From a virus (taxonomy: Duplodnaviria; Caudoviricetes): a DNA stretch of 64,000 nt. The position numbers and the translations under genes are program-made. Positions 1 to 64,000 of this stretch are shown one piece after another. Location of the stretch: positions 32,001-96,000 of the IMG/VR virus record IMGVR_UViG_3300028591_000081; one strand, given 5' to 3'. Numbering within the stretch: position 1 is the first letter of the stretch; each line of letters begins with the position of its first letter. Below the pieces are notes generated by a model, which saw nothing but the letters and a program-made list of their open reading frames with translations, had not been told where the DNA came from and searched no databases.

Positions 1-167
1 TTACTTTTCAAAGACGTAACAAGTGCTATGGACATGAAAAATGCATCCCATCGTTCCTGACTGTTAAACTGTTCAGTGTCTTCTGACATAAATCCTCTAC
101 CCTTCAAGAATCAGTCCTCATAAGGACTGAAATAAACTCCGCACACTCTTCATAATTTCCGTCGAAA

Positions 168-932
168 TCATCGAGAGTCCGTCTGACAGTTCAATCGGTT
201 CGATGCATCGACTTTGCCTACACCGTGATTAGAGATGTCTGGAAACAAGGATCGTTGGGCACGATCCTCGTAAGCATTCGCCGTGCTCTGGATCGTAGAC
301 TCAAGATAGGCGGTAAGTTCAGGAAGCTCTCGGCTGGTTTGTAACACTTCATCGAACCCGAACGCAGACGCGTATAAGCTATTTATCGAGCGTTCCACGG
401 CATGGAAATTCTGGTACACATCATCACACAACCCCTTCTGAGATACTACTCCAGAAAAGGATTCCGTAAATACCTTATAGAGGCTCAAAGTGTCCTGATC
501 CGACAGAGGAAAGGGTGCATAAGGCCGTAACGGAAAACTCGCCAGAGGTGAACCGCATGAATCTGAACTGTATGAGGAATACAGGCTTACAGAGTTCAGC
601 TTCTTGGATACCACGCAATAGAACGTGGTGGGAAGCACAAAATGAGTGCCGTTGCTTGCCTGAGTAAGAATCCCCGGACGCGAGAAATTCCTCATCTGCG
701 TGAATGAAGCGTAACTATGAATAAGCATCTGAGAAAATGCCTCATAATACTCAGTCATTCCAGAGAGCTTTTTGACCGGGAACTCCATCGCGGTGTATGA
801 ACCTTCACATGGAAGACTGCACACCAGAGGGGACTTTCCAAAATCCTTGCGAACATTACGCAAGGATTTTCGGCTCTGGACAACATCTCTCGGTGCCCAT
901 CCAGAACGGCTTTTGACACGTATCTTTTTCAT
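168..932 (-). CDS. hypothetical protein
   Basis: 254 aa ORF with GGAG RBS, downstream of a TGGTGCTG-class promoter at 993-1032; no motif recognised. Confidence 0.6.
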   Translation of the reverse strand: MKKIRVKSRSGWAPRDVVQSRKSLRNVRKDFGKSPLVCSLPCEGSYTAMEFPVKKLSGMTEYYEAFSQMLIHSYASFTQMRNFSRPGILTQASNGTHFVLPTTFYCVVSKKLNSVSLYSSYSSDSCGSPLASFPLRPYAPFPLSDQDTLSLYKVFTESFSGVVSQKGLCDDVYQNFHAVERSINSLYASAFGFDEVLQTSRELPELTAYLESTIQSTANAYEDRAQRSLFPDISNHGVGKVDASNRLNCQTDSR

Positions 933-992
933 ATCTACTCACTCCATATTTATCAGAAAGTTCAAGTGGTTAGCCATCCTTGCTACATGTAC

Positions 993-1032
993 AGTATAAC
1001 ATGATGTTCAGTTCTTCTCGGAATCAGCACCA
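993..1032 (-). promoter_or_regulatory. phage TGGTGCTG-N23-TGT-TATACT promoter
   Basis: Motif copy overlapping the 3' end of the helicase gene, oriented toward ORF 168..932. Confidence 0.7.
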
Positions 1033-3116
1033 TTAAAGTCCTTCAGGCAGTCCATGTGATCTGCGAACATGGGGGCGTCCTGTGTTCCATACTGCTGTCC
1101 GGCAGTATAAATCTCAAGGCTGTCATTCGCACGTGACACGGCAACATACGTGGCCTGTGAGGCAGACTTGGAATTGAGATTGTAGTTCTTGCTAGGAACA
1201 TACTCCCCTTGACGAGTGTCAATCTTTCCAACATCCCCATACACAACCATCACTTTTTTCCACTCAAGGCCCTGAGCCTTGTTGACGGTCGTGGCATAGT
1301 TCGGGGCAAAGTGTCCAATGAAATCACCCCAAGAGATCCTTGCGGACTTCATCTCAAGAGCGTCTCCCTTGGCCGAAGAACTGATGTCCCTAGGAAGCAT
1401 CTGACTTTTAATCAGCACATCCCCACCATCCATAATCGCGAGACAGGATTCGTTGCGAAGAAATTTCTTCGAGTAAGTAATTTCCAGAGACGGACTCGAA
1501 CCCTCACCAAACTTGAAGTTCTCCAAAGGTCGTACCCTGATGGCCCGCTTGGACATACGGTCACGAATCCATGCTTCGTTATCGCGCCACATTTCAAAGT
1601 AATTCCAATCCCCACGTTTGGGCATATAGAATATCGGAAGCATGTCGTGTTCATCATCCTTGAGAGCAGACTCCATACGAAGCATGTTTATCAGGCCAGC
1701 GCACGCATTACTTCCTGTCACGACCATCTCCCCATCTTCAGGAGTTCTGTGTACATACTCCTGAAGATCTACATCATCTACACGAAACCGAGTAAAGTTA
1801 CGGGATCTGGTACCAGCCACATTCCACACGAAGTCAATCAAGTCATTCGAGCTTGCGCGGTGGTTCTCCGTCAACTTGGTCACTGGATAATTCTGCATAA
1901 GCATGTACAGGAGATTCCCTCGGCCAAGGAAAGAACCTATCTGACTAATGTCTCCCATGCACACAAAACTTGCGTCCTTATCCAGTGCCATCTGAGCAAT
2001 GGAAATGAACGTGTCAAGCTGTTCGAGGCCCCACTGGGAAAGCTCATCAATACAATAAACATTATATGCGGAAACCCATGAATGCATCCTAGCGGTATTC
2101 GCACACAGGTTGTACATCGTAATCGAGCATGGTGTCGTAGGGCAACCTGCAAGATTTGCACGACGCGCCCCATTCAAGGCCACCAGTGTGGACAGAGACA
2201 CCATCAGATTCTTACCACCATTGAAACTCGGAACGAACCAATCCTCAATAGCTCTATGCGTCTTGCCCGTCCCGGCGAGCCCGACGTAAATCCCAAGACG
2301 ATTCTCTTTGTTCAGAGTGTCAAGAATACGACGAAGCATCTTGAGTTTCTCTACGGTTTTAGTCTGAACAAATCCACCTACACCACTCTCACACACGCGG
2401 GTACACTGCTCTTTAACGGCCTTATTAAAGGCTTCACGAAGTTCATCAACATTGAGTTTCACGCCATGAGAAGCATAGTAAGAGATAATGGATGTAGAGG
2501 TATCGCCGCCCACCAGAGCTTGAAACTTAGCCCTAAGTGCATCCGGGGTAGAAGAAGCACGACAACGATCCCATTCCTCATACGCCGCCCCAACCGAACC
2601 GTCGGAACGTTTCACATAACAATTCTTTTTGAGAAGGTTGGGATTGCTGAACACCTCATCCAACAGGTACTCAATCAGCTCATCGCCTTGAAGGGCACAA
2701 AATTCAGTTACTCCTTCGGCGATAAACTTCAGGAAGCTACGCTTGAAAATGGCACGGCGTAAGGTGTTCGGACGTTCTGAAAGGTGCGTGATATCCTCCA
2801 ACGACACGTACTTTCTCGACACTCTTTCCGAATTGAGGATATCCCACCCGAGTAAATCCAGTTTGTCGTCCTTTGCGTCGTATCCAGAGGCAAAGTCAGC
2901 CACCACCTTGTCGATTTCCTTGTCCTGCGACATGGTATTCTTATACTGCAACAGGTCATTCCGAAAATCTCGGATGGTCTTTTTCGGCTTCAAAACCTTC
3001 TTGCTCTTTTTCGCAGATTTCATCGAATCTGCCAAAGTACCTTCACCTTCAGAATCGAAGAGACCAAACCCTTCCTGAAACACACTACCAAGATCTATAT
3101 CGAAATTTCCGCTCAT
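1008..3116 (-). CDS. SF1B (RecD/Dda-like) DNA helicase
   Basis: Walker A GLAGTGKT, Walker B IDELSQ, GDISQIGS, LTENHR, YATTVNKAQGLEW, YVAVSRA. Confidence 0.9.
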   Translation of the reverse strand: MSGNFDIDLGSVFQEGFGLFDSEGEGTLADSMKSAKKSKKVLKPKKTIRDFRNDLLQYKNTMSQDKEIDKVVADFASGYDAKDDKLDLLGWDILNSERVSRKYVSLEDITHLSERPNTLRRAIFKRSFLKFIAEGVTEFCALQGDELIEYLLDEVFSNPNLLKKNCYVKRSDGSVGAAYEEWDRCRASSTPDALRAKFQALVGGDTSTSIISYYASHGVKLNVDELREAFNKAVKEQCTRVCESGVGGFVQTKTVEKLKMLRRILDTLNKENRLGIYVGLAGTGKTHRAIEDWFVPSFNGGKNLMVSLSTLVALNGARRANLAGCPTTPCSITMYNLCANTARMHSWVSAYNVYCIDELSQWGLEQLDTFISIAQMALDKDASFVCMGDISQIGSFLGRGNLLYMLMQNYPVTKLTENHRASSNDLIDFVWNVAGTRSRNFTRFRVDDVDLQEYVHRTPEDGEMVVTGSNACAGLINMLRMESALKDDEHDMLPIFYMPKRGDWNYFEMWRDNEAWIRDRMSKRAIRVRPLENFKFGEGSSPSLEITYSKKFLRNESCLAIMDGGDVLIKSQMLPRDISSSAKGDALEMKSARISWGDFIGHFAPNYATTVNKAQGLEWKKVMVVYGDVGKIDTRQGEYVPSKNYNLNSKSASQATYVAVSRANDSLEIYTAGQQYGTQDAPMFADHMDCLKDFNGADSEKN

Positions 3117-3163
3117 GGTCTACCCTCAACAGTTCGTGAAAAAGTCTCACAAGAGACTCACAG

Positions 3164-3203
3164 AACATACCACAGATTCATCCAAAGACGGGATTCAGCA
3201 CCA
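3164..3203 (-). promoter_or_regulatory. phage TGGTGCTG-N23-TGG-TATGTT promoter
   Basis: Motif copy directly upstream of the helicase, just after a terminator-like hairpin at ~3213-3238. Confidence 0.75.
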
Positions 3204-3241
3204 CAAACCAACAAAAAATCCCGCATCACTGCGGGATACAT

Positions 3242-3646
3242 TCATGCGTCGGAGTCATGGAAATGAAATATCTTCAAAGGTTTCGAGTATGCCTCATATC
3301 CGGCCCATGGCTTGTCCTTGTAATCGTGATTGTAGACACTCGGACCAAACCTTCCCCAATCAGAGACGTTGTAGCATGAAGAGAAGGTAGGCTTCCCGTT
3401 GTACATATCACCATGTGCTCCAGCCCGCTCCATCTCCCACACAACCGTCCGAAACAGCGGTACACCAGTCTTTCGTTCCCTCACCACCAAATCCATACGA
3501 GCGTGGCCATTCTCATCGAACAGCTTTTCCCACACATCAAAGGCTTCATCATAGGACTCACTGGTAAACACCGTCTGTACAGGGGAGGCAAGTTTAAGCT
3601 CAACCACCTCATACGACATGAAATGTGGATTCTCTTCTCTTCCCAT
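3242..3646 (-). CDS. hypothetical protein
   Basis: 134 aa ORF with GAGGTG RBS, packed behind the ligase. Confidence 0.65.
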   Translation of the reverse strand: MGREENPHFMSYEVVELKLASPVQTVFTSESYDEAFDVWEKLFDENGHARMDLVVRERKTGVPLFRTVVWEMERAGAHGDMYNGKPTFSSCYNVSDWGRFGPSVYNHDYKDKPWAGYEAYSKPLKIFHFHDSDA

Positions 3647-3658
3647 TACCCACCTCTA

Positions 3659-4897
3659 TCACAGAACCAGCTTGGCCAATTCTTCTTCGTCTAACACCTC
3701 GCAGTCCGAAATTCCCTTATCTGGACGCCACGCTTCAATCGTACAATGGGTAAGACGCTTGTTCACCCCTGAAATATCCTGACCGGACAGTGTGGCAACA
3801 CGACCATAAAACTCCTGTTTGAGGCAAGGTTTCCCGTTGGCATCATAGTCCGTCATCTCTACACGCAAGTCCTGAGGGATTCCAGCCACGCGCCCAATCT
3901 CTCGTATAATCACCCGACCATCTGCTTGCTTGACCTGACAAGAGAAGATCAAACCTCCGATGTAATTCTCATTGGCCTTACCCTGTGTGGCTTCTGTAAA
4001 CCCGGTAATCCATGCATCCAAATCCTTGGCCAGATCACACTTTACGGTACGTTTGAGTTTGATCATGTCGTCAGAGCGCGATGTCGTAGAAGTGTACGGT
4101 GCGTCGGTACGCTTGGCGACTATGCCCTCCCGTCCCTCACGCAACATCCTCTCATAAAACTCCCGCTTGTTCGTTAAAGTGTACTCGTTGATCATACACA
4201 TGAACCCAGCATCTTTCAATGCTTTCGCGAGCTTCTCAGCATGAACATGACGTTCCTTCCACGGAAGAGAACGAATATCCACCCCGTCATACAGACAATC
4301 GAAGATGACGAACATCAACGGATTATTCTTCTGAATCTCCAAACTCTGAGCAGGATCCAAGGAAAGAAGTGCGGACGTGGAGTTTAGCTGGGACGTACAC
4401 ACCTTCCGTGTAGCAGTGTTTGAGTTTGTAGAGATCACCTCACAATCCAGAACAAAAGAAGTGTCGGAGTGAAAGTTGCCGAAGACACGAACATTGTTCC
4501 GATACGAGATGGGTAAGAAATCATCCACACTGTTATGACGGGAGTAGAAGTCAAACTTTTGAGTATCCGCGTCAAACAGGACTACCGCCCTGTTTCCGTC
4601 GATTTTCTCTTCCACTGCATATTTGCCATCGTTCTTCCAGATCGCTATCTGGGTTGCCTCTTTGCACTGTGCATATCGCTTGCACAGCATCGGACAATCC
4701 ATCGTAAGCATAAACCTAAGCGGAAACGGAACGTTCTCAGGTTCACCGTACTGCTCGACCAAATAATCCGCACGCAAGGCACGAATGAAATCTTCCTTCT
4801 TGAACTTCCCATTCTTGCCGGAAGGGGTAACAGACAAACCTCTTGTCAGACATTCATCCGACAACTGCTCCAAGGTACGCGTCGATTCCAAAGCCAT
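3659..4897 (-). CDS. ATP-dependent DNA ligase
   Basis: Motif I EEKIDGNR, VLDCEV, FVIFDCL, EGIVAK, IKLKR, C-terminal OB-like region ending WRPDK. Confidence 0.92.
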   Translation of the reverse strand: MALESTRTLEQLSDECLTRGLSVTPSGKNGKFKKEDFIRALRADYLVEQYGEPENVPFPLRFMLTMDCPMLCKRYAQCKEATQIAIWKNDGKYAVEEKIDGNRAVVLFDADTQKFDFYSRHNSVDDFLPISYRNNVRVFGNFHSDTSFVLDCEVISTNSNTATRKVCTSQLNSTSALLSLDPAQSLEIQKNNPLMFVIFDCLYDGVDIRSLPWKERHVHAEKLAKALKDAGFMCMINEYTLTNKREFYERMLREGREGIVAKRTDAPYTSTTSRSDDMIKLKRTVKCDLAKDLDAWITGFTEATQGKANENYIGGLIFSCQVKQADGRVIIREIGRVAGIPQDLRVEMTDYDANGKPCLKQEFYGRVATLSGQDISGVNKRLTHCTIEAWRPDKGISDCEVLDEEELAKLVL

Positions 4898-4952
4898 AAT
4901 TACACTCTCCTAACAAAGTCCAACAAAGCACCCACACGACCCAACGCCATAA

Positions 4953-6032
4953 TCACCCGCCACACGAACCACCACCTCCACATTTAGGCTCGTACTCCCG
5001 ATTGACCGTGGAAGGTGGCGGGTAGTGGCTGATCTCTTTCCAAGAGGACACATCATACGGATTCTTTGTTCGTGCGGTCAAAAGCTCTGCCAAATTTCTA
5101 AGATCGGGTGGGATGGAATTTTGAGAACGAAAGGCCGTGTTTAGAACACTGATCACATGCTGACAGACATCGCTCTCATGCAAAGCATCCCCAACATACG
5201 AAATCAAGGTAGGGGAGTCGATGTCCCAATCCAACCGAACTGTGCCGTCAGGAAACACCACAATGTCGTTTATGAACCCATAGTTTCCTTTCCGAATAAA
5301 GGTGGAAGGCAGTCCTCGGTGAAACCTAACCTCGTATGGAGTATCTCCGAGCCTATTGTAATGGAACACAAAGGTATCACATACCAAACATCCGCCACTT
5401 CGGACATACGAAAGGGATGGGGACTCAAATAGGTGCCCAAGGAAGGCGTTGTTGATGGTGTGTAGTTGTTCTTCAGATAATTTCCTATAATCCCATCTGA
5501 AATTCAGCGAGGAAGAGAACTTCGAGGCAACTCCAACAAGGTCTTCAGCATCCTTCGAGCTAAAATGAACAGAAGACTCCTCATCTACCAGCCGGTTGAT
5601 ACGTACTGGCACCCAACTGTTCACCTCACTTAAAAACGCGGCGTCATCATCACGAAACACAGTTTCGACATGTCTCGAAACATTGATGCCACACAGGTTC
5701 CTCCGATACTTAGAAATGAGGTCTATGGCATCCTTGGTCTCAATGCCTTTTGGAAATGATGTGTTGATGAACACCTTTTTACCATGTTTTGAAGCCACTT
5801 GAAGAATCTGCTCAAGACCTTCAAGATTTGAAAACGGCTCACCGCCGGACACAACAACCTCACGAATCCCTGTTAAACACATTGATTCCAAAGACATCAA
5901 CACCTTTGGCAGAGAACACTCCATGGAGCTATAAAATTCCTTGGAAGTACAAAAAGGGCAATGCTTGTCACAATCCCAAGGAACGAATACGGTCACGCTC
6001 AAATTCGACCTACCAACCAAAAATTTCATCAC
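4953..6032 (-). CDS. radical SAM protein
   Basis: CDKHCPFC (CX3CX2C), SGGEP, INTS; extra GCLVC and C-terminal CGGGGSCGG. Confidence 0.88.
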   Translation of the reverse strand: MMKFLVGRSNLSVTVFVPWDCDKHCPFCTSKEFYSSMECSLPKVLMSLESMCLTGIREVVVSGGEPFSNLEGLEQILQVASKHGKKVFINTSFPKGIETKDAIDLISKYRRNLCGINVSRHVETVFRDDDAAFLSEVNSWVPVRINRLVDEESSVHFSSKDAEDLVGVASKFSSSLNFRWDYRKLSEEQLHTINNAFLGHLFESPSLSYVRSGGCLVCDTFVFHYNRLGDTPYEVRFHRGLPSTFIRKGNYGFINDIVVFPDGTVRLDWDIDSPTLISYVGDALHESDVCQHVISVLNTAFRSQNSIPPDLRNLAELLTARTKNPYDVSSWKEISHYPPPSTVNREYEPKCGGGGSCGG

Positions 6033-6044
6033 ACATTCCCTCCA

Positions 6045-6452
6045 TTACCATGTTCCGTCAGTGAACATCTCGCGGTCCAGATACCACTCCTTGTTGTCAT
6101 GGGCACCGTACTTCTTAAACCGTTTCGTCTTGGTGTCGAAGTACTCTCCGCGTTCTGTCTCAGTGTACCGAATATACGGACAAGCCTCTTTGAAAGCCTT
6201 TTTGCGAATGCCGGACATGATTCCGCTGAAGCTACGCATCGAAGGAAACGGCGAATCATTGTCGAACTTCAGCCCGGTGGGTCTGCAACAAATCCAGCCC
6301 TTAGACGGAAACGGACGACACGAATAGGCGAACATCCGCTCATCGTGTTCAGCACTAATCTCAGCACAACGCACAAGGTAATCCAGAGCCGTAATCTGCT
6401 TGTCCGTATATCCGTCACGTTTCAGAATCTGTACCGTCTCAGGCTTCAACAT
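6045..6452 (-). CDS. hypothetical protein
   Basis: ORF with GGAGGT RBS before MLKPE; first gene after promoter 6513-6552. Confidence 0.65.
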   Translation of the reverse strand: MLKPETVQILKRDGYTDKQITALDYLVRCAEISAEHDERMFAYSCRPFPSKGWICCRPTGLKFDNDSPFPSMRSFSGIMSGIRKKAFKEACPYIRYTETERGEYFDTKTKRFKKYGAHDNKEWYLDREMFTDGTW

Positions 6453-6512
6453 AGCTACCTCCACAACATCGAAGGATTCCCGGCCCGACCATCGAACCGG
6501 CTGACGGGTAGA

Positions 6513-6552
6513 AGTATAACACAGCCTTTTGAACGTTCTCGGTTCAGCACCA
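6513..6552 (-). promoter_or_regulatory. phage TGGTGCTG-N23-TGT-TATACT promoter
   Basis: Motif copy upstream of the hypothetical/radical SAM/ligase operon. Confidence 0.75.
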
Positions 6553-6566
6553 CAAAAGTAATGCCA

Positions 6567-7133
6567 TCAAAACGTAATGGTTTTGAGGTTCATGCCATTC
6601 GTATTCAGGTAATGGCAAATGTAAAGGAAAGCCTCGCAACAGTCGTGACAAGGTGGTCTTACTCTGTTAGTTTTTGAGACCACAGGCACTCCCCATCCAG
6701 CCGCCAAGAACTTCTCAAGAAGTTTCGTTGCGCGATTCACTGAATCCGTCTTCGTATAATCGCGCTTGGAATGAATAGTGCGCAACGTCGAGGGATTGTA
6801 AGTGTGTATCACCGAATCATGTAAACGCTCAAAAATCATGGAGTCCAAAGCATACAGAGCCGGGGACATCGAACTGGCTGGCAAAGGCTCTTCCATAATG
6901 ACTCCGACAGATCCAAAGGAACGAACCCAATCAGCCACGTCGTTCGCAAGAGCAAAGGCAGACTCAAATACGGCATGAAAGCCTCGCTTAACCTCTCCAT
7001 CCACCGAGGCTTTCCCAGTCATAGGATGTGAAAGGGTATGAAACACAACCCTCTTACTTCCATCCTGCAAGACAGCACACAGTCCAGTTCGCGAGTAAGA
7101 CGGGTCGATCCCTATGAGAGTGTACGGCAACAT
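6567..7133 (-). CDS. RuvC-like Holliday junction resolvase
   Basis: N-terminal IGIDPSYSRTG, IMEEP, YNPSTLR, C-terminal HDCCEA (DxxD/E-like). Confidence 0.75.
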   Translation of the reverse strand: MLPYTLIGIDPSYSRTGLCAVLQDGSKRVVFHTLSHPMTGKASVDGEVKRGFHAVFESAFALANDVADWVRSFGSVGVIMEEPLPASSMSPALYALDSMIFERLHDSVIHTYNPSTLRTIHSKRDYTKTDSVNRATKLLEKFLAAGWGVPVVSKTNRVRPPCHDCCEAFLYICHYLNTNGMNLKTITF

Positions 7134-7396
7134 CAGTCCTCCGATCCATCACAGTCGGAAAGATGCTCAGGAAGGATAATCACAGTACTAATCCCCTCAT
7201 TGTCGAACGAGATCATGGACATGTTCTCAACGCGCATACCAGACAGTACCTGCTGTAAAGACAGAGATTCATTATACGAGCGAACCCACACCATGTCCTT
7301 GCCATCCCCAACTACCTGCACGGAACCGGGATAAACATAGCTCGGAATAAAATCCGTGGAATCCTCGATGTACTGCAACACTTCTGACTTTTTCAT
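7133..7396 (-). CDS. hypothetical protein
   Basis: Short ORF with GGAG RBS; stop overlaps the start of the RuvC-like gene. Confidence 0.55.
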   Translation of the reverse strand: MKKSEVLQYIEDSTDFIPSYVYPGSVQVVGDGKDMVWVRSYNESLSLQQVLSGMRVENMSMISFDNEGISTVIILPEHLSDCDGSED

Positions 7397-7399
7397 AAA

Positions 7400-7671
7400 C
7401 ACTCCAAATGATTACAGGCCGAAATACGAGATGAGCTTTTTCAAAAGCCTCACTGAATAAGACGCCAATCGCCTCCACCGTTTCCAAGTCCGTTATTCCA
7501 AGACGTTCCACGGGAAGTCCGTTCGGACACACGATAACATTTATCGCGGAATGAGGCCAGCGGGTTTCTCTTGGTGTCGGAGTACACATGATGTATGACG
7601 AGGGCCGTCGGATTGCTACTGCGATCAGGTAGAGGATCGAAGCACCCATAATACTTTTTGCTGATGTCCAT
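7400..7671 (-). pseudogene. possible frameshifted, internally deleted Amidase_2-like remnant
   Basis: MDISKK...PTALVIHH in one frame continues as CTPTPRETR-WPHSAINVIVCPNG in another, resembling the IHHT and H..CPG zinc-site motifs. Confidence 0.3.
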
Positions 7672-7707
7672 AACGATAACTCCCGTCACGGTGTAATGTT
7701 CAGTACA

Positions 7708-7747
7708 AAAAGAACTACCCTTGACAAGGGCCAAGGGTAGTTCTTTT
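7708..7747. terminator. intrinsic terminator (bidirectional)
   Basis: AAAAGAACTACCCTTG / CAAGGGTAGTTCTTTT 16-bp inverted repeat downstream of the SSB gene. Confidence 0.75.
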
Positions 7748-7792
7748 ACTGTTTAGATTTGGGAGCCTTCGTGAAAACCTTACGGTCACGCT

Positions 7793-8539
7793 TTAGAGCG
7801 AAAACTCATCCTGAAGAGCCTTCACATTCACGGCGTCACTACCGATAGAAGGTGCTCTCGGAGTGGCAGGAACGGAACTTCCAGCCGTTTGAGGATTCTT
7901 GAGGAAGTCCTCAAACTTGTTGACATCGAACTTGCTACCGATTGCATCCCACAGATGCGAGATGTTCTCCTTCAGAGTTCGCTGTACATACTCAAAGACT
8001 TCAGGAACCTGCTTGTACAGGCAGTTGCCTACCGGGGACATGCTCTCCAGTCCACCGGCAAATTCCCCGGACGTGGCCACAAGAGACCAGTCTTGAGAAA
8101 TACCGGCAGGGCTTGCAAAGGAATCAGCCATTCGTTTGTTGTACGTGGAGGCATGAATCGACAACACCTTCACCTTGACAGACTGAATCGAGACTTCCTT
8201 CAGAGAAGCACGAACAGGGTCGGCCACCAAGTACTCCACAACAGGGAACAGAACACGGGAAGAGTCCTGAACATCGGGAACCGATTTCAGACGCTTGCAA
8301 CACTCACCGCCATCGCACAGCACGTTGCCAAAGTTTTTAACATAATGCTGTTTGAAGGCAAAGCCACCGTTCATAAGGAACGCCACACGAACCTTACGAG
8401 AGGGGTCCAGTTTCAGACGCTCAATTTTGAACGTCTCCATAACCGCGCCACCCACCACAGGTGCTATGGCAAACCCGGCATCCTTGAGAGCCGCAGTAAA
8501 GTCGATGTTCAAACCTTCCAAAGTCGCTAATTCTGACAT
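7793..8539 (-). CDS. probable gp32-like single-stranded DNA-binding protein
   Basis: VRVAFL...HY...C....CC zinc-site pattern, acidic/hydrophobic tail QDEFSL, own promoter and terminator; start reassigned to MSELA (GAGG RBS). Confidence 0.55.
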   Translation of the reverse strand: MSELATLEGLNIDFTAALKDAGFAIAPVVGGAVMETFKIERLKLDPSRKVRVAFLMNGGFAFKQHYVKNFGNVLCDGGECCKRLKSVPDVQDSSRVLFPVVEYLVADPVRASLKEVSIQSVKVKVLSIHASTYNKRMADSFASPAGISQDWSLVATSGEFAGGLESMSPVGNCLYKQVPEVFEYVQRTLKENISHLWDAIGSKFDVNKFEDFLKNPQTAGSSVPATPRAPSIGSDAVNVKALQDEFSL

Positions 8540-8630
8540 AATTTTCCTCACAGTAAAAGAAGAGAAAAGAAAGTAAAAGAAAAGAGCACGCATGTCTGGG
8601 CGGTACCGTTCCCAAACACCCGATGAGCAG

Positions 8631-8670
8631 ACTATAACACAGAAAATAAAAAATGGGTATCTCAGCACCA
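8631..8670 (-). promoter_or_regulatory. phage TGGTGCTG-N23-TGT-TATAGT promoter
   Basis: Motif copy upstream of the SSB-like gene. Confidence 0.75.
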
Positions 8671-8723
8671 TAAATTTCGAAGGGACTGGATACCCATGAT
8701 TCTACAAGCCAAGAACGGAAAGT

Positions 8724-9029
8724 TTACTTTGCCGGAGCTTCAGACGGTTTGGCATCGTCTGCTTTTGGAGCTTCAGTCGGGTTCCCTGAATCATCGGCTT
8801 TAGCTTCATCCGCAGGTTTGTTATCCGAAGGCTTTACCGCGTCTCCATCTTTTGCTCCATCAGACGGCTTGGATTCGTCCGCCGGGCTGGCTTCTCCAGC
8901 TTTCGGAGCTTCCTGTGCTTCAGCAGGTTTTGCCTCATCCGACGTAGAAGCAGGATCAGCGACGACACCTTTGTTGACACACGAACACATAAGAACTGCC
9001 AGTAAAGAAAAGAACGCCAACTTGCGCAT
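8724..9029 (-). CDS. small lipoprotein with disordered Ala/Pro/Asp/Lys body
   Basis: MRKLAFFSLLAVLMCSC signal/lipobox, AGGTG RBS. Confidence 0.7.
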   Translation of the reverse strand: MRKLAFFSLLAVLMCSCVNKGVVADPASTSDEAKPAEAQEAPKAGEASPADESKPSDGAKDGDAVKPSDNKPADEAKADDSGNPTEAPKADDAKPSEAPAK

Positions 9030-9201
9030 AGTATCACCTTTTCGTAAAAGACCGAAACACCACGCTCGGTCTGAGTAAAGTCTCCCCCGATGCCTTGGTT
9101 GGATATAGACCAAAGGTCTGAAACTTGTCCGTGTCTATTCGACGTGGTATCCAACCCACGTCAGGGGGCACCAACTTGGGGCAAAATGGAGTAAAACCAT
9201 T

Positions 9202-9798
9202 ATGAACACTAAACAGATAAAGTCCTCCCTTACCACGCTGTGCATGACACTGGTAATTTTGTGCGGTCTTACAAAGGACTGTTTCGCAGACTCGTTTACC
9301 ACCTACATGGAACGGTGTGAACCGTACCGAGAAACCATAGAACGTATCCTTACAGAAGAGGGAGTTCCAGTCGAGTACTTTGCGCTTCTACTTGCGGAAA
9401 GTGGATGTGACCTGAACAATCAGTCGGAACGAGGGGCAAAGGGAGCGTGGCAACTCATGGGACCGACCGCACGCACTTATGGCGTCAAAGATCCGTATGA
9501 TCTGGAGCAGTCAACGAGAGGCGCGGCCAGATACCTGAAATCCCTCATCGACCGTTTTCACGATATGCGCTGGGTCATCGCCGCCTATAATGCTGGAGGA
9601 ACGAACCTAAAGCGCGTCACCGGATACCCGAATGCAGAATTCTCGTATGTGAGAAAGGTTCGCCCGGAAGCCTACTACTTGTCCATCAAGGTTCAGAACT
9701 TCGTGACCAGAATCAAAGAGTACGACAGAGAGAACGCTGGCAAACAAAAAGCCTCCGATACAGCAAAACTCACAAACACCGTAGAAGATCGCGTGTAG
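9202..9798 (+). CDS. lytic transglycosylase (SLT domain) with N-terminal signal
   Basis: LAESG catalytic Glu, GAWQLM..TA..YG, ARYL, AAYNAG; hydrophobic N-terminus. Confidence 0.9.
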   Translation: MNTKQIKSSLTTLCMTLVILCGLTKDCFADSFTTYMERCEPYRETIERILTEEGVPVEYFALLLAESGCDLNNQSERGAKGAWQLMGPTARTYGVKDPYDLEQSTRGAARYLKSLIDRFHDMRWVIAAYNAGGTNLKRVTGYPNAEFSYVRKVRPEAYYLSIKVQNFVTRIKEYDRENAGKQKASDTAKLTNTVEDRV

Positions 9799-9805
9799 TC
9801 AACGT

Positions 9806-10168
9806 ATGAAACCTTCCGAAAGTCCGCTAGACTGCAAAGAGACACAGGCAGTGGCCTGTGACATAATCCGGTACATGTTTGCCTATGCATCACTACACAA
9901 AGGACTTTCTGGAGATGACCTTGAAGGATTCTCCGAGAACATAAAGTCTTGGTACACCGCACCAAGACTTTACAAGACACCATCCATCGTTACCGTTCAT
10001 GCAAAGTACCTAGGGTGGTTTTCCTTCAAAGACGAGAAGGAAAAACAAGAGCTGGTTCAATGGGCAAGAGAACGCGCCACACAATATCACAATATAGCAA
10101 AGACGTATGGCATCGACCCCATGTCTTACACAGTAATAAAGATTTGGAAAGATACCCGGAAATGGTAA
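9806..10168 (+). CDS. hypothetical protein
   Basis: 120 aa ORF in operon with SLT. Confidence 0.55.
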   Translation: MKPSESPLDCKETQAVACDIIRYMFAYASLHKGLSGDDLEGFSENIKSWYTAPRLYKTPSIVTVHAKYLGWFSFKDEKEKQELVQWARERATQYHNIAKTYGIDPMSYTVIKIWKDTRKW

Positions 10169-10185
10169 CAGAGAGGTAATTGGTT

Positions 10186-10443
10186 ATGAGAGAACGAAAC
10201 ATCAAAAAGTGGACTGCGGAAGACCTCAACAAGGAACTTCATGTACAAACCCTCGGCCCGGTCGAGAACTTTCTCGCCAAGGAAGGATATTCCGCTGAAG
10301 ACCTGATGCGTCCCATCGGCGACGAACAATCTGGTCAGGTGATTACCGAATCCGTGAAACATGCTGAAATCCGCATGAAGCATGTTATCAAACAGAGTGT
10401 GATGGAAAAGAAACCCCCGAGAAGAAGATCGCGATCCAAGTAA
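10186..10443 (+). CDS. hypothetical protein with basic C-terminus
   Basis: GAGG RBS; ends at a terminator. Confidence 0.55.
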   Translation: MRERNIKKWTAEDLNKELHVQTLGPVENFLAKEGYSAEDLMRPIGDEQSGQVITESVKHAEIRMKHVIKQSVMEKKPPRRRSRSK

Positions 10444-10478
10444 GAAAAAGGCCAGTCGAAATGACTGGCCTTTTTCTT
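10442..10478. terminator. bidirectional intrinsic terminator
   Basis: AAGAAAAAGGCCAGTC-GAAAT-GACTGGCCTTTTTCTT between convergent genes. Confidence 0.9.
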
Positions 10479-11794
10479 TATGCTTCCCCGATAGAGTTGC
10501 CTTGCTTCACGAGGCGAATACCTCCGAGACGTTCCACCAAATCCGTGTAGTACACGTTGTTCTTGCTTATGTACGACTTCACAGCATCCTTCCCACGGAA
10601 CTGCACCTCCACACCATCAATACCCTCAAGCGTGTAGAAAGAACCTCTCTGCTTGATCCTGTCATTGTTCTCCAAGGCATCGTACAAAGCCGAGGCGTTG
10701 GATACACCACGTCCAAAAACAATCGTAATAACCTTCGGCACCCCGGAAGCACAGAAACGATTCTTCTTTGTCTTGATGATACACTCACTGCCATACTCGA
10801 TAGGCTCCGCGTAACCCTTGACGGTACGCTTCAGCTTTGACTTGGGCTTCATCTCGATGATGATGTCCATGTAATGCTTTTGGGCCTCACCTCCGGCGGC
10901 ACTGTCCTGCGCACCGTACTGCGTGAACTGCTTTCGGTTCTGCGCGATGAAAAAGATGGTTTTGTCCGTACCGGTAAACAGAGAGCGGAATCGTCGAAGG
11001 AAGTTCGATGTGTACCTAGCATGAATAGCCATTGTCTGGCTCTCGCTGGCAGTCTTGTCGATCATGCTCTGCGGGGACACCGCCGTCAAGGAGTCGATAA
11101 AAATGAAATTCAGAGAAGGGTCGTTCAGCGTCTCCACAAGAAAATCATCCACCTTCTCAAAGGTATCGTAGGTCGTGATCGGTAGAAACATCTTGTTTGT
11201 AACGTAACGAGTCAGACCAAAGCTGTCGATCTGTTTCTGGTTAAGGCCCCGTTCCGAGTCGATGTACGCACAACGGTATCCCTGCTTACACAGATTTTTC
11301 GCAACGAACAGAAGCATGGAGGATTTGCCGGTATAAGCTGGTGCCGTCACCTCAATAAAAGTACCCATAGGGATTCCGTCCCCATTCGACAGAACAGCAT
11401 CAAGAATAAAACTACCTGAAGAGACATACTTTTCCGGACGCAAGGCTTCCTGCATGAGCTTGTCATACAGCTTCTGATTCGCCTGAGGCAGACTCTGGAA
11501 CGCATCCAAAGCTCTTTTATCCTCGTCACTCCAAGGCTGGTTCTCTTCCACCACTACATCCGATCCCGCGTCTTCGTCAGTAGTAATTTTCACTTCAACC
11601 TGATTGTTCTCATCATCTGTCTCGGTCAATGTCTCTTCAACTACCGGCTCTCCGATATCTTCAAGACGTTGAGTATCCTCCGTTACTTTAGCTGGAGTCT
11701 CTTTTGTTTTGGTTTCAGCCGACTTCACGGTGCCACGCTTGGCCGTTGTTTTTGTGGACTTGTTCTCAGAACCTTCGACACGTTTTTTAGGCAT
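10478..11794 (-). CDS. RecA/UvsX-like recombinase with acidic N-terminal extension
   Basis: SSGSFILDAVL, Walker A-like APAYTGKS, YIDSE, IFIDSL, QNR, AGG..KH, KKNRF. Confidence 0.9.
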   Translation of the reverse strand: MPKKRVEGSENKSTKTTAKRGTVKSAETKTKETPAKVTEDTQRLEDIGEPVVEETLTETDDENNQVEVKITTDEDAGSDVVVEENQPWSDEDKRALDAFQSLPQANQKLYDKLMQEALRPEKYVSSGSFILDAVLSNGDGIPMGTFIEVTAPAYTGKSSMLLFVAKNLCKQGYRCAYIDSERGLNQKQIDSFGLTRYVTNKMFLPITTYDTFEKVDDFLVETLNDPSLNFIFIDSLTAVSPQSMIDKTASESQTMAIHARYTSNFLRRFRSLFTGTDKTIFFIAQNRKQFTQYGAQDSAAGGEAQKHYMDIIIEMKPKSKLKRTVKGYAEPIEYGSECIIKTKKNRFCASGVPKVITIVFGRGVSNASALYDALENNDRIKQRGSFYTLEGIDGVEVQFRGKDAVKSYISKNNVYYTDLVERLGGIRLVKQGNSIGEA

Positions 11795-11853
11795 AGCTCT
11801 CTCCAAAGAAATGCAGTTCCCCAACTCCATAAAACCAAGAAGTTGGACAGGAA

Positions 11854-11893
11854 ATCATAACACGAAAATACCAGAAGAAACGGATCAGCACCA
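11854..11893 (-). promoter_or_regulatory. phage TGGTGCTG-N23-TGT-TATGAT promoter
   Basis: Motif copy upstream of the recombinase, right after a terminator hairpin at ~11896-11923. Confidence 0.75.
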
Positions 11894-11925
11894 TTAAAAA
11901 ATCCCGCTACTTGGCGGGATTTTGA

Positions 11926-12666
11926 TCATAAACAAATCTGACAAGGAATGGTCATGGTCTCGCGCATGGATTTGATCTGTGCCCACAAACCACGTGCGGC
12001 ATCAAGTATCTGTTCAGGAGTTCTGTCCTCATCCCAATCCAGCGTAATAACATGACTGAATCGAGATAGGTTCGAGGTAAGTTCATGGTACTCTGCAATC
12101 AGGTCAGACATGTAGGAAACAGGAATCGAGCTTTCACATGAACGGCCAGCCTTCTCACTCATGCGTTTATTCAGTCGAATGATGGCTTTCTCAGGGGAAA
12201 CGTGAAGATACACAAACACCTGAGGATACATGATCTCTCTGGACATGTTATGGAAAAGCTCAAAGTAGCAGTCGGCCTCTGCTTTCGTCAAATCCCCAGA
12301 CTTCTCCAACTTGTTGACAAATATACTGTCCGACCAGATGGAGCTGTCGGCAACAGAGTTCTCACCGGACATTGCCAGTGACTGGGCAAGACGTGTTTGC
12401 TCCAGCCTCTTGTTCAGAAGATAAATCTGAATGGTAAAGGCCCAGCGCGGAATATCTTTGTAGTACAGAGCAAGAAAGGGGTTGCGATCCCCTTCGTCAT
12501 CCTCAGTGGCCGGTTCGAACATCGTTCTGCACGCCTTATGCGTGTCTTCCTCAATGACTCTGGCAAGGGCCTTACAAAACGAAGTCTTGCCAGCCGAGAT
12601 ACATCCAATAACGGGAATGTGGATGCCGGAAGGATAAGCCACAGAACGAAAATTGGAAATGGTCAT
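11926..12666 (-). CDS. deoxynucleoside kinase (dNK family)
   Basis: P-loop GCISAGKT, EP, PFL..YY.D..RWAF..Q, DSSIWSD..F, VYL..SPE. Confidence 0.85.
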   Translation of the reverse strand: MTISNFRSVAYPSGIHIPVIGCISAGKTSFCKALARVIEEDTHKACRTMFEPATEDDEGDRNPFLALYYKDIPRWAFTIQIYLLNKRLEQTRLAQSLAMSGENSVADSSIWSDSIFVNKLEKSGDLTKAEADCYFELFHNMSREIMYPQVFVYLHVSPEKAIIRLNKRMSEKAGRSCESSIPVSYMSDLIAEYHELTSNLSRFSHVITLDWDEDRTPEQILDAARGLWAQIKSMRETMTIPCQICL

Positions 12667-12774
12667 AAACAACTCCTGTATGATGGTGTAGACAGACTTG
12701 TACCCGAAACCAATATCCCAAAACGCGAGTACAAATCCATTGACAAGAAGCCTAGCCAAAAAGTTTGATTCACA

Positions 12775-13881
12775 TTACACGGGAAGACCGTAGTTCTCTC
12801 CAGACTTCTGAGCCACCCACCAAGCAAATTCTTCAACAGTTGTGTCATCACGCAACCACTTGTCCAGCTTTGAAGATTCAATCATAGCGCACAATACTTC
12901 TCCCCAAAGTTCAGGAGTGTATCCACACACAGGACAAATTTTTGACTCCCCGTTACTCTTTTCACACTCGTACCTGTCCACTACGGATACACATGAGGAC
13001 AGAACACGATAAGCCATGCGCACATCACGGAACCCACATTCTTCACAAAGATCGTCGAAGTCCATACCGTACATCTTTGCCCTCATATAGCATTCCCGTA
13101 GTGTGCTTGCATTTTCTGACGACACGTTCAGTTCAGAAGTGAGACGCGCCGTAACACGTCTGGATGCCATGTTCGTAAGCCACCGTTTGAGATCTTTGTA
13201 AGCATCACTTCGGAAACAGTTACGCATCCATTTCGTGTTCAGAAGTTGTTCAGCACGGTATCGCCCATCTCTCAGGATACCGAGCTGTTTCTTACATGTG
13301 GTCTCCGTATAGGCTACGATCTTCTCTCGCATTGCGATATTTGAAAGACGGCCAAGGGCTTCAGCCTCTCTCCGGGAAGAAATCTCTGCCTTCTTGCGAT
13401 TGAGGATTTCAAGACCGGCCTGAAAGTCAGCATTGTCTTTCTCGTGTGCTTCCTTCTCTGCGACGAGAGCCTTTTGTGCGGCCTCTCGCGCTTCTTCCGA
13501 GGCTACCAAAGCCTTCAAGGCTTCAAGGTATGTTTTTGGTAGTGCCGTATAACCCCCAGTCTTTCGGATAGAAGGGATGATCTCGTCAGCAACTTTTGCC
13601 TGAAAAGCCTCAGCAACGGAGTTCTTCGCTTTCATGCAGAGACGGTAAAAAATGTTCTCGGGAATATAGTAATCATGCGGGTTTCCGTTTTCCACACTAA
13701 TGTGGAAAGACAAATCAGCAAGGTATTGCTCGACTCTATCCCACATAACGTACATTGCGCCGTTCTTTTCTCGTTCAAAACCAAGCCCCCGGGCCACGTC
13801 TTCGATGTGCAGGAACGCAACACCGCCCTGCTCATAGCCACGGACACCACAAATCGTAAGAACTGCCAAATTTGCACTCAC
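12775..13881 (-). CDS. BRO-N/antirepressor-like DNA-binding protein
   Basis: EDVARGLGF, IPENIFYRL, FQ.KVADEIIPSIRKTGGY, LPKTYLEALKAL. Confidence 0.8.
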   Translation of the reverse strand: MSANLAVLTICGVRGYEQGGVAFLHIEDVARGLGFEREKNGAMYVMWDRVEQYLADLSFHISVENGNPHDYYIPENIFYRLCMKAKNSVAEAFQAKVADEIIPSIRKTGGYTALPKTYLEALKALVASEEAREAAQKALVAEKEAHEKDNADFQAGLEILNRKKAEISSRREAEALGRLSNIAMREKIVAYTETTCKKQLGILRDGRYRAEQLLNTKWMRNCFRSDAYKDLKRWLTNMASRRVTARLTSELNVSSENASTLRECYMRAKMYGMDFDDLCEECGFRDVRMAYRVLSSCVSVVDRYECEKSNGESKICPVCGYTPELWGEVLCAMIESSKLDKWLRDDTTVEEFAWWVAQKSGENYGLPV

Positions 13882-13894
13882 TTTACTCTCCTTT

Positions 13895-14485
13895 TCAATC
13901 CCACAAATCTAGGTAATGTTTGGACATCAGAGAGAATCCCTCATCACGAATCTTCTGATTCTGCTCACGTTCCTCAGGCGATGAATCGTAACTGGACATC
14001 TCTACCAAAGAAATATAAAACGCTTCTCGAATCTTCACAAGCGTTTCCTTCCACTCATCCTCAGTCATACTTGGAGCAAAGGAAACCCCTTTCTCTATCC
14101 ATTCCGTCAGAGCCGGTATTGCAAATTGGGCCAGCGTTACACCAAACTCCCAACACGCCGACGGAGTGGGCTTCCCAGACAACATGTCGAACACATAGTC
14201 CATAGGGTACCACAAATCCAGTTTACGGGCCGGGACAGGGTTACTATATCCAAACGGAACCCACAAACCGAAGGTGCATTCCAAATCATGGGTACGAACA
14301 TACTCAGACAGATCTGGGTCTTCCTCCGGATTACGGCAATAGGAACAAATGCAGGTAAGACCGTCTTCCATGCGAACCATGAACTTACCTGCGTATGGAT
14401 TCTTTTCAGAGGAGTCCACAGTACTCGACCGGACTGAAGGGTAGATGCGGGAGATCTCGTTCCAACGAAAAGATTCAAACGACAT
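13895..14485 (-). CDS. phage hypothetical protein
   Basis: 196 aa ORF in operon; C-terminal W..TL.KIREAF...GF.L..KHY.DLW pattern typical of phage hypotheticals. Confidence 0.6.
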   Translation of the reverse strand: MSFESFRWNEISRIYPSVRSSTVDSSEKNPYAGKFMVRMEDGLTCICSYCRNPEEDPDLSEYVRTHDLECTFGLWVPFGYSNPVPARKLDLWYPMDYVFDMLSGKPTPSACWEFGVTLAQFAIPALTEWIEKGVSFAPSMTEDEWKETLVKIREAFYISLVEMSSYDSSPEEREQNQKIRDEGFSLMSKHYLDLWD

Positions 14486-14499
14486 AACAGACCCCAGAC

Positions 14500-15987
14500 T
14501 TACAGAGCGCGGAAATATGCCGTGAGGAAACTCAGGTCAGACGATTCGAAATCCCGAGCATTCAACAGACTCACGATCACCGTGACGAATACGTTGAATC
14601 GTATAGGCATCGACATGTCCTGCCCGTACAGAAGGTCGCCCAACTGAAGAACCCCAACGCAGGGCACATCCACACCCTCAATGTCATCCTCAATATCGTG
14701 ATACCCATCCATGTCTTCAACAGGGAAGAACTCCAAGCCACAAACAGGAAGTGTATTGAGAACAAGCTCAAAACCTTCCTGCAACTGCTCCTGTGTGGCA
14801 ATGTCGGACAGAAACTCCCGTACTCCGTGGCTGGCATAGAACGAGTACACGCCGCGATTCGTAAATACCGTATAATCAAAGATGCCAGAATCCTCCTTCT
14901 CATCACATTCCAGAGGGCGATAAGAACAACCCAACACTATGCCGTCAAAGGTGTAATGAGGCATCTCTGTGATCACATGTTTTTGTTCACGTACAGTGAA
15001 CGTTACATCATGTTTATCTGGGTCTAAGTTCACGTACTGAGGCTTGCTAGATTCTTCGATGAACGGAATGTCTTTCATACCCATGCAGATCAGGTTCGGA
15101 GTCCTGCTTCTGTCGGGCTGGTCTGATCTGTCCGAAAGTAAGTCGCTGACGGTAGGACAGGTACAGTGCATAAACAGCCCAGCAGGGTCCTCGTCAGAAT
15201 CCGGAGAAGGTCGTGAAGCATCATCGTCTGGGGATTCGTCAGGATACTCCTGTACGGGATCTTCGTCATCAAAGGCATTTTCATCGGGATCGTCTTCAAC
15301 ACCGTGTCTATGAAGCATGAGGTAATCTGCATCAGAGTCTCCGGAGCTGTCCGGATCATTCGAGGCGTCCTCACACTTGGACACAACGTCAAATGCTTTC
15401 ATGGAATCCTTGAGAACCGCCTTCGAGAACCCAGCACCTGCACCCCTTGATTCATTCGCTTTGCGAGCATTCTTCCTGAACCACTCATCGGACTCCAAAG
15501 CCTGTCTCTGTTCTTCGGTCATCGAAGCGATCCTAAGAGGCTTGTTGTCAGGTTCAGTCATCTCGGACACACCAGAAGGAACACACACTTCTTCAGGCTC
15601 TGAGGACATGTCTACAACTGGGTCTTCCGACGTATCCGATACCCTTTCCTTACGAGACTTCATAGAGTTCATCCTCGGTTTCTTGCGAGGAGGTTCCACG
15701 TCTTCGACAGTAAGGTACTCTGAAGGGAGCTTTGCCAGCCGAAAAGGTTTTTCCTCAGGAACCTCAGGATGTACTGCTTCGGTACTCGACGGAACCTCAC
15801 ATACGGTGTCGCTTTCCATCACCGCCGTTTCCGTAGACTCGCTTAACTGAATCGGAACATCAGACACAGGGGCATCAGGTGCATCCGAAGATTCAACCAC
15901 CTCCGACACGACCTCTGAAGCTACACTATCCACGACCTCTGATTCAGGAATGACTTCAACTTTTTCCACGCGCTTTTTTCTCGCCAT
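14500..15987 (-). CDS. large acidic, largely disordered hypothetical protein
   Basis: Start at MARKK with GGAGAGGTG RBS, downstream of promoter 16044-16084. Confidence 0.65.
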   Translation of the reverse strand: MARKKRVEKVEVIPESEVVDSVASEVVSEVVESSDAPDAPVSDVPIQLSESTETAVMESDTVCEVPSSTEAVHPEVPEEKPFRLAKLPSEYLTVEDVEPPRKKPRMNSMKSRKERVSDTSEDPVVDMSSEPEEVCVPSGVSEMTEPDNKPLRIASMTEEQRQALESDEWFRKNARKANESRGAGAGFSKAVLKDSMKAFDVVSKCEDASNDPDSSGDSDADYLMLHRHGVEDDPDENAFDDEDPVQEYPDESPDDDASRPSPDSDEDPAGLFMHCTCPTVSDLLSDRSDQPDRSRTPNLICMGMKDIPFIEESSKPQYVNLDPDKHDVTFTVREQKHVITEMPHYTFDGIVLGCSYRPLECDEKEDSGIFDYTVFTNRGVYSFYASHGVREFLSDIATQEQLQEGFELVLNTLPVCGLEFFPVEDMDGYHDIEDDIEGVDVPCVGVLQLGDLLYGQDMSMPIRFNVFVTVIVSLLNARDFESSDLSFLTAYFRAL

Positions 15988-16043
15988 AACACCTCTCCAA
16001 AAATCACAGAATAAGTCCGACAGGACAAGACCACACGTACACC

Positions 16044-16084
16044 ATGATAGCACGCCAAAGGACACACCAAGTCTTTCAGCACCA
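16044..16084 (-). promoter_or_regulatory. phage TGGTGCTG-N24-TGC-TATCAT promoter
   Basis: Motif copy at the start of the leftward gene block. Confidence 0.7.
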
Positions 16085-16162
16085 CAGAAAAATCCTTTGC
16101 AAAGAGTTTGAATTGGCATTACAAGGCAACTCGGTCATGGCACAACTCCTAAAAGGCATGTC

Positions 16163-16200
16163 AAGAAAAGCCCCGTGAGAAATCATGGGGCTTTTCTTTT
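16163..16200. terminator. bidirectional terminator, left border of the non-coding hub
   Basis: AAGAAAAGCCCCGTGA-GAAA-TCATGGGGCTTTTCTT. Confidence 0.8.
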
Positions 16201-16278
16201 ACCCCAGCCCGCCGAAAGAACACAACCAAAAGTTGCACCATTCTCGAACCTTAGGCAAATAGTGGAGAAAACAGAACA

Positions 16279-16670
16279 CGTCCATAAAGGCACCTAGAAG
16301 GCTCTCTGACGCATTCCTTGAACTCCATGTGGGGTAACTAGGGGTACCCCTAAAATCGCTATCAGAGGGCCTGTTTTGACCACTCTACGGACACGTTTGA
16401 ATTAGGAGTCCCATGCAACATACCCCACCAGAAGGGGAACAATTAGTCAAACCATGAAATTATTGGGAAATGCGCACAAAACCTAGCCAACACGCAACGT
16501 CAAAACGAAAGTCCGCATAAAACCTAGTTAAAACAAACTTCGTCCGTAGAAGCACCTAGAAGGCTCTCTACGCGATTTTAGGGGTACCCATGTGTACTGG
16601 GAAGGGGTACCCCTAAAATCGCTCTCAGAACGCAAATTTTTGGGCCTCTATGGACACGTTTGAATCAGGA
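16279..16670. repeat. two ~130 bp imperfect direct repeats, each internally palindromic
   Basis: Copies 16279-16407 and 16541-16670 share GCACCTAGAAGGCTCTCT, GGGGTACCCCTAAAATCGCT and GGACACGTTTGAAT; copy 2 has a perfect 18-bp IR at 16572-16589/16605-16622. Confidence 0.85.
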
Positions 16671-16748
16671 TGGGAGGAGACGTGGATGGTACCCAACCAA
16701 AAGACTCCAAAAATTGGGTAGGTGAATTTCCGTGGGACAGCGTATGAG

Positions 16749-17091
16749 AACTAAAGCATCAGGAATTGGCCGGGAACGGAACTCAAGGTTGCATTCTGGT
16801 AGGGGAATGAACAGGAAATTGAGCTAAAGCATCAGGAATTGGCTGGAAACAGAACTCAAGGTTGCATTCGAGTATGTCAAAATCCGCAGAAAATGAAACT
16901 AAAGCAGGAAATAGGGTCTCATGGAATGCAGTCTGAGTTTTGAATCCATTGGCAGGGAAATAGAGTCTCATGGAATGCAGTCTGAGATTCACAGGCATAG
17001 AACAGGAACTCAAGGTTGCATTCTGGTAGGGAGAGGTATGAGAACCAAAACTAAAGCATCCAGAGTAGGCATGGAACTCAAGGTTGCATTC
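16749..17091. repeat. iteron-like repeat cluster
   Basis: GAACTCAAGGTTGCATTC x4 (16779, 16852, 17006, 17074); CTAAAGCA x4; GGAAATAGRGTCTCATGGAATGCAGTCTGAG x2 (16907, 16956) carrying an inverted variant of the 18-mer. Confidence 0.85.
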
Positions 17092-17239
17092 CATTACAGG
17101 ACTTTCAGAATGATGGAATGTCAACAAACTCTAGCAATGATGAAGAAATTCTCAATTCAGGAACTCTCCAAAAATCACCCATATAATTATATCAACCCAC
17201 AAAAATTCAGATCCACCGCATAAATCCTAGAGATTTGAT

Positions 17240-17256
17240 TTGGCACGGTTCTTGCA
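17240..17256 (+). promoter_or_regulatory. sigma54 (RpoN) -24/-12 consensus site
   Basis: TTGGCACGGTTCTTGCA matches YTGGCACG-N4-TTGCW. Confidence 0.65.
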
Positions 17257-17331
17257 AAAATTACAATTAAGAAATGTGCTATTCACATTTCTAGGATGTA
17301 TATATACATCCTATACTGTAATAAATAATAA

Positions 17332-17348
17332 AGCAAGAACCGTGCCAA
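17332..17348 (-). promoter_or_regulatory. sigma54 (RpoN) -24/-12 consensus site
   Basis: Reverse complement TTGGCACGGTTCTTGCT, facing the + strand copy. Confidence 0.65.
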
Positions 17349-17462
17349 AATTATTTTGTAGAATTGGTGCGGGTTTAAGTCTATTTTTGTGATTGCTCAT
17401 TATTATTGATCACTTGGAGGTCTTTGAGGTTTTGTGTTGACTTCAGAAAGTTGCCTTGGTAC

Positions 17463-17496
17463 AAAAAAAGCCGGAAGAGTTCTTCCGGCTTTTTTT
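17463..17496. terminator. bidirectional terminator, right border of the non-coding hub
   Basis: A7-GCCGGAAG-AGTT-CTTCCGGC-T7. Confidence 0.8.
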
Positions 17497-17550
17497 GAGG
17501 CATTTGGGAGATGCCTCTGATAACACAGCTTTTGTAAAGGAGATCAAGCT

Positions 17551-18351
17551 ATGTTCGAGAGTTTAGATAACACACCTGCTTTGAAAGCACAACCTACTTC
17601 ACTAAATTTTTCCTTGGATGCTGATGGAAAGATCATCCGAGCTTTGATTGGAGATGGGTTTATTTTCCTGTGTTGTGAGGATTTGAACGAGGATTTTCGC
17701 AAATTTTCTCAGTATTTTACGGGTAGGAAGCTCAAGAAGTATGTGGAATCCACAATTAGCAGAGATGGGGAGTTTCTTGATACGCATGAAATTTCCCTAT
17801 TGTTGAAGCAACACTGGGTCTCCTGCTGGGAAAATTTTGAAGTTCCTCTGACCCCTGCCCAAAGAACCTGTCTGCTTCGAGAGAACCTCCGATTTGGATA
17901 CATGCTTTGTAAGGTGCATCAAGACCCAGAGAACGCTCCTGTGTGTACAGTCACTGACATCAAGTGTGGAAAGTCTTTTCATGTCTATGACTGGTTTGTC
18001 AAATCTGTGGAAAGCAACCGAATCTATGTCACAACACTTCAAATTCGGAAGTTCTGGCCTGTTGAAGTTGCAGAGCAGGTTTTGGCGTACAAGTCCACTT
18101 CCCTCAGTTCTTTGTCCTTTGCGCTTTCTTCCAAAGTGGCTGAGTATTACAAGAGTGTATCCTCGTTTTCCGACAAAGTGATGGCCAGATACTACTTGTT
18201 GCCATGCTCTAATCTTCCGGAATCTTACCGGAAGGAGTTCATGTCCAGCCCCTATTGTGGGGTCTACCCTTACTTCGTACTGCGTAAGATAGGTTTCCCG
18301 AAGAGTGCTTACCTTGAGCAAGTAATTGCAGACAACCACCTGAAGATCTGA
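17551..18351 (+). CDS. hypothetical protein
   Basis: 266 aa ORF with AAGGAG RBS; first gene right of the hub. Confidence 0.7.
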   Translation: MFESLDNTPALKAQPTSLNFSLDADGKIIRALIGDGFIFLCCEDLNEDFRKFSQYFTGRKLKKYVESTISRDGEFLDTHEISLLLKQHWVSCWENFEVPLTPAQRTCLLRENLRFGYMLCKVHQDPENAPVCTVTDIKCGKSFHVYDWFVKSVESNRIYVTTLQIRKFWPVEVAEQVLAYKSTSLSSLSFALSSKVAEYYKSVSSFSDKVMARYYLLPCSNLPESYRKEFMSSPYCGVYPYFVLRKIGFPKSAYLEQVIADNHLKI

Positions 18352-18367
18352 TGGAGGGATAACGGTC

Positions 18368-18808
18368 ATGTTCTCGCCCTATGTTCAAATGCATCGCAGT
18401 ATCATCCGGCTGGAAGGTCTCTTGAAGGCTGTTTCGAGTTTCTCCAGTCCTTTGTGTTCTCCATGGTCTCTGGATACTCAGGCGGATTACGTTAAGCAAT
18501 TCTTCATGTATGGTTCCTTTCCGGCCCCTTTCATCCTCGGGTATCCAGAGGGTTTGTCAGGGGAAGTTCTCGACGGCCACAAACGTCTGCACGCCATTAG
18601 GAACTTTATGGACAATCAGGTATTCTTGATGTCCGTTCCATTTGCCCCTGAACTGAACTGCAAGTACTATCGTGATATGCCCGAGGTCATTCAGAGGTAC
18701 TTTACCTATGCTTTGGTGGATGTGATGGAAGTTCATACTACGCATGTTGACGACCCGACGTATCAACAGCTTCGTGAGAGTTTCCGAGACCCTATGCTTA
18801 GGTTTTAA
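18368..18808 (+). CDS. DUF262/ParB-like domain protein
   Basis: GSFPAPFIL...VLDGHKRLHAIRNF resembles the DUF262 GxPxP/DGQQR motifs. Confidence 0.6.
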   Translation: MFSPYVQMHRSIIRLEGLLKAVSSFSSPLCSPWSLDTQADYVKQFFMYGSFPAPFILGYPEGLSGEVLDGHKRLHAIRNFMDNQVFLMSVPFAPELNCKYYRDMPEVIQRYFTYALVDVMEVHTTHVDDPTYQQLRESFRDPMLRF

Positions 18809-18814
18809 TGTCCC

Positions 18815-20836
18815 ATGGCTAATCTGCACGCTATCAGCAATGTTCTCAAGCAGTTACAGGTGAAGAAACCTGAACTCAAAGAGCCACTTGTACCCATACG
18901 TGACTGGGTACAAGACCCGTATTATGTCGGTGAGGGAGGGGTGTTCAAGTGGAACGACGGCGTGCCGACTGGCATCTACCCATACTACCAAGACTTCCTG
19001 TGTGACCTGTTTGAGTATGAGAACAAGTACGACATGGTGGTTATCTCCGGCGGCATCGGCGGCGGTAAGACTTCAGTCGGTCTATACTGCTTCATCCGCA
19101 AGCTCTATGAGCAGAGCGTGTACAACAACATTCAGGGACGCTACGGGCTTATGCCAACCTCCCCCATTGTTTTCCTGTACTTCTGTGCCGTATCCAAGTT
19201 CATGGCTATCCGACTTGGTAAACAGTTACGTGAAATTATTGACACCATCCCGTACTTTCGAGAGAAGTTCCCAAGGGATGAGCACATAGACTCTGAATTA
19301 CGTTTCCCGAACAATGTGTCGGTCTTGTTCGGTACTGGCGAAGGGGACATGATCGGTAACAACGTCATCGCCAGTATTATCGACGAGGCCAACTTCAAGG
19401 GAGATGCTACCGGCGATTCTGGCTCCCTTACCGAAATGCAGAAGATGCATCATGCGGTTCTTTCCAGACAAGCCTCGCGATTTTCGTTTGGCGGGAAGAA
19501 TTATGGCATGAACATCGTCATCTCCTCTGCCACGACGAGCAACTCCTATACGGAATACTTGTTCAAGAAAGCACAGGAGGATCCACGATCCAAGGCAATC
19601 AATGTTCGCACTTGGGAAGTGAAGCCTTGGGCACACAAGAAGGAACGGTTTTATGTGTTCTGCGGGAATGAGAAGTACGAACCCTTTGTGATGGACAGCC
19701 CTCAGAAAATCGAGAGTCAGCTCAACCTTCCTGTCGATCACAGCAAGACTCTTTCTGAAATCGTGAAAGAGCTTCCTCAGGACATCCGTCGTCTGGTGGA
19801 TGAGGTTCCGGTGGATAGGAAGGACGACTATGAGCGAGACATTTACTTAGCTCTTCGAGACATCTCTGGAGTGTCTGTGTATGCGCAGGGTAAGCTGTTT
19901 CAGGACAAGCACGTGTTCGACCAGTGTATCGACAGCTCTATTCCTGTCTTGTTCAGTAAGAACGAATTCTCCATTGAGACCAACAACGACTCGCCAACGA
20001 ACTGCATTCAGTACTATCTGGAGCGTTCCTTTGTAGATCCAGACAGGCCACGCTTCATCCACATCGACTTAGGTCTGACGAATGACGCCACAGGTATCGC
20101 CTGTTGTTACAAATCCGGGGAAACCGTGGCCGACGGTGTGCGAACACCCATCTACACCTTCGATTTCTCGTTACGAATCGTCCCGCCGCCACTTCCACGT
20201 AAGATTTCCATTGCCCGTGTCAACGAGTTCATCATGTTCTTGTCGAAGCGGTTGCACATCGGAATGGTGTCAATGGATCAGTTTCAAAGCTCGTCGAGCT
20301 TGCAGTTCTTTGAAGAGAACCGCATCCCATGCCGCTACCAGAGTGTTGACCGAACCGATAAGGCGTATCTGTTCTTCGTGGACTGTATGTACCGGAAGAT
20401 CGTCAAGTTCCCGTCAGACTTTGCGGAGGCGATAAAGCACGAGCTGTTCAATCTGGACTGGAATAGGGATAAACACAAAGTGGATCACCCGAGTGATACG
20501 GCGCACGGCGGCATGAAAGATCGTATGGATGCCGTCGTGGGTGCACTTTACAATGCTTACGAAATCCAGACACCGTCGTATAATCCGCAGGACTTGCTTA
20601 CCCTCGCCATGCATAACCCTATTGAACACATCTCGTGGCGCGACGAGAACCACTATGGGACATCATCAGATCCTCAGAAGGATACAATGCCTCAGGAATT
20701 TGTTACCTCATGTGCAGACGAGAGGGAACTGCTTTCCATTCCTCTGACCCCTACTGTGAAAGACGACATGACTGAAGTCAACCGAAGCATGATTGATTGG
20801 GACAGCGTCATGCATCCGAAGGGTTCTGAGGAGTAG
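18815..20836 (+). CDS. terminase large subunit
   Basis: Walker A GGIGGGKT, Walker B IIDEANF, coupling motif ISSA, nuclease HIDLGLTNDATG, DHP...KDRMDA. Confidence 0.9.
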   Translation: MANLHAISNVLKQLQVKKPELKEPLVPIRDWVQDPYYVGEGGVFKWNDGVPTGIYPYYQDFLCDLFEYENKYDMVVISGGIGGGKTSVGLYCFIRKLYEQSVYNNIQGRYGLMPTSPIVFLYFCAVSKFMAIRLGKQLREIIDTIPYFREKFPRDEHIDSELRFPNNVSVLFGTGEGDMIGNNVIASIIDEANFKGDATGDSGSLTEMQKMHHAVLSRQASRFSFGGKNYGMNIVISSATTSNSYTEYLFKKAQEDPRSKAINVRTWEVKPWAHKKERFYVFCGNEKYEPFVMDSPQKIESQLNLPVDHSKTLSEIVKELPQDIRRLVDEVPVDRKDDYERDIYLALRDISGVSVYAQGKLFQDKHVFDQCIDSSIPVLFSKNEFSIETNNDSPTNCIQYYLERSFVDPDRPRFIHIDLGLTNDATGIACCYKSGETVADGVRTPIYTFDFSLRIVPPPLPRKISIARVNEFIMFLSKRLHIGMVSMDQFQSSSSLQFFEENRIPCRYQSVDRTDKAYLFFVDCMYRKIVKFPSDFAEAIKHELFNLDWNRDKHKVDHPSDTAHGGMKDRMDAVVGALYNAYEIQTPSYNPQDLLTLAMHNPIEHISWRDENHYGTSSDPQKDTMPQEFVTSCADERELLSIPLTPTVKDDMTEVNRSMIDWDSVMHPKGSEE

Positions 20837-20969
20837 TCTTGGCCTTTTTATCTCTACGTTTTCGGATGTAAATAATGAGGTCGTGGATACCAGACAGAAT
20901 CAGAAGGAAAAGCGCAATCCCTAGTAAGGTGGTGATGATGTTGAGGACTAAGGGGTTTGCTGTTGTCAT
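20808..20969 (-). CDS. small single-pass membrane protein (53 aa, not in ORF track)
   Basis: GGAGGAG RBS; MTTANPLVLNIITTLLGIALFLLILSGIHDLIIYIRKRRDKK...; overlaps terminase 3' end. Confidence 0.55.
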   Translation of the reverse strand: MTTANPLVLNIITTLLGIALFLLILSGIHDLIIYIRKRRDKKAKTTPQNPSDA

Positions 20970-21057
20970 AGGCTCCTCCGTTCAGATACAAAATACCCCT
21001 CCATATACGCCATAGCTTTGAGGCGGGAGGGGTCTGGTGATCCGTTAGATACCGGCA

Positions 21058-21798
21058 CTACATCTTGAGGATGGTTTTGAGGACGGTCTCTGGCTTGGTA
21101 CCTTTATCGGCATGGATGATCTTGATGCGGTGTTTGCTCATGTATGTCGCCCGTTCCTTTTCTTTTTTCTCATCATACCATCGGTGAGTCTCCTCATCGA
21201 ACTCTACGGCACACATGAACTTCTCATTACGGTTGAACACGGCCATGTCCAGCCTGTATATCGAGACCGGGTATTGTCGTTGAATGGTGTATCCGAACTC
21301 GCCTAGCATACTAGCGAGTCTCTCACAGAAGTGCGTCTCGGGTCTCGACGGGCAGATGATGGATTTGTCGATTCCAAGAGTGGTGCATAGGGCTTTCTTT
21401 ACCCGTTCAGAGGTCATGGTGTTATGCGCCATTACGAAAAGAATTCCATCCAGCGTCAGGAATCTGGTACGCGTCGTGATGTGCATGGTGGGGTCGTCTA
21501 CTAGACTGGAAAGGGTCTTCAGGAACCATTCGTACTCGTCTGGCTCGTTCCCGAAGTCTATGGCGTCCAGCATGTAGATGCGATACAGGTCTTGTGCAGT
21601 AAGGAGAAATCCACTGTCCTTGAGCAGGGTGTGTAGGTTCTGTGGGGCGCGGTACCCTAGGATTTGTGCCACATTGTTGATGGAGTAACACACTTGCTCA
21701 GAGATGAGTATCTCGAACAGATACAGTGAATCGAACCCTTGGATGCGTTTTCTGTGGAACTCTACGGCCCCGTTGTATGCTTTGTATGTGTACTGCAT
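21058..21798 (-). CDS. BRO-like N-terminus plus DUF559/PD-(D/E)xK endonuclease
   Basis: VAQILGY..P; C-terminal QYPVSIYRLDMAV...VEFDEETH. Confidence 0.7.
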   Translation of the reverse strand: MQYTYKAYNGAVEFHRKRIQGFDSLYLFEILISEQVCYSINNVAQILGYRAPQNLHTLLKDSGFLLTAQDLYRIYMLDAIDFGNEPDEYEWFLKTLSSLVDDPTMHITTRTRFLTLDGILFVMAHNTMTSERVKKALCTTLGIDKSIICPSRPETHFCERLASMLGEFGYTIQRQYPVSIYRLDMAVFNRNEKFMCAVEFDEETHRWYDEKKEKERATYMSKHRIKIIHADKGTKPETVLKTILKM

Positions 21799-21810
21799 GA
21801 TCTTCCCTTA

Positions 21811-21851
21811 TGGTGCTGAATTCTAAAAAGTACCTAGGGATGTGATATGTT
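21811..21851 (+). promoter_or_regulatory. phage TGGTGCTG-N24-TGA-TATGTT promoter
   Basis: Motif copy upstream of the hypothetical-thyX-nrdD-nrdG run. Confidence 0.7.
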
Positions 21852-21912
21852 TGTCGTGTCTCACAGGGGTGGGACATATCGGCAATGGGGCCGCTGGTTT
21901 TGGAGATGTACA

Positions 21913-23340
21913 ATGACGTGCAAGACAAATTTGAAAGACCGCAAGATTTTCCTGACATGGGGAGAGCTTTTTGAGCATCTTGGGATCCAGTTTATCAGTG
22001 TCCGTTATGATGCGGATGTGAAGGATGTTCTGAAATCGCTTCGTACTCAGTACAGCATGACATATTCAGCAATCTCTGATAAGATTTTTGACCGTGTTGT
22101 CAAAGCCTACAAGGGACGCTCTGTGTTTGAGCAGTTGTCGGCTCTGGGTTCCTCTCTTCAGGAACACGGGCTTCGTCTGTGTTACAAGAGGTCGCAGGAA
22201 TCTTACTTGGTATGGATAATGAAGTTTGACAATACTCAGGATTATCTGTCCTTCTGGAAAGACTATTTAACGCGCCGACAGTTCTTTGAAAACATTGACA
22301 CATTCATGTTACCTAAGGGAACTTCCCTTGAGTCCCCGGGATACGACCTCAGTCCTCGTTTGATCGACAAGACGTGGCAGGTGCGAACCCCGTCGTGGAA
22401 AAAGAATAAGGTTATTCCGAGCTACGTTTTGTCTCGCGATGGAAAGTCGTTTCTATGTGTTCCTTACTATGTAACCGAATGGGACTGTCAAAGGAAATAC
22501 TTGCATGTGTTTGACATGGACAACCTTGATGCTGGGGAAATCGAGGATGCCAAATTCTATTGCTCTCAGGCCATGCTTGAGCCTTATAAGTTGGTCATCC
22601 CTGTCGATGGTAAAGAGTATGTGTTTCTTGGAAGCGACCTTGGTAGTGCCAACAGTTGGAAGCTGACCAAGATTGATGACCTTGACCGTCACATTCCTGT
22701 GTACACTCGTGACAGTGACGATGAGGTGTTGGAAGACCTGTTCCCTCAGGTACGTTCCTTAACTAAGAAGAGGGGTTCCGAGGATGCGTGCAACTGGTCA
22801 AGGATCTTCGAGACTGCGAGATACGCGTATTATCACAACCACGGAGACGTATTACGGTATGATCGGGAATCTCGCAAATTTGAACGTACCAGAATCAACT
22901 TCTTTGGATTCACCTCTGAGAATGTGTTCGGATTCACCGTACATGGTCAGGAATGGATGGTTATCGGATATCCAAGTCATTCGAAACTGACATTAGACTT
23001 TGTTTTGTGGAATCCAGAGACCGGGGAGTGTTATACAGGTGCGGAACTGCATGAGATCGGTAGCGTGTCTTATGAACAATTCTTTGTGTATGGGGAGCGT
23101 CTGTACGCACTTCTCGGAGACGGTCGTCTTTGCAGGTATCATCGGTTTGAGGATTTAATCGACACCTTCCGTCATACCTGTCGTGAAGTTAAACTGGATG
23201 CAGGGGAGTGGGTTCCTGAAGTCAAAAAATCCTTCAAGGTGAGTCCGTTCGCACAGTTGTCGGTCAGTACACAGTTCCGGGCGCGTTCCATTTCCTTTGA
23301 AGATGGTACCTCACTGGAACTCGAAGTTAGCAATGGGTAA
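21913..23340 (+). CDS. hypothetical protein
   Basis: Long ORF; start MTCKT with GGAG RBS. Confidence 0.65.
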   Translation: MTCKTNLKDRKIFLTWGELFEHLGIQFISVRYDADVKDVLKSLRTQYSMTYSAISDKIFDRVVKAYKGRSVFEQLSALGSSLQEHGLRLCYKRSQESYLVWIMKFDNTQDYLSFWKDYLTRRQFFENIDTFMLPKGTSLESPGYDLSPRLIDKTWQVRTPSWKKNKVIPSYVLSRDGKSFLCVPYYVTEWDCQRKYLHVFDMDNLDAGEIEDAKFYCSQAMLEPYKLVIPVDGKEYVFLGSDLGSANSWKLTKIDDLDRHIPVYTRDSDDEVLEDLFPQVRSLTKKRGSEDACNWSRIFETARYAYYHNHGDVLRYDRESRKFERTRINFFGFTSENVFGFTVHGQEWMVIGYPSHSKLTLDFVLWNPETGECYTGAELHEIGSVSYEQFFVYGERLYALLGDGRLCRYHRFEDLIDTFRHTCREVKLDAGEWVPEVKKSFKVSPFAQLSVSTQFRARSISFEDGTSLELEVSNG

Positions 23341-23352
23341 GGAGTTTGGAAT

Positions 23353-24051
23353 ATGGGTGAGCAAGGTTGTAATGTTGACAAGGGTTCGGAAGCGTGTCCG
23401 TCTATCCGTATCGTGGAACCTTCGTGGGAAGTTCTTACGCCTCTGGATGGAGATAGGATACTCAAGTCTATTGAGGCAGTGGGCCGAACCTGTTATCAGT
23501 CAGCAAGGAATACCACAGAGGATTCCTGTTATCGTTTCGTGAAGATGCTCATAGAACGTGGCCATGAGGCGATGATTGAACATGAAATCGTCACGGTGCG
23601 ATTTCATGTGGACAGGGCTATCCAGAATGAACTCGTCCGGCACAGACTTTCCAGCTTTGCCGTCGAGTCTACCCGATTTGTCAATTACAGCTTGGAGAAG
23701 AATGGTCACAGCATATCGGTTATACTGCCTCCGGGAATCAAAAAGGGTACATGTGAGTATGACATGTGGGTAAAAGCCATGCAGACAAGTTCCGATATGT
23801 ACTTTGAATTATTAAAGACCGGGCGGCCAGAGATCGCACGCAGTGTGCTTCCACTGGCATTGAAGACGGAAATCGTGATGACGGCAAACTTACGGCAATG
23901 GCGAAACGTGTTCAGGCTTCGTTGCGACAGGGCGGCACATCCACAGATGCGTCAGGTGATGTTGCCTCTGTTATCGTATCTCAAAAAGCAGATTCCTGTC
24001 GTCTTTGATGATCTTGATTATCCAGAAGAGCTAGAACAATCCACGGTCTGA
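23353..24051 (+). CDS. thyX: FAD-dependent thymidylate synthase
   Basis: GHEAMIEH, ELVRHRLSSFAVESTRFV (RHRx7S), ARSVLP, NLRQW, AHPQMR. Confidence 0.95.
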   Translation: MGEQGCNVDKGSEACPSIRIVEPSWEVLTPLDGDRILKSIEAVGRTCYQSARNTTEDSCYRFVKMLIERGHEAMIEHEIVTVRFHVDRAIQNELVRHRLSSFAVESTRFVNYSLEKNGHSISVILPPGIKKGTCEYDMWVKAMQTSSDMYFELLKTGRPEIARSVLPLALKTEIVMTANLRQWRNVFRLRCDRAAHPQMRQVMLPLLSYLKKQIPVVFDDLDYPEELEQSTV

Positions 24052-24142
24052 ACGTTATACTCCAAAGTGAATGTCAGCATGAGGGCCGGTAGAAATACCG
24101 GCTTTTGTTTACCCCTTCAATCTTAGTCGATGGAGTGTTCGT

Positions 24143-27100
24143 ATGGCCCCTGAAAGTCGTTCTTTGTCTGTCTTGAAGAAGACCAACACAGTCGTCCCTT
24201 TTGACGGCAACAAAATAAAGTCCGCTATCCGTAAGTCTGCTGAACGCGTCAATGTAACGCTCACGCCACAGCAGGAGGATTTCGTTGTTTCCTATGTGGA
24301 GAACCTGTGCTCTCCTGAAGAACCGGTACTGGTGAAGACGTTGCACAATTATGTGGAGTGTGCTTTGGATTCTGCAAGCCCTGAGGTGGCCAGAAGCTAC
24401 CGGGAGTATCGGAATTACAAGACGCAGTTCGTGAAGATGCTTGATCAGGTGTATCGGAAAAAGCTGGAGCTGAATGATAGTCGTGATACGTCAAATGCGA
24501 ACGCAGATTCCGAGCTTGTTACCACTCAGAAATCCATTGCGTATGCCGAGCTGAATGGAGAGCTTTACAAGAGGTTTTTCCTGACGGATGAGGAGAACAA
24601 AGCACAGGAGGATGGTTACATCTACATCCATGACAAAGGTGCTAGACTCGATACGTCAAACTGTTTTCGTCGAGACACCAGATTTATTACCAACCTCGGT
24701 GTAAAGTCATTTTACGATTTTAATGAAGGTGATACTGTTACAGTCCTTTCCCATAAGGGGGTGTGGCGAAATGCGCGTGTAGTCAAACTTCCGTGGAGTA
24801 AACTTCAACGTGTGTGGCTCAAACGTGGAAATGGAAATGAAACCTATGTGGACTGTACACCCAATCACAGATGGATTCTGAAAGACGGTTCTGTGACAAC
24901 GGAACTGAAAGTCGGAGATGCTTTGTATTATACAGTAGATCGTACTCGGCTGAAGTTCGATGATCTGTCTTTTGAGGATATGAAGCTGTGGTGTCTTGGA
25001 TTTGGGTTTGCAGATGGATCGGTGTCCGGAGGATTGAGTACAGAAGCCGACAAGCTCCGGACTACGATGAGAATTCGTCTTTGTGGCCGTAAAGTTGAGT
25101 TTGCAGACCGATTCTGTAAAGCAGGGTATAAGGTCAAAGAAATCTCAGGTACGAAAGACTTAATGGTTTACCTGAATGAGGTTCACAACAAAAGACTTCC
25201 GTACAATATGGATGAGCACAAGATTGCTGTGTTTATGAATGGTTATATGTGTGCTGATGGATGCCGTCAGTTGTCAAATGGAATCAATTCAATGTTCAGA
25301 GGTGTTCAAGTTACAGGTGAGTTCAACGATTGGATGTATGACTTCCTGAACATTGCCGGGTATTATGTTACACGAACAAAAGTGTTGGATGGTGAAGAAA
25401 CCAATTACGGTGTGAGACGCGATAGAACCATTCTTTATGGAACATTCTCAAGTTCTGGCGACAAGACTTGGAGAGTGACTAGAATCGAAGATACAACCTT
25501 GAATCCGAAAGCCTGTGTGTGGTGTCTTGACGTTGAGGAAGACCACTCGTTTATGCTTGAAAAGGGTATTCCAACAGGCAACTGTATGCTTTGCGATGTT
25601 AAGGAGATTTTCAAAGGCGGTTTTCACATGGGAACCGTACAGTACCGTGAACCTAAGACAATCGGAACGGCGATCACTCTGATGATAGACATTATCCTGA
25701 GTGCCGGGTCTTGTCAGTACGGAGGATTCACGGTCAGTGAGATCGACAAGGTTCTTGCTCCTTACGCTGAAAATTCGTACAACCGCTATTATGAGGAGTG
25801 GGAAGAGATTTCAGGCAAGTCTGATTTTGGAAAGGCGGATGCCTATGCCATGAAGAAACTTCGTAAAGAGATTGAGGATGGGGCGATTGAGTGTGAGATG
25901 CGTCTCAACAGTGCCACCACGGCAAGGGGAGATTTCATCTTCTCTTCCATTTCGTTTGGTCTGTCTGATAATCAGTTTGGGCAGTTGATCACATCCTGCT
26001 TTTTGAAAGTGCGCAGAACAGGGGCTGGTACAGCCGACGGTATCCCAGTCCTGTTCCCAAAGCTCACATTCATGTACGATGAAGCTAAGCATGGTGCGGG
26101 TAAAGGACAAGAGTGGTTATTCCTTGAAGCTGTTGAATGCACACAACGGGCACAGTATCCAGATTTCCTGTCCATGAGCGGCGATGGTTATGCCCCGTCT
26201 ATTTACAAGAAATATGGCGTTACGATCAGCCGCATGGGATGCAGGGCGAATCTCTCCCCATGGTACGAGCGTGGAGGTATGGAACCCGCCGATGAGGAAG
26301 ATCGTCCGGTTTATGAGGGACGGTTTAATATGGGAGCCATAACACTCAACTTCCCAATGATCGTCAAGAAGGCTCAGGATGAGGGAAAGGATTTCTATGA
26401 GGTTCTTACATACTACCTTGATCTTTGCCGTAAGATTCATCTTCGGACGCTGGATTACTTCGCGCATAAAAAAGCTGGGATCAACCCTCTTATCTTCTGC
26501 GAAGGCGGCGGGTACGGTGGGCATTTGAAAGAGACTGATGAGATCGGTCGTGATTTCCTCCGGCCATGTACTGTGTCCTTCGGAATCTCTGCCTTGAATG
26601 AGGCCACGATGATGTATAAAGGTAAGTCCCTGTATGAAGATAAGGCGCAGTTTGCAGAAGAAGTCTTGAAATTCGTCAATGACTATGCGAACCGTTACAA
26701 GAAAGAGGACGGGGTTCTTTACGCTGTGTACGGTACTCCGGCAGAAAGCCTGTCGTCTTTACAGGTGACGCAGTTCCGTAAGAAGTACGGCATTATCAAG
26801 GGAGTCTCGGATCGCAAGTACATGTCCAATTCGTTCCATGTCCATGTCTCAGAAGATATCACGCCGATGGAGAAGATGGATGTCGAGTACAAGTGTTTTC
26901 ATCTGTGCAACGGCGGGAACATCATATACAACCGATTTGGAACAGATTACAATACGAAAGCCTATGTCACCTTGATTCGTGAAGCGATGAAGCGCGGGTA
27001 TTACTACGGGTGCAATATCAGCAAGAATTACTGTTGCACCTGCGGTGCCGAGTTCCTAGATAATGACAAGTGTCCGAAATGCGGTAGTTCAGATCTGGTA

Positions 27101-27205
27101 CGGATTTCGAGGGTGTGCGGATACCTCGGTCTTGAGCGGGTTCATGGAGACACACGCATGAACGAAGGTAAACGTGCCGAAATCGACGACAGAAAGTGCA
27201 TGTAG
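24143..27205 (+). CDS. nrdD: anaerobic (class III) ribonucleoside-triphosphate reductase with ATP cone and one intein
   Basis: ATP cone, IYIHD, QYGG, FPKL, MGCR, TPAESL, CxxC..CxxC, glycyl-radical RVCGYLG. Confidence 0.95.
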   Translation: MAPESRSLSVLKKTNTVVPFDGNKIKSAIRKSAERVNVTLTPQQEDFVVSYVENLCSPEEPVLVKTLHNYVECALDSASPEVARSYREYRNYKTQFVKMLDQVYRKKLELNDSRDTSNANADSELVTTQKSIAYAELNGELYKRFFLTDEENKAQEDGYIYIHDKGARLDTSNCFRRDTRFITNLGVKSFYDFNEGDTVTVLSHKGVWRNARVVKLPWSKLQRVWLKRGNGNETYVDCTPNHRWILKDGSVTTELKVGDALYYTVDRTRLKFDDLSFEDMKLWCLGFGFADGSVSGGLSTEADKLRTTMRIRLCGRKVEFADRFCKAGYKVKEISGTKDLMVYLNEVHNKRLPYNMDEHKIAVFMNGYMCADGCRQLSNGINSMFRGVQVTGEFNDWMYDFLNIAGYYVTRTKVLDGEETNYGVRRDRTILYGTFSSSGDKTWRVTRIEDTTLNPKACVWCLDVEEDHSFMLEKGIPTGNCMLCDVKEIFKGGFHMGTVQYREPKTIGTAITLMIDIILSAGSCQYGGFTVSEIDKVLAPYAENSYNRYYEEWEEISGKSDFGKADAYAMKKLRKEIEDGAIECEMRLNSATTARGDFIFSSISFGLSDNQFGQLITSCFLKVRRTGAGTADGIPVLFPKLTFMYDEAKHGAGKGQEWLFLEAVECTQRAQYPDFLSMSGDGYAPSIYKKYGVTISRMGCRANLSPWYERGGMEPADEEDRPVYEGRFNMGAITLNFPMIVKKAQDEGKDFYEVLTYYLDLCRKIHLRTLDYFAHKKAGINPLIFCEGGGYGGHLKETDEIGRDFLRPCTVSFGISALNEATMMYKGKSLYEDKAQFAEEVLKFVNDYANRYKKEDGVLYAVYGTPAESLSSLQVTQFRKKYGIIKGVSDRKYMSNSFHVHVSEDITPMEKMDVEYKCFHLCNGGNIIYNRFGTDYNTKAYVTLIREAMKRGYYYGCNISKNYCCTCGAEFLDNDKCPKCGSSDLVRISRVCGYLGLERVHGDTRMNEGKRAEIDDRKCM
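24662..25582 (+). mobile_element. intein with LAGLIDADG homing endonuclease in NrdD (307 aa)
   Basis: N|CFRRDTRF...CTPNHRW...LGFGFADG...FMNGYMCADG...VWCLDVEEDHSF...TGN|C. Confidence 0.9.
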
Positions 27206-27263
27206 ACTTGTAACCTGTGAGCAAGGCATGGTTTGTGTCTTGCTCTGTTCATGGAGATAGAAT

Positions 27264-28145
27264 ATGAATTACTCAGGGATAAAATACTGTGACATGATGA
27301 ACGGCGATGGTCTTCGCACCGTACTGTTTGTAAGTGGGTGTTCGCACAAATGCCCTTCATGTCACAATCCTCAAACGCATGATCCATGTTACGGTCAGCA
27401 GTTTACCATCGGAACCATGCAGGATATTATGGATTCACTAAGTCTTGAATTCTGTTCAGGACTGACCTTGTCCGGAGGCGACCCTTTATATCCTGACAAT
27501 CGTGAGGAGGTGAGGCATATCGTTGAAACCGTCAAAGGTGAGTTCGGAAATGAAAAGACAATCTGGCTGTACACAGGCTATACGTATGGAGAACTTAAAA
27601 AGCAGATCGAGGACGGAGATGTGACACTTCGGCGTATTCTTGATTGCGTTGATGTGCTTGTTGACGGTCCGTTCGTTCTGTCAAGAAAACGCACAGGACT
27701 TCACTGGCGCGGTTCAGACAATCAGAACATGCTTCGTTTAGAGCATGGTAAAGTTGCTTACATTGTTGAACAGTGGAAAGAATGTAAAGACAGTGTTGAG
27801 TATAGCTATGATTCTGATGTGATGTCACGCAGACATTATGAGCTTCGTATTGATGATGTTGAGTGCCTTCGCCTGTCTAACAAATCGGTACGTATGATCC
27901 TCCAAGACAATAACAGGCTCAAGCTGACTGCTCGGTTTTTTGCTTCAGATGATGTTGTGAACTTCCTCCCATCCTTCGAGACGGGCAAAGACCATCGTAT
28001 TGTTGTCACGCAGTTCGCGGATGACGGTTCTTGGAACTATAACGTAGTTGACGGTATTTTTGTCTGTAAGTCTTCACGTATGGTTAGTGTTCAAGAAGGA
28101 GACACTACTCAGGATGAGCTGGTGCTTGAGTTTGTTCAGGCGTGA
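27264..28145 (+). CDS. nrdG: anaerobic RNR activase with ~110 aa C-terminal extension
   Basis: NGDGLRTVLFVSGCSHKCPSCHN, GLTLSGGDPL, IWLYTGY, VDGPF, RGSDNQ. Confidence 0.95.
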   Translation: MNYSGIKYCDMMNGDGLRTVLFVSGCSHKCPSCHNPQTHDPCYGQQFTIGTMQDIMDSLSLEFCSGLTLSGGDPLYPDNREEVRHIVETVKGEFGNEKTIWLYTGYTYGELKKQIEDGDVTLRRILDCVDVLVDGPFVLSRKRTGLHWRGSDNQNMLRLEHGKVAYIVEQWKECKDSVEYSYDSDVMSRRHYELRIDDVECLRLSNKSVRMILQDNNRLKLTARFFASDDVVNFLPSFETGKDHRIVVTQFADDGSWNYNVVDGIFVCKSSRMVSVQEGDTTQDELVLEFVQA

Positions 28146-28161
28146 GAGCCTGACAAAGTTG

Positions 28162-28201
28162 TGGTGCTGTTCTGAATTCTGTATTTGTTTTGTGTTATCG
28201 T
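28162..28201 (+). promoter_or_regulatory. phage TGGTGCTG-N23-TGT-TATCGT promoter
   Basis: Motif copy right after nrdG, followed by a leader hairpin GGGAGCAC/GTGCTCCC. Confidence 0.7.
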
Positions 28202-28273
28202 TTCCGTGTCATGGGGAGCACACATGAGTGCTCCCTTTGCAGGGTTGACCAGAATTCAGAACAGGAGCAGTTT

Positions 28274-28555
28274 ATGAGGGATGTTCGGATAACACGTTTT
28301 GAACACAGAAACCAAATCAGCGGCGTGTTCCAGTTTAAGGGTCACTGGTATTTGGCCGACCTTATCGAACTTCAATACGGACTGGATCTTTATGACTCAC
28401 CTTACGAATTCATGGTTTTTAAGGCTGATGAACAAGGAGAGGTCACTGACTGGTCAGGGGAATTCGTACTCAGACCTGACGGTGTTTCCGAGGAAGTCCT
28501 GATGGAATGTATTGAAGATTTCTGTCAGCATTATGAAGGGAGAAGTGATGAATAA
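28274..28555 (+). CDS. hypothetical protein
   Basis: AGGAG RBS before MRDVR. Confidence 0.65.
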   Translation: MRDVRITRFEHRNQISGVFQFKGHWYLADLIELQYGLDLYDSPYEFMVFKADEQGEVTDWSGEFVLRPDGVSEEVLMECIEDFCQHYEGRSDE

Positions 28556-29138
28556 GGAAGTATTGGTTCGTGCGCTACGCAAATTTGAACAGCAGAATGA
28601 GTCTTTGAAAAAGACGGTGTCGGCTCTTCAGTCTGAAGCTGACGCACGGGATTACTTGGTCACTCAAATTCTGTTGGGTTTGAATGTTCCAAAGTATCGA
28701 AAGTCTCAGGATGAAAAGGAATTTGAGGAGCTTTCAAAAACGAATCTGTGGTATGTGGCCGGGTTAGGTTTCTTTATACGCTTTGTTGTATTTGGTTATG
28801 GAGACATCCTTGAAGACCCTTTTGAGTTGAATGTTTCACACGTTGACTGGTCCAACAGACGTTTGAGGTTTTCAAGCTGTGTTGGTGATGATGTGACGAA
28901 TGAATTGAAAAGATGGGAAAGTTGTTTTCATTTCAAGAAGAGAGACGGCGATCCTTCGGCCCCGTGGGCTATTTTGTACACCAATGGTGCGGTGAAAAAA
29001 CGGTTTAAGCTGTTTAATCTTCTTCCTCAAGGGTGTTTTTCCTTCAGTCAAGGATCCTTTGGAACCGGTGTTGCGGACGGAATTTTCTCGTTTCAGACCT
29101 CAATAGAACAGCCCGTAAGATTGGAGAACAGTTTATGA
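28548..29138 (+). CDS. hypothetical protein: coiled coil plus possible tail-tube-like domain
   Basis: Overlapping start; L..W...G...RFKL.N..P pattern. Confidence 0.55.
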   Translation: MNKEVLVRALRKFEQQNESLKKTVSALQSEADARDYLVTQILLGLNVPKYRKSQDEKEFEELSKTNLWYVAGLGFFIRFVVFGYGDILEDPFELNVSHVDWSNRRLRFSSCVGDDVTNELKRWESCFHFKKRDGDPSAPWAILYTNGAVKKRFKLFNLLPQGCFSFSQGSFGTGVADGIFSFQTSIEQPVRLENSL

Positions 29139-29225
29139 AACACTCTGGCTTAAAGTGGGAGTTTCACGTATGACGCTAGGACGACTCAAAGTGTGTTCTA
29201 GCCTGTCGTTGGGTCTTCTTGAGAA

Positions 29226-29714
29226 ATGAACACCGTCATCGTTTCCGCCATGTTCTGTTGTGGCAAGACTTATCTGTGTCACAACCAGACAAAGTACTCG
29301 GTGCTTGACTTGGAAGACAGGTTCTTCGGGTCTGGCATGTGTACCCCTGCGCAAAAGGAATGGATCCTTCGGAAGTCGTACTGCCAAAAACTTCGATCCT
29401 GTCTTGGGCAGTACGACTTCATTTTTGTGGCCATGTATCAACCGGTATTGTTCTACCTTGCAAAACATGACATTCCGTATGTTTTGGTTTGCCCAGAGGA
29501 TACAACGGAGTGTTTTGAGGAGTGGGGTAGGAGAAACGTAGCGCGTGGTACAACGGCTCTTTGGGAGAGCTGTCAGGAACGTTGGTCTGAGTCCATAAGA
29601 CTGTCCATGAGTGACCATTATGCAAAGAAGGTCTATCTTTTGAAAAAAGATCAATACCTGTCGGATGTTATCGACCGTATTAGAGAGGAGTGGGGATGTT
29701 TGGTAAATCCGTGA
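29226..29714 (+). CDS. P-loop-like phage protein
   Basis: IVSAMFCCGKT degenerate Walker A near the N-terminus. Confidence 0.55.
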   Translation: MNTVIVSAMFCCGKTYLCHNQTKYSVLDLEDRFFGSGMCTPAQKEWILRKSYCQKLRSCLGQYDFIFVAMYQPVLFYLAKHDIPYVLVCPEDTTECFEEWGRRNVARGTTALWESCQERWSESIRLSMSDHYAKKVYLLKKDQYLSDVIDRIREEWGCLVNP

Positions 29715-30304
29715 TCGCAGGGATGTTTATTTCCCTTGGATGTATGGTCAATTTGAAAGTCGGTGGGTACCTCGGTGCCTTCTTGTTCTCTTTTGGTCTT
29801 TTGTCGGTGGTGTTGTACGCCGTCCCTTTGTACACAGGACGCGCTGGGTTTTGTTCTACTGCGGAAGACCTCAAGCATCTTCCGTTGGTGCTTCTTGGAA
29901 ACGTTGTCGGTACGACGATCTTGGCAGGGTGTGCACATGGATGTTTCCCAGATATGGTGGAGGCGGCCCAGAAGATCATTCAGGCTCGTATGACTTCTCC
30001 CCTTTACGCAGGATTCTTTGCCTCGGTATTGTGCGGTTTCGTAATGACCACCATCGTTCAGTTCGCTCGAAAACAGCCGGAGGGCGGTGAACCCAGAAAC
30101 TTCCTGATCCTGATTCTTGGAATACCTCTGTTCATTCTGTCAGGCTACTGGCACAGCATCGCCGACGCTTTCTATTATGGCGTCGCTGGCCGGTTCGACA
30201 TCTCCATGTTGTGGTTATATCCTATGACCGTTGTGGGCAACTACCTAGGATGCAATGCTTACAATCTGTTGGTGCACCGTTCTGTGTTCTACCACAAGGT
30301 TTAG
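29696..30304 (+). CDS. formate/nitrite transporter (FNT) family channel
   Basis: Six hydrophobic segments, AGMFISLG, LFSFGL, LYTG, LGNVVG, HSIAD, VGNYLG. Confidence 0.85.
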   Translation: MFGKSVIAGMFISLGCMVNLKVGGYLGAFLFSFGLLSVVLYAVPLYTGRAGFCSTAEDLKHLPLVLLGNVVGTTILAGCAHGCFPDMVEAAQKIIQARMTSPLYAGFFASVLCGFVMTTIVQFARKQPEGGEPRNFLILILGIPLFILSGYWHSIADAFYYGVAGRFDISMLWLYPMTVVGNYLGCNAYNLLVHRSVFYHKV

Positions 30305-30309
30305 GACTG

Positions 30310-30349
30310 TGGTGCTGACGGCGTGACTGGGGTTTTCTCGTGGTATAAG
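30310..30349 (+). promoter_or_regulatory. phage TGGTGCTG-N23-TGG-TATAAG promoter
   Basis: Motif copy after the FNT gene. Confidence 0.75.
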
Positions 30350-30423
30350 GGTGTTTGGACGCTTCGACGGAGAGCGTTGTTATAGAACGGAAAGCACCAG
30401 TAACTGAGTGAGGTGGGGAGAGT

Positions 30424-30918
30424 ATGCGAAAACGTGAGTATTTTGAGAGTACTGAAGAATATGTGAGATATTTGGAACGTCGTGTAGAACTTCTGGAATT
30501 ACGATTGAAGAAATGTCGCAAATACAGTGATTTATTCGACAGCCGCCGTTCTGTGAATGAGCGTTCAAATGCCTTTGAAATGGCGACTTTGAGAAAAGCT
30601 CGCTCTGGCTTACCAGTAAATCTCTACCTTGACGATAGTGGCTCTTATCTTGATGGCGGTCATGGCCCTAGAATAAAATTTCAACCTGACAAGGGGAACA
30701 GTCCGAACACTCGTTCTATGATACCGATGACAATTTCGGATGAGCCTACGATTCCCCTAAGAAATTATCAGTCGCGTTTAGATGGTGTTGGAAGTAATGA
30801 CATCTCTTTGATTATGTCGTTCGTTATTGCAAACAAAGCGAATCTTCTCAGATTATGTGACCGTAATGATGAATATGATATCTCAAACTTTTTAGAGGAT
30901 ATGGTTAAAGTCTCATAA
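30424..30918 (+). CDS. hypothetical protein (DUF4160-like, GLPVNLY...HGPRIKF)
   Basis: GGGGAG RBS; motif resemblance only. Confidence 0.55.
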   Translation: MRKREYFESTEEYVRYLERRVELLELRLKKCRKYSDLFDSRRSVNERSNAFEMATLRKARSGLPVNLYLDDSGSYLDGGHGPRIKFQPDKGNSPNTRSMIPMTISDEPTIPLRNYQSRLDGVGSNDISLIMSFVIANKANLLRLCDRNDEYDISNFLEDMVKVS

Positions 30919-30982
30919 TTCCGTTAAGGACTTTGTGTATACCTTGGGTAGAGCAATCCCGCTCATGGCTGTGGAGGTATAT

Positions 30983-31438
30983 ATGGACGGGTTATTTGAG
31001 AGATTGGTAGAGGTTCTGGAGAGTTTAGACGCGCATGTGGTGAGCCTGACTGAGGCCACTAAAAAATTGTCCGCGATACAGGCCACGGGCAGGCGGCCCC
31101 GCGTTGTTACAGATGATGTCGAGCAGATGGAGACCGATTTCGAGCAGATTTTCGATGAGCTGTACGATGTGGATCCTAACGGCGAGGTGACGCGAGGGGA
31201 TATCCTCAAGCACTTCGGCGACTGTGAAAACGATGAGGTGTCATCGCTGATCGAGCGATACGACCTAACAAATTGCCGGTCTAAAGGGTATCGAGCATTC
31301 ATTGACCACCTTCGCTCTAAGGCGCGTCGAGAACGACACGCCAACGGCACGACAATTTTGGTCGGACTGTCGCTTCGCTTTTCCACTGGAGATCTCAAGG
31401 AAGGCGGAAGGTCGTCGGATACCTTGAGTCTTTCATAA
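30983..31438 (+). CDS. hypothetical protein
   Basis: GGAGGT RBS before MDGLF. Confidence 0.6.
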   Translation: MDGLFERLVEVLESLDAHVVSLTEATKKLSAIQATGRRPRVVTDDVEQMETDFEQIFDELYDVDPNGEVTRGDILKHFGDCENDEVSSLIERYDLTNCRSKGYRAFIDHLRSKARRERHANGTTILVGLSLRFSTGDLKEGGRSSDTLSLS

Positions 31439-31462
31439 CGCCCAAACTTTATGGAGGAGATT

Positions 31463-32296
31463 ATGTGTAGATGTAGGAACGTTGATGTGGTGAAGGAACG
31501 CATTCGGAGATTGGACAAAAAGGTAAGGAGACTTGAGGAGTACGTCCATTATTTAGCTCTAAAGGACACGACCCTTGAAGATGTTCTGTTCAAAATGACG
31601 CAGGTGTTTCGGAAGGAGTACCACAAGGCCATAAGCATTGGTCAAGATCGAGTAATTCCACTCAAGGAGATGTCTGAACTGATTCAGAGGGACTTTGGAG
31701 TCTATTACCCTACGACAATTCTTCGGAAGGCTCTCAAATGTGATTCCAGAGGGTTGCTTGGAGTGACTTGTTGTAAGGCATCTAGTTCTTCCTTAGAGCG
31801 TGAGGATTTCAAGAAAAAGTATCGTGATTCCTATGTACTCCACCACCCAGACCGTCGATTTTATTGGAGTGATGGCAGGTTACTGTGGTGGCCACATCGG
31901 AAGGTTGGGGATCCAGAAATACCTGATGGATATGCCATCTCCACAGATAATATGCAAAGTTTCATGGCTCGCAAATTGAAGTTGCCGGTATCCCTCTTTA
32001 AGAATTTTAGCGGAAATCTTCGGGTCGGAGACTTTGTCTCGAAAGACGGGATGTGTATCAGGTTGACAGAGGGTACGCTCTCCAACTGCTACTCTCCAAA
32101 TCCTGAAGACTACATGACCTTGGGTCAGGCAAGAGATTATTGTGAGGATTGGATTAGGTACCACCCAGAAAAGGCCCCTAAGATTTATCCATCTTACAAA
32201 GTCATTCAGTCCTATGACGAGTGGGATAAGTTGATTGGGCGAAAGTACGAACCAGATGAGGTGACTTTGTTTCTGGAGGGAGGGAAAGATGCGTGA
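31463..32296 (+). CDS. hypothetical protein
   Basis: GGAGGAG RBS. Confidence 0.65.
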   Translation: MCRCRNVDVVKERIRRLDKKVRRLEEYVHYLALKDTTLEDVLFKMTQVFRKEYHKAISIGQDRVIPLKEMSELIQRDFGVYYPTTILRKALKCDSRGLLGVTCCKASSSSLEREDFKKKYRDSYVLHHPDRRFYWSDGRLLWWPHRKVGDPEIPDGYAISTDNMQSFMARKLKLPVSLFKNFSGNLRVGDFVSKDGMCIRLTEGTLSNCYSPNPEDYMTLGQARDYCEDWIRYHPEKAPKIYPSYKVIQSYDEWDKLIGRKYEPDEVTLFLEGGKDA

Positions 32297-32702
32297 TACT
32301 CAAAAACGGATATACCCATACATCAATCCGGATTACTTCAACGGCCTGTCGTACCCAGATCTTCTTCAGGAGATTCTTGAGAGAGTTAGGATGGAGCGTC
32401 CAGAGGATCGTACATTCTCGAAGGATGACCTTGGGTTTCTGCTCATTTACAGAGACCGTTTCTTCGTTTATGAGGAGCTGGAACTTGCACAGGACGAATT
32501 CTTGGCCTGTATCGCCAACGGATTTCTTCCAGAGATACACATCCTTCTCCGGCGACACCCTGATGTTGGAGGAATGTGGATGGGAATGCGAAGAGATGGT
32601 TATTCTGAGTGCCTCTATCGGAGCAAGAATCCTCCTGATTGGCATGTGAAGTCTATTGAGGTTCCGTTCGTTGTTAGTAGAGACGGTAGGCGTGTTCTAT
32701 GA
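32289..32702 (+). CDS. hypothetical protein
   Basis: GGAGG RBS, overlapping the upstream stop. Confidence 0.6.
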   Translation: MRDTQKRIYPYINPDYFNGLSYPDLLQEILERVRMERPEDRTFSKDDLGFLLIYRDRFFVYEELELAQDEFLACIANGFLPEIHILLRRHPDVGGMWMGMRRDGYSECLYRSKNPPDWHVKSIEVPFVVSRDGRRVL

Positions 32703-32782
32703 CTTCAGGTCTATTTCTCCGCAATATCATCAACACTGCATCAAACGAAATTTGACAACTCAAAACACAGGAGACTCAAGCG

Positions 32783-33013
32783 ATGACACCTACGGATTTA
32801 TTCAAGCTCACCAAGATAGCTACAATCAAAAAAGAACTCTTACATGTAAAAGAGGACGCCGAGTCGCTCAGTTCATTTTTTATAGGGACGGAAGCGAGTT
32901 ATGACATCAAACAAGCTAATCTGGTTATAACCACAATAGATTCGTTGCTTAATACCACCAAGGAGTGGTACGAACGCTCTTTGGATGGAGTTGATTTAGA
33001 TTACAAAAACTAA
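32783..33013 (+). CDS. small hypothetical protein (cassette 1)
   Basis: Starts within leader repeat 1. Confidence 0.65.
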   Translation: MTPTDLFKLTKIATIKKELLHVKEDAESLSSFFIGTEASYDIKQANLVITTIDSLLNTTKEWYERSLDGVDLDYKN

Positions 33014-33033
33014 CAACACAGGAGACTCAAGTG

Positions 33034-33309
33034 ATGAGTAATTGCGAGCAATATACATGGCATTGCGATGAGCGCGAGCCGTTTGCGACCATCATTCGGC
33101 CCGACGGGACAGAGTTGCTGACAACGAATGATCCAGCCGCATTTGCATACGCGAGACTCGTTATTAAGGAAAACAAACTACATGGATACAGAGTAATAAC
33201 AGAGGATTACTTCGAATACGAAATTGCCAGTAATGGCAAAATACTCGATTGTCGTAATGCAAGATTCCCCGGTAGCCTATTCGAAGAAATAACCATGCGG
33301 TTGATATAG
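33034..33309 (+). CDS. small hypothetical protein (cassette 2)
   Basis: Starts within leader repeat 2. Confidence 0.65.
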   Translation: MSNCEQYTWHCDEREPFATIIRPDGTELLTTNDPAAFAYARLVIKENKLHGYRVITEDYFEYEIASNGKILDCRNARFPGSLFEEITMRLI

Positions 33310-33334
33310 GAGACTCAAGCGATGAGCAGGATAC

Positions 33335-33799
33335 CTAGGGATAAATTGCACAAAGATATCGTCCTTCCTCTTCTAGGTACTCAAAGAATTCGTCAGTGGA
33401 CATGCCAAAGGTTCGAAGCGGGTTATAAATCACAGTGTGCCCAACACTTCCTTGGTAGGTGTTTAGTAAAAGGCTGACTACGTCTCTGAAGGAATCCACA
33501 TGATGAATTCCTTTGTGTTTTTGCCCGCTACACTCAATCCACTGATGCCGTTCTGCAATGATATATGTGTGAGTGGCCAGCGTCCTGTGTCCTTTGTGGA
33601 TTCCTGTGTAATAGCATTTCCACGGAACCCCATGTTTGGCGAGTTCTAAAGCCATTGGGCCTACAAAGTCCCAACATACACCTCCGTGCACTTCTTCAAA
33701 TTCGTCCGGAGTCTTGATACGATATTCACGGTCGTTGCCCATGTCTTCGTAATCATAGTCTCTGAACTTGTTGTAGATTTCCCTTAGGTTCTTCATCAT
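33335..33799 (-). CDS. transglutaminase-like/papain-fold protein
   Basis: GGVCWDF (Cys), THTY (His), WIE; overlaps the portal stop. Confidence 0.5.
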   Translation of the reverse strand: MMKNLREIYNKFRDYDYEDMGNDREYRIKTPDEFEEVHGGVCWDFVGPMALELAKHGVPWKCYYTGIHKGHRTLATHTYIIAERHQWIECSGQKHKGIHHVDSFRDVVSLLLNTYQGSVGHTVIYNPLRTFGMSTDEFFEYLEEEGRYLCAIYP

Positions 33800-35400
33800 A
33801 GCCTGTCATCCATGTCTCCGAAACCACCGCCACCCGTCTCTTCTTCCTCTCCTTCCTGCCCTTCTTCAGGTTGCTCTGGCTCAGGATTGTTGAATCCTAG
33901 GGCATCCAGCAGGTCATCGTTCTTGAAGATTTTATGCAGGACGAAGTAGATAAGTTCCCGTTTGTTGGCTTTCTGCATGTACTCAGGGTCGATCTTGGCA
34001 ACCATGTCGAGGGCCGCGTTCATACGGTCAGCTTCAGCCGTGATGGCAGTGGCACGCTTCTCGTCTTCACCAGTAAGGATGGTAGGCATCTGCACCTGAA
34101 AGTCCGGTGGCATAATGTCGTCAATGAGGCACTTCCAGATGATGAGCTTCTTGATCCCCTCACGAAGGATACGTTGAACCCTCTTTACGGTTCTTGCATA
34201 CCGGATATCGAGCTGGGTCAGAGTGGAGTCATTCAAACCTCCGCCTGTTTCCTCCGCTTGCCCCAGAAATTGCTTGGGTACACGAAGAGACCCTAGGTAT
34301 TGGGAGATAATCATGTTGGCGTCGGTCAAAGCACCTACCTCTGTCGGAGCAGACACTTCCTGCACAGCGATACCTCCCAGACCGTTACGTACAGGTACAT
34401 AGACGTTACCTCCCGTAATCATCGGAGCATTCCTACTGCTGAAGACTCCATCGGCTACATTGAGGGACTGCTTTGAATTGATGGCCGTTCTGACTTCTCT
34501 CATCATACGGGCCGTGTCCTGCGAGGTCGAGTTACCGACTTCTACACTGAAGATACGGTAGAAAGCACTGCGCGTGAGGCGGGCCAGAACAATCAGATCA
34601 TCCATCAGCTTCTTGGTTCTGAAGGAGTATTTACCGGCTTCAAGAAAACTGGTTCCGTACCTAATCACCACCCCGTCTTCTTCATTACCTACCTTCTGGT
34701 CTTGGCCACGGTCGGACATGAAATGGATGTATGATTTCTCGGGCAGAATCGTGTCCGATTCCCCGTATGTGTAAATGCCTTCGGACTCTCTGGTCGCATA
34801 GCCAAGTGGCGCACCGAATCGGAACAGGTGGATGCACTCAAGAGGGTCTGCAATCGTGAAGTATTCGCCAAGAGTGAAGTTCTCCCTGTACACTGCATTG
34901 GCAAAGTTTGTGTTCAGGAAGCATTCACCGAATGCCACGATGTTGAAGGCTATCGGATAAATCATGTCATTGATGCAGACAGAATCGGATAACCATTGGG
35001 TCATCATGTCCCCAAAATCAGGGTCATCCTGACACGTCACCCACGCGGCCAGTCCGGTATCCGAGTCGATGATACTGGCATCTTCGGCTATGAGTTCCAC
35101 CGCCGCTACGGTCAATGAGTCGGTCAGCATTTCCTTATACTCATTGATCATACCCTCACGTGTGGTTGCGTATGTATGGAGATCCCCAAGCAGGGTAGCA
35201 TCTGTTCTGGATACAGCCGTCCTCAAGAAATCGTCTCTTGGGTCCTGAGGATCGTCTACGACTTTAATTCTTCCACCAAACAGGGACTTTATCCATTGGA
35301 TAAGCCCACCTGTCTTGACTATGTTTCCGCCAAGTTCTTCTGTACCTTCTGAAGGATCCTTCTTTACACGAGTTGTTTTGGGGGTCAGTTTGTCTGCCAT
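33796..35400 (-). CDS. portal protein (T4 gp20-like)
   Basis: Y.EM..D.L..AAV..IA, YIHF, YGTSFLE, ARLTRSAFYRIFSVEVGN, SLRVPK.FL, DIRYAR. Confidence 0.85.
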   Translation of the reverse strand: MADKLTPKTTRVKKDPSEGTEELGGNIVKTGGLIQWIKSLFGGRIKVVDDPQDPRDDFLRTAVSRTDATLLGDLHTYATTREGMINEYKEMLTDSLTVAAVELIAEDASIIDSDTGLAAWVTCQDDPDFGDMMTQWLSDSVCINDMIYPIAFNIVAFGECFLNTNFANAVYRENFTLGEYFTIADPLECIHLFRFGAPLGYATRESEGIYTYGESDTILPEKSYIHFMSDRGQDQKVGNEEDGVVIRYGTSFLEAGKYSFRTKKLMDDLIVLARLTRSAFYRIFSVEVGNSTSQDTARMMREVRTAINSKQSLNVADGVFSSRNAPMITGGNVYVPVRNGLGGIAVQEVSAPTEVGALTDANMIISQYLGSLRVPKQFLGQAEETGGGLNDSTLTQLDIRYARTVKRVQRILREGIKKLIIWKCLIDDIMPPDFQVQMPTILTGEDEKRATAITAEADRMNAALDMVAKIDPEYMQKANKRELIYFVLHKIFKNDDLLDALGFNNPEPEQPEEGQEGEEEETGGGGFGDMDDRL

Positions 35401-35414
35401 TCGAATCTCTCCGA

Positions 35415-36188
35415 TCACTTCATCAGGTATAAGCCGTAACTTGACGTAGAAACTCCTGAACGTTTCACGAGTTTGAACAAGTCCTCCGGGGCGGACACTT
35501 CACTCAGCAGGATGGTGTGCCCGCTCTTTTTGGTTTTGACACACCACTCATAGAACTCGTCTGGATTATACATCGTAAGAGCATAGTTCCCAAGACCTTT
35601 CCAAGGTGGGTCACAGTAGATCACACTTGGGGCCTCCAGCTTGAGGTCTAGGTAGTTTCCGCAAGACAGCTTCACATTCTGAATGCCTGTTGCTGTCTTT
35701 ACCAGTTGGGATTCGTTGTAATAGGTCATGTCTTTGGCACTGCCCGGCTGTTTCCCGCAAAAGGTTCCAAAGAATTCTCCACTGGCACTTCCTATGTAAG
35801 CGCACCAAGCAAGGTATGCAACATCTTTGAGAGAGTCTACCTTTGTCAAGTCAACCACAGGATTCCCTATTAGTTTGAGGCTTTTGGTCACTCTGGTTCG
35901 TGCTTCTTCAAACATCGTTTGCGTGATTGGAGCCTTGAAGCGGTTTCCGGCCTGATACCATTTGAGCAACGCCATCAAGTACGGGTTTGCATCGTTGGCC
36001 ACTCTCTTGAAGGTTTTAGGAATGGCGCAAGTTACAGAACATCCTCCACAAAACAAATCGACAAACTGCTTTCGGTCTGCCATGAGATTGGTGACAATGC
36101 TGGCAATGTATCGGGCATCGCCTGTTTTGTTCCCACGATAGTTCATTCCGAGCTTTGGTTCTATGGAGGTTCTCAGTGCCATGTTCAA
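35415..36188 (-). CDS. D12-class N6-adenine DNA methyltransferase
   Basis: YRGNK, FVDLFCGGCSV, ANDAN, IYCDPPW, LLSE. Confidence 0.8.
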   Translation of the reverse strand: MNMALRTSIEPKLGMNYRGNKTGDARYIASIVTNLMADRKQFVDLFCGGCSVTCAIPKTFKRVANDANPYLMALLKWYQAGNRFKAPITQTMFEEARTRVTKSLKLIGNPVVDLTKVDSLKDVAYLAWCAYIGSASGEFFGTFCGKQPGSAKDMTYYNESQLVKTATGIQNVKLSCGNYLDLKLEAPSVIYCDPPWKGLGNYALTMYNPDEFYEWCVKTKKSGHTILLSEVSAPEDLFKLVKRSGVSTSSYGLYLMK

Positions 36189-36823
36189 TACCTGATGTTT
36201 TTCTTAGAGTTCGGGGTGATTCCCGGGATCGCTGTGATCTCGTTCGGATCCACATGCTTATTAGATGATATTCCATTGGATACGCCAGAGTATCCTCCAG
36301 ATCGCGAACTGGCTGAACTCTGCCGCCCGGACGAAGACGACATCCTTGAGGTCTGGGATTTCGGTACAGGTTCATTCGCGTTTAAGGCATTGTGAAATTG
36401 CTTCGGAAGTTGGACTTCCTGTTCTTCCACATCATTAAGGCTCTCTGGCAGTTCGCTGTCCTCACAACAAGATTCTTCAGACTGTTTTGGAGGTCTTCGG
36501 AATTTGAATCTGAACTTGTGATCTTTGTTTTCCAGAGAAATTTCAGGGGTGGGAAGTTTCTCCCCACGTTGGGCCGCTTCCTTGCAAGCCTGACTGTATA
36601 TATAGCTCAGGGTCACGAGAATAGACCCTACCGCCAGAATGATTCTGAGTTCGTTTGTGAGGTGTGAGAAGTCCACCACTACGCCAAAGAGTATTGCCAG
36701 ATAAATGACCACAAGGGACCATGTGAGGGATAACTGGACAAGACGGTGAAGGACTGGAATGATTACGCCGAAGAGAATTAAGAATCCTACTATGAAATAA
36801 ACCGTTGTTATTGCGTCAAGCAT
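36185..36823 (-). CDS. three-TM membrane protein (holin candidate)
   Basis: Three N-terminal hydrophobic helices with a long hydrophilic tail; divergent from the amidase. Confidence 0.45.
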   Translation of the reverse strand: MLDAITTVYFIVGFLILFGVIIPVLHRLVQLSLTWSLVVIYLAILFGVVVDFSHLTNELRIILAVGSILVTLSYIYSQACKEAAQRGEKLPTPEISLENKDHKFRFKFRRPPKQSEESCCEDSELPESLNDVEEQEVQLPKQFHNALNANEPVPKSQTSRMSSSSGRQSSASSRSGGYSGVSNGISSNKHVDPNEITAIPGITPNSKKNIRY

Positions 36824-36921
36824 ACGAAACACCCCGAAAGATTGCCCCTATCGGTACATGTGTTTGATAAACCCTGCGGTAACTATCGAATTTTATGGGG
36901 CTTTTTTAGATGGAGACATGT

Positions 36922-37581
36922 ATGGCAAGCAAGAAATTGGCGAATATCTGTATCGACCCGGGCCATGGAGGGAAGGCAAGTGGAACCGTGAACTCGGAAC
37001 TCAAGATTATGGAGAAGGATATTGCGCTGGCGGTTTCCTTCAAAGTCTCAGAGTACCTGTTGTATGCCACCAAGAGTTCTGTGACAGGAGAAGTGCAAAT
37101 AAATTCCTTCTGCCCAGACAATCACACCCCTATGGTCAATGTGTTTATGACGCGTGGGCTGGACGTGGATGTGTCGCTTCAGGAACGCTGTAAGGTAGCC
37201 AATAAGATTCCGGCTTCATGCTTTGTGTCTATTCACTGTAATTCCTATTCTGGAACTGTGGCCAACGGTATTGAGACGTGGATGTACAAAGGTGGCTCAA
37301 AGGCTTCGAAAACTCTTGCACAGAGCATTCATCGTTGCCTGATGGAAAGTGTCAAAGGATTTAAGGTTACTGACGCAGACGGTACAAAACATGCCCCGAT
37401 TTCTCGCGGCGTTAAGGAGAATCAGACCTATTACACATTGAGGCATACCTCAATGCCTTCTGTGGTAGTTGAGGTAGGATTCCTGTCTCATAAGGGAGAG
37501 GCTACTTTACTGAATTCGGAGAAGTATCAGGATGCCCTCGCTAAAGGGATCGCTTATGGCATCCTGTACTCATACGCATAG
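36922..37581 (+). CDS. N-acetylmuramoyl-L-alanine amidase (Amidase_3), endolysin candidate
   Basis: IDPGHGG, EKDIAL, TR..D, R...AN, SIHCNS, VVEVGFL. Confidence 0.92.
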   Translation: MASKKLANICIDPGHGGKASGTVNSELKIMEKDIALAVSFKVSEYLLYATKSSVTGEVQINSFCPDNHTPMVNVFMTRGLDVDVSLQERCKVANKIPASCFVSIHCNSYSGTVANGIETWMYKGGSKASKTLAQSIHRCLMESVKGFKVTDADGTKHAPISRGVKENQTYYTLRHTSMPSVVVEVGFLSHKGEATLLNSEKYQDALAKGIAYGILYSYA

Positions 37582-37587
37582 GCATGT

Positions 37588-38052
37588 CTACTGCTCCGGC
37601 CTTTTTATGATGGTTGTTGTGGTCTCCTTGGAAGGTTCTGTAAACGATACGCCTCCGAGACTGTCCGCCCAATTTTCCGGGAAGTGAAGATGGTACCACA
37701 CCGTGCTTTTGTTCTTGAAGCGTCGTATCCAGAAGAGGATGATAGACGGAACTGCGATTACGAGTAGGTACAGGGGGCCAAGGTAGAGGCTTTGCATACT
37801 GTGCCCGGTCTCGTGTTTGATGATGTCTTCATCTGAGTCTTCCCGTACAAACACGAAGGCCCCCAAAGACCAGCACGCCTGATATTTCGTATTCACACGG
37901 AATACCGTCATGCCTGTCTTTGGATTCTTCCACCAATCCAGCCCCTGCTTTACGAATGGTAAAACGAGAAGGGCTATCAAGGTTTGAGGGAACTGCCATA
38001 TCAAGGCCAGCGGAATGAAATTGCCGACATTTCGGTAACTGATGTCTGCCAT
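37588..38052 (-). CDS. membrane protein with HExxH motif
   Basis: WQFPQ, SLG.F, HETGH..QS..LGPLYL, E.WAD. Confidence 0.65.
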   Translation of the reverse strand: MADISYRNVGNFIPLALIWQFPQTLIALLVLPFVKQGLDWWKNPKTGMTVFRVNTKYQACWSLGAFVFVREDSDEDIIKHETGHSMQSLYLGPLYLLVIAVPSIILFWIRRFKNKSTVWYHLHFPENWADSLGGVSFTEPSKETTTTIIKRPEQ

Positions 38053-38084
38053 TGCACACACTCTCTTTCGCCCCGTGTGGTTAG

Positions 38085-38948
38085 TTATGTTTTGGGTTCA
38101 AATCCAAGTTTCCTTAGCTTTGCTTCCCAATCATCCGATACGAACTTCGTACCTCCGTTCATCCAGTCGATCTCGTACTTTCGAAATTCAGCCAGCAGGT
38201 AGTCTTTCACGCACATCATGTCCTTATTGTAGAGGTCGAAGAATTGTGTGACGGTTCTCAAGAACGGATCCTGACTTCCACGCCTCATTCGGATCAGCCA
38301 CCCTTCCCATGATTTGGTGAAGTAGTGGTTGATCCATGCTGTTTTCTTTTCCACGATGGATGCGTTATTTCTGTCCTTCCCTGCCTGAACAATCCCCGGG
38401 TATCCTCGCTGGATGCACACAAAGGTGTATGGTTCTGTGACATCGATCAGGGTTTTGCACAGGAACCCGCATTCGTTGTATTCCCAGTGGGTATAGGCTT
38501 CCTTCATCGGGATGCTGGGTTCGAAGATGCGGTGATCTGAATTGAAGTTACGGAGGGCGAAGAATATATTCTTACGGTCTTGACGCTTGAGATCTTCGAT
38601 GATGAGGTCAAGCGTCATCCCTTCGGACATTTCAAAGAACTCGTCGATGTCCAAAAACAGACACCAGTTGTCCTGTCGTTCCTCTTGAAATTTCTTGAAG
38701 AACTGGTTGTAGATCCATACCTGCCTCCAAGGCGTCCGTGACTTTGGCTCATCGAGTATTCCCAGATCTCGGTCACAACGGTACAATGACACACGATCTC
38801 CCCACGGTTTGAGGAACTCCGTATGGTCTGATGAGGTGAAGTCTTCGATCAGGTAGATGTGGTCGAATCCTTGAGCAAAGTGGTAATCCAGCCACTCTGG
38901 GAGATAACGTTGCTCATCTTTGATCATGGCAAGAATAGTTTTTCGCAT
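38085..38948 (-). CDS. glycosyltransferase (GT-A, Glyco_tranf_2_4/GT92-like)
   Basis: MIKDE..YL.EW..YH...GFDHIYL.ED, W..FLDIDEF (DxD), INHYFTKS. Confidence 0.85.
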   Translation of the reverse strand: MRKTILAMIKDEQRYLPEWLDYHFAQGFDHIYLIEDFTSSDHTEFLKPWGDRVSLYRCDRDLGILDEPKSRTPWRQVWIYNQFFKKFQEERQDNWCLFLDIDEFFEMSEGMTLDLIIEDLKRQDRKNIFFALRNFNSDHRIFEPSIPMKEAYTHWEYNECGFLCKTLIDVTEPYTFVCIQRGYPGIVQAGKDRNNASIVEKKTAWINHYFTKSWEGWLIRMRRGSQDPFLRTVTQFFDLYNKDMMCVKDYLLAEFRKYEIDWMNGGTKFVSDDWEAKLRKLGFEPKT

Positions 38949-38976
38949 CGAGTATCCCTCGTCAAATCAACCTTTG

Positions 38977-40779
38977 TTACACATTCGAAATGAAATTCAG
39001 AACGTCGTCAATAATGTCGTCAGCGTCCTTCTCGCTATGGCACACTTTCCCTGATACAGGAATCTTGACATACGCCATGACATAGTCCTGCTGGGTCTCG
39101 AAGTACAATTCCTCTCCGTTCATGTCCATGTGTGCGTAAACTGTCGAACCCCCGTCCTTCAGGGAGACCGTATCGACCTCTCTTAGGTCTCGGAGTTTGC
39201 GAGCAATGACTCTGGTTGGAGGCTCCTGCATGATCCCAGTATTGTCTTGCATAAAGTCTGACGAGCTTTCACAGTGTCTTTTGCTGTAACGATTTTTGAT
39301 GGTGCGACGTATCATTGAATTTCTCCTTTCGTTGGCGAGACAAAGTCTCTCGTGCAGGTCTAAAGCGTTCTTGTCGAACTTGATGGAATCCAGCTTCCTG
39401 TTGATGATGGAAGCCATCAGTACAATAAACTCACGAACGCCTTGAGTAAGAGCCATCAGGAAACATTCGTTATCGGAATCCTTCATTAAGGTTCTCAACT
39501 CAACGACGGCTGACTGGTAATGCAGTTTGCTGATTTCTATGGAAAGTGTGCTGTTGTTGTTGAACTCTTCCGTCGGACGTGTCCATCTCTTTGGTACAAC
39601 ATTTGACCACTTGAAGGTAAGTTTCACAGGGTACGCATAGGACAGCTTTCGGAAGTAGTGGTTTGTGGTTACGTTAAGAACACACGCACGCTTCTTTGGA
39701 GAGAAATTTGCGGCACGCAACTGCTCTTCGATCTCGTCTGCAAGAGCCATATCTGCTTTTTCCTGCTCATCGGACAGGTATCGGTTCTTTTGAGCTTTCG
39801 CAACCATGCTGTCGATCTTTTTTTGTGTCTCGGACACAAACCAGTCACGGAACCGCAGAGGATCATTTACACATGCCTTTGCTTTCTTGTACAGAGGGCT
39901 TGATTCGGCGGCCCCCATCTGGGTGTAGTTTACGATGAATGCCCACAGGTCTTCAGAATCGTTAGACGTGAAGTCGTCTATGAGATGACCCATGAATGTT
40001 CTCAGATTGTCTCCAACTTTTACCATGTTCCCAGAGCTGTCCGGCTCACTCAGGTAGGCATCACTTGTGGCGGTGAGTTGGTAGGCATTAAATTCGGTCT
40101 CGTTCCACAGCATGTACAGGATGTGATTGTACGACCAGAAAGTAACCTTATCCTTTTCGTTGGAAAGGCTGTTCAGGTCTTTACCAGTTACACCTGCGGA
40201 GATGTAATTCTGGATCCTTCCTTTATACGAATCGTACATGTGTGTCAGTTCATGCTCAAGCATGGAGATGGTGCGCTTGTCGTCTTCACCGTCATCCTGA
40301 TCAAAGAACTTGTCAAGATCTTTGACTCGAATCTTGATGTATATGGACTGAATGTCTCGGTCACGCCCGCCTGATAGATGAAATCCGTCACTGTCTTTCA
40401 GGGCGTATGGGGATACACCGCCCATGGCCATCCTAAAATCTGGGTCTTCGGCCAGTTCTTTCCAGTAGTTGTTGTACTGCTCTATGGAGTCGGCGGTACT
40501 GCTAGAGGAGTCTTTGTAATTCGCAAGAAGAATCAGGTACACGAAGCATGTGGTGTAACGGTTTCCCAAGGTTTCCGGAAAGAACTGCTCCACAGCATTC
40601 CAGAACATGGTAGAGCGTGTTACGTCCTGTCCTCGGTAGTATCGGCCATACCGATTCTTCCAGTTCTGGTAGTTGTTTCTTAGAGAACCCTTGACCTTTC
40701 GGTAGAAGGTCTTGAGATTCTGGAGTTCATTCTGAATTGCAAATTTCTCGTTGGAGCCTTTTTTCGTTCGTATAACCAT
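38977..40779 (-). CDS. large hypothetical protein with HExxH; second in-frame start at 39315
   Basis: HELTH..D...E.NAY metalloprotease-like motif; internal AGGAG RBS plus ATG. Confidence 0.6.
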   Translation of the reverse strand: MVIRTKKGSNEKFAIQNELQNLKTFYRKVKGSLRNNYQNWKNRYGRYYRGQDVTRSTMFWNAVEQFFPETLGNRYTTCFVYLILLANYKDSSSSTADSIEQYNNYWKELAEDPDFRMAMGGVSPYALKDSDGFHLSGGRDRDIQSIYIKIRVKDLDKFFDQDDGEDDKRTISMLEHELTHMYDSYKGRIQNYISAGVTGKDLNSLSNEKDKVTFWSYNHILYMLWNETEFNAYQLTATSDAYLSEPDSSGNMVKVGDNLRTFMGHLIDDFTSNDSEDLWAFIVNYTQMGAAESSPLYKKAKACVNDPLRFRDWFVSETQKKIDSMVAKAQKNRYLSDEQEKADMALADEIEEQLRAANFSPKKRACVLNVTTNHYFRKLSYAYPVKLTFKWSNVVPKRWTRPTEEFNNNSTLSIEISKLHYQSAVVELRTLMKDSDNECFLMALTQGVREFIVLMASIINRKLDSIKFDKNALDLHERLCLANERRNSMIRRTIKNRYSKRHCESSSDFMQDNTGIMQEPPTRVIARKLRDLREVDTVSLKDGGSTVYAHMDMNGEELYFETQQDYVMAYVKIPVSGKVCHSEKDADDIIDDVLNFISNV

Positions 40780-40849
40780 AACTTACCTCTTGCTTTTAGT
40801 AAAGACGACGTATATCCAACACATTGGGTTGGATATTTGGAGAGGCGCA

Positions 40850-41443
40850 ATGAACGATGATTTTTGGAACCTTGGTAATGAAGAAACCACACCAGACGCC
40901 GATGATATAGTGTCTGAGTCCGGGCAGGAGTCAACGGACACGAGTTTGCCGGTGAAGCATGAAGTTACTGCGCAAGACCACGCTGAGGAATCTTCAACAG
41001 TCTCGGATTTCTCAGATCTGAAGATGGTTCTTTCAGACCTTCCTCAGGATGTGGTAGACAACATGCCTACCATCCAGAATCGCATCAATGCTTATCTTAC
41101 ATACTTCTCTGCGATGAATCTGGCGCGTCTGCCAAAGTTGATGCGGTTTATCAACGCCGCAGAAGAGCTTATGTTTAACCCGAAGGACTTGTTACACATG
41201 GACTACGATCAGATGTCCAGCATCTATAAGTCTGCAAAGTACAGTGCCTCTGAAGTGCTTGAGACTGCCAGAAAGGTTACGCAGACCGTACAGCAGGAGA
41301 ACGACAAGAAAACTGATGTGCTGTACAACATGCTGACCTCCCTGTCGCCTGATACTGTATCCAGACTTTTGGAAATGGTGGAAGCTGAACAGAAGGTGGA
41401 GAAACAAAAAGCGGCACAGATAGACATGCCTGAAGGATCATAA
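40850..41443 (+). CDS. hypothetical helical protein
   Basis: GGAGAGG RBS, acidic N-terminus. Confidence 0.65.
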   Translation: MNDDFWNLGNEETTPDADDIVSESGQESTDTSLPVKHEVTAQDHAEESSTVSDFSDLKMVLSDLPQDVVDNMPTIQNRINAYLTYFSAMNLARLPKLMRFINAAEELMFNPKDLLHMDYDQMSSIYKSAKYSASEVLETARKVTQTVQQENDKKTDVLYNMLTSLSPDTVSRLLEMVEAEQKVEKQKAAQIDMPEGS

Positions 41444-41715
41444 TGGAACGTATTAGGAACAATGTTAAACAGGCTTCTTTGGTCGTTCGGTATTACCGAT
41501 ACCCGAATCAGGAACTTCCTTGGAGAAAAGTGTCGAAGTTTGGAGGTCTGCATGAGATGTCTTGTCTTATGCTTGAATGTCTAAAGAACCTGTCTGGGGA
41601 TTCTGAGATGTACTGTGAGGGTGTGTTGTTTATGAATGGCAAACGGATGCCCGGTATATCCAACAAGCGAGAGGGGAATTTCATGGACGGAAGGTTGCAC
41701 TGGAAACAGGTGTAA
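41443..41715 (+). CDS. hypothetical protein
   Basis: TAATG overlap with the upstream gene. Confidence 0.55.
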   Translation: MERIRNNVKQASLVVRYYRYPNQELPWRKVSKFGGLHEMSCLMLECLKNLSGDSEMYCEGVLFMNGKRMPGISNKREGNFMDGRLHWKQV

Positions 41716-41749
41716 CCTGACAAACGAACAAGAGCCATGACGGCAGGGC

Positions 41750-41917
41750 ATGAGAAGAAAACCTGAGAAACCTTACAGTGTTCGACTAGAGTGTCTTTAC
41801 AGCAGTAATGACCTCGTAGCTTTCTTGGACATTCTGGCCATTATGCTGTCTCTTTTCCTCGGATTTGTCCTGTTGTCGGTAGTTGTGGTCTTGTTCAGAT
41901 CTTGGTTATACTACTAG
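41750..41917 (+). CDS. small membrane protein (55 aa, not in ORF track)
   Basis: MRRKPEKPY...LVAFLDILAIMLSLFLGFVLLSVVVVLFRSWLYY fills the gap in the operon. Confidence 0.45.
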   Translation: MRRKPEKPYSVRLECLYSSNDLVAFLDILAIMLSLFLGFVLLSVVVVLFRSWLYY

Positions 41918-41926
41918 GAGAGCATC

Positions 41927-43126
41927 ATGGGAGTTGATTTTGTCCGTAGTCGTGAGTCGCATCTGACCATAGCGCATGATGCCGTCTATCGTTCCATTTT
42001 TAAGGTGATCGAATCCGAGTCTTTGGCAGTTGGAGATCGCGTCATCGTGGAATTTACGAACGGAATGTACGACCAGTGTATCGTTGTCACCACCGACCCT
42101 CTCAGCCTTGCTCAGTACAAGCCAAAACGGTACATTCGAGAGGATGTCCTGTATCGTGGCACTTTTATCCCGGAACATCTGCGTAAGGGCGTCGTAAGCG
42201 ATCAGGCCGCAACAGGGGACGGTACTGGGGAGGGAGCTGAAGGATCCTCCGGAGATAGCGAAGGCAATGCCGGTGAAGGCGGATCCGTGTCTGGAGATGG
42301 TGAGTTCCACGGCGAGTACAACGAATGTTCCTGCCCTTCAGGGTGCCCTCATTGTAAAGACTGTGGTAAGTCCATGATAGGGCATTGGGGGTACGAACAT
42401 CTGTACTGCCATTGCTGGGAGGATACTGTGGAAGACGATACGGGAGATGGGGACGGAGGAGACTCTGGTGACGGCGGGGATGGAGGGGATTCTGGTGACA
42501 GCGGAGATGGTCAGGATACCCAGAAGCCTTGTCGTTGTCCTCACCATTGTCGTTTTTGCGTATGCCCAAAACGTCCGGACAGCGGTTCAGGATTGCCTGA
42601 GGAACTCAATCCAGTGATGCTGGAATGTCCGGATGAAGTTCTTGAGGGGGAGACGGTATCTTGTAAGGTCAAGCTCCTCAAAGTTAGCGATCACGATGTC
42701 GATGTCATGGTTTCCAGCCGTCCTTCATCGGCATCCATTCCAGACACAGTTACGGTTCCTGCCGGAGAACTGGAGTCGTCATTCGAGTTTGTTATGGGTG
42801 ATGAAGATCTTGAAATTTATGCCGGGGTTCTGTGTGAATTCACGGCCCATGTGAAGAGCAAATCTCTCTTCCCTGAGATTGAGTCGTTGACGGTATTATC
42901 TGGAGATACAGCGGGTCAGCCGTTCCGTATCGAAATCCAACTGAACAAGACTGCAAAAGAAATAACGGTCATTGAGATTGCGTCAGGAGATAACATGGTA
43001 GCTCCAGAAAATTTGGTTATCATGCCCGGAGAGCAGAGTAAGACTTTCGTGGTGGTTCCCTTTGAGAGTTGTACCCTGACGGCTCGTTACGGTTCGTCAG
43101 AAAAGTCTTGTGAAATCACGGTGTAA
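41927..43126 (+). CDS. probable virion surface protein: Cys/His clusters, Gly-Asp linkers, Ig-like repeats
   Basis: CSCPSGCPHCKDC, CRCPHHCRFCVCP, GDGGDS repeats, two P..V.V.AG....F beta-rich units. Confidence 0.55.
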   Translation: MGVDFVRSRESHLTIAHDAVYRSIFKVIESESLAVGDRVIVEFTNGMYDQCIVVTTDPLSLAQYKPKRYIREDVLYRGTFIPEHLRKGVVSDQAATGDGTGEGAEGSSGDSEGNAGEGGSVSGDGEFHGEYNECSCPSGCPHCKDCGKSMIGHWGYEHLYCHCWEDTVEDDTGDGDGGDSGDGGDGGDSGDSGDGQDTQKPCRCPHHCRFCVCPKRPDSGSGLPEELNPVMLECPDEVLEGETVSCKVKLLKVSDHDVDVMVSSRPSSASIPDTVTVPAGELESSFEFVMGDEDLEIYAGVLCEFTAHVKSKSLFPEIESLTVLSGDTAGQPFRIEIQLNKTAKEITVIEIASGDNMVAPENLVIMPGEQSKTFVVVPFESCTLTARYGSSEKSCEITV

Positions 43127-43221
43127 ACGGTCAGTATAGTCGGTATCAAAAGGGGATGTACTCATGTGTATCCTTCGTGAGTATTCCATGATTTCGCGAA
43201 ATCACTATAAGGAGAAAAATT

Positions 43222-43926
43222 ATGATTCGCAAAAACACCTTTACTCGCAATGCACGTCGCGATGTTCGTCGTGCTGAAAATGAAACTTCGATGCGTTCTC
43301 GCAACCGTCGCTTCCGTCGTTATGAGGAAGACGAGAAAGAGGACAAGGAAGAGAACCTGATTGATGTCGCTGAAGTGTCGGACATTGTCGATAAAGCCGT
43401 GGACGCTCTCGGCGAGTACGGTATCAGTGAGATCGAGTACGAAGAGGACAAAGAGCCGCCTGAGAACGAAGCTATCTGCAACGATGAGGACGGCAATGAG
43501 GTCAACATCAGCGTCAATGCCGACGATGCGAAACTCAGCATTGAGCTTGATGAAGAGAACACCATTGAGATCGATCTGAACGCTCCTGAGAAAGATGTCG
43601 ATGAAGCTCTGTCGGCTGACCTTGAAGAGATCTTCAATCCTGAAGATGAGGGTGGTGAGGATAAAGAGGACAAGAAGGATGATGCAAAGGAGCGTCGTAT
43701 CCGCCGTCGTATGGAACAGCGTATGGCTGAATTTCAGCGTCGTCAGGCCCAGAAACGTCGTGTTGAGGCAATCCGTCGTGTTCGTGCAGACATCGAACGT
43801 CAAGACCGTCGTGATGAAGAGCGCAAACCCCGTGTAGGGAACCTCCGTCGTCGTGAGGATCGTCGTGATGAAGAGCGCAAACCCGTGGCCGGTCGTCGCG
43901 TCCGTCGTCCCATGGGTCGCCGCTAA
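43222..43926 (+). CDS. Arg-rich/acidic protein, probable prohead core or internal protein
   Basis: TAAGGAG RBS, basic termini, acidic core, duplicated DRRDEERKP, own terminator. Confidence 0.5.
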   Translation: MIRKNTFTRNARRDVRRAENETSMRSRNRRFRRYEEDEKEDKEENLIDVAEVSDIVDKAVDALGEYGISEIEYEEDKEPPENEAICNDEDGNEVNISVNADDAKLSIELDEENTIEIDLNAPEKDVDEALSADLEEIFNPEDEGGEDKEDKKDDAKERRIRRRMEQRMAEFQRRQAQKRRVEAIRRVRADIERQDRRDEERKPRVGNLRRREDRRDEERKPVAGRRVRRPMGRR

Positions 43927-43969
43927 GATTTCTACGTAGCACCTTAACTCCAAAGAGATCAAGAAACAG

Positions 43970-44010
43970 AGAAGCCCCGATGGATTTCCTTCCATCGGGG
44001 CTTCTTTTTT
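43970..44010 (+). terminator. intrinsic terminator
   Basis: AGAAGCCCCGATGGA / TCCATCGGGGCTTCT followed by T-run. Confidence 0.85.
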
Positions 44011-44141
44011 ATCGTGTACTGATGCAGAAATTTCTTGCAAACTTGACCACAGGCGCATATCTAAGCCAAATGGAGCCGATGATGTGGTTTTGTCGGCGTA
44101 GTTACATAGCCTTGAAGGCTACACCTCATAGGGGCGTTTTT

Positions 44142-44447
44142 ATGAAGAAAAAATCTGAACTGGTTGCTGTTATTGCTGAACGTGCTGAACTTTCGAAGAA
44201 GAAGGCCAACGAAGTTCTGGACATTGTGGTTGAAACCGTCATCGACTCTTTGAAAGAAGGTGAATCCGTAGCACTCGCAGGTCTAGGCACTCTGTCTGTC
44301 GGGGATAGAGCCGCTCGTAATGGTCACAATCCTCGTACTGGGGAAGCCATCAAGATTGCCGCCAGTAAGTGCATCAAGTTCCGTCAGTCCTCGAAGATCA
44401 AACAGGATCTCAATGCAAAGAAACCTGCTAAAAAAGCGAAGAAGTGA
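44142..44447 (+). CDS. HU-family histone-like DNA-binding protein with Lys-rich tail
   Basis: KSELV..IAE...LSKK, L..GE.V.L.GLGT, R.ARNGHNPRTGE.I.I.A...KF. Confidence 0.93.
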   Translation: MKKKSELVAVIAERAELSKKKANEVLDIVVETVIDSLKEGESVALAGLGTLSVGDRAARNGHNPRTGEAIKIAASKCIKFRQSSKIKQDLNAKKPAKKAKK

Positions 44448-44470
44448 TTGACCCTACCTTCTTGATACTT

Positions 44471-44503
44471 AAAGCCCAAGCCTACATTGCTTGGGCTTTT
44501 TTT
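44471..44503 (+). terminator. intrinsic terminator
   Basis: AAAGCCCAAGC / GCTTGGGCTTT followed by T-run. Confidence 0.85.
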
Positions 44504-44504
44504 G

Positions 44505-44544
44505 TGGTGCTGAATGAATTTTCCCGAGATTTCCATGTTATAGG
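44505..44544 (+). promoter_or_regulatory. phage TGGTGCTG-N23-TGT-TATAGG promoter
   Basis: Motif copy immediately after the HU terminator. Confidence 0.7.
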
Positions 44545-44597
44545 TGTCCTTGTCAGACAGAGCTTCCAGAGTGGGGGCCGTAACTTAGGGAGTTACC

Positions 44598-44801
44598 ATG
44601 ATCACTCGATACATCATTCAGCATCAGACGGTGGATCGCAAACGTTGGGTGGATGAGCAGACCTTCACCAATGCCCTTGATACCTACATCGTAATTGCCA
44701 AGTGGGGCGTGCTCTGGCCGTGCTACAAACATCGGGTTATTGAGCGTTGCATCCTTGGGGATGGCACCTACACTGAAACTGTACTGTCCATCCATAAGTA
44801 G
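44598..44801 (+). CDS. small hypothetical protein
   Basis: GGGGAG RBS. Confidence 0.55.
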   Translation: MITRYIIQHQTVDRKRWVDEQTFTNALDTYIVIAKWGVLWPCYKHRVIERCILGDGTYTETVLSIHK

Positions 44802-44811
44802 GAGGTTTATC

Positions 44812-45063
44812 ATGGCATACGAAGTGAATCGTGATGGCGACGTGAAGGTCTTTAATTTTACCGTGCATTTTTTAGACACCAACTCCACTACGGATGAGCG
44901 CACTTCCGAGCAGTTTGTCGATTACAATGATGGGTGGAACTGGGCACGTAAAATCGGAGAGTATTGGGCATCTTTGGACCACACTAATTACTACGAAGTT
45001 CTTTGGGATTACACTTGGAAATCCAGAGGTAGTGCAAGTTTCGCTTGGGGATCCGTAGGGTGA
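44812..45063 (+). CDS. small hypothetical protein
   Basis: AGGAGGT RBS before MAYEV. Confidence 0.6.
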   Translation: MAYEVNRDGDVKVFNFTVHFLDTNSTTDERTSEQFVDYNDGWNWARKIGEYWASLDHTNYYEVLWDYTWKSRGSASFAWGSVG

Positions 45064-45187
45064 AAGCATTGTTGAGTTCGCACGAAACCATGTAAGCATG
45101 TTGCCGTGATCTGTCCTGAGTTCCCCATGCATAGGGATGTTCCTGTTCCTTTACGCATCTTTTTGGAGACATTTGATGGAGGTTGTA

Positions 45188-45844
45188 ATGAGTGGTTGTG
45201 GGAGGACATTTTCTAAAACGAAATCGGTTGAAGATCAGGCAGTCTTGACGTTTGAGGAAATCCAAGAAGTCGTCGGAGGAAAGATAGGTGAGGAGCTGAA
45301 CTGTGTTGAATGGCATTTTAGTACGGCTAACTTTAAGTCTCTTTGTCCTTTAGGCCAGTGTCCTGTTTCCGGATGGGATGAGAACAAGATAACAGTTACA
45401 GCCACGGTATCTGCGGAGACTGCAAAAGTATTACAGCAGTGGATGAATTTGAACTATTCAGGTGTGTCGTCAAGAGCTTCTGGAACCATGTGGGTTCGTC
45501 ATCCATCAGGAATCCTGAAATACCGTCTAAGTCTTAGCCATATCATCCCGCTGGGTGCTACTTTTGAGGACTGTCGTGACGATACAAGTAAGGTTCTTGT
45601 TCACATGATTCTTTCATGTGGTTCGTTCTATCTGGAAGAACGTCACGAGTCCCCAACGCCTTTGTTCGTTTTGGATTATCCGCACTCGGTGCTTTACCGT
45701 CTGATGTACAAAGATCATTTCACAAACAAAGTGATTTACGAGGTGTTTACGTCACTTGAGGATGCCGAGCTTCGACGTGACGAAGTGTCTGACATCGGAG
45801 CATCAATTTCTGAGCTGATGATCAATGCCGTAGAACTGGAGTAG
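45188..45844 (+). CDS. hypothetical protein with possible tail-tube-like domain
   Basis: GGAGG RBS; KITVT...LQQW...PSG...L.L..I.P...F pattern. Confidence 0.55.
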   Translation: MSGCGRTFSKTKSVEDQAVLTFEEIQEVVGGKIGEELNCVEWHFSTANFKSLCPLGQCPVSGWDENKITVTATVSAETAKVLQQWMNLNYSGVSSRASGTMWVRHPSGILKYRLSLSHIIPLGATFEDCRDDTSKVLVHMILSCGSFYLEERHESPTPLFVLDYPHSVLYRLMYKDHFTNKVIYEVFTSLEDAELRRDEVSDIGASISELMINAVELE

Positions 45845-45878
45845 AATATGTCTGACAAAGCGAAAAGGAGAAAGGGCA

Positions 45879-46055
45879 ATGACCGTAAAAGAGTTGATGG
45901 AAAAACTGGCACCACTCAATCCTGAGTCACAGGTTCTTGTTCGTTTTTTGAACGGCGACGCTTTTGGGTCAGCTTGGCTAGACCTTGAGGACTTTGACGA
46001 AGACGACGTTATAGCAGAAGACCACACAGTTATTCTTGACATTTCAAACAAATAA
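45879..46055 (+). CDS. small phage protein (58 aa, not in ORF track)
   Basis: AAGGAG RBS; MTVKELMEKLAPLNPESQV.. is a common small phage protein start. Confidence 0.6.
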   Translation: MTVKELMEKLAPLNPESQVLVRFLNGDAFGSAWLDLEDFDEDDVIAEDHTVILDISNK

Positions 46056-46067
46056 GGGGAGGTGTCT

Positions 46068-46430
46068 ATGAAAGTCATCCTTGAGTTTACAGAGTCTCAG
46101 TTGTCGTTGTTGTGCAGAATTTCAGCAGAAAAGGGCAAAACTTTGGAGCAGTTGATCGCCCTGTCTGTCTGTAAGTTTATTGAATCTGAACAAACCCATT
46201 CTATTGCTACTGATCCCGCTCCAAATCCGGCAGTGTCTCAGGTTCTTGCACCTTCCACACCTTCCCCATCTTCTTCCATGTTCCAGATTTCAGCAAACCC
46301 ACGTTCGTTTTGCACGCCGGTAGTATCTCAAGATTCTTCAGAGGATGTTGTTGAAGAGGAAGTGGCTGAAGAGATCACCGAATTCGACAGCGAAGAGGAT
46401 ATGAAATCCGTGGAAGAATTCTTGTTTTAG
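46068..46430 (+). CDS. possible ribbon-helix-helix DNA-binding protein with acidic tail
   Basis: MKVILEFTESQLSLLCRISAEKGKTLEQLI pattern; GGAGGTG RBS. Confidence 0.45.
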   Translation: MKVILEFTESQLSLLCRISAEKGKTLEQLIALSVCKFIESEQTHSIATDPAPNPAVSQVLAPSTPSPSSSMFQISANPRSFCTPVVSQDSSEDVVEEEVAEEITEFDSEEDMKSVEEFLF

Positions 46431-46443
46431 TGGGGGCGTAATC

Positions 46444-47589
46444 ATGGGTGTTTACATTTCAAGATCTGTGCTGGAGTATGCCAGAGACCTTGCTAATCTA
46501 TTTCATGTAAATCAGTTCGAAGGTTCATTTCAGTTCTACTCTAAGAAACCTTCGTATGTGGTAGAACTGGACCCGAACACCTCCTGTGCCCGGGTGATTC
46601 TTCCGACTGCACTCAAAGGGCTTCAGATGGTTTATCGAGGTGTGTATCCGAGCCTTGAGGTTTCTTCGGGACAGCCTTCTGACCTTAGCATGGATAAGAT
46701 TCTGGTCATGGCCACACACTCGGAAATTTCTGCGTGTGAGAATGAGTTTGGTGTGGCCGTGGATTCACTCACTTCTGTGGAACATAATGCTGTGCTTGAC
46801 CTCATAGACCATGCCGATTGGTCAGAGGTTCCAGTTAGTTATCTGGCCATTGAGTACCTGTGCAGTCTGATGTACAAGAACACAGTGTTCAAGGGAGAGG
46901 GTTGGGTCTCGATGAATCGATCTGGGGTTCGTGTGTGGCATCGTGGTATCGGGATTGAGACTTTCTGGACGGGATCGGAATGTCCTGAGTATTACAAGGT
47001 ACCTCTCCCGGCTCTGTATTATGACATCGCAGTTGAAGGTGGAAAGTCTGCCTCTCGGCTTGGTGTTACGGTTGCCTTTTCTGAGAACTGCACACTCCTT
47101 GGGAATACGGTGCCTTACGGAAGGAATCTTCTGTGGTCAGGGTCTCCAAAGAATGATGAGGATTCCGTTTTTGCGCTTCTGAGCCAAAGACGTTCACGCG
47201 GTATGTGTACTGTGCATTCTTCCTCGGCACAGATTTCAGACGACATGGTCTCAAAGTGCAGGGAAGTTACTGTGTCTACGTCTGGCCAAGGAATTGATGT
47301 TATCGTTCTTATGAGCAATGGTTACATTTCCACGGCTCACTGTGATGCTGAGTTCGCAACTTCAGTTCTTTGTTCCAGACCGATGAAAGTGATGAATGGG
47401 GATATCTTGATGATGATGCTGAAGAGTGGTTTCGATGGAACCGTCAGTCTTTATCAAACAGACACATGCGGGCACACGCTCGTCTTTGAGACAGACTATG
47501 AGCTAGGAGGGTTGTTCAACCTTGCCCGTCCTCGAAATGCCGATGGCCGACGCGTGACGACAAGAGTCTATTTCTCGTGCATCGGTTGA
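46444..47589 (+). CDS. hypothetical protein
   Basis: 381 aa ORF followed by a terminator-like hairpin at ~47598-47635. Confidence 0.65.
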   Translation: MGVYISRSVLEYARDLANLFHVNQFEGSFQFYSKKPSYVVELDPNTSCARVILPTALKGLQMVYRGVYPSLEVSSGQPSDLSMDKILVMATHSEISACENEFGVAVDSLTSVEHNAVLDLIDHADWSEVPVSYLAIEYLCSLMYKNTVFKGEGWVSMNRSGVRVWHRGIGIETFWTGSECPEYYKVPLPALYYDIAVEGGKSASRLGVTVAFSENCTLLGNTVPYGRNLLWSGSPKNDEDSVFALLSQRRSRGMCTVHSSSAQISDDMVSKCREVTVSTSGQGIDVIVLMSNGYISTAHCDAEFATSVLCSRPMKVMNGDILMMMLKSGFDGTVSLYQTDTCGHTLVFETDYELGGLFNLARPRNADGRRVTTRVYFSCIG

Positions 47590-47656
47590 TTCTTTCGTCC
47601 GCATCACAGGATAAGAAGTGGTGCGGATTTTTTTTGTATCTGTAAGGAGACGTACC

Positions 47657-47893
47657 ATGACCGAAATCGCCCTGTGTTTGTCGCTTCTTTGCCCGGCTGT
47701 CAATGTCGAAGTCCATGAGAATGGAGAGTACGTGTACCTGTGTTATGAGGGCGGTGTGTTCCCTCCAATCACAGGCCCTCTGGACAATATGAAAGAACCT
47801 ATCGAAACAGATTCAGAGAGTCTGAAGAAGGCTTGTGAAATGTGTGGCCTTTGTTTCGGTTCTGCACGTGCTGAGTCCGAACAGACTAAATGA
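47657..47893 (+). CDS. small hypothetical protein
   Basis: TAAGGAG RBS. Confidence 0.55.
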   Translation: MTEIALCLSLLCPAVNVEVHENGEYVYLCYEGGVFPPITGPLDNMKEPIETDSESLKKACEMCGLCFGSARAESEQTK

Positions 47894-47908
47894 CGTGTAG
47901 GAGCCACT

Positions 47909-48517
47909 ATGCTTAGAATTCGAAAAACCCCATGTACACGCCGTTTACGGAATGAGGATGTGAGCCTGTCCAAGTCCGATTTGTTCTTTGCCTTGTGGTA
48001 CAAGCTGACTCAGTCCGGTGTGAATGTTGACCGTGTTGATGATCACAGTTACGTCATTCAGGTGAACTTGTACGACGAACCTGTGACGACGATGCTGGTA
48101 GACCGCCGTGTAGGAAGTACCTATGACATGATGAACGCCGTTATCACTCTGACGTTCTGGGACTATGGACAGATTCTTTTGGATGATGGGTACATCGAAG
48201 AGGCTATCTCTGAGGATGTCACCAACCTGCGTGAGGCCGTAGACTGGGTAGAATACAACTGTCCTTCTGAGATTACGAACCTGACCTATCACTTGAAGTC
48301 TGAACGAGATGCTACGGTACTGGCCCGGGACATTCAAGGTATGGTACTTCAGATGGAAACCGACTTTTCAAAAATCGAGGATTATCTGCAACAGGTCTTC
48401 ACAAAAGTTGACGCGGCCAGCCGAAAAAGGCAAAGTACCCGTCGGAAGCGTTCTTGTTCGGAGAAACATCGCATTGCCCGTATGCGTAAGGCTGGACGAT
48501 GTAGGAGGAAACCATGA
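47909..48517 (+). CDS. hypothetical protein with Arg-rich termini
   Basis: AGGAG RBS; MLRIRK...RRLRNE leader. Confidence 0.65.
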   Translation: MLRIRKTPCTRRLRNEDVSLSKSDLFFALWYKLTQSGVNVDRVDDHSYVIQVNLYDEPVTTMLVDRRVGSTYDMMNAVITLTFWDYGQILLDDGYIEEAISEDVTNLREAVDWVEYNCPSEITNLTYHLKSERDATVLARDIQGMVLQMETDFSKIEDYLQQVFTKVDAASRKRQSTRRKRSCSEKHRIARMRKAGRCRRKP

Positions 48518-48738
48518 GGGTTCTTGTTCTTGTTGTCTTCCTCAGTTGTTTCATTCTTGGATGTTCAACGACAAAGGTGTCTCAGAAAAAAGCCACGCGC
48601 CTTGCTATCGGGCACTGTGGTTGCTCTGATATTAAGTGCCTATCTCAGGACATGGTTCGATTTGATCTTCCCAAGCTCGACAAAGAGGTATTTCGAGACA
48701 TGTGTACCGGCCAGAACAAGGGAGGGAATGATGAGTAA
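48514..48738 (+). CDS. small lipoprotein
   Basis: MRVLVLVVFLSCFILGC lipobox; AGGAGG RBS. Confidence 0.6.
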   Translation: MRVLVLVVFLSCFILGCSTTKVSQKKATRLAIGHCGCSDIKCLSQDMVRFDLPKLDKEVFRDMCTGQNKGGNDE

Positions 48739-48850
48739 ATGGACTATACTTGCGGTAGCGGCCTTGTCGGTATCCGCCGGAATCTTTCTTCTTTGTTCCG
48801 TATCCTCTCTGATACGAGACCTTGAAGATGCTTTCAGTTACGAAGACTAA
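48731..48850 (+). CDS. small membrane peptide
   Basis: MSKWTILAVAALSVSAGIFLLC.., GGAGGG RBS. Confidence 0.45.
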   Translation: MSKWTILAVAALSVSAGIFLLCSVSSLIRDLEDAFSYED

Positions 48851-48879
48851 AAAGAAAGGGCACCATAGAGTGCCCTTTT

Positions 48880-49266
48880 CTATTTCTCGGTATCCGTCGT
48901 TTGTTCCGGCAGGATTTCATTATCTCCTGCTTCGGTCTTAACACTGTTCACATAGGTGATGACTGACTGCATTCGTGCAGAACATACCGCGTAGTTGGTG
49001 GACAGGTCTATGAGTGACATGAGGAGTTCACCATTGGTTTGAATCGTGAATGGTTTCTGCTCAGGGCAGGGCGTGAGCAGACTGTCTGACGGGTACACAT
49101 ACTTGGTCTGTACCACTGTGACCACTTCAGTTTTTGTTTCCACGGTCTTGCAGGCAGAGAACGTCATCGACATTGCCATTAAGACCGAGAAGATCATTGA
49201 GTAATGATTCAGGAATCTTCTGATCGAACCAGCTAAGGGCTTCTTCGTCATTCTTGATGGTTTCAT
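48880..49266 (-). CDS. o-spanin (Rz1-like lipoprotein)
   Basis: Lipobox TFSAC, YPSDSLLTPCP, ..C..RM; overlaps the upstream gene in another frame; exact start uncertain. Confidence 0.75.
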   Translation of the reverse strand: MKPSRMTKKPLAGSIRRFLNHYSMIFSVLMAMSMTFSACKTVETKTEVVTVVQTKYVYPSDSLLTPCPEQKPFTIQTNGELLMSLIDLSTNYAVCSARMQSVITYVNSVKTEAGDNEILPEQTTDTEK

Positions 49267-49603
49267 ATACCTTCTCCGTCACTTCTTTCCCGGTCTCTAT
49301 GGCCGTGGTCTCAGCTTCCTGTCTTTGCGATAGGGCTTGGAGTTCCGCATCTCTGGAGATGATAACGGCTTTTTGGTGGTCTATTTCGGACTGAAGTCCA
49401 GCGATCCGCTTCTTCATGTCCTCGACTTCTTGCGTCTTGAAACTCACCTCGTCCTTCAGCTCGTTTATCTGCTTCAGACGTTCGTTGTCTTTCTCAGTGT
49501 ACTGGCAAGACTTCACGGCAACCGTCATCCCAAGGAAGAGGATGATGGCCACTAATGACCCAGAAATCAGTTTCCATGTTGTACTGGATAGCGCGTCGAA
49601 CAT
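49127..49603 (-). CDS. i-spanin (Rz-like)
   Basis: Single N-terminal TM, long coiled coil, W....IP near the end; overlapped with o-spanin. Confidence 0.75.
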   Translation of the reverse strand: MFDALSSTTWKLISGSLVAIILFLGMTVAVKSCQYTEKDNERLKQINELKDEVSFKTQEVEDMKKRIAGLQSEIDHQKAVIISRDAELQALSQRQEAETTAIETGKEVTEKVYETIKNDEEALSWFDQKIPESLLNDLLGLNGNVDDVLCLQDRGNKN

Positions 49604-49661
49604 AGCAAACACTCCGTCACCCCAAAGATTTGTGTAAGGTTCGATAGTGGTACGAAGGCTA

Positions 49662-49701
49662 TGGTGCTGTTTGCTTAGAACGATACTTTTTGGGGTATTA
49701 T
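49662..49701 (+). promoter_or_regulatory. phage TGGTGCTG-N23-GGG-TATTAT promoter
   Basis: Motif copy upstream of the HNH gene. Confidence 0.65.
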
Positions 49702-49742
49702 CTCTTTTGGGGGTTTTTACTTTGTTTGGGAGGAAATCGGTT

Positions 49743-50756
49743 ATGTTTGTTAAGATGTCATTAGGTTCTGAGTATCGCGTAGAAGGTTGGGACAAATTCC
49801 CAGATAAGAGACTAGCTAAGGAGCTAAAACAATGGATGAACCGATGTCCCGTACAACTTCGCGAGGTGGATTATGATCTCCGTGAGGATGTCCATTTTAT
49901 GATCGAATCTTATTTCAGAAGATATGCTATAAAGACCTCCATTTCTGATCTGGAGCGATATTCTTTTTCTTATGATCTGGTACCTGTTCCTGAGTTGTCA
50001 ATGATATTTGAATCAGGAAATTGTGGTCAAGACGATAACCCTACCGTAGAAGAGGAATGTTATCGTACTTTTGACTTCAAAGGGGTATGCGGTAATCACC
50101 ACTCTCCGGTTCGGATGTGTGAGCCTGTTCTTATTCAGGCACTCCTAGAAGCTGAGATCGAAGTTTATTATGACACACAGTCGGGTATTTTTACGACTCC
50201 GTATTTGATTGCTTCAAAGCCGATCTGCGGCATAGGAATTACTCCTATGGAGAGATATGGAAGACCTTTGCTGTCTGTCAAACATTCCAAACCTGCCCTC
50301 AAGCTGTTCGAGGATGCTTGTTTGAATGGTACTTTTCAAACTTTGGACGAGGTGATGGTACACATGCCAAGACCCTTCAGTCATTTTTTAGTTGATGAAA
50401 ATTTCCCATGGTTTGGAGATATGGATGATGTGGAAAAGGTCATTCCTTCATGGGGTTCAATGGTATCGGAGTCTGATAAAATGATTCTTCGAAAACTGTT
50501 TGGACAGACAACAAAATGCTCCGCCTTCTCAAAAGTTCGTTCGGATACAAGGGCGTTCCCCACCGCTTTCAAAATGTCTTTGTGGGCGTCAGAGAGAGAT
50601 CATTTGTGCGGTATTTGTGGGAAACCCATCCTCTCTTTTGAAGATTGTGAAGTAGACCATATAATCCCTTATAGTAAAGGAGGTACCACCACGCCTGATA
50701 ACGCCCAACTCACGCATCGAAACTGTAATCGTAAAAAGCGAGACAAGATTCTCTAG
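49743..50756 (+). CDS. HNH endonuclease (C-terminal domain)
   Basis: CGICG...EVDHIIPYSKGG.T...NAQLTHRNCNRKK. Confidence 0.88.
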   Translation: MFVKMSLGSEYRVEGWDKFPDKRLAKELKQWMNRCPVQLREVDYDLREDVHFMIESYFRRYAIKTSISDLERYSFSYDLVPVPELSMIFESGNCGQDDNPTVEEECYRTFDFKGVCGNHHSPVRMCEPVLIQALLEAEIEVYYDTQSGIFTTPYLIASKPICGIGITPMERYGRPLLSVKHSKPALKLFEDACLNGTFQTLDEVMVHMPRPFSHFLVDENFPWFGDMDDVEKVIPSWGSMVSESDKMILRKLFGQTTKCSAFSKVRSDTRAFPTAFKMSLWASERDHLCGICGKPILSFEDCEVDHIIPYSKGGTTTPDNAQLTHRNCNRKKRDKIL

Positions 50757-51556
50757 GAATCGGATTTTTCGTAGGCATCCAGCATGGTGGAGATGAGGCG
50801 GCGATACCCTTCGTTGTGGGCTTTCATCCCACCGAAACCGTGGTTCCTAACACCGGAGTATATCCCAAGGTACTTCATGTCTTCGTCAGTCACAGAAATC
50901 CCATGTTTCTTTAAGACCTCTTTCAATCCTGCCAGATCTGTTTTGCTCGGATTCAGCATGGCCAGCAGGGCGCGTTGCGGTGTCCATCCTGCTCGGCGTA
51001 TTAGCATGTATGCCATGAAGGCACCACTCCTGTCTCCGCCATGATCACAGTGAATGAAGATCTCATCAGGCGAGTATGGAAGCAGACTGTCGTAAAATGA
51101 CGTGTCTTGAGGGAATCGACTGCCGATGGGTAGAAGGATATGTTCGATTCCCTGTTCGGCAATAGCATGTTTCACAGATTCCCATGACGTTTTTGTGTAG
51201 GTGACGGTCAGGATCACTCGAATCCCGTGCTGTCTCATCGGTACTATGTTTGACACTTCAGGGAGTGCGCCTATCCAGAAACCTTCCTTTGTATGCCTAG
51301 TGTTCTTCGGCATCCCTTCCTTCACTCCGTAGACTCCTTGTTCTTTTGGGTACGGGTCGTCAGGCGTACTTTCAGAATCTTCTAACGGACTCACCAAATC
51401 CTCTGGAATTGTGTTGCTGTCACTGCTGAGCGACGCAAAGTACGTCCAGTCGGCAGGCACTCTGGTACGGGGCGGTTCTGCACTAGCAGAAATTGAGGCT
51501 AGAAGGGTAACGATAAAGACACACGTGTATGTGGTAAATTTCAAACCAGTTCGCAT
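50753..51556 (-). CDS. Cys-based (CX5R) tyrosine/dual-specificity phosphatase with signal peptide
   Basis: IFIHCDHGGDRSG; N-terminal signal ending ASA|E. Confidence 0.8.
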   Translation of the reverse strand: MRTGLKFTTYTCVFIVTLLASISASAEPPRTRVPADWTYFASLSSDSNTIPEDLVSPLEDSESTPDDPYPKEQGVYGVKEGMPKNTRHTKEGFWIGALPEVSNIVPMRQHGIRVILTVTYTKTSWESVKHAIAEQGIEHILLPIGSRFPQDTSFYDSLLPYSPDEIFIHCDHGGDRSGAFMAYMLIRRAGWTPQRALLAMLNPSKTDLAGLKEVLKKHGISVTDEDMKYLGIYSGVRNHGFGGMKAHNEGYRRLISTMLDAYEKSDS

Positions 51557-51782
51557 ATCGGAACTCCGTGTAATTGATATCTGCTACACTGTCCGGGTAT
51601 GGGCGGTACCACACTAAACGAAAAGGGTACATGCCATATCCTAAGACAGAGGTTTCGATACGACTTGAACACAGTGTTTTGGCGTTGGTACTATCACACT
51701 TTTTGTGTTAGGTTGTTACGCGTCTTGTTCAGTAGGGTTCAGGGCGTTCATTTCTATTCTCAACAACATAGGGGCGAAATTT

Positions 51783-52577
51783 ATGGCAGTTGAAGAGCGT
51801 TTGTTGTTGCCCACCAGAGGCATCGTGTATCCTGAGATGCAGAATCAGGAGTATGTTACTGTCACACCTTACAAGGCCAAAGCCTTTCGTGATTTTGTGC
51901 AAAGTGGTTCAGGTGAAGCGGCATTGTCCAAACTGCTGGACTCCTGTTTGGTAAACTGTCCGCTCAATGCTTCAGAGCTACACCCAATGGATTACTCTGC
52001 GCTGATGTTCAAAGTGCGAGCCATGACGCTTGGTGCTAAGATTCCGATGTCTGTGGTATGCCCGTTTTGCTCAGAACGTCAGGATATTGATTGGGATCTC
52101 ACAAATATGAATGTCCGGTACTTTGCACCCTCTCAGTACCCGTTCGTGGTAGAGTTGCCGGAATCGAAGGAGACCGTTTCGGTTCGCATCGTTACACCAA
52201 AGATGCAGAACGAGGCGAGAGACATGGCTCTTGAACGGGTTAGAAAATTGGGCGTCGATTCCCAGTCCACCATCGCCGCTTTCACATACGTTTGCAATCT
52301 TTCCAAAGCGGGTCTTGATCTCATTGGTATGGTTTCGTGGTACGACAATCTTCCTATCCGAGATGCTGTGTACCTTACTCATGTGAATGAAAAGATCAAT
52401 GATTTCGGAATTGATGTTGTTCAGTCGTTCCCATGCAAATCGTGCAAACGAAACTTTAGTGTGACGCTGAGGACAGATGAGAGCTTTTTTCTGCCCAACG
52501 TCGGAGACTTTGGAGGGGTTGAAACAAAGACAGGAACTCTTGAAAGGGGTCTTGAAGCTCCAAGTGATGTTAAGTAA
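51783..52577 (+). CDS. T4 gp26-like baseplate hub assembly protein
   Basis: LPTRG..Y, D...L...R..TLG, CPFC, LPES...V, C..C, ends near SFF. Confidence 0.75.
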   Translation: MAVEERLLLPTRGIVYPEMQNQEYVTVTPYKAKAFRDFVQSGSGEAALSKLLDSCLVNCPLNASELHPMDYSALMFKVRAMTLGAKIPMSVVCPFCSERQDIDWDLTNMNVRYFAPSQYPFVVELPESKETVSVRIVTPKMQNEARDMALERVRKLGVDSQSTIAAFTYVCNLSKAGLDLIGMVSWYDNLPIRDAVYLTHVNEKINDFGIDVVQSFPCKSCKRNFSVTLRTDESFFLPNVGDFGGVETKTGTLERGLEAPSDVK

Positions 52578-52761
52578 GTATGCTCATATCGGATTCGAGG
52601 TTACAGACAACATGACCATGTTCGAGCTGGACTCTGTCACCATGATCCTAAATGAACACTTCGAGGAAATGAAGAAGCAGATGGATCAGGCGAAGGATAA
52701 CCGGGAGCATAATACCCGGACGGTGAGTGTGAATGACTTGGACCTAGATGCACTTGGGTAA
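52477..52761 (+). CDS. gp51-like baseplate assembly partner (overlaps gp26-like gene in the +1 frame)
   Basis: Q..L..Y.HI......M...E......L pattern; position after the gp26-like gene. Confidence 0.55.
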   Translation: MRAFFCPTSETLEGLKQRQELLKGVLKLQVMLSKYAHIGFEVTDNMTMFELDSVTMILNEHFEEMKKQMDQAKDNREHNTRTVSVNDLDLDALG

Positions 52762-52767
52762 TGACAC

Positions 52768-53430
52768 ATGCAAATCCGCATACATATAAAGTCAACCAGT
52801 GATGTGCTGGCAAACCACACCTGTCAGGATGATGGGGTGTATCTTCTCACGGTATCTTTTTGGCTTTGGCTGAAGTCCATATTCTGTGGTCTTGATTTGA
52901 CTTTGAATGCTCTGACTTTTGCAATACCAAAACCAGAGGAGTCTGCTGGCAATGAATTGAACACCCAGTCTTCTCCAGTAAATCACGGCTCCACTAGGTC
53001 TGAGAAAGTTACTGGGGAAGACACCTCCGGTATGCCCAAGAAGTCTAAGAAAAGTCCGAAAGGTAAGCGAAAGGCTAAGAGTGAAAAACTACCCACGCCG
53101 ACAGAGGAGGAAATTTTTGGCGTGCAGTGGGATGATTACACCGTGGTTTATCCTTCTCGGCAGTCCTTGGATTCTTCGAAATCTCTCAAGGAATTTTCCA
53201 CTTATAAGTCTAGGACAGACTCTCCGAGCGATCCTGTAATGCCTACGAAGGTCGTTTCCAAATCGTCGAGTGAGACTGAAACCACGTTGGGTACTTACAA
53301 TCCCTCTGAAGCGGTTCCTGTTTTGGACAAGCCAGAGCCTATCGACTTCAAAAACCCGCCACATTCTGCTAGATGGAAGGCCAGAAACCTTCCACCAAGA
53401 AAACCATACATTCCATCAGTAAATGATTAG
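52768..53430 (+). CDS. hypothetical low-complexity protein
   Basis: 220 aa Ser/Lys/Pro-rich ORF. Confidence 0.55.
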   Translation: MQIRIHIKSTSDVLANHTCQDDGVYLLTVSFWLWLKSIFCGLDLTLNALTFAIPKPEESAGNELNTQSSPVNHGSTRSEKVTGEDTSGMPKKSKKSPKGKRKAKSEKLPTPTEEEIFGVQWDDYTVVYPSRQSLDSSKSLKEFSTYKSRTDSPSDPVMPTKVVSKSSSETETTLGTYNPSEAVPVLDKPEPIDFKNPPHSARWKARNLPPRKPYIPSVND

Positions 53431-53444
53431 GGAGATGATTCAGT

Positions 53445-53996
53445 ATGCTTGAGTTTTACTATGGTACAGTCAATAGTGCGAAGACACTGACGATGCTTGC
53501 TAAGGCCCATGCTTGGAAAAGTACAGGTAAGAAAGTGTGTATCGTCAAGCCAGCTATGGATACACGTAGTGAAGGGGTATCCTCTCGCGTTGGTCTTTCA
53601 TGCGATGCAGACATTGTTCTGAAAGCGTCAGAAAGTCTCTGCGACTATGCAGAGACTTTCAATGCCTCGGATGTGGTTCTGGTGGATGAAGTGCAATTCT
53701 TGACCAGATCGCAGATACTGGACTTGAGAAAATTGACCGTGGGTTTACTGGACAAGACAACGAAGGCCGTCCCTGTGCAATGTTATGGTCTTCGGACTTT
53801 GTCTGACGGAACCTTGTGGGACAGCATCTCGGTTCTTATGGCACAGGCTGATGATATGCATGAGGTCAGCACGGTGTGCGCCTATTGCTCTGATCGTGCA
53901 GTGTTTTCGAAGTCTGTGTCTCAGGGCGAGGCAGGTGTCAGTCTGTCGTGGGACGGATTCATCCCAGTTTGTGCGTATCATTTCCTACACGACTGA
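53445..53996 (+). CDS. tdk: thymidine kinase
   Basis: YGTVNSAKT, KP..DTR, SRVG, VDEVQFL, YGLR, CxxC...C..H. Confidence 0.9.
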   Translation: MLEFYYGTVNSAKTLTMLAKAHAWKSTGKKVCIVKPAMDTRSEGVSSRVGLSCDADIVLKASESLCDYAETFNASDVVLVDEVQFLTRSQILDLRKLTVGLLDKTTKAVPVQCYGLRTLSDGTLWDSISVLMAQADDMHEVSTVCAYCSDRAVFSKSVSQGEAGVSLSWDGFIPVCAYHFLHD

Positions 53997-54010
53997 TATG
54001 ATCTGGTTTG

Positions 54011-54050
54011 TGGTGCTGACAACACATCTTTGAAATCTCTGTGGTATGAT
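54011..54050 (+). promoter_or_regulatory. phage TGGTGCTG-N23-TGG-TATGAT promoter
   Basis: Motif copy upstream of the DNA polymerase. Confidence 0.78.
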
Positions 54051-54097
54051 GAAACGTCTCGAAATGTCTTCGAGACGTTTTTTCGTATGAGGTGTGT

Positions 54098-57000
54098 ATG
54101 TCCATTGACTCGTCAAGCAAAGCCGCTCTCCATAAGGGTTACAAACACTGGTGTCCTGAAGTAGAACCAAGAGAGGACTGGGATAAGGATTTCAACTTTG
54201 TTCTGATTCGCAGTATTGAGGAATTGAAGAAACTGGATGTGGAACATAAATTCGTGGCATGGGATACGGAAACTTCTGGCCTGAATCCTGACATCGACTG
54301 GCTGGTTGGGTTCTCCTTCTCTTTCGACGGATTGACTGGATACTATGTCCCTGTGAAACACGACGACATCGCCCTCGGGAAAGAGGCTCTGGACATCTTT
54401 TACTCAATCCTTAGTAAAGCCGGAACACAGTTCCTATACAACTGCCGTTTTGATCAAAGATTCTTCGAGGCCGCTGGATATTCGTTGGAAGGGTTGCGTT
54501 ATTATGACGTGATGAACGCAATATGGCTGGCCGATACCAACGTGCTTATGCCTAGCTTGAAAGCCTCTGAGCGGCGATTTTTGGGATGGATTCCAAAGAC
54601 TTTTTCAGAGACTTTAGGAGAGGCTACAACGTTTCAGCATGTTCCGGCTGAGGATGCTTATAAATATGCTTGTACAGACGCGTTGGGCACGTATCATCTC
54701 GCCTTGATTTCAAACCAGTTTTACAAGGAGAGTTATCCGGCCAGCAAGTATGACAATGACGCTCTGTACCCAATGATGCGCTTGGAGAACACTCCGCAAC
54801 GTTTGGATTTGGAGTATCTGAAATCTCTTTGCTCTTCAGTAGAGACCCGTATTGAGGAGAGTCTCCAACAGGTGTATCAGTTGGCCGGGTGTACATTCAA
54901 CGTCAATTCTCCGGCACAGTTCGGTAAAATCATGTTGGAACGCTTCGGAGTCGATACTGGAGTCCGTACACCTACTGGGGCCATGAAAGCTGATTTGAAG
55001 ACCCTTGAAGCATGGCTGGTAAAGCACGGCTCCAAGGTGAGTCCTGAGGTAAAAGACTTCCTGTCTGCATACAAGGAATACAAAAAGACCGTCAAATTCA
55101 AGTCCAGCTATTTGGACAAGTATATCAAGGCCGCAGAAGATTCTGAGACATTCCCAATCCGTTTCAGCTACAAGTTCCAGTCGGTTCCGTGTCTTACGGA
55201 AAACAACACAGTTCTCACGAAATCTCGCGGATTTGTGTCGATTAAAGATGTGCAGTCTGAGGACATGATTTGGACATCGTGGGGATATAAGCGAGTGCTG
55301 TGGAACCATTCCCATGAAGTTGACGAGTTCTATCGAGTTACCCTGAAGAACGGGATGACCTTGGAAGGCACTGGGCACCATCCTGTACTTGTTCGCAAAT
55401 CACCACTTGAAAAAGTGGCATACTCTGGAATGACCAAGGATGATGTCGAGTGGGCAGGTATTCAGGATCTGAAACCTGACGAACCCGTTGTGATCAATCA
55501 CGTTCATGCTTCCCTCTCTTGCTCAGATCCTTGGAAATCTTCACTGGCCCGTATCATGGGGTACTTTTATGGTAAAGGAAAAATGACCGATGGGGTGTTG
55601 ATGTCCCTGTGCTTCGACAATCCGGACTTGGCCTCTCATTATGCTGGATGGATGAAATCTTTGTTTGGAGACAAGAAAGTTTCTCAATATGACGTAGACA
55701 AAGGGAAGGTTGAGTACTCCATCACAAGACAAACTTTGGCAAAGTTCCTTGCAGAACATGAGGTGATTCCTACGGTCGAGGAAGATCGTCTTGGGAATCT
55801 GAAGGTGAAGCCTGTGTCTACATATACAAAGGTGGCGGACAGACTTTCACGAATGCCTGACACCTTCCGTCATTTCCTTGCTGGGTATCTGGATTCTGCA
55901 AAGACTTCTGCCCGGGAACTTGGGTATAAAGAGATTCCTGAGGACTGGGACGATGGTATTACAACAGATCGGGTGGTTTTCGTCATTCCATCTGCATGTA
56001 AGGATGTCATTATCCCGATGTTTTGGGCCAGTGCTATTGGCTGTAAAGTGACAGATCATACCTTCAAGACTTGGTTTGGGGAAGGTAAAGTGACAAGAGT
56101 GGAGGTGTCTGACCCTTGCTCACTGTCGAATCTTTTGAGTTTGTGGAATAACCTAGATGTAGGGTTGGCTCGTTTCTCTTGTGTGGAACTTCCAAACACA
56201 TTCCGTTTGTACACTGAATCTATGGTGCAGTCGGTGGAGCGCGTATCTGCCAAGAACACGGTGTATGATATCGAGGTTGAAGACGTGCATGAGTATGTCG
56301 CCGGTGGTATCGTTACACACAACACGGGCCGCCTTAGTTGCGGTGGTGACAAGAAGAATTCCTTTTTCACGCAGAATAACGTACAATGCCTTGAAGAGGA
56401 TACGTCGGTTATCACATCAGAAGGAATAAAGCCTATAAAGCAGGTAAATACTGGTGATTTGGTTTGGACAGGCTCTGAATTTGCCCCATGCCAACAGCTA
56501 GGTTCAAAGACATGCAGTGTGTTGAAAATTTCCACTGATTGCGGGGAGGTGGTGTGTTCAGCAGAACATTTAGTCCTTGCGTCCGACTCTCGTCACGGGA
56601 CTGGAGAATTTCGCCATGCTGGAGAATTGAAGGTGGGACAGTTTATGAAGCGTGCGGGGTTTGAGGGAGAAAGACGAAAAAGTAACGTTCGAAATAAGTC
56701 TGAGTTTCGTTTGGATGACGATGGGTACTCACCCTCAAGGATTGAGCGCATCGAAAGGGTTGGAGAGGCAGTCTGTTACGATCTATTCGTTCCAAAGTTT
56801 GAGAGATTTGTAGCCAACGGATTCATTGTCCATAACAGCACGCCAAAGCCGCACAGCTTGATGGTGAAGGGGCGTAAAGCCACACAGGAAGAAATCGACC
56901 AAGGCAAGGACCTTCTTGGATGGTACCTCTCAAACGATATACCGGACGACGAGGCGGTAGGGTTGGTGGAAGGTATGGATCCTGACCATTTCAATTTGCG

Positions 57001-58894
57001 CAGAGCCTTCCTGCCGAAAGATGATGACTGCTATGTGGTGTCCATAGACATGAAGGCCGAAGAACTGAGACTTGTAGCCAACATTTACAACGAGAAGACT
57101 TGGGCCGATGCGTTCATTCACGGTAAGGATGTTCATAAAGCGTGCTATTCCCCCGACACGGAGTTCCTTGTTCTCAAACATGGATGGATGACGGCGGATC
57201 GTATCACGGCAAACATGGAGATAGCTTATTACGATCCAATGGATGATGAGGTGAAGTTTTCTAAGGCCGGGAAACGGTATTCACACGAAGCATCCGAAGT
57301 CTACACGCATCCAACTCTCTTTAATGTCACCGACAATCATCGCATGTGGATTGGTACCCCAGATGTAGGATTCCGTATTGTGCGAGCCTCCGAACTTAAA
57401 TCCCAAGGAAATCCGAAGCAGAAGTTCAGAATGAAGACTGCGGTCGGCCAGCGAACGTCTTTTCGATTCATAGAAGCCTCGTGGGGACGGAAGATGGGAC
57501 AGTATTTCTGCTATGGCTTCATGTACTTTGCCCCACATTATTCTGATGAGGACGGCTTTGTTCACATCACGCTGGATTCTCCATGCCCGAAATGTCCATA
57601 CGACTTTTCCATATTCCTGCATTCAGGGGACTTTTCTTCGACGGAGTTCTCTGTCGATAAAGAACTGTCCTTGGGCTTCAAGTCCTTTGAAGCATCACAC
57701 CCTTGCACAGACCTCTTTTCTTTAGCAAAGACCGAGTACAAGGATGAGCCTATATTCCTTCAGGATTTCGTGTACGGTATGCTCATGTACCTTTCGTCCA
57801 CAAAGTTTAATACACTCAATCTTGGAGACGGTTCAAAAGTGTCCGGCAAAGTTGTAGTGTCGTCAAAGGAACATGCTGACGCGATTCAGTGGTTACTGAT
57901 GCTTACGGGTTCCACCTGTCGGGTGGCTCCATCCAAGAGTTCCTTGTACGGGGAAGGGGCTTATGTTCTTACGATATTCTCTGATGTGTCGTCCTTACCC
58001 AAGTCTCTTGGTTCCACGTTTGGTTCTGTCAAGCAGAAGAACATTGCCGAAAAGCATTTGACCTATTCCTGTTTCAGCGTGCCAAGCGGTCTTCTTGTTA
58101 CAAGGTACAAGGGACAGATCACGGTGAACGGAAATACGGCCATCAAGCTGTTTGGAGAAGAGAACTACTCGAAAGAAGCTCGAAAGAAGGCAAAGGTCGC
58201 CAGCTTTGGAATTTTGTACGGAAGTGGTGCGCAGGGATTCAACTCATCATTCCCAGAAATGTCTCTGGATGAGTGCCGACAGTTTCTTGCCAAGTTCAAG
58301 GAGGCTCTTCCGTCCATTGAACAGGGACAGGCTGAAAATGTGTCCTATGCCCGGGAACACGGAACCATCAACACTGGATTTGGTAGACAGCGTAGAGTTC
58401 GAAGCTACTTCCAGTCTGGAGATAGGGCACAGATAGCCTTTGCTGAAAGAACGGTAAAAAATTCCGTTGTACAAGGTACTGCCGCTGATGTTTTGAAACT
58501 CATATTTTGTCGCCTGTGGGCCAATGTTTTCAAACCTTACCCAGACGTGACTTTCATGTCCACCATTCACGATGAAGTGAACTTTTCCATGCCGAAGCGA
58601 CTTGCACGTGAAGTGATTCCTATCTGCATGGAGTGCATGACTATCCGAAGGGATGATTGGCCTGTTACGTTGGAATGTTCCCTATCTATTGGCCGAGACT
58701 CTTTAGGTGACTTGATACCGTTTACTTACAACAAGGAAACAAAGGAATTCATACCAGAATGGGAAGAGTCAAGCGAAGTCTTGAAGAAGCGCGTGGGGCA
58801 TGTGGAAACCAAGCCTGCGGATAACGAGTCTTTGGACGTTGAAGAGTTTGATGACCCTTACTTTGGATTACCTCCCGAGGCTTGTGAGTTCTGA
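54098..58894 (+). CDS. family A DNA polymerase with 3'-5' exonuclease and three inteins
   Basis: ExoI DTETSG, ExoII N..FD, ExoIII YA..D, TGRLS, motif A DMKAEELR, motif B RKKAKVASFGILYG, motif C IHDE. Confidence 0.95.
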   Translation: MSIDSSSKAALHKGYKHWCPEVEPREDWDKDFNFVLIRSIEELKKLDVEHKFVAWDTETSGLNPDIDWLVGFSFSFDGLTGYYVPVKHDDIALGKEALDIFYSILSKAGTQFLYNCRFDQRFFEAAGYSLEGLRYYDVMNAIWLADTNVLMPSLKASERRFLGWIPKTFSETLGEATTFQHVPAEDAYKYACTDALGTYHLALISNQFYKESYPASKYDNDALYPMMRLENTPQRLDLEYLKSLCSSVETRIEESLQQVYQLAGCTFNVNSPAQFGKIMLERFGVDTGVRTPTGAMKADLKTLEAWLVKHGSKVSPEVKDFLSAYKEYKKTVKFKSSYLDKYIKAAEDSETFPIRFSYKFQSVPCLTENNTVLTKSRGFVSIKDVQSEDMIWTSWGYKRVLWNHSHEVDEFYRVTLKNGMTLEGTGHHPVLVRKSPLEKVAYSGMTKDDVEWAGIQDLKPDEPVVINHVHASLSCSDPWKSSLARIMGYFYGKGKMTDGVLMSLCFDNPDLASHYAGWMKSLFGDKKVSQYDVDKGKVEYSITRQTLAKFLAEHEVIPTVEEDRLGNLKVKPVSTYTKVADRLSRMPDTFRHFLAGYLDSAKTSARELGYKEIPEDWDDGITTDRVVFVIPSACKDVIIPMFWASAIGCKVTDHTFKTWFGEGKVTRVEVSDPCSLSNLLSLWNNLDVGLARFSCVELPNTFRLYTESMVQSVERVSAKNTVYDIEVEDVHEYVAGGIVTHNTGRLSCGGDKKNSFFTQNNVQCLEEDTSVITSEGIKPIKQVNTGDLVWTGSEFAPCQQLGSKTCSVLKISTDCGEVVCSAEHLVLASDSRHGTGEFRHAGELKVGQFMKRAGFEGERRKSNVRNKSEFRLDDDGYSPSRIERIERVGEAVCYDLFVPKFERFVANGFIVHNSTPKPHSLMVKGRKATQEEIDQGKDLLGWYLSNDIPDDEAVGLVEGMDPDHFNLRRAFLPKDDDCYVVSIDMKAEELRLVANIYNEKTWADAFIHGKDVHKACYSPDTEFLVLKHGWMTADRITANMEIAYYDPMDDEVKFSKAGKRYSHEASEVYTHPTLFNVTDNHRMWIGTPDVGFRIVRASELKSQGNPKQKFRMKTAVGQRTSFRFIEASWGRKMGQYFCYGFMYFAPHYSDEDGFVHITLDSPCPKCPYDFSIFLHSGDFSSTEFSVDKELSLGFKSFEASHPCTDLFSLAKTEYKDEPIFLQDFVYGMLMYLSSTKFNTLNLGDGSKVSGKVVVSSKEHADAIQWLLMLTGSTCRVAPSKSSLYGEGAYVLTIFSDVSSLPKSLGSTFGSVKQKNIAEKHLTYSCFSVPSGLLVTRYKGQITVNGNTAIKLFGEENYSKEARKKAKVASFGILYGSGAQGFNSSFPEMSLDECRQFLAKFKEALPSIEQGQAENVSYAREHGTINTGFGRQRRVRSYFQSGDRAQIAFAERTVKNSVVQGTAADVLKLIFCRLWANVFKPYPDVTFMSTIHDEVNFSMPKRLAREVIPICMECMTIRRDDWPVTLECSLSIGRDSLGDLIPFTYNKETKEFIPEWEESSEVLKKRVGHVETKPADNESLDVEEFDDPYFGLPPEACEF
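55190..56323 (+). mobile_element. intein 1 in DNA polymerase (378 aa, degenerate LAGLIDADG)
   Basis: P|CLTENN...GTGHHP...VYDIEV...THN|TGRLS. Confidence 0.92.
56387..56836 (+). mobile_element. mini-intein 2 in DNA polymerase (150 aa)
   Basis: Q|CLEEDT...CSAEH...CYDLFV...FVANGFIVHN|S. Confidence 0.92.
57143..58135 (+). mobile_element. intein 3 in DNA polymerase (331 aa)
   Basis: DVHKA|CYSPDTE...VTDNHRM...CFSVPSG...VNGN|TA. Confidence 0.88.
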
Positions 58895-58990
58895 GAGTCT
58901 ATCCAATACAGATGATTGTTGTACGCGGGGTTCATTGAGTACGTTTCGACGAACCCCACAATGAACCCTCTAGTAGCGTAGGAGCAAAAC

Positions 58991-60037
58991 ATGATTATTC
59001 ATCGAGCGAAATCTGAGTCCGGCAAAAAGCCGACGCGTCTTACCCAGTTACGTATGGAACGTCAGCGTCGCTATGAAGCTGATGAAGAACAGAACAATCA
59101 GGTCGAAATTCCTGACAATATGAAAAATTCTCAGAGTTATACAGACTTTGTGAAGCATCTGGCTTCCAATGTCAGTGACCCGAAAGCCAAGGCGTGGATT
59201 GATTATGCCTTCGGTGGCGAGAATGAAGACATTCAGTTTGATGCAGAGCCTGAGAAGGCTTATCCTGTGAAAGACCTCAAGCCTACCCAGAACTTTATTG
59301 GTCTTGAGAACTCCATCGGTTGGACAGTGAACAATCCAGACAAGGCTGGCGACGGTCTCAAGAAAATGCTTCTGGAAAAATCTCCTGAGATGAAACCCGG
59401 TTCGGCCATTTGGATCTTCAATGGTGAGTTCATCATTGACGGACATCATCGTTGGTCTCAGGTTTATGCCTTCAATCCTGATGCAAAGATTGTTGCCATT
59501 AACTTCAAGTGTAACCAGAAGCTGAAGCCTCAACAGGCTCTGGCCGCCGTTCAGGGCGTTATCGCTTCCGTGGTCGGGAAGGTTCCTATCGCTACCAGCA
59601 AAGTTGATGGTAAAGAGAAGACGGCTTCGAACGTCCTGAAGGATTCAGAAGACACGATGCTCAAGGCCGCTCAGGATTGTCTGAATGAGTCTGCCAAGAA
59701 GGATGAGTTCGTGGACCTTTGTGAGAGCATTGTTGAAAGCAAGAATGCTGAAGACCGTGAAATCGGTTCGATTCGTTCCGGCTTTGATGACGATGATTCT
59801 GATGCCGCAAAAGTACTGACTTATGCAGTACGTAACTGTCTCAAACTCAAGAGTGGTAACAATGCCGTTCAGGGTGCTCCTGACCGTGAGTACATGCCTC
59901 AGACTGATGGCGGAAAGGGAGCAGACAAGAGTGTTCCTTCGCAGGTTCAGGCCAAGCTCACGACTGGTGTTGACGATATTGTTACCAAGGTCGAAAATCG
60001 TTTGCCCCGTGGGATTCGTAAAAAGTATATCGGATAA
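58991..60037 (+). CDS. ParB/Srx-like domain protein, possible internal head protein
   Basis: LKPTQ...IIDGHHRW; Arg-rich leader ending RRYE. Confidence 0.7.
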   Translation: MIIHRAKSESGKKPTRLTQLRMERQRRYEADEEQNNQVEIPDNMKNSQSYTDFVKHLASNVSDPKAKAWIDYAFGGENEDIQFDAEPEKAYPVKDLKPTQNFIGLENSIGWTVNNPDKAGDGLKKMLLEKSPEMKPGSAIWIFNGEFIIDGHHRWSQVYAFNPDAKIVAINFKCNQKLKPQQALAAVQGVIASVVGKVPIATSKVDGKEKTASNVLKDSEDTMLKAAQDCLNESAKKDEFVDLCESIVESKNAEDREIGSIRSGFDDDDSDAAKVLTYAVRNCLKLKSGNNAVQGAPDREYMPQTDGGKGADKSVPSQVQAKLTTGVDDIVTKVENRLPRGIRKKYIG

Positions 60038-60048
60038 AGGAGACTGCT

Positions 60049-60540
60049 ATGATCAAGGATATGCGTAAACAACCTCGCTTTAGAACTATTAACAACGAAG
60101 GACGACAGACGGGACGTAATTCTCGTATCCGTTCTCGCCGTCTCGAAAAGTTTACTGGTCAAGACCGTGCTCTTGCCAAACAGCTTGACGACATTTGCAG
60201 TTCTGTTTCTGGACGTGAGATTGAGAATACTGTCCAGCTCCGTACCATTCTCTCAAAAATTGAACGCGGTGCAGAGGCTTTAGGTTGCCGTTTCAAACTC
60301 GCTCTTATGGACGGATTCAATGGTAGTCCTCATTACGATGAGTACACGGTGGATGAGTTCTGTGTGAAAGCTAAACGCTACCTTCCTGCTGATGATGACA
60401 CCTTCGTGGAGGTCATGTTCGTAGACGGTGAACCCGGCGACCAGTACATGCTGGTCTGGACGGACGATGATCACGAAGAGATCACGGAGTTTGCGCAGTT
60501 CATTTTTGATGCGCCCTCTGACGGTCGTATTGGCCTGTAA
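60049..60540 (+). CDS. hypothetical protein with Arg-rich leader
   Basis: AAGGAG RBS. Confidence 0.65.
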   Translation: MIKDMRKQPRFRTINNEGRQTGRNSRIRSRRLEKFTGQDRALAKQLDDICSSVSGREIENTVQLRTILSKIERGAEALGCRFKLALMDGFNGSPHYDEYTVDEFCVKAKRYLPADDDTFVEVMFVDGEPGDQYMLVWTDDDHEEITEFAQFIFDAPSDGRIGL

Positions 60541-60557
60541 TCCGCATCCCTTGATGC

Positions 60558-60589
60558 AAAAGAGCCAGCAAATCGCTGGCTCTTTTTTT
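60558..60589 (+). terminator. intrinsic terminator
   Basis: AAAAGAGCCAGC / GCTGGCTCTTTT followed by T-run. Confidence 0.85.
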
Positions 60590-60590
60590 A

Positions 60591-60631
60591 TGGTGCTAGG
60601 CCCAACCCCTATCACAGCCTTGTGGTATAAT
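60591..60631 (+). promoter_or_regulatory. phage TGGTGCTA-N24-TGG-TATAAT promoter
   Basis: One-mismatch motif copy with a perfect extended -10, right after the terminator. Confidence 0.72.
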
Positions 60632-60705
60632 GGTGTGTGCCTTTGGTGAGGCGGCACTGAAGGCTCTTGTTCCTACGTCTTGTCTCTCGGTAAGGAGATT
60701 CAGTC

Positions 60706-61431
60706 ATGGCACGTTCCAAGGAAATTGACGTTGCGTCGTTACTCCGTATGAATATCGACGGGGTATGTGCCCTTCATGTTTACCTGCCTTATCTCAAGGT
60801 TGGAACATGCAAAGACATGGACGTGAGGTGTCGAAGGTTTGTAGCCTTTTTGGAATGGGCGGCCTCGGATGATGTGGAGGCTCATTGGGAACCCAACCTT
60901 TTGACACAGTATGCTGAACACCTACGGACTTTGGGGAATGCAGAACGAACCGTGTCTGCGAAAGTCTCAAACATTCGTCAGTTCCTTTTGTGTGCTGAAG
61001 CCGAAGACGTTATTCCTCAGGTGGTTGTGTATGCCAAACGTGGGCGTAAACCAAAAGAACGTCCGTCAATTCCAAAGGTATTCGTCGGAAAGCCCTTGAG
61101 GACATGCAGAACGAAACGTACCTCAGGTTTCAAAAAGACATTCATGTACGACCTGTTTGGTATGGAAATGGAGACGTTTTCCAGCGATGCCTTAAAACGG
61201 TCGTATCGCCGTCTTGCTAACCTGCTCCATCCTGACCATTCAGATTGCTCTCCGGAGTATTTCGTAGCCTGTAATGATGCCTACAACTTTCTGATGAGTT
61301 CTGTACGCCGTCTGTCTTATAACCACTACATTCAGGGTAAGTCAGATACCATGCAGGTTCCTGATTTTGTCCGGGATGTGTACAACCGCATGGGTGGATA
61401 CACCACCCTAAACAAGCTGATGTGTGCTTGA
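60706..61431 (+). CDS. integrase core-binding (SAM-like) domain plus DnaJ J-domain protein
   Basis: QYAEHL...GNAERTVSAKVSNIRQFL; LKRSYRRLANLLHPD...F...NDAY..L...R..Y. Confidence 0.7.
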   Translation: MARSKEIDVASLLRMNIDGVCALHVYLPYLKVGTCKDMDVRCRRFVAFLEWAASDDVEAHWEPNLLTQYAEHLRTLGNAERTVSAKVSNIRQFLLCAEAEDVIPQVVVYAKRGRKPKERPSIPKVFVGKPLRTCRTKRTSGFKKTFMYDLFGMEMETFSSDALKRSYRRLANLLHPDHSDCSPEYFVACNDAYNFLMSSVRRLSYNHYIQGKSDTMQVPDFVRDVYNRMGGYTTLNKLMCA

Positions 61432-61451
61432 TTACTCATAGGGAGAGATGA

Positions 61452-63116
61452 ATGGCTAAAAAGTTCGATGTACGTTCGACGTGGAAATACACTGGATACA
61501 CTTTGTCACCAGAGCAGGAAGCCGCATTGGAAAAAATACGTAAAATGCGTTCCAGTGTCGTAGCTTTGAGTTGTGGTCTTGGAAAGACGCTTACTGCTCT
61601 TCATTATGCTCAGGAATTGGTAGACAAAGGAGTGGATGGGTACAAAGCTCCAGTTCGATGTGTGTTCGCCGTGCCGAAAGCCGCAACCCATGCGTTCGAG
61701 AGAGAGTTCGTAACCAAGCTCGGTAAAGAGTACCTGCTTCTGACCTGTAAGCATAAGAACGTGACATGGGGAGATGTGGACAAGCATTCGTTTATCATTG
61801 TCGAACAGTCGTACCTCAAGACGATTTTACCAGCATTGGTGAAGGTGGCTGAGACCTATCCGACGTACCTGTTCATTGACGAGGCGCACTGCTTACAGGA
61901 TGACAAAACAGAATTGTCGAAATCGTTGCTTGCCATTCGTGAGAAGTGTCTTGGGGTGGTAGCAATGACCGGAACGCCACTGATGAACAGCATTGAGGGT
62001 CTGTTCAATCTGTACCATTTCGTGTTCCCTAAAGTGTTCCCGTCATGGAACGCATTTCGGAACCGATACTGTATCACGAAAGACCGAGAAATCTACATGC
62101 GGAAGAAAGGTCAGGCATTCAACCCCTATGGAAATAAGCGTATCATCAAGGAGATTATTGGGTACCAGAATATGGAAGAACTCAACAAGTACCTTGATAT
62201 GCTCACCATCAAGGGATCAAAGAAGTACAACACGGACTATCAGTTCTTGAAATGTGATCTCGATCCTTGTCGGGAAGAGTCCTATGTACAGGCCGCACAG
62301 GGCCTTCTTGTTACTAAGGAAGCCAAAGACTGGGGTGCCAGACTGCACGATCTTCAGCGTGTGGTGGATGGTAATCCTCAGATACGAGATGATGGTACCC
62401 TTGTACCCTATCCGCCCGGGGTCGTTCCGAACAAACAGAAGCTCTTACTGGATTGCCTGAAGCAGGTAATGGAACGGGATGAGGCTTGTCTTGTGTATGT
62501 TGAGTATCTTGAAACCGTGGACATGATAAAAGGGTTCCTTGAGTCTCAAAAAGACCTACTTGGGTACCATGCCATTCATGTGTTGAGTGGGGAGATTCCT
62601 GAAGCTACGCGAGCGTCGATTGAAGTGTTGATGGAAAAACGAGACATCGTTCTGATGACCTCCTCAGGAACGGCTTCCAGAAACTTGCAGAAGGCAAATA
62701 ACCTCATTTTGTTCAACACCTCATTCAGTCTCGGGAATATCATTCAAACCATTGGACGGATATGTCGTACAGACTCAGCCTTTGACACCCAGCACATCTA
62801 TGTTCTGGAAGTGGATGGTACAATCGACACGTACAAGGTAATGCTGTTCAAGGATCATCTAGCCTTGGTGGACAAGCTCATGGGTAGTGAATGTCGTTCG
62901 ACACTTACATGCGATTATGTGGAGATCGACCGTAGCCGCATGGACTACATCAAGAAATCCATCCTGTGGCAGAAGGGGGCCGGTAGTACCATCAGGGGAG
63001 GTAAGAGTCGCGGAAAGAAAAAGTCTGCGGACGAACTGCTTGAGAACCTCAAGGGCGCAGGAACCATCATAAAGAAAGCGAACTTCGACGACCCTTCATG
63101 GGGCCTCGATCTGTGA
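61452..63116 (+). CDS. SNF2-like SF2 helicase
   Basis: Q motif, CGLGKT, IDEAH, MTGTPL.N, RNLQ.AN, QTIGRICR. Confidence 0.88.
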   Translation: MAKKFDVRSTWKYTGYTLSPEQEAALEKIRKMRSSVVALSCGLGKTLTALHYAQELVDKGVDGYKAPVRCVFAVPKAATHAFEREFVTKLGKEYLLLTCKHKNVTWGDVDKHSFIIVEQSYLKTILPALVKVAETYPTYLFIDEAHCLQDDKTELSKSLLAIREKCLGVVAMTGTPLMNSIEGLFNLYHFVFPKVFPSWNAFRNRYCITKDREIYMRKKGQAFNPYGNKRIIKEIIGYQNMEELNKYLDMLTIKGSKKYNTDYQFLKCDLDPCREESYVQAAQGLLVTKEAKDWGARLHDLQRVVDGNPQIRDDGTLVPYPPGVVPNKQKLLLDCLKQVMERDEACLVYVEYLETVDMIKGFLESQKDLLGYHAIHVLSGEIPEATRASIEVLMEKRDIVLMTSSGTASRNLQKANNLILFNTSFSLGNIIQTIGRICRTDSAFDTQHIYVLEVDGTIDTYKVMLFKDHLALVDKLMGSECRSTLTCDYVEIDRSRMDYIKKSILWQKGAGSTIRGGKSRGKKKSADELLENLKGAGTIIKKANFDDPSWGLDL

Positions 63117-63210
63117 AAAAACTATGGTACTTTAAGATCCTCAGCGAGGTTGGCGGAAATCAAATCCCTTGTGTTTCGTCAACCAGTGATCCTGTTATCG
63201 GAGACTTATC

Positions 63211-64000
63211 ATGCCAAGAGATTATGCAGACAGCGATGTCGATGTGAAAAAGTTACAATGGGTAAAGTCAAGTGATTACCTTCGTGTGAATACCTGTGTG
63301 GACAATGTGGACAAACTTACGGGTCTGTTCAACGACGGCCCGTGTGATGTCGTCAAGAGTGCTAAGGAATCTTCTTGTGGTATTTATGTGGAGTATCCTA
63401 ATCCCGGCGCAACTCCAACGAAATTTTCACTGAATGAACGTACTCAGTATGTTTCGACTTCGGTAGGTAATATCAAGATCGGTTCCAAAAACTTGCAGGA
63501 CTGTATTCATTATGACTCTGCTCCCGGCCTTATCAAGGTCATTACGGTGTGTCACGATGCTCAGGGTAACTTTGAAGGGGCGACGACATACTTCATCCAG
63601 CGCGTGAGTGTCCGAAATGCTGAAGACATCACTTCGGCAGACCGACAAGACGATGGAGCTTCTCAGGATGCGGCCAGTCAGCAGGATACTCAGAACCAAC
63701 AAGACTCTACTGGGAAAGACAGCAGTCAACCTTCGACTCCTGAAAATGACCAAGGTTCCGGTCAATCTCCCAAAGAAGCTCCGAAAGAGAGTCTGGTGAA
63801 GAGAGATCGTTACGGTCGTATGATCCCTGTCTCCATTCTGCAAAGATACGAAGCAGAAGGAGACAATGCCGGGCAAGCCTCAGACAATACAGACCTTGAA
63901 GTCGAAGTCATTGAAAAGTCCGCACAGAGTTTCCTTTCTGGAAAATTTGCACAAGGTCTTCTGGATCTGACCAATCAGTATTATGAAGCTCAGCTCATCG
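63211..64000 (+). CDS. hypothetical protein, partial (runs off window)
   Basis: GGAG RBS; MPRDYADSDVDV... reads open to the window end. Confidence 0.6.
   Translation, partial: MPRDYADSDVDVKKLQWVKSSDYLRVNTCVDNVDKLTGLFNDGPCDVVKSAKESSCGIYVEYPNPGATPTKFSLNERTQYVSTSVGNIKIGSKNLQDCIHYDSAPGLIKVITVCHDAQGNFEGATTYFIQRVSVRNAEDITSADRQDDGASQDAASQQDTQNQQDSTGKDSSQPSTPENDQGSGQSPKEAPKESLVKRDRYGRMIPVSILQRYEAEGDNAGQASDNTDLEVEVIEKSAQSFLSGKFAQGLLDLTNQYYEAQLI

Follow-up and report, generated by a model that had tools for sequence, protein, structure and literature searches.

A known phage strategy for the control of transcription is the combination of a phage-specific box with an ordinary bacterial start signal. 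The Pm, Plys, PI, PP, and Pmom promoters of bacteriophage Mu carry a -10 but no -35 element and an activator site immediately upstream of the -35 position, as described in two articles (PMC4390567, PMC2582627), the first of which places the center of the Mor site at Pm at -43.5 (PMC4390567). The beta-strand of Mu C that is equivalent to the linker of this family inserts in the DNA major groove (preprint 10.1101/2025.05.02.651988), and recent work shows that Mu C makes use of the sliding clamp (PMC12867686). Mor and C combine a DNA-contacting beta-strand linker with a helix–turn–helix (HTH), bind as dimers or tetramers to imperfect dyads of 16–26 bp, and work with the host sigma70 RNA polymerase (RNAP); transcription from their promoters requires the activator together with region 4 of sigma70 and the alpha-CTD. 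In the MotA/AsiA system of phage T4, the place of the -35 element is taken by an upstream box specific to the phage, a sigma70-type -10 is kept, and dozens of copies lie ahead of replication and nucleotide genes. The MotA box, (a/t)(a/t)(a/t)TGCTTtA, is centered at -30. Extended -10 promoters (TGn or Gram-positive TRTG type) carry TG at -15/-14 (with T-17 and G-16 in the TRTG motif) and work without a -35, and in Thermus phage P23-45 the host RNAP is shifted to promoters of this extended -10 kind for middle and late transcription. The T4 late system consists of gp55, gp33, and the sliding clamp and uses the promoter TATAAATA.

Sites composed of a box, a spacer, and an extended -10 element, named class A promoters in this study, were analyzed in a window of 64 kb (64,000 nucleotides) and across the complete 227.6-kb genome of the uncultured gut phage to which the window belongs. 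All 13 sites claimed in a first-pass annotation of the window were recovered by a pattern scan with every position and strand confirmed (table 1), and the claimed spacing between box and TGn (23 nt at ten sites, 24 nt at 16077, 21811, and 60591) was borne out to the base. The window contains 12 exact copies of the 8-mer TGGTGCTG (1.8 expected), a count that was matched in none of 100 shuffles, and the composite box-N23/24-TGnTAnnnT has nine matches against 0.00 expected. The four sites outside the composite pattern show small departures only, which affect the final base of the hexamer alone (30310 and 44505), the box (60591), or the TGn (49662, replaced by GGG). Each of the 13 sites points toward the next ORF, as had been claimed; ORFs were taken from a simple in-house caller that mis-called the 49.1–49.8 kb region of the window and a few starts. 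Genes for replication, recombination, and nucleotide metabolism had been named as the downstream targets and a Dda-like helicase, a ligase, a RecA-like protein, NrdD, an intein-containing PolA, and a SNF2 protein are indeed among them, but the class is not confined to such genes. The first genes behind class A promoters include one HNH endonuclease but mostly match nothing in Pfam or PHROG, many members precede small ORFs without assigned function, some precede proteins with capsid-targeting-like tags, and across the genome class A sites are also found inside structural blocks.

Table 1. Class A promoters in the 64-kb window (positions are those of the window).
Position	Strand	Site	Upstream context	Downstream gene or operon	G6 orthologue
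993..1032	-	box 1025-1032, 23-nt spacer, TGT TATACT		254-aa ORF (168-932)	
3164..3203	-		terminator-like hairpin directly before	Dda-like helicase (1008-3116)	
6513..6552	-			operon head: 135-aa ORF, radical-SAM-like gene, DNA ligase (3659-4897)	box promoter kept
8631..8670	-			248-aa ORF (7793-8539)	box promoter kept
11854..11893	-		follows terminator	RecA/UvsX-like gene (10478-11794)	box promoter, unrelated spacer
16044..16084	-	24-nt spacing		495-aa ORF (14500-15987)	
21811..21851	+	24-nt spacing		head of + strand block with NrdD (24143-27205)	
28162..28201	+	T, not A, after box		93-aa ORF (28274-28555)	
30310..30349	+	TATAAG hexamer		164-aa ORF (30424-30918), N-terminal tag Arg-rich, Glu-ended (MRKREYFES)	
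44505..44544	+	TATAGG hexamer	follows terminator	67-aa ORF (44598-44801)	
49662..49701	+	without TG (GGG TATTAT)		HNH-endonuclease ORF (end 50756)	
54011..54050	+			intein-containing family A DNA polymerase (54092-58894)	box promoter kept
60591..60631	+	variant box TGGTGCTA, 24-nt spacing, TGG TATAAT	follows terminator	DnaJ-domain gene (60706-61431), SNF2 helicase (61452-63116)	

A total of 38 class A sites were identified in the phage genome, 13 of them in the window. All 37 exact genome copies of the 8-mer are intergenic, face a gene, and stand in promoter configuration, and a genome-wide check for antisense or intragenic copies found none (0 ectopic copies against approximately six expected by chance), a sign of how strongly the site is policed. 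The spacing is 23 nt in 28 sites and 24 nt in nine. The consensus reads ttTG-TGGTGCTGA, an unconserved N22/23 without a -35, and TGTGnTATaaT. With the transcription start assumed to lie approximately 7 nt after the hexamer, the conserved block is asymmetric and spans about -50 to -38, with the 8-mer at -46 to -39 and the center of the box near -42/-43; 25–26 nt separate the box from the hexamer. The 9-letter box is invariant (approximately 2 bits per position over eight positions) and TGTGnTA is strongly conserved, whereas the spacer carries at most 0.45 bit per position across -37 to -18, as expected from the earlier claim that it is unconserved and lacks a -35. TG is present at -15/-14 in 37 out of 38 sites (window site 49662 is the exception), T-17 in 25/37, and G-16 in 29/37, which corresponds to a TRTG-type extended -10. 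Every site has TA at -12/-11 and 28/37 have TAT, but -7T is weakly conserved (23/37 here and 7/18 in the relative G6 described below), which is unusual for the -10 of a primary sigma factor. No convincing dyad was found in the consensus tttgTGGTGCTGAa, nor a second conserved half-site within 25 nt on either side. The downstream ORF starts 20–310 nt from every class A site. A position just after a terminator, described as frequent in the first-pass annotation, applies to about a quarter of the sites (10/37 genome-wide have a hairpin and T-run directly upstream). A paper search with the 8-mer returned only primer matches. The 38 sites support the earlier reading of a phage-specific class with an extended -10 and a box near -43, and the sequence data support class A as a real, non-late promoter class without a -35.

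A second, late-type class (TATCNAA) was found upstream of the portal and other structural genes; 38 of its 91 copies are intergenic and, where these have a gene downstream, 36 out of 37 are codirectional with it. No intergenic enrichment was found for TTGACA-N17-TATAAT, leaving the genome with no canonical -35/-10 class, or for extended -10 sites that lack the box. The proposed assignment of class A to middle or early transcription holds as far as non-late is concerned, given the TATCNAA class ahead of the structural genes, but the label "middle" is unproven because no activator-independent early class was found. The phage has no detected RNAP (no Pfam match to RNAP beta, Sigma70_r2, or Sigma70_r4), and use of the host RNAP is therefore a reasonable assumption.

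Class A appears to be a clear variant of the strategy outlined above. The likeness to MotA/AsiA that had been suggested holds in that a phage box replaces the -35; TGCT is also common to both boxes, and the phage has T4-like head genes. However, MotA/AsiA is not the closest analogue because no homologue of either protein was found and the position of the box is wrong (one helical turn further upstream than in T4, with a different sequence). The six-frame search gave no match to MotA (PF09158) or AsiA (PF09010) at E ≤ 10, a threshold that very divergent analogues might escape. Extended -10 promoters and the P23-45 classes match the downstream part of class A but lack any conserved box upstream at -42. 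The T4 late system offers a parallel to the neighboring TATCNAA class only (a gp55-like domain 2 and a single-element promoter); class A is bipartite with a primary-sigma-type -10, and the partner protein encoded here is Mor/C-like rather than gp33-like. Mu Mor/C fits better than MotA/AsiA because it combines a -10, the lack of a -35, and an activator site centered at -43.5, close to the -42/-43 of the box; the same host polymerase would be used, and the phage encodes a candidate protein of the Mor/C kind. Class A differs from the Mu promoters in number (38 in a 228-kb T4-portal-type phage compared with one plus four), in its strictly conserved asymmetric 9–13-mer in place of an imperfect dyad, and in the TRTG type of its extended -10. 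Moreover, the Mor-like protein corresponds to the detached C-terminal half of a sigma-domain-2/Mor fusion found in relatives.

The Mor/C-like protein (117 aa, genome positions 8432–8785, outside the window) adjoins a gp55-like sigma domain-2 protein of 248 aa. Both belong to an operon with a clamp loader gene that has a box promoter at its head (genome position 10794). The sequence weakly suggests membership of the 117-aa protein in the Mor family: it matches Pfam Mor with E = 0.0016 and 18.9 bits (cut-off 24.9) over profile positions 5–99 of 107, and relatives reach 24.1 bits and match phrog_836 ("late transcriptional activator"). The AF2 model of the 117-aa protein has a pLDDT of 92 and its top four Foldseek matches are Mu C and Mu Mor, with weak E values (best matches 9l0x, 1rr7, and 9l0y; E 0.2–0.75). 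For the 248-aa protein (VIA-align, residues 85–175), the best match is T4 gp55 (7d7c chain F, Z 9.7, rmsd 2.1 Å over 85 residues); more than 40 sigma factors come next (Z 7–9.4), and remote homologues exceed the Pfam Sigma70_r2 cut-off, the 248-aa protein itself having no direct Pfam match. In fold and sequence it is a predicted sigma region 2 (domain 2) protein. The two proteins are separate in the phage studied here (G0) and form a single fused ORF of roughly 300 aa in three relatives (G7, G8, and G9). The fused protein had no match in GenBank phages, and a profile of the sigma/Mor family found nothing among PDB sequences. The first-pass annotation had left the activator unnamed; the 117-aa protein is the best available candidate, although activator dependence of class A is something we infer from sequence.

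The reading preferred here, with a probability of roughly one half, is that class A promoters are read by host primary-sigma RNAP together with a box-bound phage activator of the Mu Mor/C kind, the candidate being the 117-aa protein. The host RNAP would recognize the extended -10, from which alone a basal activity is expected, and a sequence-specific phage activator would dock at the box, immediately upstream of sigma region 4, and recruit or stabilize the polymerase, giving the architecture of the Mu middle and late promoters. Because the operon of the candidate is itself headed by a box promoter, the class could begin with basal transcription once infection starts and thereafter amplify its own expression, and class A may be early and self-amplifying at once. 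It would drive replication, recombination, nucleotide, and many accessory genes, and TATCNAA, probably read by the gp55-like protein, would drive the structural genes. The weak -7T counts against a host primary sigma, and the asymmetric box of approximately 13 bp is unlike the dyads under Mor/C dimers or tetramers. In addition, the Mor-like/gp55-like pair may serve late transcription only, by analogy with T4 gp55/gp33, since both proteins are conserved together with TATCNAA in lineages that lack the box.

The relatives bear on whether these two proteins or another factor reads the box. In G6 (78% portal identity, 43% GC), box and spacing recur unchanged at 18 sites, and the promoter is kept at 7 out of 14 orthologous genes while the spacers are unrelated. 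A third carrier of the box, G045, is an otherwise unrelated, integrase-bearing contig of 30.8 kb with three box promoters and a Mor-like domain, and may have received gene and promoters together from a G6-like phage. The linker QGDKIEFP is identical in the box-positive G0, G6, and G045, in proteins with 32–54% overall identity whose HTH recognition helices differ, and is replaced by QGDNIHVP in G044 and QEDKFNIP in G7–9, all box-negative; this covariation involves few independent lineages. The TATCNAA class is conserved in G6, G7, and G044, whereas the upstream element is lineage-specific (TCCCCT-N11-TACAAAAAT in G044, TTTTCTATTTACA-N14-TGnTATAAT in G7) and no fixed upstream motif was found in G8 and G9 (32–35% GC). 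This distribution would suit a box read by a different factor, such as a lineage-specific MotA-like adaptor activator, a virion-delivered protein, or a host transcription factor, with the Mor-like/gp55-like pair confined to late TATCNAA promoters. Most G0 genes have no known function, which leaves room for such a factor, and box promoters were found on ruminant-gut metagenome-assembled genome (MAG) contigs, one of them adjoining a bacterial housekeeping gene, as a host-resident reader would predict. However, MotA and AsiA were not found, and no HTH was found among ten small proteins that G0 and G6 share and G7 lacks. Scanning 185,579 species genomes yielded 23 matches, about the chance number, and in candidate-host MAGs and 30 relatives the pattern is essentially confined to phage-like contigs whose ORFs bear the Arg-rich tags of the phage, so it is not a general host promoter feature. 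The depletion of ectopic sites and the linker covariation favor a dedicated phage reader, and a different factor is considered rather unlikely. An origin of the box from a host promoter is likewise unlikely because the species-genome matches are at chance level and the ruminant MAG matches lie on phage-like stretches. Readings of the site as a sigma54 promoter or a Chi site were dropped, the sequence being off both consensus sequences.

The pairing of the two proteins raises the alternative that class A is transcribed by host core RNAP with a two-piece phage sigma factor instead of the host sigma, in which the 248-aa gp55-like domain 2 reads TGTGnTAT and the Mor-like protein, as a detached surrogate of region 4, reads TGGTGCTGA. 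The adjacency in G0 and fusion in G7, G8, and G9, the domain-2 fold with T4 gp55 as the best match, and the remote members above the Sigma70_r2 cut-off are in line with this view; a bipartite promoter suits a sigma factor with two DNA-reading modules, an untethered surrogate could account for the unusual 26-nt distance, and the weak -7T is atypical of a primary sigma. However, the -10 part has the classic TGn/TRTG form of an extended -10 of primary sigma factors, and its recognition by a gp55/ECF-like domain 2 that lacks region 3 would be unexpected; the single-element TATCNAA, which covaries with the conserved sigma protein in all lineages, suits gp55-type recognition better. G044 has the split pair yet no box, and no gp55-like gene was found in G045 despite its box promoters, although this absence is weak evidence because G045 is only 39% complete. 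With its own genes downstream of a box promoter, a split sigma factor would also have a bootstrap problem that only injection of the protein would solve, and this alternative is judged improbable. If true, TGGTGCTGA would be read by a detached module displaced by one helical turn upstream from the position of a tethered region 4, Mor/C activators would be surrogates of sigma region 4 in evolution as well as in function, and transcription in Mu (Mor/C and clamp) would be linked to that in T4 (gp55/gp33 and clamp).

It is very improbable that the sites are not promoters and represent a repeated protein-binding or mobile-cassette sequence (a module boundary, nucleoid or partition site, or terminator-associated repeat), as some copies in cassette-like contexts (a shared upstream hairpin tcatgcgcctttt... 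in G0, G045, and MAG contigs) and the 10/37 that abut terminators might suggest, given that all 38 are oriented toward a downstream gene at promoter-like distances from the start codon, that TGTGnTA is conserved at a fixed spacing between unconserved flanks and spacer, and that sites are kept ahead of orthologous genes.

If the Mor/C-type reading is correct, a single short box and a single small protein would govern approximately 38 transcription units in this uncultured jumbo phage, providing a compact orthogonal activator/promoter pair, and the temporal program of a clade of ruminant-gut phages would be readable from sequence alone. The fusion or separation of sigma domain 2 and Mor/C among relatives provides a concrete, testable link from sigma factors to T4 gp55/gp33 and Mu Mor/C, a side finding that may matter more than the promoter class itself.

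G044 and G045 were found by alignment-based searches, and a metagenome scan added G6-like genomes only. The Mor-like protein used alone as a query found no relatives, and scanning IMG/VR with a loose pattern of 15 specified bases gave chance singletons among the matches listed, including five long contigs with one chance copy each. No GenBank phage matched 8.4 kb of the window in a megablast search; the closest cultured portals are those of Bacillus phage SP-15 and Listeria phage LIS04, with approximately 30% identity.

Within the window (bases 32001-96000 of an IMG/VR record of 227,618 bp, 47.5% GC and 96% estimated completeness), the 8-mer TGGTGCTG (the box) was found in 12 exact copies against 1.8 expected, a number reached by 0 of 100 shuffles, and the composite box-N23/24-TGnTAnnnT occurred nine times against 0.00 expected. 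The 13 sites reported in the first-pass annotation were exactly right in position, strand and spacing (23 nt in ten, 24 nt in three); the thirteenth (60591) carries the variant box TGGTGCTA, and at 49662 the TGn is replaced by GGG. Genome-wide, all 37 exact copies lie within a gap between genes or on its border, have a -10-like element 23 or 24 nt downstream and, as had been noted for the window, point into the next gene (ORF start 20-310 nt downstream). A genome-wide check for intragenic or misplaced copies found no ectopic exact box against ~6 expected from composition, which suggests that stray boxes are selected against. Three further copies of TGGTGCTA are intragenic and lack a -10 and were therefore attributed to chance; the 37 exact sites and the TGGTGCTA site at 60591 make 38 promoters. 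The regulon is broader than the replication-type genes to which it had been confined, and its reported position just after terminators holds for part of the sites (hairpin and T-run directly upstream in 10/37). The sites represent a real promoter class with a probability of about 0.9.

The box is invariant across sites, with T-rich and G-rich positions (tt-T-G) just 5' of it and an A directly 3' in 34 of 37 sites; it occupies -46 to -39 when the hexamer is set at -12 to -7. As originally proposed, the class has no -35, since the spacer carries ≤0.45 bit per position, and the downstream element (T-17, G-16, T-15, G-14, G/T, T-12, A-11, T-10, A-9) is a TRTG-type extended -10, with -7T moderately conserved (23/37).

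TTGACA-N16-18-TATAAT-like sites are few (23 in the genome) and mostly genic, and therefore at chance level, and box-less TGnTAnnnT shows no intergenic enrichment (38/323 between genes, intergenic fraction 10.3%). The box class is thus the only primary-sigma-like class in the genome and is distinct from a late-type class, TATCNAA. This word ranks second in the genome for intergenic enrichment (38 of 91 copies, 42% vs. 11% expected). Where a gene follows an intergenic copy, the copy has the orientation of that gene in 36 of 37 cases, 37-137 nt before the start; no conservation was found in the flanks. Because it stands before the portal block and large structural blocks, TATCNAA was classified as a single-element class like T4 late promoters, and is probably read by a gp55-like protein (see below). 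In two intergenic regions between divergent genes, the TATCCAA motifs at 9105/9148 and 40813/40835 face each other within short inverted repeats (GGTTGGATAT / ATATCCAACC); they could act as paired late promoters or as an operator. Outside the window, two box promoters point away from each other and share part of their boxes; a TATCAAA late-type motif also lies within the -10 (TGGTATCAAA) of the one on the minus strand.

Relatives retrieved with the portal protein formed one close clade (G6 and G10) and one distant AT-rich clade (G7, G8 and G9; portal identity 48-49%). The motif check in relatives recovered the class in G6 (138 kb, 43% GC, portal identity 78%), where 18 sites (cgTGGTGCTGT-N22-TGGTAt) share the 23/24 spacing. 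A box promoter was also present in G6 for 7 of the 14 box-driven genes with a G6 orthologue, RecA-like and PolA included; at orthologous promoters the box and TGnTA are kept and the spacers are unrelated. TATCAAA is intergenic in 17 of its 18 G6 copies. G7 (32% GC) lacks the box, has repeats of TTTTCTATTTACA-N14-TGnTATAAT in its place and keeps taTATCAAAT sites, and G044, a compared virus genome (252 kb, 36% GC), also lacks the box, contains ~27 copies of TCCCCT-N11-TACAAAAAT and is enriched for TATCTAA. By this comparison the late-type motif is conserved across the group, whereas the other class has an upstream element that is lineage-specific. G044 has an upstream architecture of its own, aTCCCCTnAnnCCAATTTTACAAAAAT-N5-ACCAACTTT-AAGGAG, which stands in place of the box class ~27 times, ~50-60 nt before start codons. 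Near its fused sigma gene, G7 has a large stretch devoid of genes that contains a tandem array of at least nine 12-nt units (AAAATTCTAATC).

A second element with box promoters, the integrase-bearing contig G045 (IMGVR_UViG_3300031992_000332, 30.8 kb), has four proteins in common with the phage and no more. One of its proteins (351 aa) contains a Mor-like domain, and a gp55-like gene was not found in its 30.8 kb. G045 could be a satellite, or another phage that infects the same host and uses the same promoter code. It also carries an array of ~78-bp repeats containing AGGTGCTTG.

Six-frame Pfam searches for Sigma70_r2/r4, RNAP beta, AsiA and MotA found none of these. Two adjacent phage genes, downstream of the clamp-loader gene and behind the box promoter at genome position 10794, encode a gp55-like and a Mor-like protein. 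The Mor-like protein matches Pfam Mor weakly and below cut-off (E 0.0016) over nearly the full profile length, and a Foldseek search with its model (pLDDT 92) places Mu C and Mu Mor in the first four ranks, though at weak E-values. The gp55-like protein gave no direct family match; its modelled core (residues 85-175) is predicted to adopt the sigma domain 2 fold, T4 gp55 ranking first among its matches (7d7c chain F, Z 9.7, 85 residues at rmsd 2.1 Å) ahead of dozens of sigma factors, and remote members of its family pass the Sigma70_r2 cut-off. The two genes are separate in the phage, in G6 (with a TnpB insertion between them) and in G044, and form one ORF of 292-310 aa in G7, G8 and G9; in a 1.8-billion-protein library fused relatives are few, and most have a single domain. 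The N-terminal (sigma) piece carries a long acidic extension in the clade of the phage.

Coordinates of promoter sites, genes and repeats in the phage and compared genomes
Feature	Sequence	Position (strand)	Remark
TATCNAA sites	window	9105(-), 9148(+), 21051(-), 36869(-), 36884(+), 40813(+), 40835(-), 43144(+), 44058(+), 51660(-), 58900(+)	
Back-to-back box promoters	phage genome, L015	182168(-), 182180(+)	
Mor-like protein	phage, L009	8432-8785(-)	117 aa
gp55-like sigma domain-2 protein	phage, L009	8813-9559(-)	248 aa
Fused sigma/Mor form	L135 (G7)	1915-2847(-)	
Fused sigma/Mor form	L151	14594-15493(+)	
Fused sigma/Mor form	L158	4325-5203(-)	
Split pair	L192 (G044)	3120-3599(+), 3611-3982(+)	
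Clamp-loader gene	L192 (G044)	448-2430(+)	660 aa
aTCCCCTnAnnCCAATTTTACAAAAAT-N5-ACCAACTTT-AAGGAG, examples	G044 (L204-L216)	112108, 112420, 202441, 226160	displayed antisense
Tandem 12-nt units	G7 (L135)	84515-84600	
Box promoters	G045 (L202/L203)	8993, 9104, 10800 (+)	
~78-bp repeat array	G045	4.4-7.4 kb (-)	
Formate/nitrite transporter-like	window	29696-30304(+)	
Family A DNA polymerase ORF	window	54092-58894(+)	1600 aa

The first-pass interpretation, a phage activator at the box recruiting host sigma, was right in outline, and a host sigma acting with a box-bound activator is somewhat favoured, but the closest analogue is Mu Mor/C rather than T4 MotA. At Pm a Mor dimer occupies a 16-bp element centred at -43.5, and Mu late promoters are described as having a -10 and no -35 (PMC4390567 and PMC2582627); Mor/C contacts alpha-CTD, sigma70 region 4 and the beta flap (preprint 10.1101/2025.05.02.651988). 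The geometry of the box favours an activator adjoining sigma region 4. The activator, which the annotation could not identify, now has a candidate in the Mor-like protein, although this assignment is tentative. Its linker QGDKIEFP is identical in the box-positive phage, G6 and G045 (overall identity 32-54%), whereas box-negative G044 (38% identical to the phage protein) has QGDNIHVP and G7-9 have QEDKFNIP. The corresponding anti-parallel beta-strands of Mu C enter the major groove of the DNA, and almost no activity is left once they are mutated (preprint 10.1101/2025.05.02.651988). The HTH half is basic in stand-alone family members and neutral in the fused forms of the AT-rich clade. The linker covariation, the beta-strand role in Mu C and this basic half tie the Mor-like protein to the box; against it count the asymmetry of the box and the differing recognition helices of the phage, G6 and G045, and the covariation spans few independent lineages. 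Also against the link, the pair is conserved together with TATCNAA in box-less lineages; this suggests that the pair serves mainly in late transcription, like T4 gp55/gp33.

When 185,579 species genomes were scanned with a strict pattern, 23 matches were obtained, about the chance number. Two fell in 'Proteobacteria bacterium' MAGs from the ruminant gut, RGIG464 and RGIG4413 (contigs L184-L189); RGIG464 contains 6 box sites vs. 1 in the control, and sites also occur in the relatives G027 and G022. ORFs downstream of the MAG boxes carry the phage's Arg-rich, Glu-ended N-terminal tags (MxIRKR...E), and on one 43-kb contig a YjeF-type housekeeping gene lies ~2.5 kb from two box promoters, beside ISAs1 and TnpB genes; the ISAs1 transposase gene is immediately preceded by a box promoter. 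The box sites, tags and YjeF contig point to the bacterial group of these MAGs as a possible host or a possible carrier of related integrated elements; the scan and the MAG data argue against the box as a general host promoter element.

The window also encodes a formate/nitrite transporter-like protein (Pfam Form_Nir_trans, E 8.9e-17), an unusual auxiliary gene that is kept in G6 (59% identity). The family A DNA polymerase ORF contains intein splicing domains, and the clamp-loader gene of G044 appears intein-interrupted, at nearly twice the 354 aa of the phage protein.

Follow-up and report, generated by a model that had tools for sequence, protein, structure and literature searches.

What is the role of a gene-free stretch of phage DNA in which two perfect sigma-54-type promoter sites face each other with no gene immediately downstream of either? 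The window analysed here is a stretch of 64,000 nucleotides, namely bases 32001-96000 of a 227,618-bp IMG/VR phage record that is rated 96% complete; positions are those of the window unless given as genome positions. The phage is T4-like in several genes (UvsX-like RecA, deoxynucleoside kinase, thymidylate synthase, NrdD/NrdG), and in its relatives a T4-type portal and a gp25-like baseplate protein adjoin the terminase. To our knowledge, the origins of large uncultivated phages have almost never been located. Because a perfect pair of inward-pointing sites, the AT-richest core and a flip of base skew coincide, the locus is probably the replication origin of the phage, and an origin-like core at 17183-17406 is well supported by four independent signs in the DNA that converge on one directly testable element of 225 bp.

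A gene-free hub between divergent gene blocks

The hub spans ~1.3-1.4 kb (16120-17550) without genes, and no gene is oriented into it. The flip of gene orientation placed here by the initial annotation was recovered, with a block of minus-strand genes to the left and a block of plus-strand genes to the right, the latter running from a 266-aa protein over a 146-aa protein to the large terminase. The features of the hub and its right flank are:

16163-16198, both strands: left terminator hairpin, bidirectional, closing the hub on the left
16268-16670: two ~140-nt repeat units with a GGGGTACCCCTAAAATCGC box, and two further CCGCAYAAAACCTAG boxes (16472, 16513)
16748-17101: iteron-like repeat field with four GAACTCAAGGTTGCATTC copies, CTAAAGCATC boxes and two inverted 34-mers
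17183-17206: outer left arm of the extended dyad, pairing with 17383-17406
17216-17255: left 40-nt arm of the inverted repeat, beginning with the box CCGCATAAATCCTAG (17216-17230)
17240-17256, plus strand: left sigma-54-type -24/-12 site TTGGCACGGTTCTTGCA, pointing right
17257-17331: AT-rich core, 75 bp, 79% AT, candidate DNA unwinding element
17270-17292: palindrome 1, with 9-bp stems and a 5-nt loop
17292-17313: palindrome 2, the perfect 22-mer TAGGATGTATATATACATCCTA
17332-17348, minus strand: right sigma-54-type site TTGGCACGGTTCTTGCT, pointing left
17333-17372: right 40-nt arm of the inverted repeat
17383-17406: outer right arm of the extended dyad
17462-17497, both strands: right intrinsic-terminator hairpin, bidirectional, -25.5 and -24.3 kcal/mol on the two strands
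17551-18351, plus strand: 266-aa protein, assigned to no family, first gene right of the hub
18815-20836, plus strand: terminase large subunit (TerL), 673 aa, without intein

Two perfect sites as the arms of one inverted repeat

Sigma-54 requires GG, GC and the spacing between them, tolerates TGGCAT and any spacer, and its holoenzyme forms stable closed complexes without an activator. The two face-to-face sites that had been described as TTGGCACGGTTCTTGC(A/T) are present at 17240-17256 on the plus strand and 17332-17348 on the minus strand, each as a perfect TGGCAC-N5-TTGCW. The proposed match to the RpoN consensus extends to the exact 10-nt spacing of GG and GC and, in both sites, to a Y before TGG, a G after CAC and a W after TTGC. 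Exact copies of TGGCAC-N5-TTGCW number two in the window against 0.02 expected, a count reached in 0 of 100 shuffles, and these two are the only ones in the whole 227,618-bp genome. Being parts of a single inverted repeat, the two copies represent one event and not two. The probability that arms of this kind match about 12 positions of the extended sigma-54 consensus perfectly by chance is ~1e-5 to 1e-6 per element. The left (plus-strand) site doubles as a 10/12 sigma-70-type promoter, TTGGCA-16-TACAAT, that is conserved in the related contigs L131, L132 and L139.

Sigma-54 as a general promoter class of this phage was considered and rejected, since the motif with one or two mismatches is genome-wide no commoner than in the reversed sequence.

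The sites form the inner ends of a nested dyad of ~225 bp (17183-17406). Imperfect inverted arms ending in the sites had been claimed at a length of ~60 bp; the arms exist, and their size resolved into 40-nt arms (78% complementary) plus a separate outer pair. Between them, the core holds the AT-richest 50-, 75- and 100-bp segments of the genome, all 227.6 kb having been scanned, and both sites are, by the direction in which they read, aimed into the AT-richest 75 bp. The two core palindromes lie at 17270-17292 and 17292-17313, as annotated. As a single strand, the dyad is predicted to adopt a T-shaped fold of -38 kcal/mol (z = -9.8), with no preference for either strand; that both strands fold equally well points to a constraint at the level of DNA rather than RNA. 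A protelomerase target (tel) palindrome was considered for the dyad and set aside, no PF16684 match being present in the genome.

Base skew changes sign at the locus

The base-skew flip proposed for the locus is borne out by the whole genome, where the cumulative GC skew has its minimum at genome 47-50 kb, with the locus at 49.2 kb, and its maximum at 144 kb. Because gene orientation flips at the skew minimum, the effects of orientation and of genome arm were separated. In both genome arms, GC3 skew is ~+0.06 in genes pointing away from the locus, which are co-oriented with the proposed fork, and ~-0.12 in counter-oriented genes pointing towards it; the effect of the genome arm on GC3 (0.089) is larger than that of orientation (-0.025). 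When a model was given two switches, an origin at 48-54 kb and a terminus at 144-146 kb, its residual sum of squares fell from 2222 to 1184. The GC3 switch that is independent of gene orientation lies at 48-54 kb, which fixes its position only to within ~3 kb, and skew cannot prove where replication initiates. The bidirectional origin that had been suggested for the locus gained the skew switch, the AT extreme, the repeat field and the compensated dyad in its favour, and its sigma-54 part stands at the sequence level only.

The second skew switch, at 144-146 kb, lies a few kb from the only three tRNA genes of the phage (Tyr-GTA, Leu-CAA and Leu-CAG), which are found at genome 139840-140560, outside the window.

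Relatives keep the dyad more widely than the sigma-54 cores

Public phage records contained no close DNA or protein relatives of the hub or of the left-flank protein, and scans of IMG/VR and JGI with the flanking proteins and the hub boxes returned no relatives. Relatives were obtained solely from ENA and Logan contigs, via TerL, the 266-aa protein and the 495-aa protein, and six contigs were informative. Those that bear on the dyad are:

L131: 95% identical over the hub, dyad identical
L132: 82% identical, both sites kept, TGGCAC changed to TGGCAT in both arms
L139: 76% identical, both sites kept exactly
L135: more distant, with 43% identity in the 266-aa homologue; two palindromes still flanked by inverted outer CCGCATAAATACTAG boxes, sigma-54 cores degenerate
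L129: close relative with 94% identity in TerL; the place of the dyad is taken by another nested palindrome, also AT-rich, and a small ribbon-helix-helix-like gene

Conservation of the GG and GC dinucleotides, named earlier as the check on the sigma-54 assignment, held in part. L131, L132 and L139 retain GG-N10-GC in 6/6 sites; in the right site, the -11 base is G in L132 and L139. The cores of L135 are degenerate, one arm reading TTGGCATGAATCTTGA (GC to GA) and the other having no GG at the right place, and in L129 the module is replaced, with the left half of the hub conserved. Because L135 has the boxes and palindromes without intact cores and L129 carries a replacement, the comparison of contigs indicates that the dyad architecture is older and more general than the sigma-54 cores; by the same comparison, the cores belong to one sub-lineage and are under strong constraint there.

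This constraint covers more than the promoter motif. The dyad arms of L132 and L139 are 94-100% identical against 67-78% in the flanking non-coding DNA, the left arm alone reaching 96-100% in relatives with flanks of 67-78% identity, and within each arm the N5 spacer and another 25 nt vary no more than GG and GC do. Pairing is kept where bases change. The stem of palindrome 1 is retained with altered bases in L132 and L139; in palindrome 2 the GGATGT/ACATCC stem is invariant, the outer T:A pair is C:G in L132 and L139, and the centre varies; the outer stem shows compensatory CA>TG and TG>CA changes in L139 and is a perfect 15-bp stem in L132. Sigma-54 explains the invariant spacer and the concerted change of both arms no better than pairing of the arms would, or recognition of the entire arm by a protein.

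The replacement module of L129 (L129:5837-6030 and 6273-6500) consists of a ~190-bp AT-rich nested palindrome, built from two identical ~48-nt hairpins around a third dyad, and an adjoining gene of 75 aa, which looks ribbon-helix-helix-like by eye.

The 266-aa neighbour as a candidate partner of the dyad

The first protein encoded right of the hub is a candidate DNA-binding partner of the dyad. In L139, which retains the dyad, its identity is 83%. Its counterpart in L129 (L129:6595-7416) is alike only over the C-terminal ~110 aa, at 27% identity, and the N-terminal 150 residues of that protein are unrelated to those of the window's protein in a contig whose TerL is 94% identical. The protein has a swappable N-terminal half, and in L129 the dyad module is replaced along with it, a joint variation of gene and dyad that could result from adjacency alone. 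The predicted structure (pLDDT 81) has two domains. Comparison of the model with APSES/KilA-N/Dachshund-type DNA-binding domains (VIA-align) gave weak matches of Z 4.4-7.2, which lie below a trustworthy level; Foldseek returned no match for the model, and no Pfam family was found across the relatives of the protein. Neither the 266-aa nor the 146-aa protein has a match to a small terminase (TerS) family or fold.

Terminators, a second promoter-like sequence and repeats

Terminators had been annotated at both ends of the hub, and strong hairpins with an A-run before and a T-run after them were found at 17462-17497 and 16163-16198, both bidirectional. The right one is conserved in L131, L132 and L139. 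A further promoter-like sequence, TTGACT-17-TACAAA at 17437-17465, is invariant in the same three contigs, so transcription of the rightward operon does not have to rely on the sigma-54 site. A transcript starting from it would miss the 5' arm of the hairpin and read into the 266-aa/terminase operon. TTGACT-17-TACAAA overlaps the left half of the right terminator hairpin.

The iteron-like field is partly conserved in L129, L131, L136 and L139 and could serve as a sigma-54 enhancer. Theta origins of the iteron type (lambda, plasmids) combine direct repeats beside an AT-rich region with a cognate initiator gene; of these, the hub has the repeats, and for the neighbouring 266-aa protein there are only the weak DNA-binding-fold matches given above. 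The region of the ~140-nt repeat units is conserved in seven related contigs; the consensus RNA fold of the units is weak and not convincing, and no known RNA family gave a match near threshold. For the box CCGCAYAAAWCCTAG, the three closest matches (0-1 mismatch) are all inside the hub, and at <=2 mismatches the window contains 5 matches against 0.25 expected.

The four iteron copies (16778-16796, 16851-16869, 17005-17023 and 17073-17091) read GGAAC-N6-TTGCA and differ from the sigma-54 core GGCAC-N5-TTGCA by one base change and one extra spacer base. This likeness may be due to chance or to a decayed or derived relationship.

Sigma-54 machinery and sites in other phages

No sigma-54 activator was detected in the phage genome, the only PF00158 match being a clamp-loader-like ATPase without GAFTGA, and neither RpoN nor sigma-70 region 2 or a sigma-70-family factor was found there. 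A PF04552 match of 10.6 bits, considered as a phage RpoN, lies in a virion-cargo-like polyprotein and was taken as chance. For the host, a CRISPR-repeat scan of species genomes gave no match, and a formate channel (FNT) provides a weak hint at Bacillota, with one irrelevant genome match besides.

The same sigma-54-type 16-mer was found in at least 120 viral contigs. Among the 120 listed, 64 have further TGGCAY-N5-TTGC copies nearby, amounting to 145 extra copies against ~4 expected, in tandem arrays and in 22 convergent pairs. On these counts, sigma-54-type sites are clearly genuine in phages, and since they are so strongly enriched in phage contigs, use of sigma-54 at the present locus is plausible.

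In the unrelated viral contigs L024, L025, L042, L054, L068, L098 and L104, the convergent sites are often only 4-7 bp apart and form one long palindrome, TGGCAC-N5-TTGC-N4-7-GCAA-N5-GTGCCA, which is hard to reconcile with two working promoters.

A proposed origin and its rivals

The explanation we put first, tentatively and at somewhat below an even chance, is an origin core on the plan of T4 origins, in which a promoter adjoins an unwinding element, here doubled and made symmetric, with sigma-54-type promoters. The gene-free hub would be a bidirectional replication origin with the ~225-bp dyad at 17183-17406 as its core, in which the 75-bp AT-rich centre would act as the unwinding element between two mirror-image arms. 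Each arm would offer a phage-specific box (CCGCATAAATCCTAG) followed by a perfect host sigma-54 polymerase site facing the core, and on each the sigma-54 holoenzyme would wait as a closed complex until an AAA+ activator fires it, directing transcription into the AT-rich core. The two short convergent RNAs could open the core or persist as R-loops that prime leading strands both ways. Binding and firing of sigma-54, R-loop priming and origin function are what we infer from this arrangement. The more specific idea that the host sigma-54 polymerase is the licensing and priming device, with an activator through which phage replication would begin in response to a host signal, we consider unlikely; should such licensing hold, the site clusters of other large phages could be related origin or licensing elements. 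Against the proposed origin with sigma-54-type promoters speak the lack of a phage-encoded activator or RpoN among the genes found, the single pair of sites with the motif not otherwise enriched in the genome, the boxes and palindromes that L135 keeps without intact cores, and the other module present in L129.

The same core could be an origin or another DNA-level control element in which sigma-54 has no role and the likeness to its promoter is incidental, the arms being mirror-image sites for a phage protein, laid out as initiator sites are around the unwinding element in archaeal ORB-DUE-ORB and herpesvirus oriS/oriL, or pairing mutually in single-stranded DNA. We regard this as somewhat unlikely. 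Conservation of whole arms beyond GG and GC, the concerted C>T change in L132, the compensatory changes in outer stem and palindromes, the single-strand fold (-38 kcal/mol, z = -9.8) and the inverted CCGCATAAATACTAG boxes of L135 without sigma-54 cores all agree with it, as does a neighbouring gene that changes along with the dyad (83% identity in L139, an unrelated N-terminal half in L129) and whose product has weak DNA-binding-fold matches. These matches (Z 4.4-7.2) are, however, below trust level, adjacency to the dyad could account for the joint variation, a perfect consensus arising in the arms by chance is very improbable (~1e-5 to 1e-6 per element), and real sigma-54-type clusters are common in phage contigs. 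Docking of sigma-54 without initiation, whether the complexes act as roadblocks insulating the core or, with the multiplying phage genome, form a sink that draws scarce host sigma-54 from its regulon, would suit the stable closed complexes that form without activator, a phage in which no activator gene was detected, and the frequency in phage contigs of arrays and abutting convergent pairs (4-7 bp) that could hardly act as promoters; a sink of two sites per genome would be weak beside the arrays of 8-20 sites found elsewhere, and the placement around the AT-richest stretch and the conserved dyad are left unexplained, which makes this very unlikely.

Two further readings leave both the skew switch and the AT extreme unexplained. 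Under the one, which appears distinctly improbable, the face-to-face promoters (sigma-54, with sigma-70 on the plus arm) form a transcription switch in place of a replication primer: a ~230-nt rightward and a ~1.15-kb leftward RNA, with 5' ends overlapping across the two hairpins like IS10 RNA-IN/RNA-OUT, would act through antisense pairing or transcriptional interference to regulate the divergent operons for early functions and packaging. The predicted starts (~17267 and ~17321) exactly bracket the two conserved hairpins, L131, L132 and L139 share the 10/12 sigma-70 promoter of the plus arm, and both flanking hairpins are good terminators for outward transcripts, though no gene points into the hub. 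The position of the right terminator is retained in distant relatives despite a different sequence, but in L133, L135 and L129 its T-run lies on the minus strand, so that it would stop inward and not outward transcripts; nor do the missing RNA family match, the folding energies without strand preference or the unconvincing consensus fold of the repeat units suggest a functional RNA. The other reading takes the hub as a packaging-initiation (pac or cos-like) region with the small terminase encoded alongside and the dyad as recognition or cutting site. It draws on the location immediately before the 266-aa and 146-aa genes and TerL, on repeats that flank a dyad, and on the variable N-terminal and conserved C-terminal half of the 266-aa protein, as in small terminases. 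Since that protein matches no terminase small-subunit family or fold, and relatives with ~80% identical TerL have TerL in another neighbourhood without the hub, the probability of a packaging site is slight.

Relation to known origins and promoters

Origins of T4 combine a promoter with an unwinding element and form an R-loop primer (PMC3016281). The proposed core resembles oriF (uvsY) and oriG in having promoters aimed into an adjacent AT-rich unwinding element, and at oriF and oriG the transcript is thought to persist as an R-loop that primes the leading strand (PMC3016281). A T4-type portal, a gp25-like baseplate protein, a UvsX-like recombinase and NrdDG in the phage or its relatives add to the likeness. 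T4 differs in using a MotA-dependent sigma-70 middle promoter, one per origin and without a large dyad, whereas the phage studied here has two convergent sigma-54-type sites around a nested palindrome, known from the sequence alone, as is their likeness to RpoN promoters, which consists in the exact -24 GG/-12 GC spacing and the extended consensus.

The sigma-54 sites of Pseudomonas phage YuA reportedly head genes. In contrast to YuA and to RpoN promoters in general, the present sites face each other and have no gene immediately downstream of them, and neither an activator nor an enhancer was identified. Dependence of YuA on host sigma-54 is reported in PMC5053324, citing Ceyssens et al. 2008. 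Published precedent for the use of sigma-54 by phages is thin.

In archaeal ORB-DUE-ORB origins and in herpes simplex oriS/oriL, inverted initiator sites surround an AT-rich centre, and oriS/oriL lie between divergent genes. The hub is similar in its mirror-image conserved arms flanking the AT-richest stretch, its central palindrome and its divergent gene blocks; the initiator proteins of those systems are unrelated, and the arm cores of the hub coincide in sequence with a site for host RNA polymerase.

If the sigma-54 holoenzyme does act at the dyad, this would be the first origin gated by an enhancer-dependent polymerase, and it would give a function to the unexplained clusters of sigma-54-type sites that recur in phage metagenomes. 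If it does not, a clear phage origin core would still be at hand whose arms mimic a host promoter, which would call for caution with motif-based promoter calls in phage genomes.

Further observations on the flanking genes

The TerL of this phage is free of an intein, and many TerL homologues (P0002, P0006, P0012, P0014, P0017 and others) are 1040-1120 aa long and carry LAGLIDADG/intein domains. The 146-aa protein (18368-18808), encoded between the 266-aa gene and TerL, contains the motif LDGHKRLHAI, reminiscent of nuclease or CTPase domains of the ParB/Srx type; Pfam gave no match, and the protein falls into two PHROGs only, with no function assigned. For the left-flank reading frame on the minus strand (14500-16119), the start is probably Met45 (MARKKRVEKVEVIPES...); homologues of its protein are 479-495 aa long, and the longer frame contains a promoter box of the TGGTGCTG type. 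The left-flank protein is very acidic with a basic leader, as in the cargo proteins of the same genome.

Follow-up and report, generated by a model that had tools for sequence, protein, structure and literature searches.

Why would a gut phage carry a membrane channel belonging to the FNT (formate/nitrite transporter) family close to the genes for its anaerobic ribonucleotide reductase (RNR)? The locus lies in a 64,000-nt stretch of DNA (the window) from a 227,618-bp virus record (~228 kb, rated 96% complete) of a sheep-gut phage, and its features are collected in Table 1. An earlier note on this DNA proposed that the channel supplies or retains formate for a formate-using class III RNR; here, we assess the channel, the reductase and their association in turn.

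Table 1 Features of the nucleotide-metabolism genes and the FNT unit, in window coordinates.
Feature	Position	Strand	Basis or remark
Promoter-like site, TGGTGCTG-N21-23-TG(T/G)TAT class	21811..21850	+	Upstream of orf497-thyX-nrdD-nrdG; motif count
thyX (flavin-dependent thymidylate synthase), in nucleotide-metabolism cluster	23353..24051	+	PF02511, E 6e-43
Terminator-like hairpin GCCGGTA-GAAA-TACCGGC then TTTTGTTT, between thyX and nrdD	24085..24110	+	Read from sequence
nrdD, class III (glycyl-radical) RNR precursor, 1020 aa	24143..27205	+	Profile and structure-relative matches
Intein in nrdD, C174..N480, 307 aa, inserted at the SN/C junction	24662..25582	+	Alignment to intein-free homologue L005
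nrdG activase	27264..28145	+	TIGR02491, 168.8 bits over aa 2-159
Second promoter-like site, TGGTGCTG class, 17 nt past nrdG stop	28162..28200	+	Heads four-gene unit ending in FNT
Three small genes in nrdG-FNT interval (orf121, orf208, orf162)	~28274-28555, ~28548-29138, 29226-29714	+	No Pfam match
Short channel gene of the FNT family (202 aa, limited to the six-TM core)	29696..30304	+	Pfam, AF2, Foldseek
Third promoter-like site, TGGTGCTG class, 6 nt past FNT stop	30310..30350	+	Marks end of FNT unit

The FNT open reading frame extends mechanically from 29690 to 30304, with its real start at the ATG at 29696 that follows GAGGAG, and close homologues are 202 aa long. Its product scores 62.4 bits against PF01226 (gathering cut-off 34.6; profile positions 21-230 of 240), placing it above the curated threshold in the FNT family (PF01226, TCDB 1.A.16), and a genome-level search agrees. 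The LYTG and HSIAD motifs reported in the earlier note are confirmed as L47-Y48-T49-G50 and H155-S156-I157-A158-D159 (204-aa numbering). The AF2 monomer model (pLDDT 92.2, pTM 0.88) contains helices at residues 3-24, 26-43, 48-62 (two short), 64-85, 105-127, 138-150, 156-166 and 173-196, an aquaporin-like fold predicted to have six TMs, of which TM2 and TM5 are broken, and Foldseek returned TM-scores of 0.75-0.81 to FocA, HSC, NirC and PfFNT. The formate channel FocA (E. coli, Salmonella and V. cholerae; PF01226; PDB 3KCU, 3Q7K, 3KLY and 9G49; focA-pflB operon) has the same fold, although at ~285 aa it is longer than the ~200-aa phage protein, with which it shares ~17% identity. The phage protein lacks the N-terminal cytoplasmic helix through which PflB gates FocA (PMC11841067), has an 8-9-residue deletion right after the LxTG threonine and has shorter loops.

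The residues lining the pore are conserved to differing degrees. T49 and H155, which align with T91 and H209 of FocA (T90 and H208 of 3KLY), are invariant in 26 relatives and are retained even by the most divergent phage copies, and the FocA constriction (F75, L79, L89 and F202) is reproduced identically by F33, L37, L47 and F148. Seven further conserved pore residues are described for FocA, in which the N213D variant is functional and N172 is reported to be essential for translocation (PMC9380403). In the HMM alignment, N262 and S210 are retained (N184 and S156), K156 is replaced by a residue that is still basic (R100) and N213 corresponds to D159, whereas N172, D88 and E208 differ (G116, P46 and W154); across the short family, N172 becomes Gly, D88 becomes Pro or Lys, E208 becomes hydrophobic and N213 becomes Asp. 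Formate, nitrite, HS- and other anions cannot be told apart from the pore residues of FNTs. A profile of the 26 relatives matches FocA, NirC, HSC and LCIA in the PDB, all comparably weakly (E 8e-9 to 5e-5). Assignment to the FocA subfamily (NCBIfam TIGR04060) was rejected at 41.7 bits against an equivalog cut-off of 290.1, as was assignment to the NirC equivalog of NCBIfam (23.7 against 293). The protein is not filed as FocA because of this low TIGR04060 score, its start at TM1 (profile position 21) and the lack of a pyruvate formate-lyase (PFL) in the phage; judged by what PMC5525234 shows, the short family belongs to none of the eight FNT subfamilies described.

NrdD scores 343 bits against PF13597 and 461 bits against TIGR02487, and contains an ATP-cone, the thiyl loop M698-G699-C700-R701 (nt 26234-26245), which bears out the MGCR finger noted earlier, and the glycyl site RVCG993Y. 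Its nearest solved relatives are the NrdDs of T4 (1h78, E 6e-63) and P. copri (8p23, E 2e-33). The intein sits at the active site: its +1 residue, C481, aligns with the active-site Cys C79 of T4 NrdD, alignment of the C-extein begins at residue 79 of T4, and a bovine metagenome contig that joins 24654 to 25578 represents an intein-less allele. The glycyl site, the M-G-C-R loop and a single bottom-face Cys (T4 C79) form the signature of a formate-type class III RNR; the extra finger-loop Cys (CC motif) is absent from the window NrdD, and a second Prevotella paralogue carries SSCCRLRNE. A Cys-Met pair reportedly marks the formate users among class III RNRs, as attributed to Wei et al. in 2014. 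The same pair is described as marking formate-using enzymes in PMC4390871, and the P. copri enzyme requires formate (PMC11226230). By its sequence the window NrdD is thus of the T4, E. coli, L. lactis and P. copri kind, the formate-dependent type (in the NrdD1 sense). In NrdG, the radical-SAM NrdG domain (aa 1-160) is followed by a ~130-aa C-terminal extension (27744-28142), for which a PHROG search gave no match. Cys79, the thiyl-loop signature and the activase are the same in the nrdD-nrdG pair of phage T4 (PDB 1H78), which differs in lacking the intein and the NrdG extension.

Between the nrdG stop and the FNT start lie 1,550 nt, in agreement with the 1.5 kb first noted, holding three small genes, the last of which, a match to phrog_4182 (unknown function), runs 19 nt into the FNT gene. 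The motif TGGTGCTG occurs in 12 copies in the window against 1.8 expected (12 copies were reached in 0 of 100 shuffles), always on the coding strand and with a TGTTATA-like, -10-like box 21-23 nt downstream; the TGGTGCTG...TGTTATA class of promoter-like motifs is genuine. The sites ahead of the nrdDG cluster and just past nrdG both belong to it, so that the claim of a shared promoter class stands for the promoter-like motif. FNT is the last gene of a separate four-gene unit, orf121-orf208-orf162-FNT, with its own TGGTGCTG-class site, and judging from this arrangement FNT and nrdDG are probably co-expressed in time from separate operons. The hairpin ahead of nrdD is absent from the consensus terminator-scan listing. 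A search of the phage genome found no PFL and no class I or II RNR, leaving NrdD as the sole RNR.

Comparison with other phages was used to judge whether this proximity has meaning. Among FNT-bearing IMG/VR loci, nrdD and nrdG lie within 3 kb in 23 of 58, and among 25 dereplicated phage lineages with FNT and nrdD on one contig, FNT is within 3 kb of nrdDG in 10, against 1.3 expected (P ~2e-7). Four gene orders are represented, among them nrdD-FNT-nrdG, in which the stop codon of one gene overlaps the start codon of the next; the nrdDG-adjacent FNTs span at least four separate FNT clades, and near-identical FNTs adjoin two different NrdD/NrdG pairs (L049 and L050). The M-G-C loop is present in all readable NrdDs of FNT phages (the split genes of L150 and L151 are unreadable). 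Apart from nrdDG, no recurrent FNT neighbour was found in phages, be it PFL, PurT, Fhs, nitrite reductase, sulfite reductase or a lactate enzyme. Because the same channel stands inside the nrdDG operon in many other phages, the window FNT most likely handles the formate that NrdD would consume for making DNA building blocks.

Several observations weigh against a role in serving the RNR. In the two closest relatives (L002 and L003) FNT is far from nrdD, by 65 kb in the record of L003; two FNT phages rated complete (G006 and G031) gave no NrdD match; and FNT is carried by 1 of 80 phage NrdD loci picked regardless of FNT, so most phage NrdDs manage without it. In the window itself, three genes and a promoter-like site separate FNT from nrdG, the FocA residues N172, D88 and E208 are missing, and loss of formate from the cell through a passive channel is just as conceivable. 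Searches with three short-FNT proteins gave no relative in T4 or in the majority of other GenBank phage records. In favour of an RNR-serving role, a sheep-gut RNA library has contigs that match pieces of FNT and of its neighbours at 100% identity, a weak hint.

Short (~200 aa) FNTs are common in Prevotella (isolates Tc2-24, ne3005, tc2-28, khp7 and tf2-5) and in Muribaculaceae MAGs, the rumen and gut Bacteroidales proteins being annotated only as 'formate/nitrite transporter family protein'. They are 42-49% identical to the phage FNT over the full length and share its length, deletions and invariant residues; these comparisons point to the Bacteroidales proteins as the evident source of a host-derived phage gene. 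Values of dN/dS of 0.09-0.35 in 10 phage pairs signify purifying selection. Host-derived on this evidence, under purifying selection and located on a bona fide phage genome, FNT classifies as a phage auxiliary metabolic gene. The Bacteroidales genes are chromosomal and have a variable neighbourhood, unlike the nrdDG-adjoining phage copies: in the presumed host group no conserved FNT neighbourhood was found, FNT was next to MGCR-type nrdD in 0 of 15 genomes having both, and co-occurrence was seen neither with MGCR-type NrdD (47% against a 49% background) nor with PFL (59% against 64%). The sole bacterial operon found, nrdD-nrdG-LOG-FNT in one Prevotella lineage, encodes an NrdD of the SCCR type, not MGCR. 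This lack of an NrdD or PFL link in hosts also counts against an RNR-serving role.

The host data bear on a general role in fermentation and pH homeostasis, in which the channel would export or re-import formic acid from the host PFL, or other weak acids, and sustain glycolysis and cytoplasmic pH during infection; there would be no specific tie to NrdD, and proximity would reflect the clustering of metabolic accessory genes. Such a role suits a host-derived gene common in Prevotella and Muribaculaceae without an NrdD link, the two complete FNT phages without an NrdD match, and the 15 of 25 lineages in which FNT lies far from nrdD amid mixed accessory genes (DnaK/DnaJ, ADP-ribosylglycohydrolase, dNK and dCMP deaminase). 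We consider it unlikely nonetheless, as it leaves unexplained both the FNTs that, in several lineages, are squeezed between nrdD and nrdG so tightly that codons overlap and the adjacency that persists despite a swapped NrdD/NrdG pair, and host genomes show no PFL association either.

Carriage of another small anion or acid (nitrite, hydrosulfide, lactate or acetate, or bicarbonate; compare NirC, HSC, PfFNT and LCIA), for detoxification or for carbon or nitrogen supply, appears improbable: nitrite reductase, sulfite reductase and lactate enzymes are never recurrent beside phage FNT, the only recurrent partner is by its sequence a formate user, and the constriction and the Thr/His pair are those of FocA. 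It draws on the comparably weak profile matches, the scores far under the FocA and NirC cut-offs, the position outside the described subfamilies (again, as far as PMC5525234 shows) and a published precedent, the focA-nirA auxiliary genes of cyanophages, whose FNT was interpreted as importing nitrite (Gazitua et al. 2021, ISME J; PMC8115048). There, too, a host-derived phage FNT is next to an enzyme using the transported anion (here, the proposed one), but the cyanophage protein is of the full-length cyanobacterial type, 86% identical to Prochlorococcus, marine and paired with nitrite reductase (PMC8115048), whereas the window phage combines a minimal FNT with an RNR, among anaerobic gut phages. 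Phage FNT genes as such are therefore already published, which narrows the earlier claim of novelty to the FNT-NrdD pairing, on which no paper was found in the literature searched. A non-metabolic role, with the FNT scaffold leaking ions to bring about host depolarization, lysis timing or superinfection exclusion, is very improbable; a small membrane protein in an accessory unit of unknown genes, lacking the gating helix and several residues of the FocA pore network, would be compatible with it, but host and phage copies do not differ at the pore Thr/His or the constriction residues, the gene is under purifying selection, its host homologues are ordinary chromosomal genes, and FNT lies inside the nrdDG operon in other phages.

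Comparative gene order and sequence make it moderately probable that FNT is a host-derived minimal channel kept as an auxiliary gene serving the phage class III RNR. The core of the initial reading is thereby strengthened by the synteny, the M-G-C loops and the lack of any other partner; the formate substrate, the direction of flux and the link within the window phage are elements that we infer. FNT pentamers would form in the host inner membrane and equilibrate formate/formic acid across it, and because the central His, needed for (pH-dependent) uptake by FocA (PMC8914244), is retained, the channel could draw in formate present in acidic gut or rumen fluid, or recover formate excreted by the host. 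The cytoplasmic pool would thus be kept high enough for the one formate used per dNTP during replication of the 228-kb genome, with FNT presumably transcribed from the unit next downstream of nrdDG under the same promoter-like motif. Both focA and the phage FNT adjoin a glycyl-radical enzyme with formate chemistry, but PflB makes formate whereas NrdD would consume it, and unlike FocA the phage channel is probably not gated by PFL because the N-terminal helix is absent. By analogy with FocA and the homologous PflB, the mini-FNT could even be a dedicated reductant-supply device, docked to or gated by the glycyl-radical RNR, that imports environmental formate down the pH gradient and makes dNTP synthesis independent of the host PFL; we regard this as a long shot.

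If the channel does feed formate to the RNR, it would be an auxiliary gene providing the reductant for an enzyme instead of an enzyme, and large phages of gut and rumen would have their replication tied to a local formate pool contested by methanogens and acetogens. FocA assays already in use could put this hypothesis to a direct test. Were the dedicated supply device real, formate, an interspecies electron carrier of the gut and rumen, would directly limit widespread large phages of anaerobes, and the ~200-aa proteins would form a new FNT subfamily of minimal size, gated in a way of its own. The ~200-aa FNTs point to an uncharacterized minimal subfamily, common in Prevotella and Muribaculaceae and without the N-terminal gate or N172, and their small size makes them a convenient model for FNT pore function and gating.

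Between 21.8 and 31 kb of the window every gene lies on the + strand, and a thymidylate synthase gene (thyX), a class III ribonucleotide reductase with its activase (nrdD, nrdG) and a short channel gene of the formate/nitrite family (FNT) follow one another at short distances (table below). The surrounding record spans 227,618 bp and has an IMG/VR completeness rating of 96%; neither a class I/II RNR nor a PFL-like gene was found in the phage genome. The full window stretch is present in one sequencing run only, a sheep gut metagenome from which the DNA may have come. Runs with under 0.2 of the query words (pig gut, sediment and others) were not used for any statement on habitat; one of them, from pig gut, matches only the first 160 bases. 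Megablast of the region returned zero DNA-level matches. The true start of FNT is ATG 29696, which follows a ribosome-binding site (GAGGAG) and lies within a 19-nt overlap with the end of the preceding 162-aa gene; FNT homologues of 89–94% identity also have 202 residues and begin at the same methionine. The nrdG product continues for ~130 aa past the canonical activase domain (27744–28142), a part that matches nothing in Pfam or PHROGs.

Features of the channel–reductase region and positions of the promoter-like motif (window coordinates)
Feature	Position	Strand	Details
TGGTGCTG copies	1025, 3196, 6545, 8663, 11886, 16077	-	
TGGTGCTG copy, promoter-like	21811	+	ahead of orf497-thyX-nrdD-nrdG
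orf497		+	unknown ORF, 497 aa; first gene of the stretch
thyX	23353–24051	+	PF02511, E 6e-43
Terminator-like hairpin with T-run	24085–24110		between thyX and nrdD, 32 nt ahead of nrdD start
nrdD	24143–27205	+	ATP-cone, NRDD domain, glycyl-radical domain
Insertion in nrdD	24662–25582		307 aa, C174..N480
nrdG	27264–28145	+	activase
TGGTGCTG copy, promoter-like	28162	+	17 nt beyond nrdG stop
orf121, orf208, orf162	nrdG to FNT interval	+	three small unknown ORFs; last, 162 aa
FNT gene	29696–30304	+	PF01226
TGGTGCTG copy, promoter-like	30310	+	6 nt beyond FNT stop
TGGTGCTG copies	44505, 49662, 54011	+	

The channel protein matches Pfam PF01226 with 62.4 bits (cut-off 34.6) over profile positions 21–230 of 240. 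It scores only 41.7 against the NCBIfam FocA equivalog (cut-off 290) and 23.7 against NirC (cut-off 293), and PHROGs holds no family for it. A search of 5.8 billion proteins retrieved 446 relatives, the best 120 of which are nearly all metagenomic and mostly 180–230 aa long, with a few shorter fragments. Single-sequence phmmer gave zero matches in the PDB; only a profile search succeeded, in which an alignment of 26 relatives, with 32 invariant columns, matched Vibrio cholerae FocA (E 8e-9), followed by NirC, Escherichia coli and Salmonella FocA, Clostridioides difficile HSC and LCIA. The AlphaFold model built from the same 26-sequence alignment (pLDDT 92.2, pTM 0.88) superposes on FocA, HSC, NirC and PfFNT with TM scores of 0.75–0.81. 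With the Pfam score above its cut-off, a matching predicted fold and equivalog scores far below theirs, the protein is an FNT-family member outside the FocA subfamily. Bacteroidetes are absent altogether from the published eight-subfamily classification of FNT channels (PMC5525234).

Residue equivalences were taken from profile alignments to FNT structures in the PDB, and conservation was assessed over the 26-member short family. Set against the FocA mutant data, they indicate that the short family retains most, but not all, of the FocA core.

Pore residues of the short FNT (204-aa numbering) and their FocA equivalents
Short FNT	FocA	Short family	FocA data (PMC9380403)
F33, L37, L47, F148	V. 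cholerae F74, L78, L88, F201 (E. coli F75, L79, L89, F202)	invariant; constriction	
T49	T91	invariant	crucial
H155	H209	invariant	crucial
N184	N262	invariant	structural
S156	S210	nearly invariant	
R100	K156	nearly invariant	required for translocation
D159	N213	invariant	structural; N213D functional
G116	N172	invariant	required for translocation; low activity left in N172A
P46	D88	P, K or S	
W154	E208	hydrophobic	

The short family also differs from FocA by a deletion of 8–9 residues immediately after the LxTG threonine. In contrast to FocA, the window protein lacks an N-terminal helix, its first residues already belonging to TM1; in FocA this helix binds PflB, and without it translocation in vivo is severely impaired (PMC11841067). 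Retention of the central histidine argues that uptake is possible, since the H209N/Q variants of FocA are limited to export (PMC8914244). The substrate cannot be read from FNT pore residues, and passive flow through such a channel may go either way.

The window contains 12 copies of the motif TGGTGCTG where 1.8 would be expected, each in the same orientation as the genes around it, and the whole 228-kb genome contains 37. It is followed after 21–23 nt by TGTTATA, TGGTATG or similar, which gives the bipartite form TGGTGCTG-N21-23-TG(T/G)TAT(A/G), and this promoter-like element often lies directly 3' of a terminator-like hairpin. A scan for sigma-70 and terminator consensus sequences found no enrichment, the phage's own motif being the informative one. 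With copies at 28162 and 30310, the three small ORFs and FNT make up a four-gene unit, in which FNT comes last; this unit lies next after that of nrdDG and carries the same promoter-like motif. Given the terminator-like hairpin that separates thyX from nrdD, more than one origin can be envisaged for the nrdD transcript; no recognizable promoter was found between this hairpin and nrdD. Contigs from one sheep-gut RNA library are 100% identical to parts of thyX, the intein, the 208-aa ORF, FNT (29832–30019) and the unit after it, a hint of expression, although from such pieces neither operon structure nor level can be read.

Relative to an intein-free homologue of 71% identity (L005), the nrdD product contains a 307-aa insertion, C174..N480, at an SN/C junction. 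Alignment of the C-extein begins at residue 79 of T4 NrdD (1h78, E 6e-63), so the intein sits exactly at the active-site cysteine equivalent to T4 C79. A bovine metagenome contig from a relative of 95–99% identity joins position 24654 to 25578, and an intein-less nrdD allele therefore exists. In the NrdDs of four other FNT phages (L140, L141, L144 and L049) an intein begins instead at the thiyl-loop cysteine (MG/C-VDG..., MG/C-HAK...); together with the window site, phage NrdD inteins thus occupy both active-site cysteines in different lineages. The window NrdD has the thiyl loop ISRM698-G-C700-R and the glycyl site RVCG993Y. Wei et al. (2014) reportedly found that a Cys-Met pairing marks formate-using enzymes. 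This pairing has been described as the mark of formate-using NrdDs (PMC4390871), and the NrdD of Prevotella copri (8p23), which is among the other solved relatives, requires formate for substrate reduction (PMC11226230). The family match, the TGGTGCTG copies and the MGCR loop bear out the earlier note's description of an FNT channel near nrdDG, under the same promoter class and beside a reductase with an MGCR finger.

The recurrence of this arrangement was assessed in a profile-guided scan of IMG/VR; many of the 58 FNT loci obtained come from contigs 100–670 kb long. At 23 loci FNT is no more than 3 kb from nrdD and nrdG, often with intergenic gaps of −10 to +60 nt, and the gene order varies: nrdD-nrdG-FNT (L035, L037, L044, L048), nrdD-FNT-nrdG (L038, L040, L041, L045, L055, L058), FNT-nrdD-nrdG (L005), or nrdD and nrdG followed by FNT after about 1.6 kb (L049–L057). 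Merging of near-identical loci left 25 lineages in which a single contig carries both genes; FNT and nrdDG were within 3 kb in 10 of these, against 1.3 by random placement (P about 2e-7). A quick maximum-likelihood FNT tree, with long branches and a root that is not known, requires at least four separate clades for the adjacent cases. FNTs of 93% identity adjoin two different NrdD/NrdG pairs (L049 versus L050–L056): the channel gene lies ~1.6 kb downstream of a 1121-aa intein-bearing NrdD in L049, L051 and L057, and of a 698-aa NrdD in L050, L052–L054 and L056, which suggests that modules were exchanged while FNT stayed in place. Pairs of phage FNTs have dN/dS values of 0.09–0.35, and every readable NrdD of the FNT-bearing phage records has an M-G-C loop.

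In the window itself the coupling is looser than in many other loci, with three genes and a promoter-like site between nrdG and FNT, and in its two closest FNT relatives the gene is far from nrdD. A 967-bp metagenome contig from a close relative (P0068) encodes a 179-aa product in which NrdG residues 1–103 run straight into the last 76 residues of FNT. Either some 2.5 kb was lost naturally between ...ELKKQ and ...RKQPEGG, or the contig is a chimera of assembly. Non-adjacent loci have mixed FNT neighbors (ADP-ribosylglycohydrolase, DnaK/DnaJ, dNK, dCMP deaminase, GcvH and others), with no PFL, PurT, Fhs, nitrite reductase or sulfite reductase among them. NrdD was matched in 12 of 14 near-complete FNT-phage records, a proportion that would gain meaning only against the NrdD base rate of comparable phages; two FNT phages rated complete have no NrdD match. 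Two ~80-kb phages rated complete (L007 and L008) share an identical FNT, and only one has an NrdD match, in a window-like frame of 1020 aa. The NrdD of another FNT phage (L154, from the record of L059) has four in-frame TAG codons, so this phage is probably TAG-recoded.

The earlier note's idea, that the phage brings its own channel to supply or retain formate for NrdD-made dNTPs, gains from the recurrent adjacency and the M-G-C loops. Seen from the reductase side the pairing is rare: in an independent sample of 80 phage loci collected by NrdD alignment, FNT is present in one, where it forms a tight nrdD-FNT-nrdG operon with a 12-nt gap and then a 4-nt overlap. The host genomes also bear on it. 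Chromosomes of rumen and gut Bacteroidales commonly carry the short FNT, with more than 535 matches including Prevotella isolates. Of 151 genomes sampled from the family, 32 have it; a sample of 201 genomes from the whole Bacteroidota, with 2 positives, was too sparse for use. The neighborhood of FNT is not conserved in host genomes, and it adjoins an MGCR-type nrdD in none of the 15 genomes with both. Co-occurrence with MGCR-type NrdD is absent from the hosts (15/32 versus 74/151), as is co-occurrence with PFL (19/32 versus 97/151), both sets of counts being blurred by MAG incompleteness. Prevotella isolates (L155–L162) carry two NrdD paralogues, one of MGCR and one of SCCR type, and the only bacterial operon found that joins nrdD, nrdG, a LOG/lysine-decarboxylase-like gene and FNT has the SCCR type (SSCCRLRNE loop); it occurs in one Prevotella lineage (L114 4847–8579; also L123 and L134), with all genes in one direction, gaps of 2–10 nt and a 4-nt overlap.

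The earlier note did not know the pairing to be described, and a full-text literature search indeed found no paper that connects FNT with NrdD or with the synthesis of nucleotides in phages. A phage-borne FNT as such is already published: a cyanophage carries a full-length focA, unlike the short FNT of the window, beside nirA, and it was read as a nitrite importer (PMC8115048). Against GenBank phages, tblastn of the window FNT gave zero matches and two other short FNTs gave weak matches only, including Phass-1 and a 4.6-kb fecal contig. The code-15 gut phage Phass-1 (OQ749652.1 89049–89729) is the sole GenBank phage with an FNT relative, a 226-aa protein ~30% identical to short FNTs and annotated merely as a 'hypothetical protein'. 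The other weak matches fall in records that resemble host DNA filed as phage.

On balance, the earlier note's interpretation is the best-supported reading, and we consider it somewhat probable. The present analysis adds the negative findings in hosts, a control sample drawn by NrdD first and the layout of the promoter units. On this reading, a host-derived, minimal FNT channel would serve the phage as an auxiliary gene and is repeatedly linked to formate-type class III RNR.
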